Translations under genes and position numbers: made by a program
The notes under the pieces: generated by a model
Told to the model about the DNA's origin: nothing
The model's input: only the letters and a program-made list of their open reading frames with translations
The model's database searches: none
NCBI GenBank assembly: GCA_902496295.1
Contig: CABVAF010000003.1
Location: 3,356-67,355 of the forward strand
Origin: an uncultured Clostridium sp.
Lineage (GTDB): Bacteria > Bacillota > Clostridia > TANB77 > CAG-508
Length of the DNA: 64,000 bases
Direction of reading: 5' to 3'
Part shown: in pieces, positions 1 through 64,000 of the stretch
Layout: each line of letters opens with the position of its first letter
Numbering within the stretch: position 1 is the first letter of the stretch

Positions 1-21150: not shown

Positions 21151-22593
21151 ATGTCAAAAGAAGATTATGAAGTAGTAATAGGTTTAGAGGTTCATGCAGA
21201 GCTTTCTACAAAAACAAAAATATTCTGTTCATGCCCAACAACATTTGGAGCAGAGCCAAATACACATATATGCCCAATATGTACAGCAATGCCAGGAACT
21301 CTTCCAGTACTAAATGAGAAAGTTGTAGAATATGCAGTAAAAGCAGGATTAGCAACAAATTGTACAATTTCTAAAGATAGTAAAAATGATAGAAAAAATT
21401 ATTTTTATCCAGATTTACCAAAAGCATATCAAATTTCGCAATTTGATAAACCACTTTGTGAGCACGGCTATATAGAAATTGAAGATGATGAAGGAAATAA
21501 AAAGAAAATTAGACTTTTAAGAATTCATATAGAAGAAGATGCTGGAAAGTTAAATCATAATGAATTTGGAGTAGGAAGTTTAGTTGATTTAAACAGAGCA
21601 GGAGTACCATTAATAGAAATGGTTTCAGAGCCAGACATTAGGTCAAGTAGAGAAGCAGAACAATATTTAAGAAAAATAAAATCTATATTAGAATATATAG
21701 AAGTTTCAGACTGTAAGATGCAAGAAGGCTCATTAAGAGCAGACGTAAACGTTTCTGTTAGAAAAAAAGGCGAAGAAAAATTTGGTATACGTACAGAAAT
21801 GAAAAATATGAACTCTTTTAGAGCAATAGTAAGAGCAATAGAATATGAAAAAGACAGACAAATAGAAGTGCTAGAAGAAGGCGGAAAAGTAGAGCAAGAA
21901 ACTTTAAGATGGGATGATATAAATGGAAGAACATATTCAATGAGAGACAAAGAAGATGCTCAAGATTATAGATATTTCCCAGATCCAGATTTAGTAGCTA
22001 TTCGTTTATCAGATGAGTATGTAGAAGAAATAAGAAAATCATTACCAGAATTACCAGAAAGTAGAAGAGATAGATACATTAAAGAATATAATTTATCAGA
22101 AAAAGATGCAAAATTGTTAACATCTTCAAAATATTTATCAAATTTGTTTGAAGGAGCTTTAGCAATTTGTGGAAACGCAAAAGCAGTTGCAAACTGGATA
22201 TTATCAGACATTTCTAGAATATTAAATGAAAAAGAACTAGAACCAGAAAATATCCCATTCACAGCAGAAGAGCTAGCAAAAATGATACAATTAATAGATA
22301 AAGGAACAATAAGTTCAGCAATTGCTAAGAAAGTTTTAACTGAATTATTTGAAAATCCAAAAAATCCAGAAGAAATAATAAAGGAAAAAGGCTGGATTCA
22401 AATTTCAGATGAAGGAGCTATAAAAGAAGTTGTTATAAAAGTATTAGAAAACAACCCTCAATCTGTAGCAGACTTTAAAGGTGGAAAGGACAAAGCTTTA
22501 GGTTTCTTAGTTGGTCAGGCAATGAAAGAAACAAAAGGAAAAGCAAACCCACAAATGTTAAATAAAATGTTCTTGGAAGAATTGAATAAATAG
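21151..22593 (+). CDS. gatB: Asp/Glu-tRNA amidotransferase subunit B
   Basis: 480 aa. GatB N- and C-terminal domains in conserved order. Confidence 0.9.
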   Translation: MSKEDYEVVIGLEVHAELSTKTKIFCSCPTTFGAEPNTHICPICTAMPGTLPVLNEKVVEYAVKAGLATNCTISKDSKNDRKNYFYPDLPKAYQISQFDKPLCEHGYIEIEDDEGNKKKIRLLRIHIEEDAGKLNHNEFGVGSLVDLNRAGVPLIEMVSEPDIRSSREAEQYLRKIKSILEYIEVSDCKMQEGSLRADVNVSVRKKGEEKFGIRTEMKNMNSFRAIVRAIEYEKDRQIEVLEEGGKVEQETLRWDDINGRTYSMRDKEDAQDYRYFPDPDLVAIRLSDEYVEEIRKSLPELPESRRDRYIKEYNLSEKDAKLLTSSKYLSNLFEGALAICGNAKAVANWILSDISRILNEKELEPENIPFTAEELAKMIQLIDKGTISSAIAKKVLTELFENPKNPEEIIKEKGWIQISDEGAIKEVVIKVLENNPQSVADFKGGKDKALGFLVGQAMKETKGKANPQMLNKMFLEELNK

Positions 22594-22662
22594 TTAGAAA
22601 TTAGGGACAGGTCCATATTTCTGAATTTCAGAAATTGGAGACAGGTCTCTAATTTTTTATTA
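22591..22662 (+). repeat. repeat element copy A (two GAAATTAGGGACAGGTC-like units around the palindromic spacer TTCTGAATTTCAGAA; terminator-like)
   Basis: Starts at the gatB TAG. Second unit forms a hairpin followed by T6. Copy B is 97% identical. Confidence 0.7.
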
Positions 22663-22747
22663 TTTAATAAAAAACTATTGACAAAAAATAAAAAAAGAAT
22701 TATTATTGTATTAATGTATTAATACAATAATAAAACAAGGAGGAAAA

Positions 22748-23119
22748 ATGAAGTGGAATTTTGAAAGTGATAGACCTATTTATATACAACTTGTGGAAAA
22801 AATGAAAATAGCTATTATCTCAGGAAAGTACAAAGCAGGAGATAGACTTCCTTCTGTGAGAGATTTTGCAATAGAAATAAAGGCAAATCCTAATACGGTA
22901 CAAAGGGCATATTTGGAATTAGAAGAAGAAGGCTTAGTATTAACACAGCGTACTAATGGGAAGTTTGTTACAGAAGATAAAAATTTAATAAAAAAGATGA
23001 GAGAAGAAATAGCAAAACAAAGCTTAGAAAAATTTATAGACAGTATGATTGAACTTGGGTTTTCAAAAGAGGAAATTAGAGAATATATAATGTTAAATTA
23101 TAGAAAGGAAAAGGAGTAA
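22748..23119 (+). CDS. GntR-family (YtrA-like) transcriptional regulator
   Basis: 123 aa wHTH motif (RLPSVRDFAIEIKANPNTVQRAYLELEEEGL). Confidence 0.75.
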   Translation: MKWNFESDRPIYIQLVEKMKIAIISGKYKAGDRLPSVRDFAIEIKANPNTVQRAYLELEEEGLVLTQRTNGKFVTEDKNLIKKMREEIAKQSLEKFIDSMIELGFSKEEIREYIMLNYRKEKE

Positions 23120-23120
23120 T

Positions 23121-23819
23121 ATGGAATTGTTAAAGTGTGTAGACTTATGTAAAGATTATGGACAGATTAAAGCTCTAAACAAAATTAATATTTCGATTGA
23201 AAAGGGAAGAATAGTGGGACTTTTAGGAACAAATGGTAGCGGTAAGACTACATTAATAAAAATAATTAATGAGTTACTAGTTCCAAGTAGCGGAGAAATT
23301 TTAATAAATGGTGTAAAACCAGGTATTGAAAGTAAAAAAATAATCTCTTATCTACCAGAAAGAACTTATTTACCAGAAGATAAGAAAGTAATAGAAATTA
23401 TAAAATATTTTAAAGACTTTTATAAAGACTTTAATAAAGAAAGAGCTGTAAAACTATTAAATGAATTAGATATAAACAAAGAAAGCAAATTAAAACAATT
23501 ATCCAAAGGAACAAGAGAGAAAGTCCAATTAGTTTTAGTTATGAGTAGAGATGCAGATTTGTATGTACTAGATGAGCCAATTGGAGGAGTAGACCCAGTT
23601 GCAAGAGATAGAATATTAGACTTGATATTAAAGAATTTTAAAGAAGGTGCAAGTATACTTATTTCAACGCATTTAATTTCTGATATTGAGAGAATATTAG
23701 ATGATGTTATTTTTATAAATAGGGGAGAAATTGTATTAACATCAAGTGCTGATGAATTAAGAAAGAAGTATAACACTTCTATAGAAGGAGCTTTTAAGGA
23801 GGTATTCAAAGGATGCTAG
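23121..23819 (+). CDS. ABC transporter ATP-binding protein
   Basis: Walker A GTNGSGKTT, signature LSKGTREK and Walker B LYVLDEP. Confidence 0.85.
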   Translation: MELLKCVDLCKDYGQIKALNKINISIEKGRIVGLLGTNGSGKTTLIKIINELLVPSSGEILINGVKPGIESKKIISYLPERTYLPEDKKVIEIIKYFKDFYKDFNKERAVKLLNELDINKESKLKQLSKGTREKVQLVLVMSRDADLYVLDEPIGGVDPVARDRILDLILKNFKEGASILISTHLISDIERILDDVIFINRGEIVLTSSADELRKKYNTSIEGAFKEVFKGC

Positions 23820-24622
23820 GAAAAATGTTAAAATATGATATAAAAGATTATTCTAAAAGTATGTTACCTATATGTTTAATGCTACTTATAATGTCTGTTA
23901 TAACAAGAATTTTTTATACGATTTCAGAAAGTTTTGAAGGTTTAAAGGCTACATTTAGTATATTATTTGGAATATCAACATTTATTTTTTGCATTACAAT
24001 TATAATTTCTTTGGTTTATTGCTTTTTTATATCTGTAAAAAATTATTATAAAAAAGTTTTAAAAGATGAAGGGTATTTAACTCATACATTACCTGTTAGA
24101 AAAAGTACTATTATTTTATCTCAAATAATTAGTTCAATTATATGGCTATTTATTATATGTATAATAATATTAGCTACATTAGCAATAGCATATTATCAAA
24201 AAGGTATGATAAGTTCATTTATAAATATAATGAATTCAGAAATGAGTAGTGAACTGATAGTATCACCTATAGTTACATTAATAATTATTGCAGTAATGAT
24301 GATTTGTTCTTATATAGCTACAGTTTTAGCAATATATTGTTCAATGACAATAGGGCATAGTTTTAGTAATAATAAAATTGCTTATTCAATTGTAACAGGA
24401 GTAGTATTTTATGTAGTATATCAAGTGTTAGGCATTGTTGCAGTAGTGGCAGTTATTGCATGTAATTATGGCAGTCTAGAAACTATGATAAATGGTATGA
24501 CAATGACAGAAAACGTATTAATTCAGTTGATAGTATCAACATTTATTACAAATGTTATTATAGGAATTGCATCATATATTTTGACAAATTATAATTTAAA
24601 AAAGAGATTAAATTTAGAATAG
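23813..24622 (+). CDS. ABC-2-type permease
   Basis: 269 aa polytopic protein. Its start overlaps the ATPase stop, indicating translational coupling. Confidence 0.6.
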   Translation: MLGKMLKYDIKDYSKSMLPICLMLLIMSVITRIFYTISESFEGLKATFSILFGISTFIFCITIIISLVYCFFISVKNYYKKVLKDEGYLTHTLPVRKSTIILSQIISSIIWLFIICIIILATLAIAYYQKGMISSFINIMNSEMSSELIVSPIVTLIIIAVMMICSYIATVLAIYCSMTIGHSFSNNKIAYSIVTGVVFYVVYQVLGIVAVVAVIACNYGSLETMINGMTMTENVLIQLIVSTFITNVIIGIASYILTNYNLKKRLNLE

Positions 24623-24691
24623 TTAGAAATTAGGGACAGGTCCGTATTTCTGAATTTCAGAAATTGGGGACAGGTCTCTAATTTTTTATCT
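24620..24691 (+). repeat. repeat element copy B
   Basis: Begins at the permease TAG and differs from copy A at 2 positions. Confidence 0.7.
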
Positions 24692-24698
24692 AACAACT

Positions 24699-24950
24699 TT
24701 AAAGTTTCATCTCTTTTTTTAACTTATTAAAAGATAAACTACAAACTAAACTTATAACAATAAAATATAAACTACTAGTAAATATAGATATGCCAGTATA
24801 AAATAATGTAGGAACTGAATATATAGTAGAATATGTGAAAAGAATAATAGTAGATATAATTAGTAAAGTAAATGAAAATTTAATACAAGCTTTCATTATG
24901 CTAACAATGTTTTTATCAATATTTTTAAATTCATTAAAAATCTTTTTCAT
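24699..24950 (-). CDS. small hydrophobic membrane protein
   Basis: 83-aa ORF with two predicted TM segments. Confidence 0.3.
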   Translation of the reverse strand: MKKIFNEFKNIDKNIVSIMKACIKFSFTLLIISTIILFTYSTIYSVPTLFYTGISIFTSSLYFIVISLVCSLSFNKLKKEMKL

Positions 24951-25186
24951 ATGTACACCTCGCTTAATCTATTACTAAATAAATGTTAACATAAAACGAA
25001 ACAAACATCAATGGAAAATGTGACCATATAAGAAGGCAAGACAGAGCTAGGTATAGGTAATTATAAAGTGAATAGGAGTTAAAATATAAAGAAAAAACTA
25101 ATCTATATGGAATTATCCTAAAAAGATATTTCTATATAGATTAGTTTTTAGATATTTTTAAAAAACTGTGCACAATCTTTTAAAAA

Positions 25187-25462
25187 CTATTTTGCTAAAG
25201 CATTTAATTTCTTAGCCATGTTTGATTTTTTTCTAGCTGCTGTATTTTTTACAATAACACCTTTTGTACAAGCTTGATCTACTTTTTTTGTAGCTTCTGC
25301 AAATAATTTTGTAGCTTCTTCTTTATTTCCATCTTCTATAGCTTGTTCAAATTTCTTTACAGCTGATTTATATCCAGATTTAATCATATTATTTCTAAGA
25401 GTTTTCTTTTCAATAACATTAACACGTTTGATAGCTGATTTAATGTTTGGCATATTTTGCAC
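25187..25462 (-). CDS. rpsT: 30S ribosomal protein S20
   Basis: 91 aa basic protein beginning [11 protein letters not shown]. Confidence 0.85.
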
Positions 25463-25691
25463 CTCCCCTTAAGTTAATAAAATCAACATATATTTTACCA
25501 TGAAATTTTAACTTTGGCAAGTACTTAATACAAATTTAATAATGAGTAAAAGCATGTTTAAGCTAAAATTAATATATTAGGTAAAAAATACGCCTAACAT
25601 AAAAAAACGACTTGCAAAAAGTTAAAAAAACATATATAATTAAAATAACTCACAAATGACAATCATATAAATTTTGGAAGGAGCGATTTTT

Positions 25692-26225
25692 ATGAATATA
25701 AAAATAACAGGAAAAGAGTTAAAAGCTACAGAAGCAATAAAAGATTATATTGAAAAGAAAGCAGACAGATTAGTAAAATATTTTGGAGAAGAGTTTGACT
25801 TATATGCAACAATTAAAACAGAAGGAGCAGAGCAAATTGCAGAAATGGATGTAACAGCAGGAAGCGACAGATTAAGAGCAGTTACAGCACATAGAGATTT
25901 GTATGCATCTATAGATAAAGATATAGACATATTAGAAGGTCAAGCAAGAAAAGTTAAAACAAAAAAAGATAAACAAAATATGACAGAATCAATTAGAATG
26001 AAAGAAACTTTAAGAGCAGAAGAAGAACATGAAGTAGAAGGAGAAATATTAAAAACTTTATATTATGAAATAAAACCATTAGCGCCAGAGGATGCTAAAC
26101 TAAAATTAGAAGAAAGACCACAAGATAGATTTTTAGCATTTATTAATTTAGAAAATAATAAAGTAAATGTAATATATCGTTTAAAAGATGGAAAGAATTT
26201 TGGTTTAGTTGAACCAGAAGCATAA
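25692..26225 (+). CDS. hpf: ribosome hibernation promoting factor, long form
   Basis: Begins MNIKITGKEL with a GGAAGGAG RBS and carries the C-terminal dimerisation domain. The ORF track starts at the upstream TTG 25674. Confidence 0.8.
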   Translation: MNIKITGKELKATEAIKDYIEKKADRLVKYFGEEFDLYATIKTEGAEQIAEMDVTAGSDRLRAVTAHRDLYASIDKDIDILEGQARKVKTKKDKQNMTESIRMKETLRAEEEHEVEGEILKTLYYEIKPLAPEDAKLKLEERPQDRFLAFINLENNKVNVIYRLKDGKNFGLVEPEA

Positions 26226-26277
26226 ATAGAATAGTATATATTTATTATAATATATAGCTAATAATAAATAAAAAGGA

Positions 26278-26305
26278 CTGTGCAGAGATATTATCACTGC
26301 ACAGC
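26278..26305. terminator. GC-rich hairpin between hpf and the GC-rich ORF
   Basis: CTGTGCAG...CTGCACAG stem flanked by an A-run and a T-run. Confidence 0.6.
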
Positions 26306-26346
26306 CTTTTTGCTAGGAGAGAAAACTCTCCCTGAGAGTAGAGGCC

Positions 26347-26763
26347 TTAGCTTTTAAGCTCCACGTTGATAGCGATGAAGTTTTGTCCGTCTTCGGACTG
26401 TTCAAAAGAGAAACTCTTGACAAACTTGGGATCCGAAAAGTAACGCATTGCGTAGTCCAGAAAGGCACGCAAATCACCAAAAGTGGACACCATGTGAAAA
26501 CGAACGTAGGAACCGCTGGGAAGGTAAATATCCATACAGGAAATACCTTTCCCGTTGCTGGGAACGTAAAGCTTGTCCTCGATATACCGTCCTTCAGAAT
26601 TGAAACGATGGTAAAAACGAAGAACCGCCTCGCACGAATCAACGCTTCCAAGCGCGTCGATTTGCTCTTTCAGAGCCTTGGACTTTTTGCCCTTCATCTT
26701 GTGCAGCAAAACCCGGAACTGGGAACTGCTGACAATGGGGCTTCCTTCCAAAGATGGAAACAT
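26347..26763 (-). CDS. hypothetical protein encoded in a GC-rich (~48%) island
   Basis: 138 aa with RBS AGAGGT 8 nt upstream of ATG. The composition shift is confined to the CDS plus its 3-prime UTR. No recognisable family. Confidence 0.5.
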   Translation of the reverse strand: MFPSLEGSPIVSSSQFRVLLHKMKGKKSKALKEQIDALGSVDSCEAVLRFYHRFNSEGRYIEDKLYVPSNGKGISCMDIYLPSGSYVRFHMVSTFGDLRAFLDYAMRYFSDPKFVKSFSFEQSEDGQNFIAINVELKS

Positions 26764-26961
26764 TGCTGATTACCTCTTTTCTCTATATATTAGGCTAAAA
26801 GCCGTATATTTATTATATCACAAAAATATATATAAAACAAATATATTATAAAATTAATATAAAAACAATAAAACAAAATTCGACTAATTATACTATATTT
26901 ATCATTTTTTTGGTGTTATAATGTAGTTGTGTGTAAAATTTGAAAAAGAGGGGTATATTTA

Positions 26962-28080
26962 GTGAAAATACTGTTAGTTATAGACCAATATCAAAATGGA
27001 AATAATGGAACAACAATTTCTGCAAGAAGATTTGCGGAAGGTCTGCAAAAAAGAGGACATACAGTAACAGTACTTACAACAGGTCAAGAAGGAGAAAATA
27101 AATTTATAGTAAAAAGTTTAAAACTTCCTATAGGAATTTCTGGAATAATAAAATCGCAAGGAATGAATTTTGCTGTACCAGATAAAGAAATAATAAGAAA
27201 AGCGATGCAAGATGTAGATATAGTACATTTTTATATGCCATTTTGGTTATCAAGGACTGCTAAAAAAATCGCAGATGAATTAAAAATTCCAAATACAGCT
27301 GCATTTCATGTACAACCAGAGAATATAACTTATACTATAAAAATGGGAAATGTAAAATTATTAAATGATAAAATTTATGAAGAATTTAGAGATGACTTCT
27401 TTAATAAGTTTAACAGAATACATTGCCCAAGTGAATTTATAGCAAATCAATTAAGAGAGCATAATTATACAGCAAAATTATATGTTATTTCAAATGGAAT
27501 ACAAGATAAATTTAGACCACTACCAAAAGAAGAAAAGAGCAAATTTGTTGTTACTATGGTAGGAAGGTTATCAGGAGAAAAAAGACAAGATTTGCTTTTT
27601 GAAGCAATAAAAAAATCAAAATATGAAAAAGATATTCAACTTGTTTTGGCAGGCAAAGGGCCAAAATATAGACAGTATGTAAAAATGGGGGAAGGATTAA
27701 CTAATAAGCCAGTTATAGAGTTCTGTAATGAAGAACAATTATTAGATTTATTACATAAAACAGATTTATATGTACATACTTCAGATGCAGAAATAGAAGC
27801 AATATCTTGTATAGAGGCAATTGCTTGTGGTAATGTTCCTATTATTTCAAATAGTAATAAATCTGCAACTCCGCAATTTGCATTAGATGAAAGGAGTTTG
27901 TTTGAAGCAGGAAATAGCGATGACTTAGCAAAAAAGATAGATGCATGGTTAGATAATCCACAAGAACTTAACAACATGAGGAAAACATATGCTGAAAGTG
28001 CCAATAAATATAGAATAGAGAATAGTATGAAAAAAATAGAGGAGATGTTTGAAGATGAAATTGCTGAGAGGAGTAATTAA
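26962..28080 (+). CDS. GT4-family glycosyltransferase
   Basis: 372 aa. GTG start with a GGGG RBS. GT-B fold pattern ending in the E-x7-E region. Extended -10 promoter TGTTATAAT upstream. Confidence 0.75.
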   Translation: MKILLVIDQYQNGNNGTTISARRFAEGLQKRGHTVTVLTTGQEGENKFIVKSLKLPIGISGIIKSQGMNFAVPDKEIIRKAMQDVDIVHFYMPFWLSRTAKKIADELKIPNTAAFHVQPENITYTIKMGNVKLLNDKIYEEFRDDFFNKFNRIHCPSEFIANQLREHNYTAKLYVISNGIQDKFRPLPKEEKSKFVVTMVGRLSGEKRQDLLFEAIKKSKYEKDIQLVLAGKGPKYRQYVKMGEGLTNKPVIEFCNEEQLLDLLHKTDLYVHTSDAEIEAISCIEAIACGNVPIISNSNKSATPQFALDERSLFEAGNSDDLAKKIDAWLDNPQELNNMRKTYAESANKYRIENSMKKIEEMFEDEIAERSN

Positions 28081-28750
28081 TTTTCTACAAGATACTTTTT
28101 ACTATTTAATTGCTGTACCAATTCTATTTGTGGTAAATAAAGTGGTACTGGGTTATAAAATAGTAGGAAAGGAAAATATAAAAAAAGTACCTGGAGCGAA
28201 GATAACAATTTCTAACCATGTACATACAATAGACTGTTCTATGAATGGGATAGTAAACTTTCCACAATATTGTTATTTTGTTACATTACAAAGTAATGTT
28301 GATTTACCTTTTATAGGAAAGTTGGTAAGATTACTAAGAGGTATTCCTATACCTTTAAAAATTTCTGAAAAAGAAAAATTTTATAAACATGTATCAAAGT
28401 TATTAGAGGAAGGGGAAACAGTACATATATATCCAGAAGGAGAACTAAGGTCATATGCAACGGATTTGATTAAATTTAAGAAAGGAGCTTTTGTAATAGC
28501 AGTAGAAAACAATGTTCCAATAGTTCCAAGTGTTATTTTAACAAGAGAACCAGAAGGAATATATAAATATTTTAAGAAAAAGCCTTTATTTACACAAGTC
28601 GTTCTAGAACCTATATATCCAGATTTGACAATAGAAAATAAAGGAGAAAGAATAAAAAAGATGTTAAATGAAGCTTATGAAAAAATGAGTAAATGTATAG
28701 AGAATAATGAAATGTTTGATGAAGATGAAAAACAAGAAGTAGAGGTTTAG
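28055..28750 (+). CDS. PlsC-family (lysophospholipid) acyltransferase
   Basis: HVHTID (HxxxxD) and PEG motifs. Overlaps the GT4 stop by 26 nt. Confidence 0.65.
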   Translation: MKLLRGVINFLQDTFYYLIAVPILFVVNKVVLGYKIVGKENIKKVPGAKITISNHVHTIDCSMNGIVNFPQYCYFVTLQSNVDLPFIGKLVRLLRGIPIPLKISEKEKFYKHVSKLLEEGETVHIYPEGELRSYATDLIKFKKGAFVIAVENNVPIVPSVILTREPEGIYKYFKKKPLFTQVVLEPIYPDLTIENKGERIKKMLNEAYEKMSKCIENNEMFDEDEKQEVEV

Positions 28751-28814
28751 AAAGTAGAAAGAAGACAACCACCAATTACTAAAAAAGTAAGTGGTGGTTG
28801 TTTCAGCTGAAAGG

Positions 28815-29255
28815 TCAGCTGTTCGATTCGAGCGGTTCGAAGCGAGGTTCAGAAGTGGACCACACAACGCCTTGATTCGACATTGAGGCGTATACGGTCA
28901 AGCCGTTTTTCATAGGAACTTTTGCCGTATTGGCTGAAATGAAAACTAGCTTAGGCGAAGCTGCCTCGGAGCAAAAACAATCGCTGTAAAAAGTGAGTTC
29001 GTCCTTAGACTGATAACGAGTACCATCACTCCAGAAGTATATGGAGAGAAATTCGCTATCAGACGTTTCCAAACGACCTTGACACTCTTCAAGTTGGGCC
29101 GACAACGTTTCGTTTTCTTCTTGCAGGGAGTTGATTTGCTGCGTCAGTTCAGCGACAGGGTCTTGGATATCCTCGTTACTTTCCTCCTCGCACCCAGAAA
29201 GTGACAACGTCACAAACAGGGCACATAAAATTATGAACCAAACCCGTTTCCTCAT
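28815..29255 (-). CDS. lipoprotein with coiled-coil segment, GC-rich (~47%) gene
   Basis: Probable start MRKRVWFIILCALFVTLSLSGC (lipobox LSGC) with AAAGGA RBS. The ORF track extends it to 29309. Confidence 0.5.
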   Translation of the reverse strand: MRKRVWFIILCALFVTLSLSGCEEESNEDIQDPVAELTQQINSLQEENETLSAQLEECQGRLETSDSEFLSIYFWSDGTRYQSKDELTFYSDCFCSEAASPKLVFISANTAKVPMKNGLTVYASMSNQGVVWSTSEPRFEPLESNS

Positions 29256-29449
29256 AATGCAACATCCTTTCTGTATAGTTGTAAATAAATAATAACATAT
29301 AATTAACATAATGTCAATTTAAGGAATTACTTACAAAAAAAGCAACCTTTTTAAAAATATCTAAAAAGGTTGCTTTTTTACGTGTTTTAAGCAAATATAT
29401 AAGTATAAAATACTAATACTATTTATGCTTTTTAAGTCCTACGCAAAAA

Positions 29450-29650
29450 CTATTTCATTTGGTTTTCAGCTTGTTGGATTAATTTCTTAACCATTTGACC
29501 ACCTATTCTACCAGCGTCTCTTGAAGATAAATCTCCATTATAACCTTGTTTTAAATTAACACCAACTTCGTTAGCTACTTCATATTTGAATTTGTTAAGA
29601 GCTTCTTTAGCTTCTGGAACTACAGAATAATTGCTGTTGTTATTTGCCAT
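29450..29650 (-). CDS. alpha/beta-type small acid-soluble spore protein
   Basis: Begins MANNNSNYSVVPEAKEALNKFKYEVANEVGV. RBS GGAGGTG. Confidence 0.85.
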   Translation of the reverse strand: MANNNSNYSVVPEAKEALNKFKYEVANEVGVNLKQGYNGDLSSRDAGRIGGQMVKKLIQQAENQMK

Positions 29651-29955
29651 GTCTTTCACCTCCTAAATGTGATAAATAAAGCTTTGAAAAAACGTTTTGT
29701 CTTTTCAATATATAGATTGCACAATAACTAAAAAAATAAACTGGAAATTTATGAGAAAAATTATAAAAAAATTTAATTAATTACCTATCAATAATTGTAT
29801 TTAAATTGTAAGTTTTGTATAATAAAGTAGATTTAGTTTAAAATTAGATATATAATGTAGAATATATTGTATATAAATAAATTAAAATGTAATATATAGG
29901 ATGAAATATAGCAGAAGCAAAAGTTTAAAGAAAGGAGATAATCATATAAAAATAT

Positions 29956-30831
29956 ATGTATAAGTTAATAGCAATAGATTTAGATGGTACATTATTAAAT
30001 TCATATGGAACAATATCTGAAACAGATAAAAATACTTTAAAAAAAGCAATAGAAAAAGGTATAAAAGTAATTCTTACTTCTGGACGAGGTACAATGTCTG
30101 TAAAAAATTTTGCAAATGAAATTGGAGTAGATGGAGATATTATTTGTGGAAATGGAGCCATAATATATAATTTGCAAGAAGATAAAATAATATACAACCA
30201 ATATATTGATAAAAATAAAGTTTTGCAAATTATGAAAATTTGTGAAGAAAATAGTATTTATTATAATGTTTTTACAGAAGACACTATATTAACAAGTTCA
30301 CTTGCATATAATGTTTTATTTTACAATCAGGAAAATATAAAAAAGCCAGATAGTAAGAAAACAAATATAAATATTATTCCAAATATTTATAAATATGTAG
30401 AAGAAAGAGTTAAAGAAGACTATTTAAAAATTTGCATATGTGATAAAAGTAATATTATATTTGGTGGTATAATGAAAAAATTAAAGGAAGTTAAAAATGT
30501 TAATGTTATGGAAGTGGCTCATATGGCAAGAAAACTTATTGCAAATGGTACAGATTATGTTCCAGTAGAATACTACATTACAGAAATAATGAATAGTGAT
30601 GCAGATAAATGGAATGCAGTTAAGTTTTTAGCAGATAAATTTAATATAGACAAAAGTGAAATTATAACAATAGGAGATAACGTAAATGATGAACAAATGC
30701 TAAGAAATGCGGGCCTTGGTGTAGCAATGGGAAATAGTGCTCCATACATACAAGAAATGGCAAAAGAGGTAACTTTGGATAATAATTCAAATGGAGTTGC
30801 ACATATTGTTGAAAAATATATACTTAATTAA
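29956..30831 (+). CDS. Cof-type HAD-family hydrolase
   Basis: Has the IAIDLDGTLL motif. 291 aa. Confidence 0.75.
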   Translation: MYKLIAIDLDGTLLNSYGTISETDKNTLKKAIEKGIKVILTSGRGTMSVKNFANEIGVDGDIICGNGAIIYNLQEDKIIYNQYIDKNKVLQIMKICEENSIYYNVFTEDTILTSSLAYNVLFYNQENIKKPDSKKTNINIIPNIYKYVEERVKEDYLKICICDKSNIIFGGIMKKLKEVKNVNVMEVAHMARKLIANGTDYVPVEYYITEIMNSDADKWNAVKFLADKFNIDKSEIITIGDNVNDEQMLRNAGLGVAMGNSAPYIQEMAKEVTLDNNSNGVAHIVEKYILN

Positions 30832-31285
30832 ATATTAAATTATAAAACTAATTGAATAATTAATAAAAAAAAGCACATAACTATTTTTAATAGGAGTGTG
30901 TTTTTTTATGAGTGGAAAAGATAGAAAAGAAATTGAAAGAAGAGAAAAAATAGACAGGACTAAAGAAGAAATAGGGGAGATAGAAGATACAACTAAGTAT
31001 GGGGAATTTGTATCTTCTTATTTTGCATGGCTTACTTTGGACAGACAAAAGAAGACAGCAAAAAGACTAGAAAATATTACTAAGAAAGATGAGGAAAAAT
31101 AGATTAAAAAAATTAGTAATAAGTAAAAAGGATAAAATATGAAATTAAATAATTTAGAAAGAATTAAAGAATGTAATTAAAAAAATTATAAAAAAGTATT
31201 GCAATATAAAAAAAATGTAGTATAATAATAATGTAGGTCAAAGAAAGTTAAAGTCAATAAAACAATAAAAAGAGGAAGTGATTAT

Positions 31286-31735
31286 ATGAGAATGTCAGAT
31301 ATAATAGAAGAATTTATAAAAGAAATGTTTGATGAGACAGACTTTATAGAAATACAGAGAAATGATTTAGCACAACAATTTAATTGTGTCCCATCCCAAA
31401 TAAATTATGTTATCTCAACAAGATTTAAACCTTCACAAGGTTATTATGTAGAAAGTAAAAGAGGTGGAGGAGGTCACATAACAATAAAAAGAATAAATAC
31501 AACTAAGAGCAATGCTTTAATGCATATTATATCTAGCATTGGAGATAAGTTAACAGCACAAGAGGTAGATATATTTATAAGAAATTTACTTTCTAAAACC
31601 TATATAAATGAGGTAGAAGCAAAATTATTAAAAGTAGCAACAAGTGACAATGTTCTTACTATACCAAATGAAATAAGAGACATTATAAGAGCAAGAATAT
31701 TTAAAAATATGCTTATAAATTTAGTTGAAGAATAA
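31286..31735 (+). CDS. ctsR: class III stress gene repressor CtsR
   Basis: Carries the conserved VPSQINYVISTRF and ESKRGGGGHI motifs. Confidence 0.85.
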   Translation: MRMSDIIEEFIKEMFDETDFIEIQRNDLAQQFNCVPSQINYVISTRFKPSQGYYVESKRGGGGHITIKRINTTKSNALMHIISSIGDKLTAQEVDIFIRNLLSKTYINEVEAKLLKVATSDNVLTIPNEIRDIIRARIFKNMLINLVEE

Positions 31736-31819
31736 AACGAAAGATAAATATTATAAATTTAATATAAGAAATAGTAAAACAATAATTAAGAACATAAAAA
31801 ATAAAGGAGGTAGATTTTT

Positions 31820-32395
31820 ATGTTATGTCAAAATTGTGGAAAGAATGAGGTTAATTTTAGATATACTCAAATAGTAAATGGTGTTAAAAAGGAAATGGCT
31901 TTATGTGATAATTGTGCTAAAAAATTAGGATTATATAAAGATATGGATTTTAGTATGCCAATTAGTATGTCAAGCTTTTTAGGAGACATGTTAAATGATT
32001 ACAGTGACGAAGCTTTTTTACCAAGTTTTAGTAGTATTGCAACGTCAGAATGTAATAATTGTAAAACAAGTTATGACGAATTTATAGAAAGTGGATTATT
32101 AGGGTGTGAAAACTGTTATGATGTATTTTCAAATAAAATAGATTCATTGTTAAAAAATATTCATGGGTCAAATAGACATGTGGGAAGAATAAGCAAATTT
32201 ATAGAAAATAATAATAATTTAGAGAAAGATAGGAAAAATGAAAAGAAAGACAATTTAAAAGATAAAGGCAGTAAATTAGATAAAACATCAAAAATTGATG
32301 AATTGAAAGAAAAACTTAATAAAGCTATAAAAGAAGAACGCTATGAAGATGCAGCTAAAATAAGAGACGAAATAAAAAAAGAAGAAAAGAAATAA
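31820..32395 (+). CDS. mcsA: McsA-like zinc-finger/UVR-domain protein
   Basis: Four CxxC pairs and a C-terminal UVR motif. Sits between ctsR and mcsB. Confidence 0.7.
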   Translation: MLCQNCGKNEVNFRYTQIVNGVKKEMALCDNCAKKLGLYKDMDFSMPISMSSFLGDMLNDYSDEAFLPSFSSIATSECNNCKTSYDEFIESGLLGCENCYDVFSNKIDSLLKNIHGSNRHVGRISKFIENNNNLEKDRKNEKKDNLKDKGSKLDKTSKIDELKEKLNKAIKEERYEDAAKIRDEIKKEEKK

Positions 32396-32515
32396 AACGA
32401 AGAACAAAATGGTAAAAAGCAAAATAGAAAAGCAAAATGCAAAAAATAAAACACAATAATAAAATGCAAGAGATATGTTAAACATAAAAGTATAGATTAA
32501 GAAGGGAGATAAAAT

Positions 32516-33550
32516 ATGTCTAATTGGTATATTCAAACTGGTAGAGATTCAGATATTGTTATAAGCTCAAGAGTAAGGCTTGCAAGAAATATAAAAGGAA
32601 TTCCATTTATTACTAAATGTAAGCAAGAAGATTTGGAAAATGTAATAGAAATAATTAATAATATAGTAAATAATTTAGGATATGGTTTAAAACTTTTTAA
32701 AATGGATAAAATAGATAATGTAACTAAACTAAGTTTAGTAGAAAAGCATTTAATAAGTCCGGAATTTGTGTCAAAAACGGAGAATTCTGTAACACAAAAC
32801 TTAAAGGCAATTTTATTAAATGAAGACGAAAATATTTGTATAATGATAAATGAAGAAGATCATTTAAGAATACAAGTATTTAGTGCAGGTTTAGACCTAG
32901 AAAATTTAAAGAATTTAATTGTAGAAATTGACGAGAAAATTGATGAGGTTTGTCATTATTCATGTAGTGAAAAATATGGATATTTAACAGCATGTCCAAC
33001 AAATGTAGGAACGGGTATGAGAGCGTCTGTTATGGTACATCTTCCAGCTTTAACTATGACAGGAAATATTAATAAAGTTTTACAAATAGTTAACAGTTTT
33101 GGTATGAATATAAGAGGATTATATGGAGAAGGCACTCAAAGTGTAGGAAATGTATATCAGATTTCAAACAATCAATCTTTAGGTTTAACAGAGGATGAAA
33201 TTGTTAAAAATTTAAATGCAATCACATCAAAAATAATAGAACAAGAAAGATTGGCTAGAAAAAATCTAACAAAAGATTCTATAGATTTAGAAGATAGAAT
33301 TTGTCGTTCATATGGAATATTAACTAATGCAAGAAGGCTTACTTCTGAAGAATGCTTAAAGCTTTGGTCAGATGTAAAACTAGGAATGGATTTAGGAATA
33401 ATAGAAGGGTTAACAGATTTAAAAGTAAACAAAATACAGATATATAGTCAATCTGGAAATCTACAAAAATACTTAGGAAATCAGTTAAACGCATATGAAA
33501 GAGACATAGAGAGACCAAAATTAATTAAGAAAATTATAGCTGAAAATTAA
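32516..33550 (+). CDS. mcsB: protein arginine kinase McsB
   Basis: Phosphagen-kinase domain (CPTNVGTGMRASV). Confidence 0.85.
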   Translation: MSNWYIQTGRDSDIVISSRVRLARNIKGIPFITKCKQEDLENVIEIINNIVNNLGYGLKLFKMDKIDNVTKLSLVEKHLISPEFVSKTENSVTQNLKAILLNEDENICIMINEEDHLRIQVFSAGLDLENLKNLIVEIDEKIDEVCHYSCSEKYGYLTACPTNVGTGMRASVMVHLPALTMTGNINKVLQIVNSFGMNIRGLYGEGTQSVGNVYQISNNQSLGLTEDEIVKNLNAITSKIIEQERLARKNLTKDSIDLEDRICRSYGILTNARRLTSEECLKLWSDVKLGMDLGIIEGLTDLKVNKIQIYSQSGNLQKYLGNQLNAYERDIERPKLIKKIIAEN

Positions 33551-33569
33551 AAGAAAGGAAGTGTAATAT

Positions 33570-36017
33570 ATGATTTATAAATTTACAAATAGAGCAGAAA
33601 AAGCTCTAGAAATAGCTAATGACTTGGCAACAGAGCTAGGACACAATTACATAGGTACAGAGCATTTGCTATATGGTTTAGCTAAAGAGGGAACCGGAGT
33701 TGCAAGTAAAGTAATAGAAATGCAAGATGTTACACCAGAAAAGATAAAAGAGGAAATAGAAGCATTAATTGGAGTAGGAGCAGAGCTTGAAAATGGTACA
33801 GTTGGATTTACTCCAAGGACAAAAAGAGTTATAGAAAACGCATTTAAAGAGGCAAGAAAATTAGGTTCTGAATACATTGGTACAGAACATCTTTTAGTAG
33901 GAATAATGCGTGAAGGAGATAGTATAGCAGTTCGTATAATGATGAACTTAAATATAAATCCTCAAAGATTATATTCAGAAATATTGAAGGTGATAAATGA
34001 GGACGAAGCAGCTATAAATAATGAAAAATCAAATAATAGTGGTACTTACGGTAGTTATAATCAAACTACTACATTAAATCAATATGGTGCAGATTTAACA
34101 AAACAAGCAAAAGATGGAAAACTTGATCCTATAATTGGTAGAAAAAAAGAAATAGAAAGAGTAATTGAAATTTTATCTAGAAGAACAAAAAATAATCCTT
34201 GTTTAATAGGAGAACCTGGTGTTGGTAAGACAGCAGTAGTAGAGGGGTTAGCTGAAAAAATAATTGCAGAAGATGTACCAGAGATGCTAAAAAATAAAAG
34301 AGTTGTTAGTATAGACATATCAAGCATGGTTGCAGGGGCTAAATATAGAGGAGATTTTGAAGAAAGAATTAAAAAGTGTTTAGAAGAAGTTAAAAAAGTA
34401 AAAGATGTTATACTATTTATAGATGAAATTCATACTATTGTAGGTGCTGGCTCTGCAGAAGGCGCAGTAGATGCAGCAAATATTTTAAAACCACTTTTAG
34501 CAAGAGGTGAGGTTCAGGTAGTTGGTGCTACAACTTTAAATGAATATAGAAAATACATAGAAAAAGATGCGGCACTTGAAAGAAGATTTAGCCCAGTAAC
34601 TGTTGGAGAACCTACAACAGAAGAAACGATACAAATATTAAATGGTATTAGAGATAAATATGAAGCACATCATAATGTAAAAATTAGTGAAGAGGCTATA
34701 AAAGCAGCAGTTAATTTATCAGTTAGATACATTAATGATAGGTTTTTACCAGATAAAGCAATAGACTTAGTAGACGAAGCGGCATCAAGAGTAAAAATGA
34801 AAACATATACAATTCCAGATTCACTAAAAAAACTAGAAGAAAAAATTGCAGATTTAGATAAAGAAAAAGAAGAAGCAATTAGAGTACAAGATTTTGAGAA
34901 AGCTGCTGTGCTAAGAGACGAAGAAAATAAAGCAAAAGACGAACTTGAAAAAGGTAAAGAAAAATGGCATAGCAAAAATAGTAAAAATGTTGTAACTTTA
35001 ACAGAAGAAGACATTGCGGATGTAGTGGCAAACTGGACAGGAATACCAGTTAAAAAGATAAGCCAAGATGAAAATGAAAGACTTAAAAATTTAGAGCAAG
35101 AACTTCATAAAAGAGTTATAGGTCAAAACGAAGCGGTAGAAGCAGTTGCAAAAGCAATAAGAAGAGGAAGATTAGGATTAAAAGACCCTAATAGACCAAT
35201 TGGTTCATTCTTATTTTTAGGACCAACAGGTGTAGGTAAAACTGAACTTTCAAAAGCTTTAACAGAAAGTCTATTTGGTTCAGAAGATTCTATGATAAGA
35301 ATAGATATGTCAGAATATATGGAGCCACATTCTGTATCTAAATTAATTGGTTCTCCTCCAGGATATGTTGGTTTTGATGATGGTGGACAATTAACTGAAA
35401 AAATTAGAAGAAAACCATATTCAGTAATTTTGTTTGATGAAATAGAAAAAGCTCATCCAGATGTAATGAACATGTTACTTCAAATATTAGATGATGGACG
35501 TTTAACAGATGCACAGGGAAGAACTGTTAACTTTAAGAATACAGTAATTATAATGACATCAAATGTAGGAGCAAGGTTAATTACAGATAAAACATCTTTA
35601 GGATTTTCAGACAATAGTAATAAAGATGCAAATGCAGAAAAAGACTATGAAAATACAAAAAAAGATGTAATGGCAGAATTGAAGAGACAATTTAGACCAG
35701 AATTTTTAAACAGAATTGACGAAATTATAGTATTCCATAAGTTAAATGACGATGATGTTAAGAAAATTATAGATATTATGATTAGCCAGTTAGCAAAGAG
35801 GCTTGAGGCACAAGATATTACACTAGATATAGATAACAAAGTAAAAGAATTAATAGCAAAAAACGGTGTAGATAAAAATTATGGTGCAAGACCACTTAAA
35901 AGAGCAATTCAAAATATGTTAGAAGATAAAATAGCAGAAGAGATGCTAGATGGTAATATAAAACAAGGAAAGAAGAGTTTAGCAACAGTTGAAGAGGATA
36001 AAATTGTAATAAAATAA
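33570..36017 (+). CDS. clpC: ATP-dependent Clp protease ATPase subunit ClpC
   Basis: Clp_N repeats, two AAA+ modules (GEPGVGKT; GPTGVGKT) and a UVR linker. Confidence 0.9.
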   Translation: MIYKFTNRAEKALEIANDLATELGHNYIGTEHLLYGLAKEGTGVASKVIEMQDVTPEKIKEEIEALIGVGAELENGTVGFTPRTKRVIENAFKEARKLGSEYIGTEHLLVGIMREGDSIAVRIMMNLNINPQRLYSEILKVINEDEAAINNEKSNNSGTYGSYNQTTTLNQYGADLTKQAKDGKLDPIIGRKKEIERVIEILSRRTKNNPCLIGEPGVGKTAVVEGLAEKIIAEDVPEMLKNKRVVSIDISSMVAGAKYRGDFEERIKKCLEEVKKVKDVILFIDEIHTIVGAGSAEGAVDAANILKPLLARGEVQVVGATTLNEYRKYIEKDAALERRFSPVTVGEPTTEETIQILNGIRDKYEAHHNVKISEEAIKAAVNLSVRYINDRFLPDKAIDLVDEAASRVKMKTYTIPDSLKKLEEKIADLDKEKEEAIRVQDFEKAAVLRDEENKAKDELEKGKEKWHSKNSKNVVTLTEEDIADVVANWTGIPVKKISQDENERLKNLEQELHKRVIGQNEAVEAVAKAIRRGRLGLKDPNRPIGSFLFLGPTGVGKTELSKALTESLFGSEDSMIRIDMSEYMEPHSVSKLIGSPPGYVGFDDGGQLTEKIRRKPYSVILFDEIEKAHPDVMNMLLQILDDGRLTDAQGRTVNFKNTVIIMTSNVGARLITDKTSLGFSDNSNKDANAEKDYENTKKDVMAELKRQFRPEFLNRIDEIIVFHKLNDDDVKKIIDIMISQLAKRLEAQDITLDIDNKVKELIAKNGVDKNYGARPLKRAIQNMLEDKIAEEMLDGNIKQGKKSLATVEEDKIVIK

Positions 36018-36076
36018 TTGCTAAAAGTAAAACCACATGCTATAATAGGTTCATACCAAAAGAGAAGGTGTATGAG

Positions 36077-36424
36077 ATGGACTTTATAATAGCATGTGTT
36101 TTTATTTTATTATTTATAGTTATTGCATTAGTTCTACTTGCTTTTTTTCAAATACGAATGGCAGGTATTAAGATAAAAGATTTTTATGGTTTTATACAAG
36201 CAAATGAGATGTTAGATAAGCTAGCAAGGTTTGCTAGAAAATATGAAAGTATGTCTCCACAAGAGCAGATAATATACCTAAAAGAAGCAGAAAAAATATT
36301 TGAAGCATATGATAAAATTCCAACTGCAATTTGGGAAGACCAATATAGAGAATATCAAAAAGTATTAGATGCATATAAAAATATTAGAGTGTTAAGATGG
36401 AATGAAGAAAACGAAAATAAATAA
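36077..36424 (+). CDS. small membrane-anchored hypothetical protein
   Basis: One TM helix then a charged tail. RBS GGTG. Confidence 0.35.
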   Translation: MDFIIACVFILLFIVIALVLLAFFQIRMAGIKIKDFYGFIQANEMLDKLARFARKYESMSPQEQIIYLKEAEKIFEAYDKIPTAIWEDQYREYQKVLDAYKNIRVLRWNEENENK

Positions 36425-36610
36425 TAAAGTTTTATATATTTAATTTTAATTTAATAGTAATAATAGATAAATAATAGCGTAAGTTATTATTTATTTTTTG
36501 TTTAATAGAATTTTTTGTAAAAGAATAGAAATAATATTCATATAATATAAATAAGATGGATTAAAATTTTAAAAGCTATAAAAATTACAGTAAAAGAGAG
36601 GTTTTATTAT

Positions 36611-37744
36611 ATGGATATTAAATATTTTGACCATGCTGCGACAACTGCAGTTGCACCTGAAGTATTACGTGAAATGATACCATACTTTAGTAAGAACTAT
36701 GGGAATGCGTCATCCATGTATGAAATTGCAAGAGTTTCTAAAAAAGCAATGAATGAAGCAAGAGCAAGAGTAGCACATGCAATTGGTGCATCTCCTAGAG
36801 AAATATATTTTACATCTTGTGGAAGTGAAAGCGACAATTTGGCAATTAAAGGAATTGCATATGCGAATAAAGAAAAAGGAAAGCATATAATTACAAGTAA
36901 AGTAGAGCATAATGCTGTTTTAAGTTCGTGTTCTAGATTAGAAGAGCAAGGTTTTGAGGTTACGTATCTTAATGTAGATGAATATGGTTTCATAGATTTA
37001 AATGAATTAGAAAATGCAATAAGAGAAGATACTATTTTAATTACAATAATGTTTGCAAATAATGAAGTAGGAACAATTGAGCCAATAGAAGATATCGCAA
37101 AAATAGCTCATAATCATAATATAGTTTTCCATACAGATGCAGTCCAAGCTATAGGTAATGTTAGAATAGATGTTAGAAAAATGGGAATAGATGCACTTTC
37201 TATGTCTGCACACAAATTTTATGGACCAAAGGGAATAGGAGCTCTTTATGTAAAAGATGGAATAGAATTTCAAAGAATTCAAGACGGAGGACACCAAGAA
37301 AGAGATAAAAGAGCAGGAACAGAAAATGTTGCAGAAATTGTTGGAATTGGAAAAGCTATAGAACTTGCATACCAAAATTTCGATAGACATTGTGAGTATT
37401 TAAAAAGCATAAGAGATTACTATATAAGTAAAGTTGAAAAAGAAATTCCATATGCAAAATTGAATGGAGATAGAGTAAAAAGATTACCTGGAAATGCCAA
37501 CTTTTCTTTTGATGGATTAAGCGGAGAAAAAATGTTATTTACTTTAGACCTACATGGAATTTGTGCTTCAGCAGGTTCAGCATGCGCTACCGGCTCACTT
37601 CTTCCATCACATGTTCTTTCAGCAATGGGAGTGCCAGATAGTTTAGCTTCAGGAACATTAAGAACAACTTTTGGAGTAGAAAATACAAAAGAAGATATTG
37701 ATTATTTGGTAAATTGTTTAAAAAATATTAAGCCTAATAGTTAG
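36611..37744 (+). CDS. cysteine desulfurase (NifS/IscS class)
   Basis: PLP-binding SAHKFYGPKG and active-site SAGSAC motifs. Confidence 0.85.
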   Translation: MDIKYFDHAATTAVAPEVLREMIPYFSKNYGNASSMYEIARVSKKAMNEARARVAHAIGASPREIYFTSCGSESDNLAIKGIAYANKEKGKHIITSKVEHNAVLSSCSRLEEQGFEVTYLNVDEYGFIDLNELENAIREDTILITIMFANNEVGTIEPIEDIAKIAHNHNIVFHTDAVQAIGNVRIDVRKMGIDALSMSAHKFYGPKGIGALYVKDGIEFQRIQDGGHQERDKRAGTENVAEIVGIGKAIELAYQNFDRHCEYLKSIRDYYISKVEKEIPYAKLNGDRVKRLPGNANFSFDGLSGEKMLFTLDLHGICASAGSACATGSLLPSHVLSAMGVPDSLASGTLRTTFGVENTKEDIDYLVNCLKNIKPNS

Positions 37745-37827
37745 AATTTATAGTTAAAAGATAGATTATAATAGAGTTTGTCTAGTTTGATATGTGAATT
37801 TTAGAATATAAAATAAAAAAGAGGAAG

Positions 37828-37860
37828 CCCCTGCATTTCTGCAGGGGCTTTGACTTTGTA
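37828..37860 (-). terminator. GC-rich hairpin terminator of the secreted-protein gene
   Basis: AAGCCCCTGCAG/CTGCAGGGGCTT stem then T-run on the minus strand. Confidence 0.7.
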
Positions 37861-37897
37861 GCATACACTTCGCAAAGATAACCAAGCAATTGTAAAG

Positions 37898-38893
37898 TTA
37901 CTTGTAGATATGGACAATCCCAGGTCCACCAGCGGAAATCATGGAATTGTCATACCAGATGTTCAGTCCGAACGCTTCTACGACGAAGCGAGCGGGCACC
38001 AGGGTGCGATTCCCAGAAATCATTGGAGCAACCGCCATTTGCAGCCACTTACCGTCATACCGCATATATGGATATGCGATATAGAGGTTAATAACGTGGC
38101 TCCTATTGGAGATGTTCACCTGCTGAGCTTGTCCGCCAACCCACTTAACATCGTAGCCAAGCATATCACCAAGGCTGTACACTGGAATCATGGTGTATCC
38201 CGGATCCACCACAATGGGTTGCTGGTCAGGGAAGTTTACGCGCTCCCCGTTCAACATAACGATAATCGGCGTGCGACCATCGTTGTTGATAAATACGCTA
38301 TCATCATAACGATAGTACTTGTATCCTAGAGCTGTTGCCCACTGCTGAAGAGTCTGATAAGTGGTATTGGCGTTCGAAGGAACCGTTCCGAAAATTGCCT
38401 TCAAACTATCGGTTTGAGGGTAGTTGACGTAGACGTTGGAGTCATTGCTGCCAAAACGATAGGCAGCATTGGAAACGTAATAACCGTTCCTGTACACCTT
38501 TACGGTGTTGATAAATGGCTCATCATCGTCATAGTCAGGATCGTCAAGAACCGGATCGTCGTAATCTCTACCGTCCGAGTAGAGATATACTTTATTATTT
38601 TTCACGTTGAAATCATAGCCAAATTCGTCTGCCCAATCACTCAGGCAAACATCATCCTTGGGGCTGGCGCTGAGCACGTCCTCGGTTTCGTCCGGAAAGA
38701 TTTTACGAATGTCATCCCAGGACTCCACCCAGACATCGTCGTGCCGGTCAAGGTAAGCGTTGTTTACGCCAGTGTAGTCGTTGTCAACGTACACCTTCAT
38801 GGAGCCACTTGCAGCAAATGCCACAGTGCTCATGGAGAAGACCATAACTACCGCAAGAAGGGTAGAGATAGCCCGTTTGATGTTCTTAAACAT
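37898..38893 (-). CDS. secreted protein with C-terminal copper-amine-oxidase N-terminal-like (Cu_amine_oxidN1) domain; GC-rich (~50%) gene
   Basis: Signal peptide MFKNIKRAISTLLAVVMVFSMSTVAFA. C-terminus ...APMISGNRTLVPARFVVEAFGLNIWYD matches the stalk-domain pattern. RBS GAAGGAGG. Confidence 0.6.
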   Translation of the reverse strand: MFKNIKRAISTLLAVVMVFSMSTVAFAASGSMKVYVDNDYTGVNNAYLDRHDDVWVESWDDIRKIFPDETEDVLSASPKDDVCLSDWADEFGYDFNVKNNKVYLYSDGRDYDDPVLDDPDYDDDEPFINTVKVYRNGYYVSNAAYRFGSNDSNVYVNYPQTDSLKAIFGTVPSNANTTYQTLQQWATALGYKYYRYDDSVFINNDGRTPIIVMLNGERVNFPDQQPIVVDPGYTMIPVYSLGDMLGYDVKWVGGQAQQVNISNRSHVINLYIAYPYMRYDGKWLQMAVAPMISGNRTLVPARFVVEAFGLNIWYDNSMISAGGPGIVHIYK

Positions 38894-39199
38894 GAAAATG
38901 CCTCCTTCTAAAATTTAAGCGAAATGTTAGTTGTCAATGTTCAGTGCATGCTTTAGAGTCATTCCTCCCATATATAAAAAATTATATATAAACATATTGT
39001 AAGTAGCCAAAGGCTAACCTCCAATATGGAAATGCATTATGGTCATTAGACCAAAACGCTAAGCGATGCTTAAAATAAAAGCAATGCTAATATAATTATA
39101 GCACAAATATTGGAAATAAGCAACGAGAGTTAGTTTATGTGAATAAACTAATAAATTGTGGAAATAATAAACTTAAAATTAGATGAATAGTGATTTATT

Positions 39200-39547
39200 A
39201 TGTGGAAGAAGTTAATAATTGGATTAATAGCAGGAATTATAAGTGGATTTTTTTCTGCTGGTGGAGGTTTAATTTTAGTCCCTTCATTTGTTTATTTTTT
39301 GAATTTAGATGAGAAAAAAGCAAGAGCTACTTCACTTTTTTGTATGTTACCAATGGTACTAACAACAGCTTTTTTCTATGGAAGAAATAATTTTATACAT
39401 TGGGATATAGGAATAAAGTGTGCAATCGGAGGAATTATTGGAGGAATTATTGGAGCAAAACTATTAAATAAAATACCAAATAAATATTTAAAAATTATTT
39501 TTGCTGCGTTCTTAGTATATGCAGGAATTAGCTTAATTATTAAATAG
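39200..39547 (+). CDS. half-size TauE/SafE (DUF81) family membrane protein
   Basis: 115 aa, 4 TM helices, Gly-rich motifs. Confidence 0.55.
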   Translation: MWKKLIIGLIAGIISGFFSAGGGLILVPSFVYFLNLDEKKARATSLFCMLPMVLTTAFFYGRNNFIHWDIGIKCAIGGIIGGIIGAKLLNKIPNKYLKIIFAAFLVYAGISLIIK

Positions 39548-39641
39548 GGTTATATAGAATTTTAAAGAATAAATAAAAATGGTAAAAGTATTAGAATTAA
39601 TTATAGTTTAGAGTGACAAATTTAATTTTATAGGGTAGATT

Positions 39642-40019
39642 ATGTTAGAAATTTTAATTGGTTTAATTTCAGGAATTATAAGTGGAACTGGTATGGGAGG
39701 AGGAACTATTTTAATACTTCTTCTTTCAGTATTTATTGGACTTGACCAACATGTGGCTCAAGCTACTAATTTGGTATTTTTTATACCTACTGCTATTGCT
39801 GCAATTTTTATTAGTTTGAGAAAGAAAAAGATAGACTTAAAAGTAGGGACAATTATAATAATAACAGGAATAGTAGGAGCAGCCATAGGAGCTATAATTT
39901 CTAGTAAAATGAATGTTAATTTGTTGAGAAAAATTTTTGGAATTTTCTTACTTTTTATAGCAATTTATGAAATTTATTCTTGGTATAAGATGTATATAAA
40001 AAATAAAAATAAGACATAA
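39642..40019 (+). CDS. half-size TauE/SafE (DUF81) family membrane protein, partner of 39200..39547
   Basis: 125 aa with 4 TM helices and a GMGGG motif. Confidence 0.55.
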   Translation: MLEILIGLISGIISGTGMGGGTILILLLSVFIGLDQHVAQATNLVFFIPTAIAAIFISLRKKKIDLKVGTIIIITGIVGAAIGAIISSKMNVNLLRKIFGIFLLFIAIYEIYSWYKMYIKNKNKT

Positions 40020-40079
40020 TAAAAACAAGAAATAAAATATTTCAAATTTACAAAATTTATAAAATAAGGAGGAATTTAA

Positions 40080-40220
40080 ATGAAATTTGTTAAAGGAATG
40101 TTAGTTGGAGGATTAATATCAGCAGGTGTTGCTATGATTTATGCAGGAACTATGGAACAAAATAAGAAAAAAGTAATGAAAAAAGGAAAACAGTTTGCTA
40201 AAAAATTAGGTATTATGTAA
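40080..40220 (+). CDS. small (46 aa) membrane peptide
   Basis: RBS AAGGAGGA 7 nt upstream. Followed by the terminator at 40261-40305. Confidence 0.3.
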   Translation: MKFVKGMLVGGLISAGVAMIYAGTMEQNKKKVMKKGKQFAKKLGIM

Positions 40221-40356
40221 GAAAAATATTTTTTAGCGTTTGTTATAATATTGCAAACATAAAAAACAAACTTCAGAAAAATAAATCTGAAGTTTGTTTT
40301 TTGCTATCTATATTTTATAGTGTTTTCTATCTTAGAATTTTAAATAAAACAAATAA

Positions 40357-40797
40357 TTAGCAAGGTTTTTCAGGTTTGCATGGAAGTTCTGGCTTGCATG
40401 GCTTATCTGGTCTACATGGTGGGCAGTCTAACTTTATTCCCTTTAGACATTTTCCTTCATGTTTACTTTCTACACAAACTTTGCAATGTTTTACTTCGTC
40501 AACCCAAATATTTATTTCATAATATCTATTTGCACAAAGTGGTCCAAATACAAACTCACCATTTTTATCTGTGAAAGTATGAGAAACAGGTCTTCTTTCT
40601 TCCTTTCCACAATCACAAACAACCTCTACTAATTTAACAACAGCATTGTCAACAGGGTCACCATAGCAGTCCTTAACAACTCCATAAATAACACTACGGT
40701 CATCGCATGGTAAAGTAATATCTAGGTCAAATTGTTTGCCAGTTGCAAGTATACCATCTACATTAACAACTGGACAAATTCCTTTATCATATTCCAT
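40357..40797 (-). CDS. cysteine-rich protein with carboxypeptidase-regulatory-like fold and C-terminal PCKPE repeats (possible spore coat/exosporium protein)
   Basis: 146 aa with 14 Cys. Tail reads CPPCRPDKPCKPELPCKPEKPC. RBS GAAGGAGG. Confidence 0.45.
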   Translation of the reverse strand: MEYDKGICPVVNVDGILATGKQFDLDITLPCDDRSVIYGVVKDCYGDPVDNAVVKLVEVVCDCGKEERRPVSHTFTDKNGEFVFGPLCANRYYEINIWVDEVKHCKVCVESKHEGKCLKGIKLDCPPCRPDKPCKPELPCKPEKPC

Positions 40798-41386
40798 TAT
40801 AAATTCCTCCTTCTTGGTATTTATAATATATATTATTCTGAAAAAAATATAATGTGACTTAATTCGACATAAGAATAAATTTAATAAAATTGGAATAAAA
40901 ACTACATTTTGCTCATAATAATAAAATAGATTTTGGCTATGGAGGAAATATGTTTTTTGTAATTAATAAAAATAAAATATATACATATATTATAACTATT
41001 TGTATGGTAGTGGTTCTATTTGTATTATCTTTTGCAATGATAACTAATAGTGATAATACTGTTGTTACATCAACAAATGTAGAAGATAATAATGTTATTT
41101 CTAATACTAATATACAAAATAATAGACTTATATTAAATGAAAATAAGTAACTAGAAAAATATGTATAATTAGAAAGTTTATGGCTATAATTAAAATAAAA
41201 GTGTTTTGCAATTGATATAATATCTGTGTAATAAGTAAAAAAAGGAAAAATAACGAAACAAAATAGAAAAATATAACATTTTATGTAGACAAAGTAAATG
41301 AAAAGTGGTATAATATAAAATGTGGCTGGGTTACAGCTTAAGAGATATTATAAATTTTAAGAAACAAATAAGAGGAGGAAATTAAA

Positions 41387-42091
41387 TTGAATACTATTTA
41401 TGAGGAGAATAACCATATTACATTAATGGGAAAAGTAACAAGCGAAAAAAGATTTAGTCATGAAATATATGGAGAAAAGTTCTATATATTTGACATAAGC
41501 GTACCACGTTTAAGTGGTAGTTCAGATATTATACCTGTTACAATATCTGAGAGATTATTAATAGGAGAAGAAATAAAAGTAGACAGTAAAGTAATTATTG
41601 ATGGACAATTTAGATCATACAATAGTTATGAAAATGAAAAAAGCAGATTAGTACTTACAGTATTTGCAAAAGACATTAAACTTACAGAAAATCAAGATGA
41701 AGAAGTAAAAGCCGGAAAAGACATTATTTCAAATGAGGTAACTTTAACAGGTTATATTTGTAAGAAACCAATTTACCGTAAAACTCCATTTGGAAGAGAA
41801 ATTGCAGATGTATTATTAGCAGTAAATAGAGCATATAATAAGTCAGACTATATTCCATGTATTGCATGGGGAAGAAATGCAAGATTTTGCGAAAATATGC
41901 CAGTAGGAACAGAATTAAAAATAGTAGGTAGAGTTCAATCTAGAGCTTATGAGAAAAAACATGAAGATGGAACAATAGAAAATAGAATGGCATATGAAGT
42001 TTCAGTAGGAAGCTTAGAGGTTGCAGGAGATGGAAGCACAACAAACAAGGCAGAAGAAAGTGCAGAAAATGAAAATAAAGAGGCTATGTAA
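41387..42091 (+). CDS. tandem OB-fold SSB-like protein
   Basis: Two SSB-like halves; the second contains AWGRNA...GR.QSRAYEKK.DG...AYEVSV. TTG start with AGAGGAGG RBS. Confidence 0.45.
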   Translation: MNTIYEENNHITLMGKVTSEKRFSHEIYGEKFYIFDISVPRLSGSSDIIPVTISERLLIGEEIKVDSKVIIDGQFRSYNSYENEKSRLVLTVFAKDIKLTENQDEEVKAGKDIISNEVTLTGYICKKPIYRKTPFGREIADVLLAVNRAYNKSDYIPCIAWGRNARFCENMPVGTELKIVGRVQSRAYEKKHEDGTIENRMAYEVSVGSLEVAGDGSTTNKAEESAENENKEAM

Positions 42092-42527
42092 TAGATATAT
42101 CAAAAATAAAAAATTCAGCTTTTAATGCTGAATTTTTTATTTTTTTTCTTCAGGAATAATTATTTTATCTTTTTTTGGTTTCTCATGTGGTTTTTCAATA
42201 TCTATGTGTTCACGTACTGGAGAAATGTTTAAACCGTCTCCGTCTCCTGAAACAATTTTAATTTCCTTTTTTTCGGTATTTTCATCTAAATTGCTCATAG
42301 TATACACCACCATTCTAGTAAGTATTTTTTTATTAATATAGCACAATAACAAAAAATGTTCAAGAATATATGTACAAAATGTTAAAATAGAAAATGAAAT
42401 AAATATTAGAATAAGATGAACAATTGAAAAGATTACTAATTTGTGGTATAATAAAATTTAACTACCTTGGTATAAACCAAAAGTTTGAAAAAGAAGCTTA
42501 TATAAATATAAGAGAGGGGATACCTTT

Positions 42528-43715
42528 ATGAAAATGAATAGCTCACTTATACGGTTGATTTCCATTGGTTCGCTAGATGCAATAAAAGATATATACCTAA
42601 ATATATTTTTAATTGCGAGAATTTACGACCTGGCAGACAACGCAACAAAAACAATTGCACTATATTACATTATCGAGTATGCATGTATTGCAATTACAAT
42701 GATAGTAGGAGGGAATTATTTTAAACAAAAACCCAACAATGGTTTAAGAGTTGGCATGATGGTAAACCTTATATTGCTACTTTTTATCATGAGACTAGAT
42801 GACCAAATAATTGTATACTATCCAATTGTAGCCTGTATCTTTGGGATTGCCATGGGGACTTATTATGGACCTATGCAGGTATTGCTTGGACATTTCGCTG
42901 ATGCAGACTCTGTAGGATACAGTACAATATCCACCATGTTATACAATATTGTTAATATTGTATTTCCAATTACTATCGGTGCTTACATTGAAACAACGTC
43001 TTTCTTTTCAGTAACATTATGCATGGTAGTTGTTACGAGTATCGAGATGCTACTATCTTTGGGAATTTCTAAAATACAGAATTCACAGAAATGTAATTTA
43101 TATGCTTTTCTTAAAGTCCTTAAGGACAATAGGAATTACAAAATTATCAATGTTTATGTTATCGTGTTCCTAAAGGGAATTACATCATCAGTATTGGATC
43201 GGACAGTTTTAATATTGATAATGATGATGTTTGGTAGTATCATGCAACTCGGAATATTGTCAACTATTTTTTCTATATTTACCGTGACAGCTAGTTGGAT
43301 AGTAAAAAAGCTATGTAAGGGAGATATTAAGAAATGGTTGATCAAAATTTCAGCAATCATGCCGATGCTAGCCGTTATATTGCTAGTAATCAATACAAGC
43401 ACAGAAACGTTTATCCTGTATAAGGCTGTGTCAGCAACATTTATTTGTATACTATCAGTTTTGGCTGATGCTAGTCGGTATAATACGATAGGAGACCTTA
43501 AGAAAACATATGCAGCAGAGCATCAAAATTTGTCAGAACTTTCGTTAGCAGCAGGAAGAATAACAGGTTTGACAATTTTGATAATAGTAAATGAATTTAT
43601 TGGAGGGCTAATTGCAATTAAGGCAATGTTGTTAATTATAGGAATGGTTATAATAGCATATGCATCTTTTATTGCAAAAGGACAGAATTACGACAACGTT
43701 ATGGAGGTGAAATAA
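42528..43715 (+). CDS. polytopic membrane protein (transporter-like)
   Basis: 395 aa with about 10-12 TM segments. Confidence 0.4.
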   Translation: MKMNSSLIRLISIGSLDAIKDIYLNIFLIARIYDLADNATKTIALYYIIEYACIAITMIVGGNYFKQKPNNGLRVGMMVNLILLLFIMRLDDQIIVYYPIVACIFGIAMGTYYGPMQVLLGHFADADSVGYSTISTMLYNIVNIVFPITIGAYIETTSFFSVTLCMVVVTSIEMLLSLGISKIQNSQKCNLYAFLKVLKDNRNYKIINVYVIVFLKGITSSVLDRTVLILIMMMFGSIMQLGILSTIFSIFTVTASWIVKKLCKGDIKKWLIKISAIMPMLAVILLVINTSTETFILYKAVSATFICILSVLADASRYNTIGDLKKTYAAEHQNLSELSLAAGRITGLTILIIVNEFIGGLIAIKAMLLIIGMVIIAYASFIAKGQNYDNVMEVK

Positions 43716-43928
43716 TATAGGCTTCAAAAAAGCAGACGGTGTAATCATCGTCTGCTTTCAATTTATGGATAAAAAAAGTTGTAATTATTGCTACTCTAAC
43801 ATAATTTTGCTTGAAACGATATGAAATTTATGGTATTATATAAAATAGTTTTAAGTTGATATAATATTTTGGATATAATTTAGAAAAAAGCAAGTAGAAC
43901 TGGTAATATATAAAATAGGGAGTAATAT

Positions 43929-44546
43929 ATGGAAAATTTAGATAAATATTGGGATGATATTCACCAGAAATATACATCATGTTATGATGGTTGGCTTGAT
44001 AAATATATAGATTTATTAAATAAAGATGATGTAATAATAGAACTTGGATGTGGAAGAGCATACAACAGTAGATTTTTAATGGAAAATGGGTTTGAAAATA
44101 TTACTGCTTGCGATTTTTCTAAAGAGGCAATAAGTGCAGTAAATAAAGAATTTAGTAAATTAAAAACTATGAATTTCGATATGAGTAAAGGACTTCCTTT
44201 TGATGATAACTCTATAGATATAATAATTGCAGATTTGTGTTTACATTATTTTAATAATAAAACTACACAATATATTATAAATGAAATTTATAGAGTTATA
44301 AAAAGCGGAGGATATATAATAGGAAGAGTAAACTCATTAAAAGAAATAGAAAAGCTAAATGAAGGAAGCAGAGAGATAGAAAAAAATTTCTATTATGAGA
44401 ATCCAATATATAAAAGATTTTTCGACAAGGAAAGCATAGAGAAATATTTTAGTAAATTTGAAACATATAAAATAAAAGAAGAAAATATGGGAAGGTATGA
44501 AAAGCCTAAAGTATTAATTGAATTTTGTATGATGAAAAGCGAATAA
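43929..44546 (+). CDS. class I SAM-dependent methyltransferase
   Basis: Motif I IIELGCGRAYNS. Confidence 0.65.
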   Translation: MENLDKYWDDIHQKYTSCYDGWLDKYIDLLNKDDVIIELGCGRAYNSRFLMENGFENITACDFSKEAISAVNKEFSKLKTMNFDMSKGLPFDDNSIDIIIADLCLHYFNNKTTQYIINEIYRVIKSGGYIIGRVNSLKEIEKLNEGSREIEKNFYYENPIYKRFFDKESIEKYFSKFETYKIKEENMGRYEKPKVLIEFCMMKSE

Positions 44547-44569
44547 ATATAAATTAGGAAGTGGAATAA

Positions 44570-45208
44570 ATGGAAAAAGAGAGGATAATGGGGATAATAG
44601 AGTCAATATTATTTGCAGCTGGAAGAGAAGTAACAATAAAAGAGCTTATGACAGTTTTAGAGGCAGAGTCTAGTGATATAATAAGTATAGTAAATGAAAT
44701 GAAAGAAAATTATAACAAAGAAGACAGAGGAATTCAAATAATAAATGTAGATGGAGCATATCAGTTGTGTACTAAAAAACAAAACTATGATTATATATGC
44801 CAAATTTTTGATAAAAGGGCAAAATTACAATTATCTCAAGCTGTAATGGAAACTTTATCAATTATTGCTTATAATCCTAGGATTACAAGAGCAGAGATTG
44901 AGGCAATAAGAGGTGTAAGTTCTGATGGAGTTATTTATAAATTGTTAGACTATAATTTAATAGCAGAAACTGGTAAGCTTGATGCACCAGGAAGACCTAC
45001 TACTTTTTCTACAACAAATGAATTTTTAAAGATGTTTGGACTTTCAAGTTTAAAAGATTTACCAGAACTTCCAAGATATAAGTTAGATAGCAATAAACAA
45101 ATTGTAATAGATGAAATAGTAAATGGAGAGACAGAAGAAAATGCAGGAGAGCTAGAAGTCCCCGGTAATAATGAAAACGAAAATATACTAAAAAATGAAA
45201 ATATGTAG
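44570..45208 (+). CDS. scpB: segregation and condensation protein B
   Basis: N-terminus [13 protein letters not shown] and tandem wHTH domains. Confidence 0.8.
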
Positions 45209-45222
45209 ATAGGAGAATTGTT

Positions 45223-46656
45223 ATGGACAAAGAATTTGTTAAAGAACTTACAAATATAGAAGAAGATTTTGCTAAGTGGTATACAGATATTGTTATAAAG
45301 GCAGAACTTGCAGATTACACAGATACTAAAGGCTGTATTGCAATAAAGCCATACGGATATGCTATATGGGAAAATATACAAAAATATACAGACGATTTAT
45401 TTAAAAAAGCAGGAGTAAAAAATGTGTACTTTCCACTTTTAATTCCAGAGAGTCTGTTACAAAAAGAAAAAGATCATGTGGAAGGATTTGCACCAGAAGT
45501 AGCAATGGTAACAGAAGCGGGAGGAGAACCACTAGAAGAAAAATTGGTTGTAAGACCTACATCTGAAACTATGTTTTCTACACTTTATTCTAAGTGGATT
45601 AGCTCATGGAGAGATTTACCAGTTGTATATAATCAATGGTGTAGTGTATTAAGATGGGAAAAAGAAACAAGACCATTTTTACGTTCTCGTGAATTTTTAT
45701 GGCAAGAAGGTCATACAATCCATGCAACTGAAGAAGAAGCAAGAGAACGTACAATACAAATGCTTAACATATATGCACAAGTAGTAGAAGACCTACTTGC
45801 AATACCAGTTTTAAAAGGAGAAAAAACTCCAAGTGAAAAATTTGCAGGAGCAGAAAATACATATACAATAGAAACCTTGATGCATGATGGCAGAGCACTT
45901 CAATCTGGTACTTCACACTATTTTGGACAGAACTTTACGAAGCCATTTAATATAAAGTTCCAAAATAAAGAAGGTAAAGAAGAATATGGTTATCAAACTT
46001 CATGGGGAATTAGCACAAGATTGCTTGGTGGAGTTATTATGGCACATGGAGATGATAGAGGTTTGAAATTACCACCCAAAGTTGCTCCAATCCAAATTGT
46101 AATAGTTCCAGTTGCTGCACATAAAGAAGGAGTTGTAGAAAAAGCAACAGAATTAAAAAATGTGTTAGAAGAAAAATTCCGTGTAGAATTAGACTTAAGA
46201 GATAATTATTCAACAGGATATAAATTTAATTATTGGGAATTAAGAGGAGTACCAGTAAGAATAGAAATTGGACCAAGAGATATAGAAAATGGTCAATGTG
46301 TCGTGGTTAGAAGAGACACATTAGAAAAGCAGTTTGTAAAATTAGATGAATTGCAAAACAAGATGGAAGAATTATTAGAAGAAATTCAAAAGCACATGTA
46401 TGACGAGTGTGTTGAAAGAGTAAAAAGTAAGACAAATGTTGCTACAAACATGGATGAATTTGAGAAAAATTTGAAAGAAAATCAAGGATATGTTAAAGCA
46501 ATGTGGTGTGGAGATGAAGCTTGTGAAGATAAAATAAAAGACCTTACAGGAGCTAAGTCTAGATGTATTCCATTTGAGCAAGAACATATATCAGATAAAT
46601 GTGTATGCTGTGGAAAACCAGCAACGAAGATGGTTTATTGGGGAAGACAATATTAA
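45223..46656 (+). CDS. proS: prolyl-tRNA synthetase (short, archaeal/eukaryote-like type)
   Basis: 477 aa class II aaRS with C-terminal zinc-binding CxxC...CxxC. Confidence 0.85.
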
Positions 46657-46687
46657 TATAAATTAAGGGAAAAGTAAAAATTGAAAA

Positions 46688-46752
46688 ATAGAAATTAGGG
46701 ACCTGTCCCTAATTTCTGTATTTCAGAAAAAATGACCTGTCCCTAATTTCCA
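46688..46752 (-). repeat. repeat element copy C (inverted orientation) between convergent proS and 46743..47285
   Basis: Its reverse complement has the same two-unit structure as copies A and B. It contains the TAG stop of the minus-strand gene. Confidence 0.65.
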
Positions 46753-47285
46753 AATTTTTTATTTAAGGTATTTAATACCTCTGGGTATATTTTATAAGCA
46801 TTTGTTTTCCAGTTATCTACTATTTTTTTTGCTTCATCACGTGAGCCACAAAAAACTTTAAGTTCAAATATACATTTACCGTTTTCGTTTATTTTACAAG
46901 TTACAGTATATTCTGTTTCACTTTTGGGAGTGAATTCTGCAATTACAGATTCTTGTTCTTTAGTTGCTGAAATTTCATTTTTTAAGTTTATATCAACCTT
47001 TAACTTTATTATACCAGGTAACATATCTATGGTTAAGTGTAATGCTTCTCTACCTGTTTCTGTTATTTCATAAACATCTTTAGTATCTTTTTTATAACCC
47101 TTTATATAATTTAATTGGGTTAAGTCTAATAAGAACTGTTGAAAATAAAAATAGTTCATATCTTGTGTTGATAGAATTATTCTGTATAAGTTTGCATTAT
47201 CAATTGGTGTGTATAGTTTGTCTAGTATGTACAATATTAGTATTTTGTTTTCTGCTAATGTTTCATTGTCTGATGAAAGTTTCAA
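46743..47285 (-). CDS. DUF4364-like putative wHTH regulator
   Basis: TTG start with GGAGTG RBS and extended -10 TGTTATAAT upstream. The ORF track extends it to 47411. Confidence 0.4.
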   Translation of the reverse strand: MKLSSDNETLAENKILILYILDKLYTPIDNANLYRIILSTQDMNYFYFQQFLLDLTQLNYIKGYKKDTKDVYEITETGREALHLTIDMLPGIIKLKVDINLKNEISATKEQESVIAEFTPKSETEYTVTCKINENGKCIFELKVFCGSRDEAKKIVDNWKTNAYKIYPEVLNTLNKKFGN

Positions 47286-47398
47286 TTTGCTCACTCCTAA
47301 ATATTTTTTTCCATTATAACACAAAATGTTTATAAATACTATTATTTTTTTATTAAAAATGTTATACTTTATAAAGAATGTTTTAATATGGGGGAAAA

Positions 47399-48106
47399 AT
47401 GAAAAAAACACTATATGATATTTTAGAAGTTAGTGAAAAGGCTTCTAAAGAGGTAATAGAAAAAGCATATAAAGTTTTAGCTAAAAAGTATCATCCTGAT
47501 TTACAAACGGAGGAGAATAAAACTGAAGCAGAAAGCAAAATGAAAGAAATAAATGAGGCATATAATATTTTAAGTAATGATGATGAGAGAAAAAAATATG
47601 ATGCTGAATTAGAAAATACTAGAGAAATAGAAAGGCAAGAAGAAATTGCTAGACAACAGAATGTATACACAAATGAAAATGCAGGAAACTATAATTTAAA
47701 TATGCAAAATAATAGAGCGCCACAAGGAAATGTTAACGATAATAATTTGCAAAGAGATTTGCAAGAGGTTTTAAGAAAACAGCAAGAAAGTTTAAGAATG
47801 CAACAAGCCGCATATGCTAAACAACAAGCCGAAATGGAAAAACAATATAATAATGCCTATTATAAGTATTTAAAAAGTTTGGGATATAAAATTAAATTTA
47901 AATGGACATGGAAACAGTATGTTACACTATTTATAGTAATTATGGTATTAATAGGTATTGGGCTTATTTTGTGGATTATTCCTCCAACTCATGATTGGAT
48001 GCTAGAATTATACAATAATAATATATTTATAAAAACGTTTGTAAATATATTTATAGGAATTTTTAACGGGATAGGAAAGATAATTTCAAGTATTTTTAGT
48101 GATTAG
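47399..48106 (+). CDS. J-domain (DnaJ-like) protein with C-terminal membrane anchor
   Basis: J-domain YDILEV...KKYHPD. Gln-rich linker and C-terminal TM helices. Confidence 0.65.
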
Positions 48107-48292
48107 AACGACTAATAGCTATTTTCCTTTAGATAATCTAACATTTTGGTAATATTATAAAAATTATTATAACTTTTTATAAAAATTTGCATTTTTACAT
48201 ATTGAATAAATATTTTAATTTAGTATATAATTATTTATAAGTACAAGCTTGGATAGTAAAATATTCAAGCTTAATTTTTAAGGAGGGATATT

Positions 48293-49369
48293 ATGGATAG
48301 AAAAATTAGAGTTATGCAATATGGAACTGGCAAAATGTCTACTTACACAATGCGTTATGTATTTGAAAAAGGAGCAGAAATTGTAGGAGCTGTTGATGTA
48401 AATCCAGAAGTTATTGGAAAAGATATTGGCGAAATAATGAAAACGGAAAATAAAAACGTTATAGTAAAAAATGTTAGTGAGGCTGAAAGTATTATAAACG
48501 AAACAAAACCAGATATTGTTATTGTTACTACAATGAGCTTAATAAAAGATGTAGAAGATGCATTAATGTTATGTGCAAAAATGGGAGTAAATGCTATTAC
48601 AACATGTGAAGAAGCGTTTTACCCAGCAAATTCTAATCCAGAAATAACAAAAAGAATAGATGAATTAGCAAAACAAAATGGTTGTACAATAACAGGAAGT
48701 GGTTATCAAGATATTTATTGGGGACAACTTATTAGTTCAATAGCAGGTTCTACTCATAAAATAACAAAAATAAAGGGAAGCTCAAGCTATAATGTAGAAG
48801 ACTATGGAATAGCTTTAGCAAAAGCTCATGGCGCAGGACTTACATTAGAGGAGTTTGAAGAGCAAGTGGCATCAGTAGATAAAATATCTGACGAGGAAAG
48901 ACAAAATGTAATAAACGCAGGGGAGTATCTACCTTCATATATGTGGAATGTAAATGGCTGGTTATGCGAGAAATTAGGATTAACTGTTGAAAGACAAACT
49001 CAAAAAACAGTTCCACAAACATATAAAGAGGATATTTATTCTACTACATTAGGAATGAATGTTCCTGCTGGAAATGCTACTGGAATGAGTGCTGTTGTTA
49101 CAACAACTACAAAAGAGGGTGTTACAATAGAGTCAGAATGTATAGGAAAAGTATATTCTAAAGAAGATTATGATAAAAATGAATGGACAATAGAAGGCGA
49201 GCCAAATACTACTATTGTTGTGGCAAGACCAAATACTGTAGAATTAACATGTGCATCTATAGTAAATAGAATTCCAGATGTAATAAATAGTGAAGCAGGG
49301 TATATTCCAACAGACAGAATGGGAGAATTACAATATAGAGTAAAACCTTTAAATGAGTATGTAAAATAA
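48293..49369 (+). CDS. DapB-like NAD(P)-binding oxidoreductase (possible amine dehydrogenase, e.g. 2,4-diaminopentanoate dehydrogenase family)
   Basis: N-terminal Rossmann fold IRVMQYGTGKMS...GAVD. Confidence 0.45.
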   Translation: MDRKIRVMQYGTGKMSTYTMRYVFEKGAEIVGAVDVNPEVIGKDIGEIMKTENKNVIVKNVSEAESIINETKPDIVIVTTMSLIKDVEDALMLCAKMGVNAITTCEEAFYPANSNPEITKRIDELAKQNGCTITGSGYQDIYWGQLISSIAGSTHKITKIKGSSSYNVEDYGIALAKAHGAGLTLEEFEEQVASVDKISDEERQNVINAGEYLPSYMWNVNGWLCEKLGLTVERQTQKTVPQTYKEDIYSTTLGMNVPAGNATGMSAVVTTTTKEGVTIESECIGKVYSKEDYDKNEWTIEGEPNTTIVVARPNTVELTCASIVNRIPDVINSEAGYIPTDRMGELQYRVKPLNEYVK

Positions 49370-49487
49370 AATTTTTATAAAAGAATAAAGAGATAAAAAA
49401 ATTAGCAAGTTAGAAAAATAAAAAAGCTATGTTAAAAGCTATATTAGCATTTGTAAATGTTAATATAGCTTTTTTATAAATGTTTTA

Positions 49488-50525
49488 TTAAATTTCAATA
49501 TAATTGTATTCACAAGCACGAATTAGTCTGTTCATAATTGCAAGACCTATTCCAGACTTTTCTACACCTTCTATAATTACTATATCTGGGTTATATTTAT
49601 CTACTTTTCTTAAATCTGTAAATAAATTTTTAGAAATTTCCTCAAGATTCTTTTTAGAGCCAATGTCTATTTTATTTTCTATATTATACATTTCCATATT
49701 TTCTGCACAAGATATTACAACAGGATTTTCGTATTCTGATAAAAGCTCGTTTATTTTATCTACCATTTTAGAATTATCTTTGCTATATACTAGTATACAT
49801 TTAGATTGTGGTGCATAATGCCTATATTTCATACCAGGAGATAAAACCTTTTGATTTTTTTCCAATTTTCCTAAAACATGTTCATCTATAATAACATCTC
49901 CTGCAACAGATTTTAATTGTTCGGCTGTTATTCTACCAGGTCTTAAAATATGTGGAATGTTATCTATTACACGCACTACAGTAGACTCCAAACCTATGTC
50001 ACAATTACCGCCATTTATTATATAATCTACTTTATTAAATAATTCTTCAGAGATATCATCTAAATTAGTTCCGCTTGGCTTTCCAGAAATATTAGCGCTG
50101 GGGGCAGCAATAGGAACACCTGAATATTTAATTAAATTATGTGCGATTTTGTTACTTGGCATACGTACACCAACTGTATTTAATCCACTTGTAACTATAT
50201 TTGGTACAATAGGTGTTCTTTCTAATATAATTGTAAAAGGGCCAGGCCAAAATGCATTCATTAGTTTATATTCAACTTCTGAGATATTTTGAGATATAGT
50301 TTTAAGCATTTCGTAGTCAGATATGTGGAGTATTAAAGGATTGTCGCTACTTCTTCCTTTAGCAGTATATATACTTTTTACAGCTTCTTCATTAAGTCCA
50401 TTAGCACCAAGTCCATAAACAGTTTCTGTAGGAAAAAGAACTAATCCGCCATCTGCAATTATTTTTCCAGCATCTTGTAATTTAGTATATTCTTGACAAT
50501 TTGTTAAATCTAAATAATTTTTCAT
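49488..50525 (-). CDS. tsaC: L-threonylcarbamoyladenylate synthase (Sua5/TsaC family, long form)
   Basis: YrdC domain (VLFPTETVYGLGAN) plus a Sua5 C-terminal domain. Confidence 0.8.
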   Translation of the reverse strand: MKNYLDLTNCQEYTKLQDAGKIIADGGLVLFPTETVYGLGANGLNEEAVKSIYTAKGRSSDNPLILHISDYEMLKTISQNISEVEYKLMNAFWPGPFTIILERTPIVPNIVTSGLNTVGVRMPSNKIAHNLIKYSGVPIAAPSANISGKPSGTNLDDISEELFNKVDYIINGGNCDIGLESTVVRVIDNIPHILRPGRITAEQLKSVAGDVIIDEHVLGKLEKNQKVLSPGMKYRHYAPQSKCILVYSKDNSKMVDKINELLSEYENPVVISCAENMEMYNIENKIDIGSKKNLEEISKNLFTDLRKVDKYNPDIVIIEGVEKSGIGLAIMNRLIRACEYNYIEI

Positions 50526-50719
50526 TTCTATAACTTCCTTTTTTTATTAACGCAACTTATATTATATACCGAAAACATTAAAAAGTCCAGTAGTATAAGT
50601 TTTTGTAATTTTTAAATTTTAACATTGCATCTAATTTTTTCATGTGCTAAAATTATAATGTAGAAAAATGTAAAATATTTAGTATAAACATAAATAAAAA
50701 TTAATAAAAGGAAACAATT

Positions 50720-51385
50720 ATGAGAATTAGGTTTAAACCATGGGCAAGACCAGAATTAGAGGCAAGTAAATTTTATATAGATAATCCAGAAGAATATAAA
50801 GGAAAATGGAGACAAGCTTTTAAAGAAAAAGAAAATGAATTGCATTTAGAATTAGGATGTGGCAAAGGAAGTTTTATATCACAATTAGCAGTTAAAAATC
50901 ATAATATAAACTACTTAGCAATAGATTTAGTAGATGCAATGCTTGGATTAGCAAAAAGAAATATTGAGCAAAAGTATGAGGAAATGAAATCGGAAATTGA
51001 CAACATTATAATAACAAGATATGATATAGAAAGAATTTTTAATATTCTAAGTATAGAAGACAATGTAACAAGAATATATATAAACTTTTGTAATCCATGG
51101 CCTCGTGGAAAACACCATAAAAAAAGACTTACACACATAAGACAATTAGAAAAATATAAGCAGTTTTTACAAAAAAACGGTAAGATATATTTTAAAACAG
51201 ATGATGATAGTCTATTTGCAGACAGTTTATCATATTTAAAACAAACAGGTTTTATTATAGAAAATTTTACATATGATTTAGAAAAAGAAGAAAATTTTTG
51301 GGATAATATTATTACAGAACATGAGCAAATGTTTATGAACGAAGGAATAAAAATAAAAGCAGTTATAGCTAGATTGGAGGAATAA
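50720..51385 (+). CDS. trmB: tRNA (guanine46-N7)-methyltransferase
   Basis: LELGCGKGSF SAM-binding motif. 221 aa. Confidence 0.8.
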   Translation: MRIRFKPWARPELEASKFYIDNPEEYKGKWRQAFKEKENELHLELGCGKGSFISQLAVKNHNINYLAIDLVDAMLGLAKRNIEQKYEEMKSEIDNIIITRYDIERIFNILSIEDNVTRIYINFCNPWPRGKHHKKRLTHIRQLEKYKQFLQKNGKIYFKTDDDSLFADSLSYLKQTGFIIENFTYDLEKEENFWDNIITEHEQMFMNEGIKIKAVIARLEE

Positions 51386-52734
51386 TGGAAATAATTAATT
51401 CTATAATAAATTTTTTTAAAAATATTACAACAGAGCAAATTTTAACAATGGGAATATCAGTTGGAATTATAATACTTTTTTGTTTATTTAGTTCTCTAAT
51501 TGCATATGGAATAATTAAAATTTTTAAGTGGAAAAGCACTAGAAAAGAGATAAAAGAAAATTCATTATATAAGCCAATAAAAACAGTTGTTATTTGGATA
51601 GGACTACATGTTGCTATATTAATTTTAGGATTACCAAGTAATGTGACTTCAATATGCAACAAAATTTTTAGAATAGGAATTATAGTAATATTGGCAATTG
51701 GAATAGCTAATATGTTTTCTCCAGATTCAAAAATATTTAAGAAAATTTCTAACCATAAAAGAATAAAAGGAAACCAAACTCTAATTAATTTTATTAGTAA
51801 GGTAGCAAAAGGAGTAGTTTATGTTATTGCAACACTTTTAATAATGACAGAATTAAACTTTAACTTAGGTGGACTTGTAGCAGGACTTGGGCTAAGTGGA
51901 GTTATAATTGCATTAGCTGCTCAAGATATCGCAAAAAATTTATTTGGAGGAATGGCAATTATACTAGATAAGCCATTTTCAGTTGGAGATTGGATACAAA
52001 CTGCTAACTATTCTGGAACAGTAGAAGATATAACTTTTAGAAGTACACGTCTTAGAATGACAGATAATACTGTTGTTACTATACAAAATTCTACTTTATC
52101 AAATGAACCTGTTATAAATTATGCTAAACTTCCAATGAGAAGATATTCAACAACACTTAATTTAGCACTAGAAACAAATTCTGATGTTGTGGAGAATATA
52201 ATAGGAAAGTTAAAGTTTGCTCTTTCTAATACAGAGGGAGTAGTTGTAAGTGGACTTAATGTATATTTTCAAAAAATTTCAGAGGATGGTATAGAAATAG
52301 GAATATTTTTTAACACAAAAATTGTTTCATATAATGAATATTTGGCTTTTTGTGAGCAAATTAATTTGTTATTACTAAAGGTATTAGAGTCTGAAAATGT
52401 TAAACTATCATATCCTACACAGAAAGTATATGTAGCAGATAAAAATGATTTTAATGAAAATAGTAAGAAACTTTCTAAAAAGAATGTTACTAAAAATGAC
52501 AATATAGAGAAATTACTTAATGATAGTATAAATAAAAATATAGATGAATTAATAAATGGTAAAAAAGAAAATAATACAAATAATAAGTCTACTGCTGAAA
52601 AAGAAAAGAAAAAAAGTGCTGCTACATTAAGTAGTAAAATAGTAAAATCGGCTAAAAAAGTTTCAGAAGCAATTGTTAAAGTCGAAAGAAAGCAAAAAAA
52701 CTCGAAAAATGTAAATGATAAAATTACAAAATAA
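51385..52734 (+). CDS. MscS-family mechanosensitive channel
   Basis: TM segments followed by the MscS beta-domain pattern (GDWIQ...GTVEDITFRSTRLR) and a lysine-rich tail. Confidence 0.7.
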   Translation: MEIINSIINFFKNITTEQILTMGISVGIIILFCLFSSLIAYGIIKIFKWKSTRKEIKENSLYKPIKTVVIWIGLHVAILILGLPSNVTSICNKIFRIGIIVILAIGIANMFSPDSKIFKKISNHKRIKGNQTLINFISKVAKGVVYVIATLLIMTELNFNLGGLVAGLGLSGVIIALAAQDIAKNLFGGMAIILDKPFSVGDWIQTANYSGTVEDITFRSTRLRMTDNTVVTIQNSTLSNEPVINYAKLPMRRYSTTLNLALETNSDVVENIIGKLKFALSNTEGVVVSGLNVYFQKISEDGIEIGIFFNTKIVSYNEYLAFCEQINLLLLKVLESENVKLSYPTQKVYVADKNDFNENSKKLSKKNVTKNDNIEKLLNDSINKNIDELINGKKENNTNNKSTAEKEKKKSAATLSSKIVKSAKKVSEAIVKVERKQKNSKNVNDKITK

Positions 52735-52830
52735 GTAAACAAATTTGCAAATATATGGAAAATGGTGTATAATAGTTATATGAGTTCCTCATGAGGGTGA
52801 GCATTATATTGTAGAGAGGACTAGATAGAT

Positions 52831-53217
52831 ATGGTAAATATGGAACCCAAGCAGGCAGAGGTAATGAAGCAGCTGCACGAAATGCGGAATAAAGGCCACT
52901 TTTCCAGCATCGAGATGGAGGAGGAGAGCCTTTGGATGGAGGTAACGGAATTGCTCCGTACCACCATTCTCTTCAGCGAAGCGCCCCTCATGCGGGCCAA
53001 GATCATGATTTTCCAGAATTGGGACAAGGTAAACCTGAGTTATCGCCTGGGTGGCGACGACAAGTCGCTGGTACGCCAGTTCGCGCTGGAGTACAGCCCC
53101 AATCGCATCAGACAGTTGGAAAACCGTGCCATCCGGAACGGTTACAAGACCAAGTATAGCCCGCCGGACGCGGATTACAAGGCAGGACTTCTCGAAATCG
53201 AGCTTGATCTCGCCTAA
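52831..53217 (+). CDS. hypothetical protein encoded in a GC-rich (~50%) island flanked by inverted repeats
   Basis: 128 aa with RBS AGAGGA. Extended -10 TGTATAAT at 52763-52770 and GC-rich terminator at 53274-53303. My manual count places the ATG one nt earlier than the ORF track. Confidence 0.5.
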   Translation: MVNMEPKQAEVMKQLHEMRNKGHFSSIEMEEESLWMEVTELLRTTILFSEAPLMRAKIMIFQNWDKVNLSYRLGGDDKSLVRQFALEYSPNRIRQLENRAIRNGYKTKYSPPDADYKAGLLEIELDLA

Positions 53218-53273
53218 GGTGTAAAACCAAGGACGAGTTTTGGAACTCTAACTGATGAATAATGCTCACTCTA

Positions 53274-53303
53274 ACCCCCGTGCTGTTGCGCGGGGTAATT
53301 TTT
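53274..53303 (+). terminator. Rho-independent terminator
   Basis: CCCCGTGC-TGTT-GCGCGGGG hairpin then T6. Confidence 0.7.
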
Positions 53304-53385
53304 TGTCAAAAAATATTTTTTTGTTCACAATATAGACATAATAAATAGTTATAATATATAATAATTATGTGTTATGGAGGTAAAT

Positions 53386-54063
53386 ATGGGCGATATAACT
53401 ATATTAGTTGTAGATGATGAATCAAGAATGAGAAAATTAATAAAAGATTTTTTAAGTCAAAAACAATTTAAAATACTAGAAGCTGCAGATGGAGAAGAGG
53501 CATTGAGAGTTTTTGAAGAAAATCAAAATGCTATAAATTTAATTTTATTAGATGTAATGATGCCAAAATTAGATGGTTGGTCTGTTTTAAGACAGATAAG
53601 GCAAACTTCTAAAGTACCAATAGTTATGCTAACGGCAAGAGGAGAGGAACAAGATGAATTATTTGGGTTTGAATTAGGCGTAGATGAGTATATTTCTAAG
53701 CCATTTAGCCCTAAGATATTGGTTGCAAGAGTTGAAGCAATACTAAAAAGAACTAAGGGAGAAGAAAGCAAAATAATAGATTATGGTGGAATTATTATAG
53801 ATACAGAAGGAAGAACAGTAAAGGTTGACGGAAAAGAAATAGAAATGAGCTTAAGAGAGTATGAATTATTAAAATATTTAATGGATAATGCAAGTATTGC
53901 TTTATCTAGAGATAAAATATTAAATAATGTATGGAATTATGATTATTATGGAGATTCTAGAACAATAGATAGTCATATAAAGAAAATAAGACATAAGCTT
54001 GGTAAAAAAGGAAAATACATAGAAACTATTAGAGGCGTTGGCTATAAATTTGAGGTAAAATAA
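53386..54063 (+). CDS. OmpR-family response regulator
   Basis: Receiver domain (LVVDDE...LLDVMMP) plus winged-helix output domain. Confidence 0.85.
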   Translation: MGDITILVVDDESRMRKLIKDFLSQKQFKILEAADGEEALRVFEENQNAINLILLDVMMPKLDGWSVLRQIRQTSKVPIVMLTARGEEQDELFGFELGVDEYISKPFSPKILVARVEAILKRTKGEESKIIDYGGIIIDTEGRTVKVDGKEIEMSLREYELLKYLMDNASIALSRDKILNNVWNYDYYGDSRTIDSHIKKIRHKLGKKGKYIETIRGVGYKFEVK

Positions 54064-54077
54064 TAAGAGGATTTATA

Positions 54078-55607
54078 ATGGATAGGTTAAGAGAAAAGCT
54101 AAAATCTGTAAGATTTAAATTATTTTTAATAATGTGTGTTGTTATAATTTTTATAATACTATGCTTAATATTAGTAAATAGTGTGGTTTTGGAGACCTTT
54201 TATATGTATTCAAAAACAAATACTGTAAGGGCAGTTTATAGTAGAATTAATGATTATTATTCATCAAGTAATTCTACTATAAATTTGGACGAAGAATTAA
54301 AAAACATTGCATTTAAAAATAATTTTGATATCGTAATTCAAGCAGATAATAATATTATAGTATTTTCTACAAATAGGGATTTTATAAGTTCTATAGACCA
54401 AGTAATGGAAACAGAATCTACAAGTAGCCAAGATCAAACAAATATTATTTATAAAGATAAAGATATGACAATAAGAAAAGTAGTAAATAGTAATAGTTCT
54501 ATGAATTACATACTTTTAAGTGGAAATTTAGTAAATGATTATAAATTGTATATAAGAATTCCAATTGCACCAATAGAAGAGAGTGTTAGAATTTCTAACA
54601 ATGTATTAATATTTATTGCATGTATAACTATAATAGTTTCTGGAATTATTGCATCAATTATTTCAAAAAAATTTACAGATCCTATTTTGGAATTAAATAG
54701 TATAACAAATAGAATGGCGAAGCTAGATTTCAGTCAAAAATATGTAGCAAAAGATACAGATGATGAAATTAATGAATTAGGAAAGAACATTAATACAATG
54801 TCAAATAAGTTAGAAACTATTATAAATCAACTTAGAGATAACAACATAGAGCTAGAAAAAGATATTGAAGAAAAGTCAAAAATAGATGAGATGAGAAAGC
54901 AATTTATATCTGATGTATCACATGAGCTAAAAACGCCTATAGCATTAATTCAAGGGTATGCAGAAGGGTTAGTTGAAAACGTAACAACAGATGATGAGTC
55001 TAGAAAATTTTATGCAGAAGTTATTTTAGATGAGTCAAATAAAATGGACAAGTTAGTAAAACAGTTGTTAGAACTTATGAAACTAGAATATGGAAAAAGA
55101 GAGTTTACTAATGAAAGATTTAATTTAATAGAGCTTATTAATGAAGTTATTAGAAAATGTGATGTAATGCTTAAAGAAAATGGCATTACTATAAGCTTTA
55201 AGCAGGAGGACCCTATATACATTTATGCAGACGAATTTTATATAGATCAAGCCGTAACAAATTATTTTACAAATGCTATAAAGCATGCTGAAGAAAAGAA
55301 TGGTAAAAAGGAAATAGAAATAAGAGTAGAAAAGTTAGAAAACCAAGATAAAGTAAGATTATATGTTTATAATACTGGAGAACATATAGCACAAGAGGAC
55401 TTAGAAAGAATTTGGAAAAGATTTTATAAAGTAGACACATCTAGAAATAGAGAAAATGGTGGAACTGGAATAGGTTTAGCCTTAGTTAAAGCTATAATGA
55501 ATAACTATAAGAATGAATATGGTGTTACAAACAAAGAAGATGGAGTAGAATTCTATTTTGATTTAGATTTAGACTTGAGCAATGAAAATGAGAAAAAACT
55601 TTACTAA
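54078..55607 (+). CDS. sensor histidine kinase
   Basis: Two TM helices, HAMP, H-box SHELKTP, and N/G boxes. Confidence 0.85.
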   Translation: MDRLREKLKSVRFKLFLIMCVVIIFIILCLILVNSVVLETFYMYSKTNTVRAVYSRINDYYSSSNSTINLDEELKNIAFKNNFDIVIQADNNIIVFSTNRDFISSIDQVMETESTSSQDQTNIIYKDKDMTIRKVVNSNSSMNYILLSGNLVNDYKLYIRIPIAPIEESVRISNNVLIFIACITIIVSGIIASIISKKFTDPILELNSITNRMAKLDFSQKYVAKDTDDEINELGKNINTMSNKLETIINQLRDNNIELEKDIEEKSKIDEMRKQFISDVSHELKTPIALIQGYAEGLVENVTTDDESRKFYAEVILDESNKMDKLVKQLLELMKLEYGKREFTNERFNLIELINEVIRKCDVMLKENGITISFKQEDPIYIYADEFYIDQAVTNYFTNAIKHAEEKNGKKEIEIRVEKLENQDKVRLYVYNTGEHIAQEDLERIWKRFYKVDTSRNRENGGTGIGLALVKAIMNNYKNEYGVTNKEDGVEFYFDLDLDLSNENEKKLY

Positions 55608-55933
55608 TACTTCAAAATTCATTCATAAAATGGTCATAAATAAAATGTAAAATAAAATCATATTAAGAAAGGAGGAGATAAGAAAAAGATGAATAAAGAA
55701 AATAGCATTATAAATTTATAAAGGAGGAATGCTATGATAAATTAATTTTAAATAAGATGATAGACACAAATGTATAAAATAATAGATTTGTATATATAAA
55801 AAAAGGAGTGCGATGCCTATAAGCAAATAAGAATAGAATAAAAATAATATAAGATATGAATGTAAATTATTAGATAATAATAACCCCATAAAATGTTATA
55901 TAGATAATTACCCTTAAATGAGATATAGATAAG

Positions 55934-55975
55934 AAGGAATGGCTAGGAATCTTAAGTACAGCCATTTCTTTTTTT
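55934..55975 (+). terminator. hairpin plus T-run in the HK-ABC intergenic leader
   Basis: AATGGCT...AGCCATT stem followed by TCTTTTTTT. Confidence 0.5.
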
Positions 55976-56137
55976 GCTTAATAAAACTTATACTTGTAAA
56001 ATTTATATAAAATATAAGCTGAAAATTTAAATTCACAAAACCCTTAATAAAAACTTAATGATTTAACCAATTTTTTCTTAATAAATTATATGGTATTATA
56101 AATTCATAAAATAAAGTTTATTTAAGGAGGAGATAAT

Positions 56138-57043
56138 GTGGGAGATGTAGTACTTAAGTGTGAGCATTTGCACAAACATTTTGGTAAAAAAGAAATACTA
56201 AAAGATGTTTCTTTAGAATTAGAAAAAGGAGATGTTTTAGGTTTTATAGGTCCTAATGGCGCAGGAAAAACAACAACAATCAAACTTATATTAGGGCTTC
56301 AAAGCATTACCAGTGGAAGTGTTAATATAAATGGATATGATATAGCTTCTAACTTTACAAAAGCAATAGAAAAAGTAGGGGCAATAGTTGAAAATCCAGA
56401 TTTATATATGTACTTAACAGGATATGAAAACTTAAAACTTATAGCTAATTTATATAAAGGCGTTGGAAAAGCTAGAATAGATGAAGTCGTAAAATTAGTG
56501 AAGCTAGAAAATAGGATAAATGATAAAGTATCTAAATATTCTTTAGGAATGAGACAAAGACTTGGTATTGCTCAAGCAATATTGCACAAACCAAATTTAT
56601 TAATTTTAGATGAGCCAACAAATGGATTAGATCCTGAAGGAATAAAAGAAATAAGAGAACTCTTAAAAGAACTTGCAGAAAAAGAAAAAATGGCAGTTTT
56701 AATATCTAGTCATAACCTTTTGGAATTAGAGACTTTTTGTAACAAAATTTGTATTATAAAAAATGGAAAAGTAATGGAAACAAATAGAATTGAAGATGTA
56801 AAAAATGTTGCGAAAAGTGGATATGTAATAGAAGTTGATAATACAGAAATGTTAAGTAAAATGTTTAAGAATGTAACAATTATAGATAATAAAACATTTA
56901 AAGTTGAAGCAGACAAAGAAGAGATACCAAATATAGTAAGAAGACTTGTAGAAAATGATGTAAAAATTTACTCTGTAAGCGAGGAGAAAATTTCACTAGA
57001 AGATGCATTCTTAAAAAAGACAGGGGGTAATGTAATTGATTAG
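56138..57043 (+). CDS. ABC transporter ATP-binding protein
   Basis: Walker A GPNGAGKTT, signature LGMRQR and Walker B LLILDEPT. GTG start with AAGGAGGAG RBS. Confidence 0.85.
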   Translation: MGDVVLKCEHLHKHFGKKEILKDVSLELEKGDVLGFIGPNGAGKTTTIKLILGLQSITSGSVNINGYDIASNFTKAIEKVGAIVENPDLYMYLTGYENLKLIANLYKGVGKARIDEVVKLVKLENRINDKVSKYSLGMRQRLGIAQAILHKPNLLILDEPTNGLDPEGIKEIRELLKELAEKEKMAVLISSHNLLELETFCNKICIIKNGKVMETNRIEDVKNVAKSGYVIEVDNTEMLSKMFKNVTIIDNKTFKVEADKEEIPNIVRRLVENDVKIYSVSEEKISLEDAFLKKTGGNVID

Positions 57044-58505
57044 ATTAATAAAAAATGAGCTAGTAAAAATATTTAAAAAGAAAAGCTTTTATATTGTTAT
57101 GTTATTAACATTGGCGTTTATAATAGGAGCCAACATAATAATGAAAAACATTTCAAATCAAGATTATACAATTTATTATGGTAATTTAGATGAACAAATA
57201 GCTTCTATGGAAAAAGAACTTAAAGAGTTAAATCCTCAAAATGAAGCAGATAAGCCACAATATATTGACTACAAATCAAGCTTAGAAACATATAAATTAA
57301 TAAAAAAATATGGAGTAAATTCGTGGCAGTTTTCAATTATTCAATCTAAGTTAAATCCATATTTAAGAGATTTAGCTACATATGATACAATGAAGAATAA
57401 AGATGAAGTAGCATATGAAAAAACTCTAGAAGAGTATAACACACTAATTTCGAGATTAGATAAAGATGACTGGCAATCTTTTGCAAAAGAGGATTTAGAA
57501 GATTCTAAAATACAAATAGAAGAACAGAAAAAAATAAAAGAGGAAACTAAAAATGAGAGTCAATTAGTTTCAGCAGAAAAAATGATAAGATATTTAGAGA
57601 CTCAAAAACAAGTTCTAGAATGGAGACTAGAAAAAAATATTAGTTATGAGCCTGGATATTATAATAACTTAATAGATAGGTATTATAATGAAACTATTAA
57701 TATTATAGATTATGAAACATCTGTAGGAAAAACAGAAGATGTACTAATGAAACAAGACTATTATGATAGTCTTGAAAGAGCAAATAAAGCTAAATATGAT
57801 ATTGAAAACAATACTAATACAGAGTATGAAAATAATGCCAGAGGAATATTAGTAAACTTCTTTTCTCAATACGAAATATTTATTGTTATAATAATAGTAA
57901 TGATAGCTGGAACAATTGTAAGTGAAGAGTTTAATAAAGGAACTGTTAAATTATTACTTATAAGACCATATAAAAGAACAACAATACTTACTTCTAAATT
58001 TATTACATGTTTAATTATGCTTGCAATTGTAATAATTTCAATAATGTTAATGCAATTTGTAGTAGGTGGCGTAGTATTTGGATTTGATAGTTTATCTGTT
58101 CCGGTTATAGAATATGACTTTAATTTGCATTCAATTCAAGAAATGAATGTAGCAAATTATATGTTGTTGCAGACTGTTGGAAAACTTCCTATATATGTAT
58201 TACTAATGACATTATCATTTGCACTTAGTACATTATTTAATAATAGTGCAGTTGCAATAACATTAACTTTATTAGGATATATGGGGTCTTCTATGATAAA
58301 TATGATAGGACTACAATTAGAATTAGACTGGATAAGATATTTTGTTACACCTAACTGGGATTTGACGCAGCATTTCTTTGGAGGGCTTCCAATGTATGAA
58401 GGTACAACGCTTGAATTTTCAATAGTGATAAATGCAATATACTTTATAATTATGCTAATACCAACATATATTGTATTTAAAAAGAGAAATATAAAGAATA
58501 TATAA
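57036..58505 (+). CDS. ABC-2 permease with large N-terminal extracytoplasmic domain
   Basis: 489 aa. One N-terminal TM helix, a soluble domain of roughly 250 aa, then 5 TM helices. Start overlaps the ATPase stop. Confidence 0.65.
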   Translation: MIRLIKNELVKIFKKKSFYIVMLLTLAFIIGANIIMKNISNQDYTIYYGNLDEQIASMEKELKELNPQNEADKPQYIDYKSSLETYKLIKKYGVNSWQFSIIQSKLNPYLRDLATYDTMKNKDEVAYEKTLEEYNTLISRLDKDDWQSFAKEDLEDSKIQIEEQKKIKEETKNESQLVSAEKMIRYLETQKQVLEWRLEKNISYEPGYYNNLIDRYYNETINIIDYETSVGKTEDVLMKQDYYDSLERANKAKYDIENNTNTEYENNARGILVNFFSQYEIFIVIIIVMIAGTIVSEEFNKGTVKLLLIRPYKRTTILTSKFITCLIMLAIVIISIMLMQFVVGGVVFGFDSLSVPVIEYDFNLHSIQEMNVANYMLLQTVGKLPIYVLLMTLSFALSTLFNNSAVAITLTLLGYMGSSMINMIGLQLELDWIRYFVTPNWDLTQHFFGGLPMYEGTTLEFSIVINAIYFIIMLIPTYIVFKKRNIKNI

Positions 58506-58531
58506 TAAGAATAATATATGTAACAATAATA

Positions 58532-58567
58532 CAAAGACTTTAGTTATTTAAATAGCTAAAGTCTTTG
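58532..58567. terminator. bidirectional terminator between ABC permease and yabG
   Basis: CAAAGACTTTAG...CTAAAGTCTTTG perfect stem. Confidence 0.7.
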
Positions 58568-59128
58568 TGCCTTTTTCCTTTTGTACCAATACCACTAATG
58601 CCTCTTTGACCGTCACGAAGTTCGTCCTCAAAGTCACGAATAGTAACAAATTTAGAATTGTCTGTTATAGCAATGGTTTGGGCAACAATTAAAGGGTCAA
58701 CAAAATCAATTAAAATTCTAGCGGGAGATGAAGCAAAATTAGCTCCTGCTAAAATTAAACCTTCATAATAACTTTGACATGCTCCTGCAAATATGGCTAA
58801 ATGATTATTTGGAGTGTCAAATTCTCTAGCGTTTTCAACACATTTTATAAAGTATTTTGAATTTCTATAATTGTATAAATCATTGTAATTAGTACCGTTT
58901 TTTTATCATTCCATCATGACCGGTTACAACTAGAATATCTGGATTATATTTTTTTAGTAAATTTTTTACGACTAAGGGCTGTCTGTATTCTGGAACATAT
59001 TTAACAACTGCTTCTAGGCCAGCCTTTTTATAATATAAACTAGATTTATCTGTGTATCTTTTATCACCATCTAAGTGTAAAATTTTACCGGTATGAATTA
59101 TGGTACAGTAATTTGTCCATATAATCAC
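58540..59128 (-). pseudogene. yabG: sporulation-specific protease YabG, interrupted by a +1 frameshift in an A7 run (minus strand, nt 58898-58904)
   Basis: N-part 58889..59128 reads ...LHLDGD...DILVVTGHDGMIKK. C-part continues in the -1 frame with ...NYNDLYNYRNSK...AIFAGACQSYYEGLILAGANFASSP. Removing one A restores GHDGMIKNGTNYND. Confidence 0.6.
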
Positions 59129-59305
59129 CTCATATAAGCTGACTTACAATATAATATGTCGACTTTTGTAAGATGGTTACATTAAAAAAATAATGTAAAA
59201 TTGCTATTTGTTATAGTTATGAAACATAATTGTAACATAAATGTAATATAAGGCTATACAAGCTCAAAATACTGTTATAGAAGCATTTTAGAAGGATTTA
59301 TAATT

Positions 59306-59334
59306 TTGACAATTAATGTCGCAAATGGTATAAT
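59306..59334 (+). promoter_or_regulatory. veg promoter, perfect sigma-A consensus
   Basis: TTGACA, a 17-nt spacer, then TG-n-TATAAT. Confidence 0.8.
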
Positions 59335-59363
59335 CTAGCTATATTTTAGAAGTAGGTGATAAA

Positions 59364-59660
59364 ATGATTTGCCCAAATGATATTGCAACACTAAAGACAG
59401 ATATCAATGAAAAAATAGGACAAAAGATAATAGTAAAAGGTTCCTTAGGGAGAAGTAAATCGTTTGAGAAAGAAGCTACTATACAAAAAGCATATCCAAG
59501 TCTTTTTGTTATAAAATATACAGAAGAAGATAGAAATGTAAGTTACAGTTATACAGATATTTTAACAAGAACTGTTGAAGTAGATGTTTTTAATGGAGAG
59601 GGTTATAGTCCATTATTTGTACCTTCAGAAGAAATGAAAAAGAAAAAAGCAATAGTATAA
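59364..59660 (+). CDS. veg: Veg (biofilm/sporulation-associated small protein)
   Basis: 98 aa containing GRSKSFEKEATIQKAYPSLFVI...VSYSYTDILT. Confidence 0.8.
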   Translation: MICPNDIATLKTDINEKIGQKIIVKGSLGRSKSFEKEATIQKAYPSLFVIKYTEEDRNVSYSYTDILTRTVEVDVFNGEGYSPLFVPSEEMKKKKAIV

Positions 59661-59754
59661 TAAAATAATTTAATCTACTAAATTCCTAGAAATAGGAATT
59701 TTTTTTTATGTCCATAAATATATATTAACTATCAGAATTTAAGGAGGGATAAAA

Positions 59755-61287
59755 ATGGCTATTGAAACAGTAAAAGATAGCTTATGTGTAAATCAAGTAA
59801 TATCACAGAAGACTAATAATTTTATTATAGAAGATGATGTAATAGTTCCAGATATAAAGCCAGATATTATAAATGCAGTAAGTACAAGTGGTACAGTATG
59901 TATTTATAAAAAAGAAATTTCAAGTGGAAAAGTAAAAGTAGAGGGGAAAATAGATACATATATAATGTATTTAGCAGACACAGAAGATGGGTATATAAGA
60001 AGTTTAAATACAAATTTAGAATTTTCTCAAAGTTTTAATATACCAGAAGCACAAGATGGAATGGACTTAAATTTAGACCTAAACGTAAGAAGCATAGATT
60101 GTAAAGTATTAAACGGAAGAAAAATAAATTTAAGAGCAATTATTGATGCAAATATTGTTATATCTGCAAATGAGAATGTTGATTTTATAAAACAAATTGG
60201 AAATGTAGGAGATGTACAAATTTTAAATAAGACTTTTAATATAAATTCGCTTGTTGGAAGCGGAGAGACAAAAACTTATGCAAAAGACACCGTTAAATTA
60301 AATGAGACGGATAATTTGGCAGAAATAATGAAATGTAATTTTAGAATTCTAAATAAAGATGTAAAAATTAGCTATAATAAAGTTTTAGTAAAATCGGATT
60401 TAGAAGCTAAAATACTATATTTAACAGATGATAATAGAATAAATACAGTAGAAACAATAATTCCTGTTATGGGATTTATAGATGTACAAGATATAAACGA
60501 GGAGAATATATGTGATGTAAAATATGAAATATGCAATGTAGTAATAGAGCCAAAGAGTGTAGAAGAACATGCAATTTATATAGAAGTTGAAATAAAAATA
60601 CATGGAGAAGCATACCAAAATAAAGAGCTAAATGTAATACAAGATTTATATAGTCCAAGTGTTGAACTTAATTTTACACAGAAGCAAATTCAAGCTATGC
60701 AAACTAAGAAAACATTGCAAGATACATGTAGTATAAGAGATAAGCAAATAATTCCGGAAATGCATGGTGGAAAAATTTACGATGTAGATGTCATGCCTTT
60801 TATTTTAAAACAGAGTGTATCTAATAATAAAATATTATATGAAGGAGAAGTTAAGCTAAATTTTGTATATTCAGTAAATAATTTCTCAGGAGTTGACACA
60901 AGAGAAATAGTTTTACCTTTTAATTTTTCTATGCAAAGTGATGATATAGATACAAATACAAATATAGACACAGGAATAGAGGTTGGACTTCAAAACTTTG
61001 TAGTAACATCTGATGAAAGTATAGATATAAAGGTAGATCTTATTTTTAAAGTTTCTATGTCTAATAATTCAAGAATCAATGTTATAGATGGTGTAGAAGT
61101 AGATGAAAGCAAAAATGTTTATAAATATAGTATGGTAATATATTTTGTAAAGCCTGGAGATAGTTTGTGGAAGATAGCAAAAAAATTTGGAAGTACAGTT
61201 TCAGCAATAGCAGAAGTAAATAATATAGAACAAGTAGACAATATTTTGGTAGGTCAACAATTATTTATTCCAAGGTATAATGGCTAA
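59755..61287 (+). CDS. SipL/SpoVID-like spore morphogenetic protein (DUF3794 repeats plus C-terminal LysM)
   Basis: LysM motif YFVKPGDSLWKIAKKFGSTVSAIAEVNNI at the C-terminus. Sits next to yabG as in Clostridia. Confidence 0.55.
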   Translation: MAIETVKDSLCVNQVISQKTNNFIIEDDVIVPDIKPDIINAVSTSGTVCIYKKEISSGKVKVEGKIDTYIMYLADTEDGYIRSLNTNLEFSQSFNIPEAQDGMDLNLDLNVRSIDCKVLNGRKINLRAIIDANIVISANENVDFIKQIGNVGDVQILNKTFNINSLVGSGETKTYAKDTVKLNETDNLAEIMKCNFRILNKDVKISYNKVLVKSDLEAKILYLTDDNRINTVETIIPVMGFIDVQDINEENICDVKYEICNVVIEPKSVEEHAIYIEVEIKIHGEAYQNKELNVIQDLYSPSVELNFTQKQIQAMQTKKTLQDTCSIRDKQIIPEMHGGKIYDVDVMPFILKQSVSNNKILYEGEVKLNFVYSVNNFSGVDTREIVLPFNFSMQSDDIDTNTNIDTGIEVGLQNFVVTSDESIDIKVDLIFKVSMSNNSRINVIDGVEVDESKNVYKYSMVIYFVKPGDSLWKIAKKFGSTVSAIAEVNNIEQVDNILVGQQLFIPRYNG

Positions 61288-61987
61288 AAATGATACAAAA
61301 ATTTATACTAGACATAGAATTAAGCTGCCAAAGATAACAGAGGACAAAAACAAAAGAAAAGTTTTAAAAATTTTAATAATATTGGTAATTGCGACTATTG
61401 TAGTAAGAACAATACTTCTTAGTGTAAGTCCAATAATAGAAGAAAGATGCAAAACAAGTGCAAAATCCATTGCAACAAAAATATCTAACGAACAAGCTAC
61501 AAAAGTAATGGCAAATTATACATATGATGACTTAATAAATATAATAAAAGATGAGAGTGGAAATATAAAAATGATAGGAACAAATATAATTTCTGTAAAT
61601 GAAATTATATCGGATATTCCAATAAAAATACAAGAAGATCTTGAAAAAAGTGAGAATAATAACTTTAATATAAAATTGGGAAGTTTTCTTGGTAGCAAAA
61701 TATTTTCTGGAATGGGACCAGACATAAATATAAAAATACAGTTGGATGGAACTGTTGAAACAGATTTAAAGTCAGAATTCATATCACAGGGGATAAACCA
61801 AACTTTGCATAGAATATATCTAGATGTTGTGTGCAGAGTAAATATTCTTACGCCATTTAATGTAATTAGTGAAGAAATAAGAAATCAAGTGCTGTTAGTA
61901 GAAGGAATAATTGCAGGTGAGATTCCGCAAAGTTATTATAATTTAGAGGGACTAAAAAATGAAGATGCCGTTGAGATTATAAATTAA
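61280..61987 (+). CDS. YunB-like sporulation protein
   Basis: Basic N-terminus, TM helix, YunB-like core (DDLINIIKDESGNIKMIGTN; LGSFLGS). Start overlaps the upstream stop. Confidence 0.5.
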   Translation: MAKNDTKIYTRHRIKLPKITEDKNKRKVLKILIILVIATIVVRTILLSVSPIIEERCKTSAKSIATKISNEQATKVMANYTYDDLINIIKDESGNIKMIGTNIISVNEIISDIPIKIQEDLEKSENNNFNIKLGSFLGSKIFSGMGPDINIKIQLDGTVETDLKSEFISQGINQTLHRIYLDVVCRVNILTPFNVISEEIRNQVLLVEGIIAGEIPQSYYNLEGLKNEDAVEIIN

Positions 61988-62218
61988 TTAAAAATGTTAA
62001 GATTTATAAGTTAATAGGGGATAAAAATAGCTTATAAAGTATAAAAATAATTTAATAAAGCATTTTATTGTGCGAAAAAAAGTATTTTACTTAATATAAT
62101 TAAGTAGAGTACTTTTTATTTATAAACTGAACAATGGTTACAATACATTTACATATAATTGAGTTTATGATAATATAGTACATAATTAATTATTAATTTT
62201 AGAAAGGATAATAATAAA

Positions 62219-64000: not shown

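Follow-up and report, generated by a model that had tools for sequence, protein, structure and literature searches.

Results

The window, by which we mean the whole 64-kb stretch of DNA analysed here, contains a YtrA-like operon of three genes (hereafter the cassette) that lies between gatB and a convergent 83-aa ORF. Further along, proS converges on a DUF4364 gene. The window genes gave Pfam matches to GatC/GatA/GatB, GntR, ABC_tran, ProRS and DUF4364 (the last together with a weak winged-helix match). Three copies of a repeat of about 70 nt, A, B and C, lie at the ends of these genes:

21151..22593, plus strand: gatB, last gene of gatCAB, with copy A directly 3′ of its stop codon
22591..22660, plus strand: copy A, four half-palindromic units in alternation, comprising the gatB TAG, unit 1 (22597-22613), an inverted degenerate unit plus inner hairpin TTTCTGAATTTCAGAAA in the middle (22618-22634), unit 2 (22631-22647) and an inverted unit (22640-22655), then a T-run (22653-22658)
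22678-22706, plus strand: promoter-like site of the cassette (TTGACA, 17 nt, TATTAT)
about 22700-22733, plus strand: palindrome TTATTATTGTATTAAT-G-TATTAATACAATAATAA in the promoter region of the cassette
22748..24622, plus strand: YtrA-like operon (GntR regulator, ABC ATPase, permease)
22748-23119, plus strand: GntR regulator
23121-23819, plus strand: ABC ATPase
23813-24622, plus strand: permease, 269 aa
24620..24689, plus strand: copy B, built as copy A and beginning at the permease TAG, with unit 1 (24626-24642), inner hairpin (24647-24663), unit 2 (24660-24676), an inverted unit (24669-24684) and a T-run (24682-24687)
24699..24950, minus strand: 83-aa ORF, convergent, adjoining the cassette in all related species examined
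45223..46656, plus strand: proS, convergent on copy C
46688..46761, minus strand: copy C, with minus-strand units at 46734-46750 and 46700-46716 and a plus-strand inverted unit at 46691-46707
46743..47411, minus strand: DUF4364 gene, its stop codon supplied by copy C

Three repeat copies in the window

A repeat search of the window returned a direct pair, 22589-22660 and 24618-24689 (72 nt, of which 70 are identical, or 96-97%), 2029 nt apart; both match 46692-46761 in inverted orientation over 68-70 nt (84% complementary). The initial annotation had described a near-identical 70-nt repeat abutting the stop codons on both sides of the cassette, and this holds: the gatB and permease ORFs end at 22593 and 24622, so that A and B each start at a TAG. 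Its description of the copies was equally accurate, as they consist of two direct units 34 nt apart with the palindrome TTTCTGAATTTCAGAAA between them, followed by a 3′ hairpin arm and T6. The third, inverted copy lies, as it had stated, between the convergent proS and winged-helix genes and includes the stop codon of the latter (DUF4364 TAG, 46743-46745); copy C is a near-palindrome with a T-run on either side. With up to 3 mismatches allowed, the 17-mer GAAATTAGGGACAGGTC matched 7 times within the three copies (0.13 expected by chance) and 8 times in the window in total, a count that none of 100 shuffles reached. A looser scan of the window found no fourth copy in the 64 kb.

All three copies fold far better than shuffled sequence (z about -6 to -8.4). 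Copy A reaches -32.1 kcal/mol (z -8.4) on the plus strand and -19.3 on the minus strand, G-U pairs favouring the sense strand, and its minimal 3′ hairpin has -10.3 kcal/mol. Copy B reaches -31.8 kcal/mol (z -7.1), and copy C -32.1 kcal/mol on the minus and -28.9 on the plus strand. Rfam at the gathering threshold gave no match in the window or in five related loci, and ARAGORN found no tRNA or tmRNA in the window, which therefore has no tRNA-type attachment site. A further inverted pair in the window, I1/I2, has nothing to do with the repeat family: it marks two AMP-binding enzyme genes, paralogues that face opposite ways.

The repeat family in related Clostridia

A wider search for the 17-mer found 49 exact matches, in 37 stretches, in the related MAG CALXVM01, and the repeat is thus not local; exact matches also occur in four to five other Clostridia MAGs, and elsewhere as scattered single matches. 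The 1.15 Mb of CALXVM01 contigs hold 48 element clusters, or about one copy per 24 kb (42 intergenic, one possibly intragenic, five unclassified). Family copies are nearly always intergenic, most of them placed right behind the 3′ end of a gene, and about 40% supply the TAG stop of the neighbouring gene; many are without a T-run, and some abut ribosome-binding sites on the opposite strand. Units 34 nt apart are the recurrent form, and the window-type inner hairpin was found at eight further loci, in metagenomes. The dispersed REP/terminator-type element that the initial annotation had suspected is, indeed, a family whose members number dozens per genome in related uncultured Clostridia, with a linked REP-associated Y1 gene (below).

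Conserved across copies is a 10-nt core, GGGACAGG(T/C)C, beside a hairpin. This core is the invariant block of the aligned copies, in which no conserved GTAG or CGTC was found at the palindrome foot. A GGGGWSAS-type motif appears as GGGGACAG in most units and as AGGGACAG in others. When species are compared, every one of the 5 inner-hairpin pairs has changed on both of its sides, and 86% of the inner hairpin cells are paired, against 59% in shuffles. At orthologous sites in sister species, each species has its own hairpin variant; the gatB junction differs as well, with three junctions in three species.

A Y1 transposase gene flanked by the repeats

On a related contig (L027), a 266-aa ORF between inverted doublets of the repeat matches Y1_Tnp (E 6e-11) and shows the motifs HIH and YIHRNP. 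Across eight related contig sets the Y1 (HUH) gene, apparently single-copy, keeps the same place, with a GH15 gene on one side and radA on the other. The order GH15, Y1, radA, disA is identical in all longer contigs (several species), and in L072-L082 the Y1 gene always lies between GH15 and radA-disA with inverted doublets of the repeat on both sides. These doublets share the core, and each species has its own version of the 5′ portion of the units.

The transposase has about 500 homologues. The proteins are 260-272 aa long, and HIH/HVH and YIHRNP/YIHYNP motifs can be read in the L027 and L094 proteins; their C-terminal matches to HTH_23, HTH_73 and HTH_28 (residues 234-263) are weak (E 1e-3 to 9e-3, under the Pfam cut-offs), and precomputed PF13384 matches exist for some homologues. 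A tblastn search with the L027 transposase found no RAYT gene in the window. On L094, which we tentatively assign to the window's species because of its shared repeat subtype and because the same metagenome yielded a cassette contig of 96% identity, a window-type doublet lies between radA and a 272-aa homologue (one flank is visible before the contig ends). This homologue scored 81.9 bits against NCBIfam REP_Tyr_transpos (cut-off 80), and its best PDB match was E. coli TnpAREP (4ER8); five other homologues scored 58-69 bits against the NCBIfam RAYT model, under the cut-off of 80. Against the IS200 model, homologues gave no match or about 20-23 bits, far under the RAYT-model scores (58-82). A weak tblastn match in L043 was rejected as spurious; it falls inside a 288-aa housekeeping ORF, which we take, from reading it, to be dapA-like. 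The repeat family is tied to a domesticated tyrosine transposase, in a layout that matches the REP/RAYT arrangement, specifically its TIRYT or Group 1 type.

Predicted role in termination

Copies A, B and C all combine a strong hairpin (-29 to -32 kcal/mol) with T5-T6 after stop codons, and no other terminator-like site was found near A or B. In a relative, L064, ordinary terminators stand at both positions that A and B hold in the window; in L068 a conventional terminator comes just after the REP. These observations suggest that the window copies are REPs taken over as terminators, and, judging from their predicted folds, they probably act as such. A simple terminator scan (at least 3 G-C pairs, 3-8 nt loop) made no call at A, B or C, owing to their AT-rich stems and to the stem and loop criteria of the scan. 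Counted by eye, a T-run follows only about one-fifth of the CALXVM01 copies; termination is thus not the general role of the family.

Origin of the GntR-ABC operon

The initial annotation had proposed that the bracketing repeats may mean that the cassette was inserted or can recombine out. On that view, A and B would mark the termini or the footprint of a mobile cassette that entered at gatB by means of the repeat, or along with it, and that can still be excised. Their identity as direct repeats is well above the family background (96-97%, against 65-81% for other window-type copies compared with A or B). However, in three further related species the gatB neighbourhoods, gathered through exact-protein look-ups, have the same order of gatCAB, cassette, 83-aa ORF and rpsT, at a permease identity of just 65-69%. 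In one of these (L064-67) repeats are absent at both ends of the cassette, and in L068-70 a different element follows the permease. Nor was the same cargo found at differing sites bounded by repeats: the cassette is always downstream of gatCAB and upstream of the 83-aa ORF and rpsT, and was never seen elsewhere in genomes with these repeats, the nearest exception being L071, where a prophage integrase lies immediately upstream of it.

CALXVM01 could be read in favour of mobility, as gatB is followed there by one element and then by the 83-aa ORF, with the cassette absent. This MAG is, however, the sister of the cassette-bearing L068 (GatA 97%, versus 93-95% to others), so the absence is best read as loss, and the deletion end-points are not repeat copies. 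We conclude that the operon was probably lost in CALXVM01, and that insertion of the operon through the repeats is largely refuted; the repeat family did not bring it in.

The other half of the proposal, excision, receives a faint hint from a single 5.7-kb metagenome contig (L003), which reads from gatB through a single hybrid repeat into the copy-B flank and so weakly suggests repeat-mediated deletion of the operon. However, L003 ends in sequencing adapter and could be a chimeric read, and among the matches listed all other contigs of the window's species carry the cassette, whether traced by identity to the 83-aa protein (21 contigs read) or to the permease (16 contigs read). The source sample of L003 is absent among the permease contigs listed, which settles nothing either way. 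Overall, we hold it improbable that A and B mark a mobile cassette.

Other explanations of the repeats

The copies could, instead, be ordinary intrinsic terminators, alike through local duplication and without a link to a mobile element. Their position directly after stop codons, the strong hairpin with its T-run and the mere 2 kb between A and B would all fit, but the census of copies contradicts this, since several species carry the same units at dozens of loci unrelated to one another, many of the copies without a T-run, and in all species examined the Y1 gene stands between inverted copies. We therefore regard this explanation as very improbable. Harder still to credit is a MITE of DDE-type insertion-sequence origin, bounded by terminal inverted repeats and a target-site duplication. 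The family is dispersed and non-coding, and perfect 60-nt palindromes exist among the copies (L019, L042), but none of 42 copies showed a target-site duplication in its flanks, the cores of the common form run in direct orientation rather than as terminal inverted repeats, and the sole transposase consistently beside the repeats is a Y1 enzyme encoded at one fixed place in the chromosome. Least credible of all is that the repeats are operators for the cassette's GntR regulator or another DNA-binding protein: two direct units at a fixed 34-nt spacing do bracket the operon, but repeats lie at 3′ ends of unrelated genes across the genome, and the operon has its own conserved promoter palindrome, the likely GntR operator and unrelated to the repeat, whose TTGTATTAATGTATTAATACAA core is kept in L064 and L068 and which occurs in relatives without the repeat too.

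Discussion

The explanation that we consider likely is that copies A, B and C are lineage-specific REP-like repeats of a TIRYT-type REP/RAYT system in AT-rich uncultured gut Clostridia, serving here as terminators. TIRYT genes are flanked by inverted repeats with GGGGWSAS, and these repeats form moderately abundant families in dimers or clusters (Di Nocera et al. 2013, PMC3733652). The system described here resembles such TIRtrons in its single-copy RAYT-like Y1 gene (about 260-270 aa, with a putative HTH-like C-terminal tail), in the flanking inverted repeats with a GGGGWSAS motif, here GGGGACAG, and in the presence of the same repeats as a moderately abundant genomic family in dimers or clusters. 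The equivalent TnpAREP subclass 2.1 (equal to RAYT Group 1) has a C-terminal HTH and was reported in Clostridia (Quentin et al. 2018, PMC6006769; Bertels et al. 2017, PMC5581495); the hosts here are uncultured gut Clostridia. Quentin et al. did not find REP-like structures near subclass 2.1 genes (PMC6006769), whereas the core described here lies beside a clear covarying hairpin. Copy number differs too: one MAG has 49 exact 17-mers, roughly fourfold the 12 flanking 16-mers that are average for Group 1. Membership in Group 1/subclass 2.1/TIRYT is something that we infer from architecture rather than phylogeny.

The repeats share with the classical REP, BIME and REPIN-RAYT systems of Enterobacteria and Pseudomonas the short extragenic palindromic units in alternating orientation, mostly after genes, the vertically inherited single-copy RAYT flanked by repeats, the lack of target duplication, and the proposed roles in termination and mRNA stabilisation. 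They differ in the absence of the GTAG tag, in the usual module, which has two direct cores around a central hairpin instead of two inverted REPs, and in copy number, which is far below the hundreds in Pseudomonas or E. coli. With intrinsic terminators the window copies have in common a stable stem-loop and U-run right after the stop codon, copy C being like a bidirectional terminator between convergent genes; unlike them, they have long, AT-rich stems built from a repeated mobile module, and most family members in the related MAG have no U-run. IS200/IS605 elements and PATEs likewise combine a Y1 HUH enzyme with hairpin ends, a short one-strand recognition motif and no target duplication, but the transposase gene here is single-copy at a fixed chromosomal site and not on multiple mobile copies as in IS200/IS605.

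In the TIRYT-type scheme that we favour, the repeats are groups of half-palindromic units whose orientation alternates, much as in BIMEs or REPINs. The Y1 enzyme would recognise the hairpin and core on single-stranded DNA. Like RAYTs and IS200/IS605 transposases, it may spread or renew copies and leave the target unduplicated. In the window, A, B and C would have gained the fourth inverted unit and the T-run, giving a transcript stem-loop followed by U's. Copy A would thereby end transcription of gatCAB and shield the YtrA-like operon from it, copy B would terminate the operon, and copy C would terminate both proS and the DUF4364 gene, one from each direction. The near-identity of A and B may reflect a local copy or gene conversion within the species, rather than the way in which the operon arrived; being direct repeats of 70 nt, the two could permit its occasional deletion.

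A bolder version, which we think unlikely, is that the clade hosts an active Group 1 (TIRYT-type) RAYT system. Repeats would then come to lie at the final codons of genes, by insertion or by rewriting in place, and the Y1 enzyme, not only RecA, could excise DNA between direct doublets, such as this operon, leaving a hybrid copy as in L003.

To our knowledge, REP/RAYT systems have been studied almost wholly in Proteobacteria, and we know of no hairpin-type target defined for the largest RAYT group (Group 1, subclass 2.1, TIRYT) and of no Group 1/TIRYT enzyme shown to be active on its own repeats. The repeat family explains assembly breaks and the recurrent ...GN-stop protein tail in annotation, and it calls for caution, as repeat-bracketed operons in these MAGs should not be read as mobile cassettes. 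The clade is a clean example of such a system, with one syntenic Y1 gene, a conserved 10-nt core, a covarying hairpin and dozens of dispersed copies, and its repeat core and hairpin provide a concrete substrate for biochemistry on Group 1.

Copies of the repeat in the window

A near-identical repeat had been described as abutting stop codons at both ends of the YtrA-like cassette (GntR / ABC ATPase / permease), with a third, inverted copy lying between proS and a winged-helix gene and including the stop of the latter. Repeat search, ORF ends and Pfam bore out both descriptions, the winged-helix gene being a DUF4364 gene and the 269-aa permease the last gene of the operon:

22589-22660 and 24618-24689, direct repeat pair (copies A and B), 72 nt, 97% identical, 2029 nt apart (repeat search)
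46692-46761, inverted match to copies A and B (copy C), 84% (repeat search)
22591-22593, TAG of gatB, start of copy A (ORF ends, Pfam)
24620-24622, TAG of the 269-aa permease, start of copy B (ORF ends, Pfam)
46743-46745, TAG of the DUF4364 gene, inside copy C, which lies between proS and this gene (ORF ends, Pfam)

Across the window, at up to 3 mismatches, the 17-mer GAAATTAGGGACAGGTC matched 7 times within copies A, B and C, against 0.13 expected, and a looser scan of all 64 kb added no further copy. Each copy consists of four half-palindromic units of alternating orientation, laid out as TTAGAAATTAGGGAC / AG / GTCCATATTTCTGAA / TTT / CAGAAATTGGAGAC / AG / GTCTCTAATTT, followed by TTTAT. More than one pairing is open to these units; in the minimum-energy fold, units 1 and 4 pair around a nested inner hairpin (-32 kcal/mol, z -6 to -8), and the final two units by themselves reach -10 kcal/mol. 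In copy A, G-U pairs make the sense strand fold far more stably than the antisense strand (-32.1 versus -19.3). The repeat has no match in Rfam or by ARAGORN. The window also holds long inverted repeats, 74% complementary, at 5194-5732 and 13214-13740; they belong to two AMP-binding (acyl-CoA synthetase-like) genes, 3998-5740 (+) and 13209-14930 (-), and are ordinary paralogy.

The repeat is a dispersed family

A genome-wide 17-mer search, as the initial annotation had proposed, gave neither of the outcomes that it had named as refuting: copies do not number in the hundreds with one at each gene end, and they do occur beyond the sites in the window. Among GTDB representative genomes it returned 59 stretches, of which 37, with 49 exact matches, came from one MAG, CALXVM01 (‘uncultured Clostridia bacterium’); the others lay in four or five further Clostridia MAGs or were isolated matches in unrelated phyla. 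The usual form in CALXVM01 is that of the window, two cores 34 nt apart flanking a central hairpin (consensus TTGGAAATTAGGGACAGGTCCCAACTTCCCGATTTGGGAAATTGGGGACAGGTCA), with some perfect palindromes and some clusters of three. The 48 clusters counted there, on contigs totalling 1.15 Mb, amount to about 1 per 24 kb, a density much like that of the window (3 in 64 kb); of the 48, 29 lie between co-directional, 10 between convergent and 3 between divergent genes. The subtype present in the window, with the inner hairpin TTTCTGAA...CAGAAA, was found at 8 loci in a metagenome scan, 7 of them at other genomic sites. The flanks of 42 copies showed no target-site duplication.

The association with stop codons is likewise recurrent. 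About 35 of the 48 CALXVM01 copies face the 3' end of a gene with the same orientation (orientation counted by hand); in 20 the neighbouring ORF stops at a TAG within unit 1 (...GGA AAT TAG; GGAAATTAGGG), and in 7 more a TAG lies 1-4 nt upstream of the element. Proteins that stop at the internal TAG acquire a ...G-N tail (for example at loci L005, L016, L021, L030, L033 and L036). GatB ends in ...LNK in the window and its relative L064, in ...LNGN in L068 and in ...LGN in CALXVM01, so the repeat meets gatB at three different points. Orthologous gene ends bear the repeat in several species, each with its own inner hairpin (TTTCTGAATTTCAGAAA versus TTTCCCAAATCGGGAAA):

L030 3839-3889 and L068 3153-3210, orthologous to window 22591-22660
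L095 8578, orthologous to L005 232-282

Such species-specific hairpins suggest that copies were inserted repeatedly at the same sites or replaced in place, or else that they evolve in concert. A related motif, AAATTGGGACCAGATCT(A/G)AATTT, stands just 3' of several doublets (L023, L036, L051, L052, L054, L006) and after the permease in L068 (5228-5320); it is possibly a second type of unit, or a degenerate one.

A Y1 transposase lies between inverted doublets

In L027, a contig of MAG CAKNQJ01, a 266-aa ORF between two inverted doublets matches Pfam Y1_Tnp (E 6e-11), carries an HIH motif and YIHRNP, and has REP-associated tyrosine transposase (RAYT) as its top NCBIfam match. Its homologues number about 500, and many of them lie on contigs of ~1 kb. 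The gene order RNase J-like gene, GH15, Y1, radA, disA was constant on all longer contigs examined (L072-L079, L027), the short contigs L080-L082 ending inside the genes that flank Y1, and inverted doublets enclosed the Y1 gene in every case (L027, L072-L082). Their core GGGACAGG(T/C)C is conserved; variation between species falls in the central hairpin and in the unit's 5' part (GAAATT..., CGTTTT..., GTCGTTAT...). When 16 doublets of five species types were aligned, all 5 of 5 central-hairpin pairs had changes on both sides, and 86% of cells were paired (shuffles, 59%; slid controls, no more than 72.5%); with few lineages, this covariation is supportive rather than decisive.

The window's subtype occurs at the same locus: L094, a metagenome contig, carries disA and radA, then a doublet of window type and a Y1 homologue of 272 aa, which lies above the NCBIfam RAYT cut-off (81.9 versus 80) and has E. 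coli TnpAREP (4ER8) as its best PDB match. The same metagenome contains the cassette of the window at 96% identity (L099).

Between the upstream doublet and the transposase start lies a palindrome, AAAACTATAGCATATTT...AAATATGCTATAGTTTT, preceded by TGTAAATTTTTAGT (L027 ~5215-5255; also L072-L082). It is kept across species whose repeat arms have diverged, and may serve in autoregulation or as a terminator. Another multi-copy structured element, ~115 nt long, AAAAAGAGTAGTATTTT...GTGAAACAAGGTCTTAAAATTTGTGT...ACACAAATTTTAAG...AAAATACTACTCTTTTT (-42.6 kcal/mol, z -7.6; without Rfam match), is enclosed in three loci by inverted doublets like those around the transposase gene. In L030 and L068-70 this element stands downstream of gatB or the cassette; the window lacks it:

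L014 3850-3975; L018 7510-7620; L059 7537-7649; L030 3945-4075; L068 5329-5458
further loci: L025, L032, L038, L044, L100

The proposal of a dispersed REP-type element can be sharpened to a REP/RAYT family of TIRYT type. The window family has the REP/RAYT arrangement but lacks the GTAG tag of classical REPs. RAYT-like ‘TIRYT’ genes lie between inverted repeats with a common GGGGWSAS, forming moderately abundant families in dimers or clusters (Di Nocera et al., PMC3733652), and GGGGACAG of the window family matches this motif. TIRYT corresponds to subclass 2.1, or Bertels' Group 1, whose long proteins end in an HTH_23, HTH_28 or DnaA_C-like tail and near whose genes no REP-like structures were found (Quentin et al., PMC6006769); the Y1 proteins here have weak C-terminal HTH_23/HTH_28 matches. 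Group 1 is present in Clostridia, and its flanking 16-mers average only 12 genome-wide copies (Bertels et al., PMC5581495); the window family has an unusually distinct hairpin and a copy number that is high by comparison. We therefore infer a family of the TIRYT/Group 1 kind, a subclass assigned from architecture, not from a tree.

The cassette is old at the gatB locus

The initial annotation had raised the possibility that the cassette was inserted. Comparison of gatB-downstream loci in relatives does not support this: the repeats did not bring the cassette. Permease homologues of 65-69% identity occur on contigs of three other related species, two of which keep the order gatCAB, GntR-ABC-permease, 83-aa ORF on the other strand, rpsT. 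L064-67 have the cassette with ordinary terminators and no repeat at either end; in L068-70 a repeat at the gatB end is followed by a conventional terminator distinct from it, and the permease by another kind of element. In the third species (L071) the contig stops just past the permease, after which stands a degenerate unit, and a prophage rather than gatB lies upstream, with phage genes and an integrase directly before GntR. These phage-type genes (122-5835: nrdD, dUTPase, excisionase-like HTH, tyrosine integrase) occupy the usual place of gatB, and the gatB/GntR spacer may be an integration site. A strain of the window's species carries an insertion between hpf and rpsT, made up of small ORFs and a DDE_Tnp_1 (IS4-like) transposase (L084 1864-3240).

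In CALXVM01 (L030) the cassette is missing, and gatCAB is followed by a single element and then the 83-aa ORF. This MAG is nearest to the cassette-bearing L068 (GatA 97.3%, 83-aa ORF 92.8%; other relatives 93-95% and 66-75%), and the end-points of its deletion are not repeat copies. Judged by these comparisons, the cassette is old at the gatB locus and was probably lost once, in CALXVM01.

Likeness of copies A and B

Copies A and B are 96-97% identical, other window-type copies being 65-81% identical to either (72-nt frame), and the match takes in 9 nt before unit 1 and the entire 3' arm. There is some independence in how the two vary among strains of the species: up to 6 differences occur, and a difference at position 25 is fixed. 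In relatives the permease stops with TAA, followed by another element or none. On the simplest reading of these sequences, copy B was copied or converted from copy A within the window's lineage.

That the cassette can recombine out, as had also been proposed, is a weak lead. One contig, L003, encodes the same GatB protein as the window, then a single hybrid copy, A-like on its left, 80 nt of copy-B flank and a Nextera adapter. The cassette is present in every other contig shown. The adapter read-through (5585-5660, CTGTCTCTTATACACATCTCCGAGCCCACGAGAC...) indicates that untrimmed reads went into that public assembly. L003 derives from at least one real read, which could be a PCR chimera, and we put its being a real, rare deletion allele at somewhat less than an even chance.

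A predicted local role in termination

Copies A, B and C each form a strong stem-loop followed by T5-T6, copy C in both directions. The stretch from gatB to the promoter of the cassette (TTGACA, 17 nt, TATTAT; 22678-22706) and the sequence after the permease showed no other terminator-like structure, and relatives have conventional terminators at these same positions, the gatB end and the permease end. A palindrome over the -10 region of that promoter (22700-22733, core TTGTATTAATGTATTAATACAA), conserved in L064 and L068, is a likely candidate operator of the YtrA-like GntR regulator.

The stem-loop and T-run thus support a terminator-type element for the window copies, and together with the conventional terminators of relatives they suggest that REPs took over termination in the window's species, a predicted role. 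Since a T-run follows only about one-fifth of CALXVM01 copies (counted by eye), termination would be a local co-option and not the purpose of the family.

Follow-up and report, generated by a model that had tools for sequence, protein, structure and literature searches.

The locus studied here raises the question of how a short, sharply bounded, GC-rich gene came to lie in the AT-rich DNA of an uncultured Clostridium, and whether its composition records a recent arrival from elsewhere, as an earlier note on this DNA had proposed. The stretch of 64 kb that was analysed as a whole (hereafter the window) has a GC content of 0.285, while the segment at positions 26278-26763 stands at 0.465, with 0.463 in the CDS (26347-26763) and 0.478 in the 3' UTR (26278-26346). 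The description of the ORF and its 3' UTR as GC-rich therefore holds, although the figure of about 48% given for them earlier was slightly high, the measured value being 46.5%. The DNA on either side is GC-poor, at 0.197 in the spacer upstream of the ATG (26764-26961) and 0.115 at 26226-26277. Over the whole 64-kb window, only 26 of 1271 sliding windows of 486 bp reach a GC content of at least 0.44, and these group as four islands. Read in steps of 30 nt, GC content is 0.43-0.57 within the CDS but only 0.27, 0.20 and 0.03 in the steps immediately upstream of the ATG, which places the compositional jump at the start codon to within ~30 nt and, at that resolution, confirms the claim that it begins exactly at the ATG.

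Codon usage sets the island CDS apart just as clearly. The codon adaptation check that had been suggested for this gene returned a strongly atypical value, with a CAI of 0.229 against a host mean of 0.725 (sd 0.038; z = -13; reference, 30 host genes of the window). The GC3 of the CDS is 0.56, compared with 0.10-0.23 in host genes, codons ending in A are nearly missing from it (A3 of 0.12 vs ~0.5 in the host), and CpG, which has odds ratios of 0.24-0.46 in the host, is not depleted (1.11). The picture of a host-like promoter and ribosome-binding site joined to a foreign-like CDS is borne out.

Positions 26278-26840 form an ordinary monocistronic minus-strand gene with a 138-aa CDS. Its promoter, as read from the sequence, is predicted at 26812..26840 (minus strand) on the basis of a perfect extended -10 element of the sigma-A type: a -10 hexamer, TATAAT (26817->26812), is preceded by a TGTG -16 element (26822->26819), so that the extended -10, TGTG-A-TATAAT, spans 26822->26812, and a spacer of 17 nt separates the -10 from a -35-like hexamer, TTGTTT (26840->26835). 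The promoter was missing from a consensus promoter scan because the -35 fits at 3 of 6 positions only; it is conserved in five species, though the CDS is not. Judging from the position of the -10, transcription probably starts near 26805, which would give a 5' leader of ~42 nt (26764..26805, minus strand) that starts at a small conserved hairpin, GGC-UUUUA-GCC (26803->26793), and holds a strong Shine-Dalgarno sequence, AAGAGGT (26778->26772), which is spaced 8 nt from the ATG at 26763. The leader sequence GGCTAAAAGCCGTATA is invariant across five species.

The CDS itself occupies 26347..26763 (minus strand, stop codon included), an assignment that draws on the retention of the ORF in orthologues, on dN/dS and on an AlphaFold model. 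Just past its stop codon lies a proximal, terminator-like hairpin (26315..26339, minus strand; GGGAGAG/CUCUCC or, alternatively, ACUCUC/GAGAGU), the position of which is kept in other species with different sequences, such as GGACAC..GTGTCC and AGAGCAC..GTGCTCT. It is followed by a distal hairpin, inverted repeat I2 (26271..26311, both strands), which has 20-nt arms that are 85% complementary and is conserved in the sister species L013 and L020 as ACTGCACAG...CTGTGCAG. Since an A-run lies on one side of the distal hairpin and a T-run on the other, it can terminate both the island gene and hpf (25674..26225, plus strand), which is convergent with it. At the other end, GT4 (26962..28080, plus strand) is divergent from the island gene. 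The good ribosome-binding site, the double-hairpin terminator and the divergent arrangement with GT4 noted earlier for this locus are therefore all in place.

Three ORFs overlap in the segment, at 26347..26763 (minus strand, 138 aa), 26313..26651 (minus strand, 112 aa) and 26383..26769 (plus strand, 128 aa), and the minus frame running from 26763 to 26347 is the coding one. The exact 138-aa protein was found in 33 blocks of public assemblies, an ORF of 136-142 aa is retained in all 12 divergent orthologues that we collected, and dN/dS is 0.12-0.18 in the closer pairs, with substitutions biased to synonymous changes; together with a pLDDT of 86 for the predicted structure, these observations uphold the earlier choice of the minus-strand ORF as the gene. 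The plus-strand ORF of 128 aa, by contrast, is no gene. Its start lies 36 nt, a multiple of 3, off the end of the CDS, and it is therefore the codon-aligned antisense frame, which stays open because the sense strand hardly ever uses TTA, CTA and TCA (in the island genes, 2%, 4% and 4%, respectively, of the codon family concerned). Antisense ORF lengths in four species are 77, 149, none and 93 aa, and we rejected the plus-strand frame as the coding one on account of this lack of conservation and of the selection acting on the minus frame. The extra ORFs are thus by-products of composition, in agreement with the earlier attribution of the overlap to sparse stop codons.

With a 14-sequence alignment, AlphaFold gives the island protein a predicted alpha/beta fold (pLDDT 86.1, pTM 0.76), in which a strand and a helix are followed by six strands, a helix and two strands. 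A signal peptide is absent, and the protein is predicted to be cytoplasmic. The family amounts to 24 clusters in a set of 5.8 billion proteins and to 4 representatives in a set of 1.84 billion. The host of the window is a relative of 'Clostridium sp. CAG:273', an uncultured lineage of human-gut Clostridia, and all members of the family come from a single genus-level clade related to that lineage. The protein had been called unrecognisable, and so it proved: there was no match to it in Pfam, NCBIfam, PHROG or PADLOC models, nothing in a PDB sequence search, and nothing when its model was compared by Foldseek with the PDB and BFVD, while the remote-homology check that had been recommended recovered homologues only within the same genus-level clade. 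A tblastn search of phage and plasmid records was empty, and a literature search returned nothing relevant to the gene. The island protein constitutes a new, uncharacterised genus-restricted orphan family, encoded by a compositionally atypical kind of orphan gene, and thereby adds a well-defined orphan family to an uncultured genus of human-gut Clostridia. No catalytic motif, operon partner or defence-system match was found for it, no toxin or partner gene lies nearby, and the sole constant neighbour of the gene is the convergent hpf. With regard to function, we can offer a low-confidence guess, namely that the product is a non-essential, stand-alone cytoplasmic protein of the binding or adaptor type and not an enzyme.

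To follow the gene among relatives, sister loci were retrieved through the neighbouring GT4 protein, a procedure that makes no use of the island gene itself. All four of the sister species obtained in this way (L011, L012, L013 and L020; GT4 88-90% identical) have hpf, an ORF of 136-137 aa and GT4, and the GC content of the ORF is 38-46% against a locus background of 26-29%. The same enrichment holds for all orthologues (37-47% vs 26-29%), and in every lineage CpG is likewise undepleted and codons ending in A are very scarce. The other family members with readable context all lie tail-to-tail with hpf, with the exception of L043, a contig of 1.2 kb that stops short of hpf. With a longer pattern derived from the invariant leader sequence, 15 further metagenome loci were found, which contain 14 full-length orthologues and one fragment at a contig end, and no empty junction between hpf and GT4 was seen in the clade loci that were read. 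In the next clade out, where GT4 is ~77% identical, nadD precedes GT4, and a family profile search of 28 more distant loci with nadD before GT4 gave no match. The gene is therefore a marker of a single genus-level clade and is located at a breakpoint of synteny. The presence-or-absence comparison that the earlier note had called for thus shows the gene to be uniformly present in the genus with the same anomaly, and this finding runs counter to the recent acquisition that the note had inferred.

Within the genus, the island protein has diverged to an unusual degree relative to its surroundings, being 26-45% identical between species, as compared with 93-98% for hpf and 88-91% for GT4. Promoter and leader are conserved; divergence sets in with the start codon and extends through the 3' hairpins, whose pairing persists in different sequences. 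The gene is under purifying selection, yet its amino-acid sequence changes far faster than those of its neighbours. In the closest pairs, where third-position differences were counted at identical residues, the island differs by 0.14 between L020 and L049 (flanks 0.08-0.13), with an amino-acid identity of 81% vs 94-99%, and by 0.26 between the window and L043 (flanks 0.21), with an amino-acid identity of 75% vs 97%. Since third-position differences in these pairs resemble those of the flanks while amino-acid identity is lower, they point to vertical descent under weak protein constraint, a pattern that needs neither hypermutation nor repeated import. The pair formed by the window and L044 deviates, with a third-position difference of 0.43 in the island against 0.10-0.13 in flank fragments that are short; strict vertical descent does not predict this synonymous excess, and deviating pairs of this kind may leave room for occasional allele exchange. 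Among 13 sequences of the CAG:273 species, sampled through the leader motif, the island has a pi of 0.0072 and the flanking genes 0.0006-0.0045 (~1.6-12x); SNPs in this sample are too few to polarise. Loci of the window species that carry the exact protein have no SNP excess in the island, but this sample is biased.

The gene has counterparts in the window. Island 2 (28815..29255, minus strand; GC 0.465, GC3 0.50) encodes a 146-aa lipoprotein, island 3 (37898..38893, minus strand; GC 0.48, GC3 0.57) a 331-aa secreted protein with a Cu_amine_oxidN1 domain, and island 4 (52831..53217, plus strand; GC 0.53, GC3 0.73) a 128-aa protein with no Pfam match. One further locus, L001, is 100% identical to the window over positions 16347-36763 and ends before island 3. 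The atypical genes of the window form a graded series in GC3 (0.31, 0.31, 0.41, 0.47, 0.56, 0.57 and 0.73, against 0.10-0.23 in ~50 host genes), as would be expected from acquisitions of different ages or from different sources. Island 4 belongs to an orphan family of 13 clusters and is found at the same site, between mscS and a response regulator, in four species, where it has a GC3 of 0.52-0.73 (flanks 0.12-0.16) and a protein identity of 66-78% (response regulator 94-99%). Island 4 thus behaves across species like the gene studied here (island 1), in being both syntenic and fast-evolving. The two protein families are unrelated (hhalign probability 0.2%), and no promoter or leader motif shared among the four islands was found.

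The explanation that we favour, with a confidence that stands somewhat above even, is that the island gene is a genus-restricted orphan, acquired or born before the genus radiated, which has been inherited vertically and has evolved fast. The gene would have entered or arisen once, at the synteny breakpoint, before radiation of the clade; a host-type promoter would have taken it over, and its inheritance would have been vertical since then. Its composition would be a long-lived relic of its origin, at most slowly decaying, and the gene would be one of a set of genus-specific, single-gene GC-rich genes, with at least four of them in the window. The simplest account is that the gene was acquired or born at the base of the genus. 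As neither a donor nor a homologue outside the genus was found, it is composition alone that points to a horizontal origin, and such an origin, before the genus radiated, is possible.

Several other explanations have to be weighed against this one. A single foreign gene that this organism had recently acquired by horizontal transfer, as the earlier note had read the locus, would account for the GC3 of 0.56, the undepleted CpG, the CAI of 0.23 (z = -13) and the sharp boundary at the ATG; in addition, the segment is flanked by a 13-bp direct repeat, TATATTTATTATA, of which the window has no further copies. We nevertheless regard a recent transfer as highly improbable, given that every species of the genus that was sampled has an orthologue with the same anomaly at this site, that these orthologues have diverged to 26-45% identity, that no homologue is found outside the genus, and that the other species lack the flanking repeat. 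The earlier note had itself named uniform presence with the same composition in all relatives as a refutation, and within the genus this is the pattern seen: a GC-enriched orthologue is present in four of the four sister species reached by way of GT4 and wherever else the context was readable. A repeat of this kind would not have survived intact since the genus radiated; we treat it as chance or as particular to this lineage, and rejected it as a target-site duplication because it is specific to the window species. No donor lineage or mobile-element copy was found among protein clusters or in the tblastn search of phage and plasmid records, and the locus bears none of the mobility signatures that were sought, with no tRNA in the window, no recombinase near the gene and no conserved flanking repeat. 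The locus is a useful caution against equating a sharply bounded compositional island with recent transfer; its own anomaly is old and extends across the genus. The notion that the segment is a structured non-coding RNA, or that its plus-strand ORF is a real gene, has a probability that we consider close to negligible. A known RNA motif, the raiA motif, occurs near hpf (raiA) in other Firmicutes, and the segment adjoins hpf here as well; moreover, the whole transcript folds at z = -7.5 relative to dinucleotide shuffles. This value, however, takes in the two terminator hairpins and the composition step. When the CDS only was folded against synonymous shuffles, z ranged from -0.6 to -4.8 across orthologues, and host control genes already reach -2 to -3. 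Rfam had no match at the gathering score in the 64-kb window and, at E values up to 1, chance-level matches only, the best in 26100-27000 having an E value of 0.061 and 16.5 bits against a threshold of 100 bits. RNAalifold applied to 11 orthologues found no shared structure or covariation, the consensus of -2.8 kcal/mol consisting of 21 scattered pairs. Accordingly, a structured RNA was rejected on the lack of an Rfam match, the lack of a consensus structure and the shrunken z under synonymous shuffling; in addition, it is the minus ORF that is conserved, with a dN/dS of ~0.15 and a confident fold, and the plus-strand ORF is not. A third explanation treats the locus as a replacement hot spot: homologous recombination within the conserved hpf and GT4 flanks would exchange old divergent alleles between species, and balancing selection would preserve them, as might suit a protein of the immunity or phage-interaction type. 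The confinement of divergence to the CDS and the 3' hairpins, next to a promoter, leader and flanking genes that are 85-98% identical, is consistent with such exchange, as is the higher pi of the island (0.0072) than of its flanks (0.0006-0.0045) within the CAG:273 species. The flanks also place the window nearer to L044 (0.10-0.13) than to L043 (0.21), while the protein is nearer to that of L043 (75% vs 57-59%), but the flank fragments that give this incongruence measure only 84-180 codons. Since dN/dS of 0.12-0.18 carries no sign of diversifying selection, synonymous divergence follows the flanks in most close pairs, PADLOC gives no match, no toxin or partner gene lies nearby, and the GC-richness would be left unexplained, we consider this explanation improbable.

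A different issue is whether the composition is decaying at all. Instead of being a foreign relic, the mid-GC, rare-codon composition of the island gene and its sister islands could be actively maintained by selection that acts at synonymous positions or on the mRNA, be it through translation gated by rare tRNAs or through a more stable, RNase-resistant message; this we regard as a possible but less likely reading. In its favour, GC3 is 0.38-0.56 in all 12 orthologues, although synonymous sites are at or near saturation between species. A two-state non-stationary likelihood model of third positions in these 12 orthologues favours an equilibrium GC3 of ~0.46 rather than the 0.13 of the host, with twice the log-likelihood difference at 25.3 (maximum of 4.0 in 24 parametric bootstraps), which argues against a passively decaying relic; stationarity is not rejected (twice the log-likelihood difference, 1.0). 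Polarised third-position changes are likewise balanced, at 39 GC>AT to 43 AT>GC, whereas simulated neutral decay under host bias gives at least 3:1. Codon 17 is CGG in 11 of the 11 orthologues with Arg at that position, and CGG does not occur once in 12,291 host codons; the other conserved residues of the protein have mixed codons, unlike CGG17. In five of seven orthologues the CDS folds more stably than synonymous shuffles (z -2.9 to -4.8), and for islands 1 and 4 alike GC3 is highest in the window species. The flux and likelihood methods, however, give a 4-5-fold apparent AT>GC excess when applied to GT4 as a control, together with an implausible non-stationary fit (root 0.06, equilibrium 0.50) that points to rate-heterogeneity artefacts. 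Because both are the artefact expected of saturated fast sites, we do not claim maintenance, even though the tests lean towards it. With regard to folding, host control genes have z of -2 to -3, two orthologues reach only -0.6 and -1.0, the RNAalifold consensus of -2.8 kcal/mol contains no conserved RNA structure, and islands 2 and 4 are without excess folding. A root GC3 of ~0.65-0.75 could decay to the present values, on a rough calibration from flank divergence, and thus decay and maintenance both survive as readings. A tRNA-Arg gene (tRNA-Arg(CCG) being the one sought) was not found in the window or in the fetched loci. Taken further, the genus would carry a class of lineage-specific genes whose mid-GC, rare-codon composition is held indefinitely in a 27% GC genome (islands 1 and 4, and maybe 2 and 3), through selection on the message or through a gene-specific bias in mutation or repair, and composition would then mark function and not history. 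Selection of this kind might work through rare codons that gate translation, the invariant CGG17 among them, or through long-lived mRNAs that resist RNase. This broader proposal strikes us as rather doubtful, a shade more so than maintenance in itself. If it were true, and composition were maintained in several unrelated genes of one genome, it would be an instance, rare in bacteria, of synonymous composition shaped in particular genes by selection or mutational bias.

Returning to the fast-evolving, genus-restricted orphan that we favour, the island gene shares features with several known systems. Like the GC-rich non-coding RNAs of AT-rich Firmicutes (raiA motif, OLE, ROOL and GOLLD), it is a GC-rich intergenic island of ~500 nt beside hpf with strong predicted folding, but, unlike these RNAs, it has no Rfam match or covariation and contains a conserved, selected ORF with a confident predicted fold. 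Fast-evolving small immunity and anti-phage proteins resemble its product in being small, cytoplasmic, lineage-specific, quickly diverging and under a strong promoter of their own; the island protein differs from them in that neither PADLOC nor PHROG gives a match, a partner toxin and system genes are missing, and dN/dS lies well below 1. In Streptomyces, TTA codons that depend on the bldA tRNA gate genes. The island gene is similarly built of codons that its host hardly uses, including the invariant CGG17, although its bias extends across the whole CDS and is not limited to one or two codons, and a regulated tRNA is only hypothetical here. Finally, in the framework of Lawrence and Ochman, atypical single-gene islets and ORFans are attributed to horizontal transfer followed by amelioration. 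Like them, the island gene is a single short gene with a deviant signature in GC3, codons and dinucleotides, without homologues outside a narrow lineage, and it evolves faster than its neighbours. It departs from ORFans, which are usually AT-richer, in being GC-richer than its host, and from patchy islets in being fixed and syntenic throughout the genus, without an integrase, tRNA or conserved repeats; unlike ameliorating islets, it has kept its anomaly while the protein fell to 26-45% identity.

The orphan gene between hpf and the GT4 gene (island 1, encoding 138 aa, 26347-26763 on the minus strand) is not the only stretch of atypical composition in the window, where three further single-gene GC-rich islands and three genes of intermediate composition form, together with it, a graded series. 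Island 2 (28815-29255, minus strand) encodes a 146-aa lipoprotein with the lipobox LSGC and a coiled coil, and island 3 (37898-38893, minus strand; GC 0.48, GC3 0.57) encodes a 331-aa secreted protein with a Cu_amine_oxidN1 domain at its C-terminal end. Island 4 (52831-53217, plus strand; GC 0.53, GC3 0.73) encodes a protein of 128 aa. The intermediate genes, all on the plus strand, comprise a 150-aa stand-alone Spo0A_C domain (10168-10620; GC3 0.41), a 395-aa ORF that matches no Pfam family (42528-43715; GC3 0.31) and a 78-aa ORF (858-1094; GC3 0.31).

The island 4 protein belongs to an orphan family of 13 clusters. We found its gene between mscS and a response regulator gene in four species, across which its GC3 ranges from 0.52 to 0.73, and between species the protein is 66-78% identical, compared with 94-99% for the response regulator. 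Its AlphaFold model has a pLDDT of 71.5, and a fold search of this model against the PDB returned no match.

At the island 2 site, which has plsC upstream of the lipoprotein gene, content varies between species. Among the sister species, L013 carries the lipoprotein gene (7608-8048 of that locus; 64% identity), and the gene is absent from L011, L012 and L020. Two further loci, L014 (3624-4103) and L016 (7953-8432), have a different GC-rich ORF of 159 aa at this site. Variation extends to the strain level: L002 differs from the window at 11 of 441 positions in island 2, against no more than 0.5% of positions in GT4, plsC and sasp nearby.

The surroundings of island 1 also vary. In one strain of the window species (L003, 9074-11547), an insertion between hpf and rpsT adds a gene for a DDE_Tnp_1 transposase together with three short ORFs of 65, 59 and 164 aa. 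On one contig of the L045 species (L046, 1-3263), the island gene keeps its usual hpf side, but in place of the GT4 side there are genes for an HTH protein and a DUF6809 protein together with large unannotated ORFs. In the sister species L012, tRNA-Gln and tRNA-His genes (4256-4477) lie upstream of hpf, where the other species have rpsT. Additionally, in protein cluster P0022, from a 597-bp contig, the GT4 N-terminus (MKILLVIDQYQNGNNG...) is followed by the C-terminal two thirds of the island protein, a fusion that probably arose through chimeric assembly across the region of the divergent promoters.

Island 1 is flanked by direct repeats of the 13-mer TATATTTATTATA, which occurs exactly twice in the window (26237-26249 and 26805-26817) and whose right copy overlaps the -10 box of the island gene. 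Such a repeat is expected by chance 0.14 times per window, with P ~0.005 when local composition is used; it was not found in the other species compared. In the flanking hpf and GT4 genes, which are AT-rich host genes, polarised third-position changes show an apparent 2-5-fold excess of AT-to-GC over GC-to-AT in all species compared. Saturation and fast sites are the probable source of this excess, as an artefact, but it is greater than equilibrium simulations predict.

Within the 138-aa gene, codon 17 (26713-26715) is CGG in all 11 orthologues with arginine at this position. CGG accounts for 10 of the family's 77 other arginine codons and for none of 12,291 codons in 30 host genes. Two more codons, I87 (ATT) and L136 (CTT), are likewise invariant; the remaining conserved residues use mixed codons. 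At the leader's inferred 5' end, GGCTAAAAGCCGTATA (26793-26808) is invariant in five species despite coding sequences just 26-45% identical, and this element may form a hairpin that stabilises the 5' end or serve as a site for a regulator.

Follow-up and report, generated by a model that had tools for sequence, protein, structure and literature searches.

Four GC-rich orphan genes in an AT-rich genus of gut Clostridia: fading donor signature or maintained composition?

Introduction

Atypical base composition in a bacterial gene is routinely read as a clock for recent transfer, and acquired single genes of this kind are reportedly the subject of the amelioration model of Lawrence and Ochman and of the ORFan studies of Daubin and Ochman. 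The 64,000-nucleotide stretch of DNA analysed here (the window), from an uncultured human-gut genus of Clostridia, has a GC content of 28.5% but contains four single genes, islands 1 to 4, with compositions far above this, raising the question as to whether they are related arrivals from one GC-richer donor, parts of a dispersed system, or older residents that are kept GC-rich. The first two possibilities were put forward in an initial annotation of the window, and we consider all three here.

A compositional anomaly confined to single transcription units

In a scan with 120-nt windows, the segments of at least 40% GC include 26261-26820 (43.6%), 28731-29290 (43.6%) and 37481-38970 (43.2%), with further segments at 52761-53330 (47.9%) and 10151-10670 (39.6%). 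The third peak begins inside the end of the neighbouring IscS-like gene, and the foreign-looking unit of island 3 itself spans about 37815-39100. The median GC3 of 58 non-overlapping ORFs in the window is 0.16 and the neighbours of the islands range from 0.10 to 0.23, as against 0.47-0.72 for the island coding sequences, whose GC content is 46-53% (Table 1; GC3 for island 2 is 0.47-0.50, for 28815-29258/29309). Island and host codon usage are anti-correlated (RSCU r -0.20 to -0.36), with CGN codons making up 85% of arginine codons in the islands and AGA 79% in the host, and TTA specifying 2% of leucines in the islands versus 58% in the host. The description of the islands as strong outliers in composition and codon usage is thus borne out, and host-like codon adaptation is clearly lacking. 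Raised alongside GC3 are GC1, GC2 and R/(R+K), and base composition is near-uniform within the islands.

Each island contains one coding sequence, with DNA of 15-22% GC and sigma-70-like hexamers on its 5′ side and a hairpin and T-run terminator on its 3′ side, in keeping with the earlier view of monocistronic units with their own promoter-like and terminator-like signals. GC content is 0.30-0.40 in the 5′UTRs, 0.46-0.53 in the coding sequences and 0.36-0.47 in the 3′UTRs and terminators, and falls to 0.09-0.22 beyond the predicted transcripts, such that the raised GC corresponds to the predicted transcribed region and excludes the flanks. The called neighbours are all housekeeping genes with no integrase or transposase among them, as had been noted before; nor did we find a tRNA or an Rfam family in the window, partial island copies within it, or flanking repeats at the islands, other than a 14-nt complementarity between the UTRs of island 4 (53259-53272 with 52794-52807).

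Table 1. Positions and properties of the islands, their predicted signals and a milder outlier gene in the window.
Feature	Position	Strand	Description
Spo0A_C-domain protein	10168..10620	+	150 aa, stand-alone; GC 40%, GC3 0.40; fifth, milder outlier
Island 1 3′UTR	26271..26346	-	Hairpins 26325-26339 and 26271-26311
Island 1 CDS	26347..26763	-	138-aa protein, predicted cytoplasmic; GC 46%, GC3 0.55
Island 1 promoter and short 5′UTR	26764..26821	-	Promoter TGTGATATAAT (26821 down to 26811)
Hairpin, island 2/converging acyltransferase gene	28765..28801	.	16-nt arms, 94% complementary
Island 2 CDS	28815..29258	-	147 aa; GC 46%, GC3 0.50
Island 2 promoter-like site	29289..29317	-	TTGACA, 17 nt, TATTAT, with TG; 11/12 consensus matches
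Island 3 terminator	37820..37850	-	AAGCCCCTGCAGAAATGCAGGGGCTT and T-run; conserved in four lineages
Island 3 CDS	37898..38893	-	331-aa protein, predicted secreted; GC 48%, GC3 0.57
Island 3 promoter and AT-rich 5′ leader	38894..39100	-	Promoter TGCTATAAT; -10 at 39095-39100; leader ~195 nt
Island 4 promoter and 5′UTR	52745..52830	+	TTGCAA, 17 nt, TATAAT
Island 4 CDS	52831..53217	+	128-aa protein, predicted cytoplasmic; GC 53%, GC3 0.72
Island 4 3′UTR and terminator	53218..53300	+	Terminator 53276-53295

Several familiar arrangements were considered and fit poorly. Integron gene cassettes do not account for units that have their own promoter-like sites and hairpins with T-runs and lie scattered across 27 kb, next to neighbours that include no integrase, and neither a diversity-generating retroelement target nor cassette-based antigenic variation fits a window lacking partial copies, repeats and a reverse transcriptase, nor a family (that of island 3) whose variation is spread along the entire protein. 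A recent horizontal acquisition or classical genomic island would share the deviant composition, but mobility genes, a tRNA site and repeats are missing, no donor is visible, and the patchy presence expected of it is seen in island 2 and not in islands 1, 3 and 4.

Four dissimilar genes

The island 1 protein has no significant match in Pfam and none in NCBIfam or PADLOC, a single weak PHROG match (E 0.005), and an AF2 model (pLDDT 83.5) with no fold match in PDB or BFVD. Searching 1.84 billion representatives yields four real relatives together with two spurious matches to repeat proteins. Homologues of 137-138 aa, 26-60% identical, occupy the same site at the GT|hpf junction in five species (5/5 of the congeners). 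The promoter and the 5′UTR, which includes a hairpin (GGCTAAAAGCC, 26792-26802), are AT-rich with invariant columns in a three-species alignment. The second of the 3′UTR hairpins in Table 1 faces the converging hpf gene, and the 3′UTR is the most polymorphic stretch within one sister species (78 segregating sites per kb); SNP density within species is about twice that of the flanks. Over 10 species pairs the dN of island 1 tracks that of its flanks, at 6-16 times the rate.

Island 3 encodes a signal peptide, two N-terminal repeat modules, an acidic linker and a C-terminal Cu_amine_oxidN1 domain (PF07833, residues 214-317, E 3.8e-21, 75.5 bits against a cut-off of 24.2, covering 101 of 108 profile positions). 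This domain is its point of likeness to the PF07833 'stalk-domain' secreted proteins of Firmicutes; the repeat modules, in contrast, match no family, and the subfamily is confined to this clade. The gene lies at the TauE|IscS junction in 4/4 lineages, with orthologues in L114, L121 and L116, and conservation of its promoter, leader and terminator extends to the distant L116. No Rfam family matches the leader, whose hairpins are conserved; in two predicted pairs both bases have changed and pairing is retained, in one case within a hairpin that goes from GGTC..GACC to GGGC..GCCC. The dN of island 3 is about four times that of the flanks at three depths.

The island 2 product has a lipoprotein-like signal (a signal peptide ending in LSGC) followed by a coiled-coil-like segment, and its relatives form just four clusters among 5.8 billion proteins. 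The hairpin that separates island 2 from the acyltransferase gene converging on it is predicted to serve as a terminator for both. Island 2 is present between the SASP and acyltransferase genes in the window species, L107/108 and L109-113, and absent, with a clean SASP|acyltransferase junction, in the five other congeneric species sampled at the site, those of L114, L121/L138, L123, L128 and L129-139, including most species that retain islands 1, 3 and 4. It entered later than those three, in one subclade. In L125 and L142 other GC-rich singletons are found at the same spot downstream of the acyltransferase gene.

The island 4 protein belongs to no known family, and its relatives fall into 13 clusters among 5.8 billion proteins, all of 128-144 aa; the AF2 model (pLDDT 75.8) has no fold match in PDB. 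The gene is located at the MscS|response regulator junction in 3/3 species, with orthologues in L021 and L024/25/26, and its promoter and 5′UTR are AT-rich and largely conserved in three species, clearly above the coding region.

Real genes of no visible source, three of them long in place

The islands are real protein genes, mutually unrelated, and almost without relatives among billions of public proteins. They show codon-position periodicity (GC3 > GC1 > GC2) and dN well below a saturated dS, and the AF2 models of islands 1 and 4 are confident. They are not an assembly artefact, since identical junctions occur in contigs of many independent samples and assemblers, and the long antisense ORFs of islands 1 and 3 are a consequence of the avoidance of TTA, CTA and TCA codons. 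All relatives with readable context come from the same genus and the same site, on AT-rich contigs, and no donor or out-of-clade relative is seen in 5.8-15 billion proteins, phage records and IMG/VR.

Islands 1, 3 and 4 occur in every congener sampled, and islands 1-3 are absent from family-level relatives (ClpC 72-81% identical). The flanks of sister species differ with dS of 0.5-0.9 and 78-95% amino-acid identity, and the island coding regions are 26-82% identical and still GC-rich. Islands 1, 3 and 4 already occupied their present sites when the sampled species diverged, and descent since then has been vertical. Their proteins evolve 4-16 times faster than those of their neighbours and silent sites are close to saturation between species, yet all species' copies are GC-rich (GC3 0.39-0.72) while promoters and leaders are AT-rich and conserved; each species has a single allele class with low polymorphism.

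The idea of a recent arrival does not survive these observations, as three of the four are at fixed sites in sister species and island 2 alone is patchy; by the same token islands 1 (5/5), 3 (4/4) and 4 (3/3) are core genes of the genus, and island 2 is not. A set of related acquisitions from one higher-GC donor is not supported either, because the proteins are dissimilar, the islands do not share a codon signature (pairwise RSCU r -0.07 to 0.44) and no donor is visible.

Passive decay or maintained composition

The explanation that we favour, with a probability of roughly 0.5, is that these are four unrelated, separately acquired, old orphan genes, accessory and restricted to this lineage, whose GC-richness is an equilibrium set by a fixation bias for G and C. 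Each island would be an autonomous unit of one transcribed gene, lodged between conserved housekeeping genes in a genus of uncultured, spore-forming human-gut Clostridia with a GC content of ~28%. Entry was probably by separate old horizontal transfers from sources not visible in the databases searched, and the present GC-richness would be not a fading donor signature but the product of a G/C fixation bias on the transcribed region, with a scaled strength of about 2 in a two-allele calculation. A foreign gene decaying passively would not be expected to remain so GC-rich, because silent-site turnover in the host is too fast. The force would most plausibly be selection on mRNA or codon make-up, in which codons foreign to the host serve to restrain or condition translation, or a high GC content protects the mRNA from decay; GC-biased gene conversion would be the second choice.

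The leading competitor, which we consider unlikely though still deserving of serious attention, is ordinary horizontal transfer with incomplete amelioration, a more precise form of the initial proposal, in which each gene reached the ancestor of the genus (island 2 later) from some gut organism or element of higher GC, the composition is still falling to that of the host, and the islands evolve fast because they are weakly constrained. It accords with a composition and codon usage typical of a Firmicute with 45-55% GC, with the absence of the islands from family-level relatives, with the patchiness of island 2 and the singletons of L125 and L142, and with the consideration that nearly any donor is 'higher GC' than a 28% GC host. 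The failure to find a donor or out-of-clade relative in the large searches above speaks against it, as do comparisons of silent sites.

Across 1,656 host four-fold sites the correlation of G/C-versus-A/T state between the window species and the L114/L021 species is 0.081, and at such a turnover the ancestral GC4 needed would be 1.39 for island 3 and 1.48 for island 4, which is impossible, although this neutral reference is imperfect in that codon selection may purge G/C from host four-fold sites faster than under neutrality. Similarly, the fitted host process takes an ancestor with 100% G/C at four-fold sites to a present GC4 of 0.35, versus the observed 0.41-0.64. If instead the four least conserved intergenic spacers are used as a lenient reference, with a retention estimated at ~0.2, the ancestral GC4 needed for the window-versus-L114 split is about 0.9, which is extreme but conceivable and would suffice for passive decay. 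With this reference the decisive comparison becomes that with the deeper L116 alone, and rests on one gene family: the island 3 orthologue in this ~2.7-fold deeper lineage retains a GC3 of 0.60, and the C/T-ending, A-avoiding signature of the family is found in L116 and L120 as well.

Model comparison for island 3 (100 four-fold sites, three species) points in the same direction. An HKY model with its own stationary composition reaches lnL -394.9 (k=7). The host process does worse, by ~14 AIC units (lnL -402.8, k=6) when ancestral composition and branches are both left free and by ~52 (lnL -425.2, k=3) when branches are set to host lengths. For the window species and L114, the four-fold table of island 3 shows no departure from independence (p 0.22). 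GC3 is highest in the window species for all four islands, yet its host branch is the longest. The island 1 copies, which are only 26-60% identical, nonetheless have GC3 values of 0.39-0.55.

Some observations count against maintained composition. The island codon usage resembles that of a typical Firmicute of 50% GC content, which is also what a simple foreign gene would show. Island 1 GC3 varies by species, being lowest in L128, L129 and L138, and at strict four-fold sites GC4 drops to 0.16-0.24 in L128 and L129, a pattern that resembles plain decay in these two. Island 4 has a GC3 of 0.55-0.57 in L021 and L024, well under the 0.72 of the window, and parsimony in the L021/L024 comparison gives 11 G/C-to-A/T changes to 4 A/T-to-G/C changes. 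To these are added the imperfect reference and the small number of sites, each pairwise comparison of islands 1 and 4 having only 19-35 four-fold positions.

Further alternatives

A further candidate is a bias in mutation or repair specific to these loci, such that recombination- or conflict-prone spots acquire both a raised rate and raised GC through GC-biased gene conversion or error-prone repair, as has been put forward for variable loci of high GC content elsewhere among AT-rich genomes. Three of the four islands run head-on against the prevailing gene direction and towards a neighbour, divergence is elevated at silent sites as well as in the proteins (silent-site branches of island 3 are 2-5 times as long as those of host genes), island 1 is about twice as polymorphic within species as its flanks, and the GC increase extends to GC1, GC2 and R/(R+K) with near-uniform base composition. 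We nevertheless think this improbable: the GC-rich zone ends at the promoter and terminator with no taper into the flanks, island 4 is co-directional with its neighbours, and its UTRs are conserved while its coding sequence alone diverges. Moreover, head-on host genes (10681-12438, 13209-14930, 49488-50525 and 29450-29659) are normal in composition, the window is devoid of repeats, silent copies and reverse transcriptase, and each species has one allele class with low polymorphism.

It is far less probable still that the four belong to a single functional system or regulon spread over the chromosome, a version of the dispersed set suggested on first inspection. The unusual composition common to all four, the sigma-70-like promoters (with an extended -10 in three) and a vague similarity, by eye, between the 5′UTR ends of islands 1 and 4 (TATAGAGAnnAGAGG) are set against the lack of protein similarity among the islands, of any common repeat or motif and of a match to a defence-system model (0/6 proteins tested with PADLOC), against predicted locations that differ (two cytoplasmic, one lipoprotein, one secreted), and against the different distribution of island 2.

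Finally, the view that the islands are assembly chimeras, or structured RNAs of high GC content in which ORFs arise by chance, rather than genes could be entertained because GC-rich patches in AT-rich genomes are often structured RNAs and because islands 1 and 3 have long antisense ORFs, but this is already refuted, and a structured non-coding RNA rejected, by the lack of Rfam matches, the codon-position periodicity, the conserved proteins under purifying selection, the Pfam domain and signal peptide of island 3, the signal peptide of island 2, the confident AF2 folds, the codon avoidance that explains the antisense ORFs, and the junctions recurring across samples and assemblers.

Relation to known systems

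Classical bacterial ORFans have a higher A+T content than the host, towards whose composition they are expected to drift. The islands resemble them in being short, lineage-restricted, fast-evolving genes of atypical codon usage and composition between conserved genes, but their G+C content is ~20 points above that of the host, they occupy the same sites in different species, they have no mobility genes, tRNA sites or repeats, and they remain unconverged despite near-saturated silent sites. The enterobacterial O-antigen (rfb) and capsule clusters, which are low-GC, multi-gene and have many co-existing alleles exchanged by recombination, offer a parallel in their lasting compositional anomaly at a fixed site and an inside that diverges far more than its flanks; the islands, however, are single genes with one allele class per species and deviate toward GC rather than AT.

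Borrelia vlsE with its cassettes, the Mycoplasma genitalium MgPa repeats and Plasmodium var genes use silent donor arrays and segmental gene conversion. As in those systems, the islands are more GC-rich and faster-evolving than their AT-rich surroundings, and two of the four products are predicted to be exported; unlike them, the islands have no partial copies, repeats or clustered hypervariable segments, and the other two products are predicted to be cytoplasmic. Regulation by rare codons is familiar from TTA and bldA in Streptomyces, the serine codons of sinR in Bacillus subtilis and starvation-robust codons, and by analogy non-host codon choice in the islands may be selected and condition translation. 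To our knowledge, those cases involve one codon or amino acid and never a whole gene recoded at all amino acids, and we know of no documented force that acts on the whole transcripts of a few genes in such bacteria.

We place at slightly short of even odds the broader proposal that fast-evolving orphan genes in a 28% GC bacterium have been held near 50% GC across speciations by a gene-specific, transcript-acting fixation bias, composition thereby being a selected or conversion-driven trait of the gene, either as expression control by non-host codons or as a cassette-free bacterial equivalent of what Borrelia and Plasmodium have in their GC-rich variable loci. The genes with the strongest foreign signature here are fixed, syntenic and old relative to host silent-site turnover, and either the composition clock is badly wrong for such genomes or single genes are actively kept GC-rich. 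The latter would provide a clean natural system in which to examine how selection or biased conversion acts on bacterial base composition, a question that dates from the finding that mutation is AT-biased nearly everywhere. It would combine four loci in several species with AT-rich control sequence only bases away and a wealth of public human-gut metagenomes. In addition, four uncharacterised protein families, two of them predicted to be exported, are flagged in a common uncultured gut lineage.

Milder outliers

The Spo0A_C-like gene at 10168 stands as the milder fifth example that it had been taken for. It matches PF08769 (E 1.1e-16, 61.1 bits against a cut-off of 25) but is not Spo0A itself, as TIGR02875 scores 48.8 against a cut-off of 200 and the match is limited to the C-terminal part; distant matches are present in gut phage records and in two PHROGs. 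A sixth mild outlier is located at 42528-43715, with a GC3 of 0.31.

Composition and structure of the GC-rich units

The window has a GC content of 28.5%, and a 300-nt profile and a 120-nt scan agree in placing sharp GC peaks at 26.3, 28.8, 37.9 and 52.8 kb, with a smaller one at 10.2 kb. There is one open reading frame per peak, and the four at the sharp peaks are referred to as islands I1 to I4. Their GC3 (third-codon-position GC) can be compared with a host range of 0.10-0.23 (median 0.16) in a crude catalogue of 58 non-overlapping ORFs of the window. Codon usage in the islands is the inverse of that of the host genes, with A-ending codons falling from 49% in the host to 11-22%, arginine specified by CGN codons at 85% (host, 79% AGA), and TTA making up 2% of leucine codons as against 58%. 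GC1, GC2 and the use of arginine over lysine are raised too, which would fit either selection or GC-biased conversion. The islands show the coding periodicity GC3 > GC1 > GC2. They avoid TTA, CTA and TCA, and it is for this reason that long antisense ORFs appear; antisense dual coding is rejected. Comparison of trinucleotides with a synonymous shuffle revealed nothing strikingly depleted of the kind expected from avoidance of ACA-like nuclease motifs.

Consensus scans and inverted-repeat searches find a sigma-70-like promoter and a hairpin-plus-T-run terminator for each island. The GC content is 0.15-0.22 in the upstream promoter DNA, 0.30-0.40 in the 5′UTR, 0.46-0.53 in the coding sequence, 0.36-0.47 in the 3′UTR plus terminator, and 0.09-0.17 in the spacers beyond; because it is high from 5′UTR to terminator and low outside, the GC-rich zone corresponds to the predicted transcript. 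The GC profile and scan, the GC3 values, and the promoter and terminator of each unit confirm the GC-rich one-gene islands described in the initial annotation.

Positions of the islands and of other features discussed in the text, in the window and in other loci (L-numbers)
Feature	Sequence	Positions	Strand	Length	GC3
Island I1	window	26347-26763	minus	138 aa	0.55
Island I2	window	28815-29258	minus	147 aa	0.50
Island I3	window	37898-38893	minus	331 aa	0.57
Island I4	window	52831-53217	plus	128 aa	0.72
Spo0A_C gene	window	10168-10620	plus	150 aa	0.40
I1 5′UTR hairpin	window	26792-26802	minus		
I3 leader	window	38894-39100	minus		
I3 leader	L114	9780-10010			
I3 leader	L121	9790-10010			
I3 leader	L116	1040-1255			
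I4 complementarity, 5′UTR	window	52794-52807		14 nt	
I4 complementarity, 3′UTR	window	53259-53272		14 nt	
Alpha/beta-type SASP gene	window	29450-29650	minus		
Strain-specific insertion, I2 spot	L125	1573-3908		2.4 kb	
Single gene, I2 spot	L142	5953-6432		159 aa	0.41
Insertion in hpf/S20 gap	L013	7395-9868			
Membrane protein gene	window	42528-43715	plus	395 aa	0.31
Prophage-like block	L121	1-8213			
Cysteine-rich protein gene	window	40357-40797	minus		
Cysteine-rich protein gene	L114	7863-8354			

Products and relatives of the island proteins

Contigs from many independent human-gut samples, put together by different assemblers, carry identical island proteins in identical context; we take the islands to be real genes rather than an artefact. 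I3 combines a signal peptide with a Cu_amine_oxidN1 domain (E 3.8e-21), and is predicted to be a secreted protein carrying this domain together with clade-specific N-terminal repeats. I2 begins with a lipoprotein-type signal ending in LSGC and is a small putative lipoprotein with a coiled-coil-like stretch. AlphaFold models of I1 and I4 are compact alpha/beta structures (pLDDT 83.5 and 75.8 respectively), for which family searches and a fold search detected no relative, and searches of solved-structure and viral folds gave no match. A sigma-70 region-4 helix-turn-helix considered for the C-terminus of I4 is unsupported by Pfam, by the AF2 topology and by the fold search.

All four families are small. 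There are four real relatives of I1 (∼137 aa, 27-58% identity) in a HMMER search of 1.84 billion representatives, four related clusters for I2, about ten close clusters for I3, beyond which matches are remote and involve the common C-terminal domain only, and 13 related clusters among 5.8 billion for I4, all of 128-144 aa and at least 63% identical. No similarity among the four island proteins is seen by phmmer, and paralogy is rejected; I1 to I4 are thus four unrelated one-gene orphan units. The proposal that they came from one higher-GC donor, or form one dispersed system, is not supported, with four unrelated proteins, no donor in sight and nothing to link them. A tRNA scan and an Rfam gathering scan gave zero matches in the window, which argues against RNA genes; we regard it as very unlikely that the islands are one dispersed system, RNA genes or an artefact.

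Searches for a mobile-element origin were likewise negative. I1 and I4 had no tblastn match among 50,697 phage records, and I1, I3 and I4 none in IMG/VR scans; PHROGs returned only weak coiled-coil- or lipoprotein-type matches, and PADLOC no defence model matches. Flanking inverted repeats were rejected as element ends, since the search turned up no more than terminator hairpins and a single 14-nt UTR pair, and there are no silent copies or template repeats of the islands within the window. A full-text literature search found no report of this pattern of persistently GC-rich islands.

Distribution among related Clostridia

A 197-kb human-gut metagenome scaffold matches the window, and the species representatives closest to it in the genome collection, 'uncultured Clostridia' MAGs and Clostridium sp. 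CAG:452, share no more than 72-81% identity in ClpC. The island relatives whose DNA could be retrieved all come from AT-rich contigs of this clade. I4 is flanked by the same MscS-type channel and response regulator in L021 and L024-26, where it is 70-74% identical with a GC3 of 0.55-0.57, and its neighbours are 78-95% identical (dS 0.5-0.9) with a GC3 of 0.12-0.17. I3 occupies the gap between TauE and IscS in L114 (on the same contig as L021) and L121, with 75-82% identity and a GC3 of 0.47-0.54. The same slot in the more distant L116-119 (neighbours' dN 0.07-0.15 versus 0.04-0.05 for L114) is occupied by a version of 390 aa with 37% identity and a GC3 of 0.60. A 31% identical I3 paralogue (GC3 0.67) lies at another site (GPR/EndoIII) on another contig of 30% GC. 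No AT-rich remnant of an I3 orthologue was found in the distant relative L027.

For I1, scanning metagenomes with the glycosyltransferase next to it yielded 33 loci, and a homologue of 137-138 aa lies between this gene and hpf in all five congeneric species; the homologues are 26-60% identical to each other (GC3 0.39-0.55) and the flanks 88-94% identical. I2 occurs in three species, that of the window and two in which it is 81% and 65% identical (GC3 0.44-0.46). It is cleanly absent from the five other congeneric species sampled there, in which the SASP gene abuts the acyltransferase. I1 to I3 are all absent from family-level relatives. Three islands are therefore fixed at their sites across the genus and I2 was inserted later; the initial annotation had set its suggestion of foreign arrival against the possibility of core genes in the genus, and by that measure I1, I3 and I4 are core. 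The public 185-aa call of the most distant I2 orthologue (L109-L113) runs through two stops and looks like a gene-calling artefact of the source collection, the real ORF being 147 aa.

All of the islands are fast-evolving, and GC-rich in every species. The dN of I1 (0.25-0.91) grows with that of its flanks (0.03-0.07) over ten species pairs, and the closest three species are the same by both measures; for I3 the ratio of island to neighbour dN is about 4 at each of three depths. In an unbiased sample of ten contigs from one sister species I1 has a single allele class, and its within-species SNP density is 21.7 per kb, about twice that of the flanks (3.7-16.3), which together rule out the co-existence of ancient alleles and any present-day tenfold hypermutation. 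The I1 and I4 contigs found by exact-protein look-up are nearly identical, as expected from that selection.

Proposed maintenance of the island composition

The GC-rich composition could be a relic that is still fading towards that of the host, or be close to an equilibrium of its own. As a reference we used 1,656 four-fold sites in 20 host genes compared between the window and the L114/L021 species, in both of which host GC4 (GC at four-fold sites) is 0.076; the G/C-versus-A/T state correlates at only 0.081 between the two, with the caveat that host G/C-ending codons may be lost faster than neutral. Under passive decay the ancestral GC4 is set by the product of the descendants' excess GC, whichever way the path splits between the branches, and with host turnover I3 (GC4 0.50 and 0.41) requires an ancestral GC4 of 1.39 and I4 (0.64 and 0.36) one of 1.48; with the host-fitted rate matrix an all-G/C ancestor would now have a GC4 of 0.35. 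Four-fold identity of I3 between the window and L114 is 0.31 (0.25 by chance), which is near saturation, and the 4x4 four-fold table is indistinguishable from independence (p 0.22). The GC3 of each of the four islands is highest in the window species, despite its having the longest host branch.

A likelihood comparison over 100 I3 four-fold sites in three species also argues against simple decay. An own stationary HKY process (A.23, C.25, G.18, T.35; 7 parameters) has a lnL of -394.9, with branches 2-5 times the host's, as against -402.8 for the host process with free ancestral composition and free branches (6 parameters), which in addition has to assume a GC4 of 0.90 at the root and to shorten the window branch to 0.4 times that of the host, and -425.2 for the host process at host branch lengths (3 parameters). 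Parsimony polarisation of synonymous changes was discarded as unreliable because it returned a strong A/T-to-G/C excess, a spurious one, for host genes at equilibrium, and because of saturation in the outgroups.

Plain incomplete amelioration is nonetheless a serious rival, if in our judgement an unlikely one. Intergenic DNA overall is too constrained to act as a neutral reference (S/W correlation 0.48), and spacers were therefore used as a lenient bound only. With the four least conserved (retention ∼0.2, our own estimate) the ancestral GC4 needed for the window/L114 split drops to about 0.9, which is extreme but possible, and an impossible value is left only for the deeper I3/L116 comparison, which depends on the orthology of one family. 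In addition, I1 in L128 and L129 has a GC4 of 0.16-0.24, albeit at few strictly comparable sites, and this looks like decay.

We infer, with moderate confidence, that the island composition is near its own equilibrium, and it would be held there by preferential fixation of G/C within the transcribed region. In a two-allele mutation-selection calculation a scaled strength of about 2.3 lifts GC4 from 0.08 to 0.45 and predicts a silent substitution rate about 1.5-fold higher, which agrees with the faster rates observed. The bias could come from GC-biased conversion or from selection acting on the make-up of the mRNA or its codons, two processes that share one population signature and are thus inseparable by the present data; we prefer selection because of the sharp promoter and terminator limits and the conserved AT-rich UTRs of I4.

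Leaders and untranslated regions

The promoter and 5′UTR of I1 and I4 are far better conserved than the coding sequences, which for I4 have a nucleotide identity of 67-72%. The 5′UTR of I1 contains a small hairpin, GGCTAAAAGCC, just 3′ of the -10 box, that is invariant across three species whose I1 coding sequences are only 26-41% identical. In I4 a stretch of the 5′UTR is complementary (93%) to one in the 3′UTR, mostly retained in alignments of two sister species, and this could reflect end-to-end pairing of the mRNA or an insertion relic.

Alignment of the I3 unit shows that promoter, leader of about 195 nt and terminator are kept in all four lineages. The leader is AT-rich with several hairpins, and two predicted pairs are preserved despite two-sided changes, one of them in a hairpin that goes from GGTC..GACC to GGGC..GCCC. 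An E-value scan of Rfam gave chance-level matches only and no family, and the leader could be an undescribed cis-regulatory RNA.

Other loci

Two other lineages carry unrelated GC-rich single genes at the spot just 3′ of the acyltransferase that I2 occupies, namely one for a 145-aa secreted protein (GC3 0.42) within the insertion in L125 and the gene in L142, which suggests a preferred landing site. The SASP encoded beside I2 is identical or nearly so in all fully read congeners, and its dS with L123 is only 0.08 where neighbours have 0.5-1.1, an unusually strong silent-site conservation. Near I1, one strain of the window species (L013) carries a DDE_Tnp_1 insertion sequence with three small ORFs.

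By domain match the Spo0A_C gene encodes a stand-alone DNA-binding-domain protein. Such proteins also occur in gut phage records and in a sister-species prophage, a prophage-like block that adjoins the TauE genes in L121; besides a low-GC Spo0A_C protein of 118 aa, it encodes a serine recombinase and a phage replication protein. These occurrences fit a phage link for stand-alone genes of this type.

The polytopic membrane protein encoded between SSB and methyltransferase, with a mildly raised GC3, has no Pfam, NCBIfam or PHROG match; its gene is missing in the sister species L114 and may be a sixth, weaker island. A cysteine-rich protein of 146-163 aa, which contains repeats of KPE/CKP type and weakly matches CarboxypepD_reg, has a high GC1 (0.52-0.54) and a normal GC3, and may be a spore-coat-like protein.

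Follow-up and report, generated by a model that had tools for sequence, protein, structure and literature searches.

An old GC-rich orphan gene of AT-rich gut Clostridia and the covarying helix between its untranslated regions

Why does one short gene in a very AT-rich gut Clostridium chromosome have a base composition and codon usage quite unlike those of its neighbors, and why is it flanked by an inverted repeat? The window analyzed here is a 64-kb stretch of DNA from an uncultured Clostridium sp., and its top GC peak (0.575 against a mean of 0.285) is an island of high GC at about 52780–53302. The island is about one transcript long and holds a single ORF of 128 aa, here called X. In 200-nt windows the GC content is 0.50–0.55 within 52800–53299 versus 0.20–0.30 on either side, which confirms the contrast with AT-rich neighbors described in an earlier sequence-only reading of this DNA. 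That reading proposed that the inverted repeat could either mark the ends of a small mobile cassette or pair the 5' and 3' UTRs of a message. The features needed to follow the argument are listed here by position in the window.

52745–52773, + strand: sigma-A-type promoter, with -35 TTGCAA at 52745–52750, a 17-nt spacer and -10 TATAAT at 52768–52773 (10 of 12 matches in a consensus scan)
52780–52792, + strand: 5'-terminal hairpin AUGAG-UUC-CUCAU, which includes GAGTTCC at 52782–52788 and is part of the minimum free energy (MFE) fold of 12 of 14 lineages
52794–52807, + strand: 5' strand of the closing helix, AGGGUGAGCAUUAU, forming an inverted repeat with 53259–53272
52812–52820, + strand: Shine-Dalgarno (SD) region UAGAGAGGA, with invariant columns in the clade of the window and UAGAG complementary to CUCUA of the 3' UTR
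52831–53217, + strand: CDS of the orphan protein X, 128 aa, GC 0.53, GC3 0.72
53242–53251, + strand: 3'-UTR element GGAACUCUAA, invariant in 11 lineages and occurring once in the window
53259–53272, + strand: 3' strand of the closing helix, AUAAUGCUCACUCU, stopping 3 nt short of the terminator stem
53276–53302, + strand: intrinsic terminator found by a terminator scan, with an 8-bp stem (53276–53295, 7 GC pairs) followed by a U run

The segment is best explained as one complete chromosomal transcription unit, with probable ends at about 52780 and about 53302. Its promoter is AT-rich and resembles host promoters, and transcription is predicted to start at about 52780. The promoter block TTTGCAAAT...GGTGTATAAT is kept in every close ortholog, and the deep clades have TTGAAA and TATAAT separated by 17 nt. 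A promoter of its own had already been proposed for X; it is present and conserved in orthologs, but it is not of the extended -10 type claimed, since the TG abuts TATAAT directly and does not form the canonical TGnTATAAT. The GC-rich terminator proposed at the other end is borne out by the stem and T run listed above, and compensatory changes were found at two pairs of this stem across lineages. The repeats reported between promoter and terminator are present as well, yet every coordinate given for them was one base too low. Along the unit the GC content is 0.19 in the promoter, 0.35 in the 5' UTR, 0.46 in the CDS, 0.36 in the 3' UTR, 0.59 in the terminator and 0.16 in the next 60 nt. The best explanation of this profile is that near-uniform composition is confined to the transcribed region and is held there by selection at synonymous sites.

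X is a real coding gene. Among alignment columns, 60%, 40% and 95% vary at first, second and third codon positions, respectively; pN is 0.07–0.24 versus pS of 0.45–0.89, and dN/dS is about 0.07–0.14 where synonymous sites are unsaturated. Homologs of X were found in 21 protein clusters (about 21 at 90% identity), and only 7 representatives occur among 1.84 billion protein clusters, all of them from this lineage or its syntenic relatives. The relatives named in databases are Clostridium sp. CAG:273 and an uncultured Clostridia metagenome-assembled genome. The protein could not be assigned to a family from its sequence alone, and this was borne out when X and its distant members were searched against Pfam, NCBIfam, PHROGs, PADLOC and PDB profiles and no family match above noise was obtained; no described protein family matched by sequence or by fold. 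X is hydrophilic and probably soluble, and an AlphaFold model with a mean pLDDT of 76 predicts an alpha/beta fold. X defines a new orphan protein family with a fixed genomic address beside a two-component system.

This address is old. The gene order Sua5 / TrmB / MscS / X / response regulator / histidine kinase / ABC transporter was found at all 26 related loci fetched, and the shared site extends to lineages in which the X protein is just 30–33% identical. Pairwise divergence of X tracks that of the adjacent MscS gene (r = 0.86, Spearman 0.80). There is one copy per locus, with no other copy in the window, where neither repeat motif recurs beyond chance. Phage and plasmid collections gave no match to X at the DNA or protein level, and no transposase, integrase or target-site duplication was found near X among these same neighbors. 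X is thus an old gene whose inheritance has been vertical within one narrow lineage of gut Clostridia that are uncultured and very AT-rich. The sequence-only reading had considered that orthologous loci in relatives might carry the gene with native composition and without the repeat; in the orthologous loci the gene is indeed there, with its GC-richness and its repeat both retained.

The composition of X is equally persistent. Its GC3 is 0.72 versus 0.12–0.17 in five neighboring genes, and across 15 lineages it ranges over 0.36–0.73 versus 0.11–0.19 in neighbors. Third positions of X are near uniform (A about 0.2, C 0.24, G 0.31, T 0.25), compared with A 0.47, C 0.05, G 0.09 and T 0.39 in the host. 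The 128 codons of X include 3 CGC, 3 CGG, 5 CTC, 5 CTG and 3 CCC, whereas 48 ordinary genes of the window (16,683 codons) contain 2, 3, 3, 12 and 7 of these, respectively. The GC3 values and these rare codons agree with the earlier remark that codon usage in X is unlike that of the host, and all X orthologs strongly avoid the host-preferred TTA, ATA, AGA, CAA and CCA. Polarized substitutions number 140 from weak to strong (W>S) versus 144 from strong to weak (S>W), with the reservation that parsimony polarization is unreliable at saturated sites. By our own estimate under a simple mutation model with two states, a gene relaxing to a GC3 of 0.15 would be expected to show a W>S:S>W ratio of roughly 1:7. 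The balance between the two classes indicates that the composition is maintained and not decaying: it is at equilibrium.

Single genes with GC3 of 0.40–0.72 make up five of about 53 genes in the 64-kb window, and the rest are at about 0.15. The other GC3-rich genes have the same codon usage as X. Their best UTR pairing runs are one of 10 bp (37898–38893) and AT-only repeats (26347–26763); these fall within chance for the search space, and UTR clamps on these genes were rejected. For the gene at 26347–26763, a metagenome scan gave one 99% identical copy only and is hence uninformative on long-term composition. A literature search on conserved GC-rich genes of AT-rich Firmicutes turned up no account of the phenomenon.

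The inverted repeat of 11–12 bp that first drew attention to the locus is real and longer than reported, extending over 14 nt: AGGGTGAGCATTAT at 52794–52807 and ATAATGCTCACTCT at 53259–53272 form 13 Watson-Crick pairs and one G-T pair. The duplex between the two UTRs has a predicted energy of -30.2 kcal/mol versus -17.1 +/- 3.4 kcal/mol for 500 shuffles of the 3' UTR (p = 0.002), in agreement with the claim that such a repeat is not expected by chance. In 13 of 14 lineages, the best UTR-UTR duplex begins 11–16 nt from the predicted start and ends 0–4 nt before the terminator, each with p <= 0.018 versus shuffles. The helix, of 9–14 bp in a transcript of about 520 nt, has a pairing probability of about 1.0 in full-length folds of all 14 lineages.

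This closing helix covaries. Within the clade of the window, two-sided changes were found at three of eight pairs, and the observed covariation score was reached by none of 500 shuffles. Two deeper clades have the helix sequence wholly replaced, yet complementary and unchanged in position; the three unrelated sequences found at the same place are AGGGUGAGCAUUAU/AUAAUGCUCACUCU, GGUGCAGGC/GCCUGCACC and UGAUGUAGGCA/UGCCUACAUCA. Alignment cells that are not Watson-Crick are mostly G-U on the + strand, a pattern expected of RNA pairing. The compensatory changes in the one clade and the wholesale replacement in the two others support the UTR-pairing side of the sequence-only reading. The 5'-terminal hairpin has all cells paired across the alignment, with changes from G-C to G-U only, and clade L020/L025 has a hairpin UAUGAG-UUCG-CUCAUA in the same position. 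These results are best explained by a model in which both transcript ends are held in a three-helix junction of the 5' hairpin, the closing helix and the terminator hairpin.

A second conserved element lies in the 3' UTR. Outside of GGAACUCUAA, this UTR varies in sequence and in length (21–68 nt). The element is complementary to GAGUUCC at the 5' end (via GGAACUC) and to UAGAG flanking the SD (via CUCUA), and it is missing from the deep clades L020/L025 and L023. The pair of 7-mers GAGTTCC (52782–52788) and GGAACTC (53242–53248) had been pointed out previously, at positions shifted by one; the pair is present, and both 7-mers are invariant across 11 aligned lineages with saturated synonymous sites, but the pair alone is not significant. 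Pairing of GAGUUCC with GGAACUC together with the main helix was not adopted; the two would cross as a pseudoknot, which the methods used cannot score, and they are therefore treated as alternatives. RNAalifold predicted a helix joining the SD flank and the 3' UTR (alignment columns 38–42 and 489–493), with no covariation. The mean probability of being unpaired for the SD is 0.37 in the full-length transcript versus 0.47 without the 3' UTR, with accessibility predictions that are inconsistent between lineages. Masking of the SD by the 3' UTR was not upheld given this disagreement.

The coding region of X is also unusually folded. Its MFE is -125 kcal/mol, compared with -45 to -92 kcal/mol for host genes of equal length. 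Relative to synonymous-codon shuffles, the z-score is negative in all 15 lineages with a mean of -2.3, versus a mean of -0.36 for 14 host genes; the difference is significant (Mann-Whitney p about 1e-4, or 6e-4 with one representative per subclade), with the provisos that the X scores overlap those of 2 of the 14 control genes and that lineages are not independent. The full transcript has z = -4.3 versus dinucleotide shuffles. The RNAalifold consensus reaches -48.8 kcal/mol versus -184 kcal/mol for the single sequence, and covariation in the interior is sparse. No convincing conserved structure was found by RNAalifold inside the coding region, where support is weak and mostly one-sided; an interior pairing of UUUCCAGAA with UUCUGGAAA, between the FQN and LLEI codons, is not claimed for this reason. 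Selection, if any, would thus act on folding as a general property, and a case of that kind is harder to prove. Rfam gave nothing at the gathering threshold in the whole window and only noise (E 2–9) around the locus at E <= 10, and ARAGORN found no tRNA or tmRNA in the 64 kb. RNase P, tmRNA, 6S RNA or another large non-coding RNA were rejected as identities of the segment on these grounds.

The explanation we favor, and to which we give slightly better than an even chance, is that selection keeps the X mRNA closed and heavily folded, making it long-lived or holding it in check. Selection on synonymous sites would give the coding region roughly twice the folding stability of host genes, and the same selection would force codons almost never used by the host into X. 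A closed and structured mRNA may withstand Firmicute ribonucleases that depend on the 5' end or are AU-directed, and its translation may be damped. By analogy with the 14-bp interaction of hbs mRNA, the outcome could be a message that is long-lived and either low in output or conditionally used. In the clade of the window, GGAACUCUAA could pair alternatively with the 5' GAGUUCC or with the SD flank, adding a possible translational switch.

Maintenance of the composition has other candidate causes. X could keep its present composition with no role for RNA stability through GC-biased gene conversion, or if rare codons were selected in themselves. It is conceivable, if rather unlikely, that GC-ending codons are selected for their rarity, with scarce tRNAs (CGG, CGC, CUC, CUG, CCC) limiting translation of X and tying it to physiological state; this would resemble control by bldA and UUA codons in GC-rich Streptomyces, and the UTR helix would be a separate stabilizing feature. 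The codon counts given above favor such gating, as do the avoidance of host-preferred codons in all orthologs and the similar usage in the remaining GC3-rich genes of the window. However, third positions of X are near uniform and not maximally rare, codons ending in T match the host in frequency, and gating alone predicts neither folding beyond that of synonymous shuffles nor raised GC in the UTRs. Somewhat less likely again, in our view, is a dual-function RNA, in which the transcript would chiefly be a structured regulatory or scaffolding RNA of 45–53% GC with a P1-like closing stem plus a translated ORF. A base composition like that of structural RNAs of AT-rich genomes, the covarying closing helix with its dedicated promoter and terminator, and folding z-scores that are negative in every lineage are all consistent with this; against it are the lack of an Rfam match even at E <= 10 and the weak interior consensus. 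Free variation at 95% of third positions also leaves little room for conserved RNA motifs, and conservation follows the amino acids.

The long-distance 5'-3' interaction and the metastable 5' hairpin are hallmarks of hok and aapA (PMC6733600), and X could be a locked message of the toxin type, inert and very stable at full length, activated by processing of the 3' end and encoding a product that is harmful or growth-arresting if freely made. The invariant 3' element complementary to the SD flank and the 5' hairpin would fit such a lock, and rare codons would likewise hold output down. We consider this improbable given that X is a hydrophilic alpha/beta protein of 128 aa, not a short hydrophobic peptide (less than about 60 aa), that neither a conserved antisense promoter nor an antitoxin RNA was seen, and that PADLOC gave no match and SD masking is inconsistent. 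On the minus strand of X there are only weak promoter-like sites, located on variable codon positions, and no terminator. A horizontally acquired or mobile cassette with terminal inverted repeats, as first suggested for this locus, would account for the sharp compositional island, the foreign-looking codon usage and the inverted repeat at its flanks, yet it is very hard to reconcile with a single-copy gene that keeps the same site throughout the lineages, even at 30% protein identity, co-diverges with its neighbor MscS, has no transposase, integrase or target-site duplication nearby and has no match in the phage and plasmid collections. The restriction of the 7 cluster representatives to this lineage and its syntenic relatives, the balance of W>S and S>W changes, which means no amelioration, and repeat arms that differ by clade yet stay complementary with G-U pairs tolerated also oppose a cassette. 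We give least credence of all to an invertible switch, in which X would be turned ON or OFF as a recombinase inverts the 450-bp stretch between the repeats against a fixed promoter. The repeat arms do have the promoter immediately outside on the left and the terminator immediately outside on the right, but a single orientation was found in 26 of 26 assembled loci and no recombinase gene within about 5 kb. Mismatches are G-T on the sense strand, pointing to RNA pairing, and the position of the arms is tied to the 5' hairpin and terminator in every clade.

Selection for a closed and folded mRNA, the reading that we prefer, may reach beyond one gene. More tentatively, and with considerable doubt, X may be the clearest member of an undescribed class of chromosomal genes in ultra-AT-rich gut Clostridia, whose whole transcripts are selected to an RNA-like, near-uniform composition. 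If this is true, these genes would make up an expression tier of their own, and their messages would be proof against nucleases, have clamped ends and rely on rare codons. Such messages might be kept in store or have their translation restricted to a particular state, or they might serve as RNAs besides being templates. Compositional islands in bacteria are routinely read as horizontal transfer, and the X island is old, vertically inherited and at equilibrium. It follows that selection or a very local bias holds its synonymous sites about 40–55 GC3 points above the genome level, and that the effect coincides precisely with a single transcript. X is therefore a rare clean natural case in which mRNA folding and decay can be set against the supply of rare tRNAs as targets of synonymous-site selection. 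It also adds a case from an uncultured gut lineage, through covariation over three clades, to the short list of bacterial mRNAs with an interaction between 5' and 3' UTRs. Annotation pipelines that call such segments foreign DNA or candidate non-coding RNAs would misfile X.

Several known systems share parts of this architecture. Structured non-coding RNAs that form GC islands in AT-rich genomes are like X in being transcript-bounded, with their own promoter, closing stem, terminator and significant folding z-scores; unlike them, X shows a strong protein-coding substitution pattern and has no Rfam match. In the icaR mRNA of Staphylococcus aureus, a pyrimidine-rich motif in the 3' UTR is complementary to the SD region of the same mRNA (PMC3868564), and CUCUA in the 3' UTR of X can similarly pair with UAGAG beside the SD. 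The icaR duplex is described as occupying the SD itself and as provoking cleavage by RNase III, whereas the main helix of X lies upstream of the SD and beside the terminator. The candidate SD-flank pairing of X is invariant and shows no covariation. Type I toxin mRNAs such as hok/Sok and aapA/IsoA of Helicobacter pylori are closed at full length by a 5'-3' long-distance interaction (PMC6733600). They resemble X in their end-to-end pairing, 5' hairpin, possible anti-SD element in the 3' region and a compact fold expected to be very stable. Their products are short hydrophobic peptides; X is a soluble protein of 128 aa with no antisense RNA partner found, and sequestration of its SD is not consistently predicted.

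The closest counterpart is the hbs mRNA of Bacillus subtilis, in which a 14-nt sequence just 3' of a 5' hairpin pairs with one just upstream of the terminator, an interaction that restricts cutting by RNase Y in vivo (Braun, Durand and Condon 2017, PMC5737220). The hbs gene encodes a known HU-type protein and X an orphan. An effect on cleavage by RNase Y or RNase J has been demonstrated for hbs, whereas for X such an effect is proposed by analogy, and the X helix rests on phylogenetic covariation, not on mutagenesis. We know of no report that hbs is a compositional outlier in its genome. In layout the two messages are alike: each comes from a small monocistronic gene of a Firmicute and has one or more 5' hairpins, a strand of about 14 nt directly after, and its partner just upstream of an intrinsic terminator, an arrangement found for X in 13 of 14 lineages together with compensatory changes.

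GC content reaches 0.50-0.55 from about 52780 to 53302, against 0.20-0.30 outside, and this island is the top GC peak of the window (mean GC 0.285). The sequence-only reading had described a GC-rich segment with a single gene; both the composition and the gene, here called X, stand, while all of its coordinates are one base low. The promoter had been called an extended -10 type, which is not canonical here as the TG directly abuts TATAAT. The inverted repeat is present and slightly longer than had been noted, and the duplex of the X 5' and 3' UTRs beats 499 of 500 shuffles. The features are:

52745-52773, + strand: sigma-A-type promoter, TTGCAA-17-TATAAT, upstream of the X ORF
52831-53217, + strand: X ORF, 128 aa, the sole long ORF of the segment
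53276-53295, + strand: intrinsic terminator, then a T run, downstream of the X ORF
52794-52807 with 53259-53272: inverted repeat, AGGGTGAGCATTAT with ATAATGCTCACTCT, 14 positions including one G-T
52782-52788 and 53242-53248: second repeat pair, GAGTTCC and GGAACTC
53242-53251: 3' UTR element GGAACUCUAA, invariant across the 11 lineages aligned within the window's clade

The upstream MscS gene (51385-52734) has a long Lys/Asn-rich, low-complexity C-terminal tail encoded by 52440-52734 and stops 10 nt before the -35 of the X promoter. No terminator was found in between; given this and the short gap, read-through from the MscS gene into X is possible.

Two explanations had been offered for the inverted repeat, the ends of a mobile cassette or pairing of the two UTRs, and related loci (L numbers below) uphold and extend the second. 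Within the window's clade, a C-G pair of the helix is replaced by U-A in L011 and L012, an A-U pair by G-C in L018, and the second pair changes from G-U to U-A or C-G; L009, L010, L013 and L014 carry matched insertions on both strands. Both-sided changes occur in three of eight scored pairs and 95.5% of cells pair (11-sequence alignment), with a covariation score reached by none of 500 shuffles; sliding the partner strand abolished the pairing. We regard as decisive for RNA pairing the replacement helices of the deep clades, which lie at the same position and are unrelated in sequence to that of the window: GGUGCAGGC with GCCUGCACC in L020/L025 and UGAUGUAGGCA with UGCCUACAUCA in L023. The best 5'UTR/3'UTR duplex starts 11-16 nt from the inferred transcription start and leaves 0-4 nt between its end and the terminator stem in 13 of 14 lineages (p<=0.018 each), and full-length partition-function folds give a helix probability of ~1 in all 14. 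Since non-Watson-Crick cells are mostly G-U on the sense strand, RNA pairing is favored over a DNA recombination site. The inverted repeat thus appears to be an RNA helix clamping both ends of the X mRNA. GAGTTCC falls in a predicted 5'-terminal hairpin, AUGAG-UUC-CUCAU, whose counterpart in the L020 clade is UAUGAG-UUCG-CUCAUA. The transcript is predicted to end in a three-helix junction of 5' hairpin, closing helix and terminator, with hardly any unpaired nucleotide at either end.

The mobile cassette was rejected. Every locus fetched has the order DnaJ, DAP-dehydrogenase-like gene, Sua5, TrmB, MscS, X, OmpR-type response regulator (RR), histidine kinase (HK) and ABC transporter. A HMMER search of 1.84 billion cluster representatives matched the X family to only seven, and among GTDB representatives the family sits in Clostridium sp. 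CAG:273 and an uncultured Clostridia MAG. Even the most distant relatives (P0017, P0019 and P0023, 30-33% identity) share this address, TrmB-MscS-X-RR-HK, or TrmB-X in one lineage. Pairwise protein distances of X and the adjacent MscS correlate (r=0.86, Spearman 0.80, 66 pairs), X evolving ~1.4-2 times faster. Phage and plasmid collections gave neither DNA nor protein matches to X, and no recombinase was found nearby. These observations indicate that X is not mobile. An invertible DNA switch is likewise disfavored because X has one orientation in all assemblies.

In L023 and L024 (P0019 lineage), X directly follows TrmB without the MscS gene; the complementary 5'/3' helix is retained and GC3 is 0.36, versus 0.15 in neighbors, so clamp and composition travel with X, not MscS. 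Downstream of X, the operon of response regulator and kinase has a promoter region (53320-53372; GTTCACA 53323-53329, TAGACA 53333-53338, TATAAT 53357-53362) that is nearly identical in L011, L012, L018, L020 and L025. This conservation extends to the deep clade, in which X identity is only ~33%, and the OmpR-type regulator itself probably binds here.

In an AT-rich genome, a GC-rich island that carries a promoter, a terminator and a closing stem of its own raises the suspicion of a structured non-coding RNA. Rfam gave no match at the gathering threshold across the whole window and only noise around X, no tRNA or tmRNA was found, and the ORF shows a coding pattern. A 12-lineage codon alignment has 60%, 40% and 95% variable columns at codon positions 1, 2 and 3; pN is 0.07-0.24 versus pS of 0.45-0.89, and dN/dS is ~0.07-0.14 where synonymous sites are unsaturated. 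By this pattern the ORF is a real gene whose protein is under purifying selection. Protein searches returned 13 clusters at 63-98% identity, or 21 with a profile, all unnamed and from metagenomes or MAGs. AlphaFold models X with moderate confidence (mean pLDDT 76, pTM 0.67) with two helices at the N-terminus and then a beta-beta-beta-alpha-beta-beta unit; conservation is highest in YSPNR, NGY-TKYSPPD and GLLEIE. The sole contextual hint to its role is the fixed place beside a two-component system. Several database "proteins" of the family (P0013-P0016, P0018, P0020; L019 977-1411; L010) are gene-calling artefacts: some are 5'-extended across the open 5' UTR (MCDIIIERIDIK...), others represent the CAG:273-type gene frameshifted or truncated, and the 144-aa L019 call holds an in-frame stop.

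X has a GC3 of 0.72 in the window; among relatives the value is 0.48-0.62 for the 11 other close lineages and 0.36-0.48 for the deep clades, versus 0.11-0.19 in neighboring genes everywhere. The anomaly is synonymous, since GC2 is normal (0.32). Third positions are near uniform (A ~0.2, C 0.24, G 0.31, T 0.25; host A 0.47, C 0.05, G 0.09, T 0.39). X contains 3 CGC, 3 CGG, 5 CTC, 5 CTG and 3 CCC codons, found 2, 3, 3, 12 and 7 times in 48 ordinary genes (16,683 codons), and avoids TTA, ATA, CTA, AGA and CAA. The GC rise coincides with the transcript: mean GC over 14 lineages climbs from 0.19 (promoter) to 0.35 (5' UTR) and 0.46 (CDS), is 0.36 for the 3' UTR and 0.59 for the terminator, and drops to 0.16 over the 60 nt that follow. 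Within 6-10 kb around the locus in relatives, X is the only GC island. Its composition persists despite synonymous saturation between subclades. Parsimony-polarised changes number 140 AT-to-GC versus 144 GC-to-AT, and the window's own lineage gained GC (16 changes versus 6); for relaxation to GC3 0.15, our own simple two-state mutation model estimates about seven GC-to-AT changes per reverse change. The composition is therefore maintained rather than a donor relic.

One possible reason is folding. The X CDS has an MFE of -125 kcal/mol, versus -45 to -92 for equal-length host genes, and folds better than within-gene synonymous-codon shuffles in 15 of 15 lineages (z -1.1 to -5.1, mean -2.3). The mean z of 14 ordinary genes is -0.36 (Mann-Whitney p ~1e-4; 6e-4 when each subclade supplies one representative). 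Such excess favors the view that the message is selected to be heavily folded. The CDS interior has no clearly conserved fold, and for this reason selection would be for folding as such and for the end clamp, not for one particular RNA machine. Rare-codon gating is a live alternative that would account for the GC-ending codons, yet rare-codon selection alone does not predict the excess folding. A dual-function RNA is another; both are compatible with the folded-message reading.

Four more single-gene GC3-rich islands occur in the window, where GC3 is ~0.15 in the other ~48 genes:

10168-10620, + strand: GC3 0.40, stand-alone Spo0A_C-domain protein
26347-26763, - strand: GC3 0.55, 138-aa orphan
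28815-29309, - strand: GC3 0.47, 164-aa probable lipoprotein with coiled coil
37898-38893, - strand: GC3 0.57, 331-aa secreted protein, Cu_amine_oxidN1 domain

Because they share the inverted codon usage of X, with the same rare-codon set, the five could form a gene class. No other coding region of the window shows excess folding as strong as that of the gene at 26347-26763 (-), with z=-4.5 versus synonymous shuffles and an MFE of -131 kcal/mol per 390 nt; its promoter is of the extended -10 type (TGATATAAT) and its terminator is strong. A 128-aa ORF at 26383-26769 (+) overlaps it, and with long ORFs on both strands either strand could be the coding one; the sole related locus found, L027, is 99% identical.

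The remaining 3' UTR around GGAACUCUAA varies in sequence and length, and the element is absent from the deep clades. Its GGAACUC is complementary to the 5' GAGUUCC and its CUCUA to UAGAG beside the Shine-Dalgarno (SD) sequence; these pairings overlap and are thus mutually exclusive, and the former would cross the main helix to form a pseudoknot. We offer only as a hypothesis a three-element switch of anti-SD, anti-anti-SD and 5' hairpin, which lies beyond the reach of covariation as all three elements are invariant. Predicted SD accessibility differs inconsistently between lineages.

Immediately after a 5' hairpin, the hbs mRNA of B. subtilis carries a 14-nt stretch that pairs with a sequence directly ahead of the terminator; this long-range pairing limits RNase Y cleavage in vivo (PMC5737220). 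The X mRNA is similarly arranged, with a 5' hairpin followed by a helix strand whose partner adjoins the terminator. By its predicted architecture, the X locus appears to belong with known mRNAs having a long-range interaction between 5' and 3' UTRs. What is unusual is the combination of this interaction with a transcript-delimited synonymous composition, probably maintained by selection, and an orphan protein.
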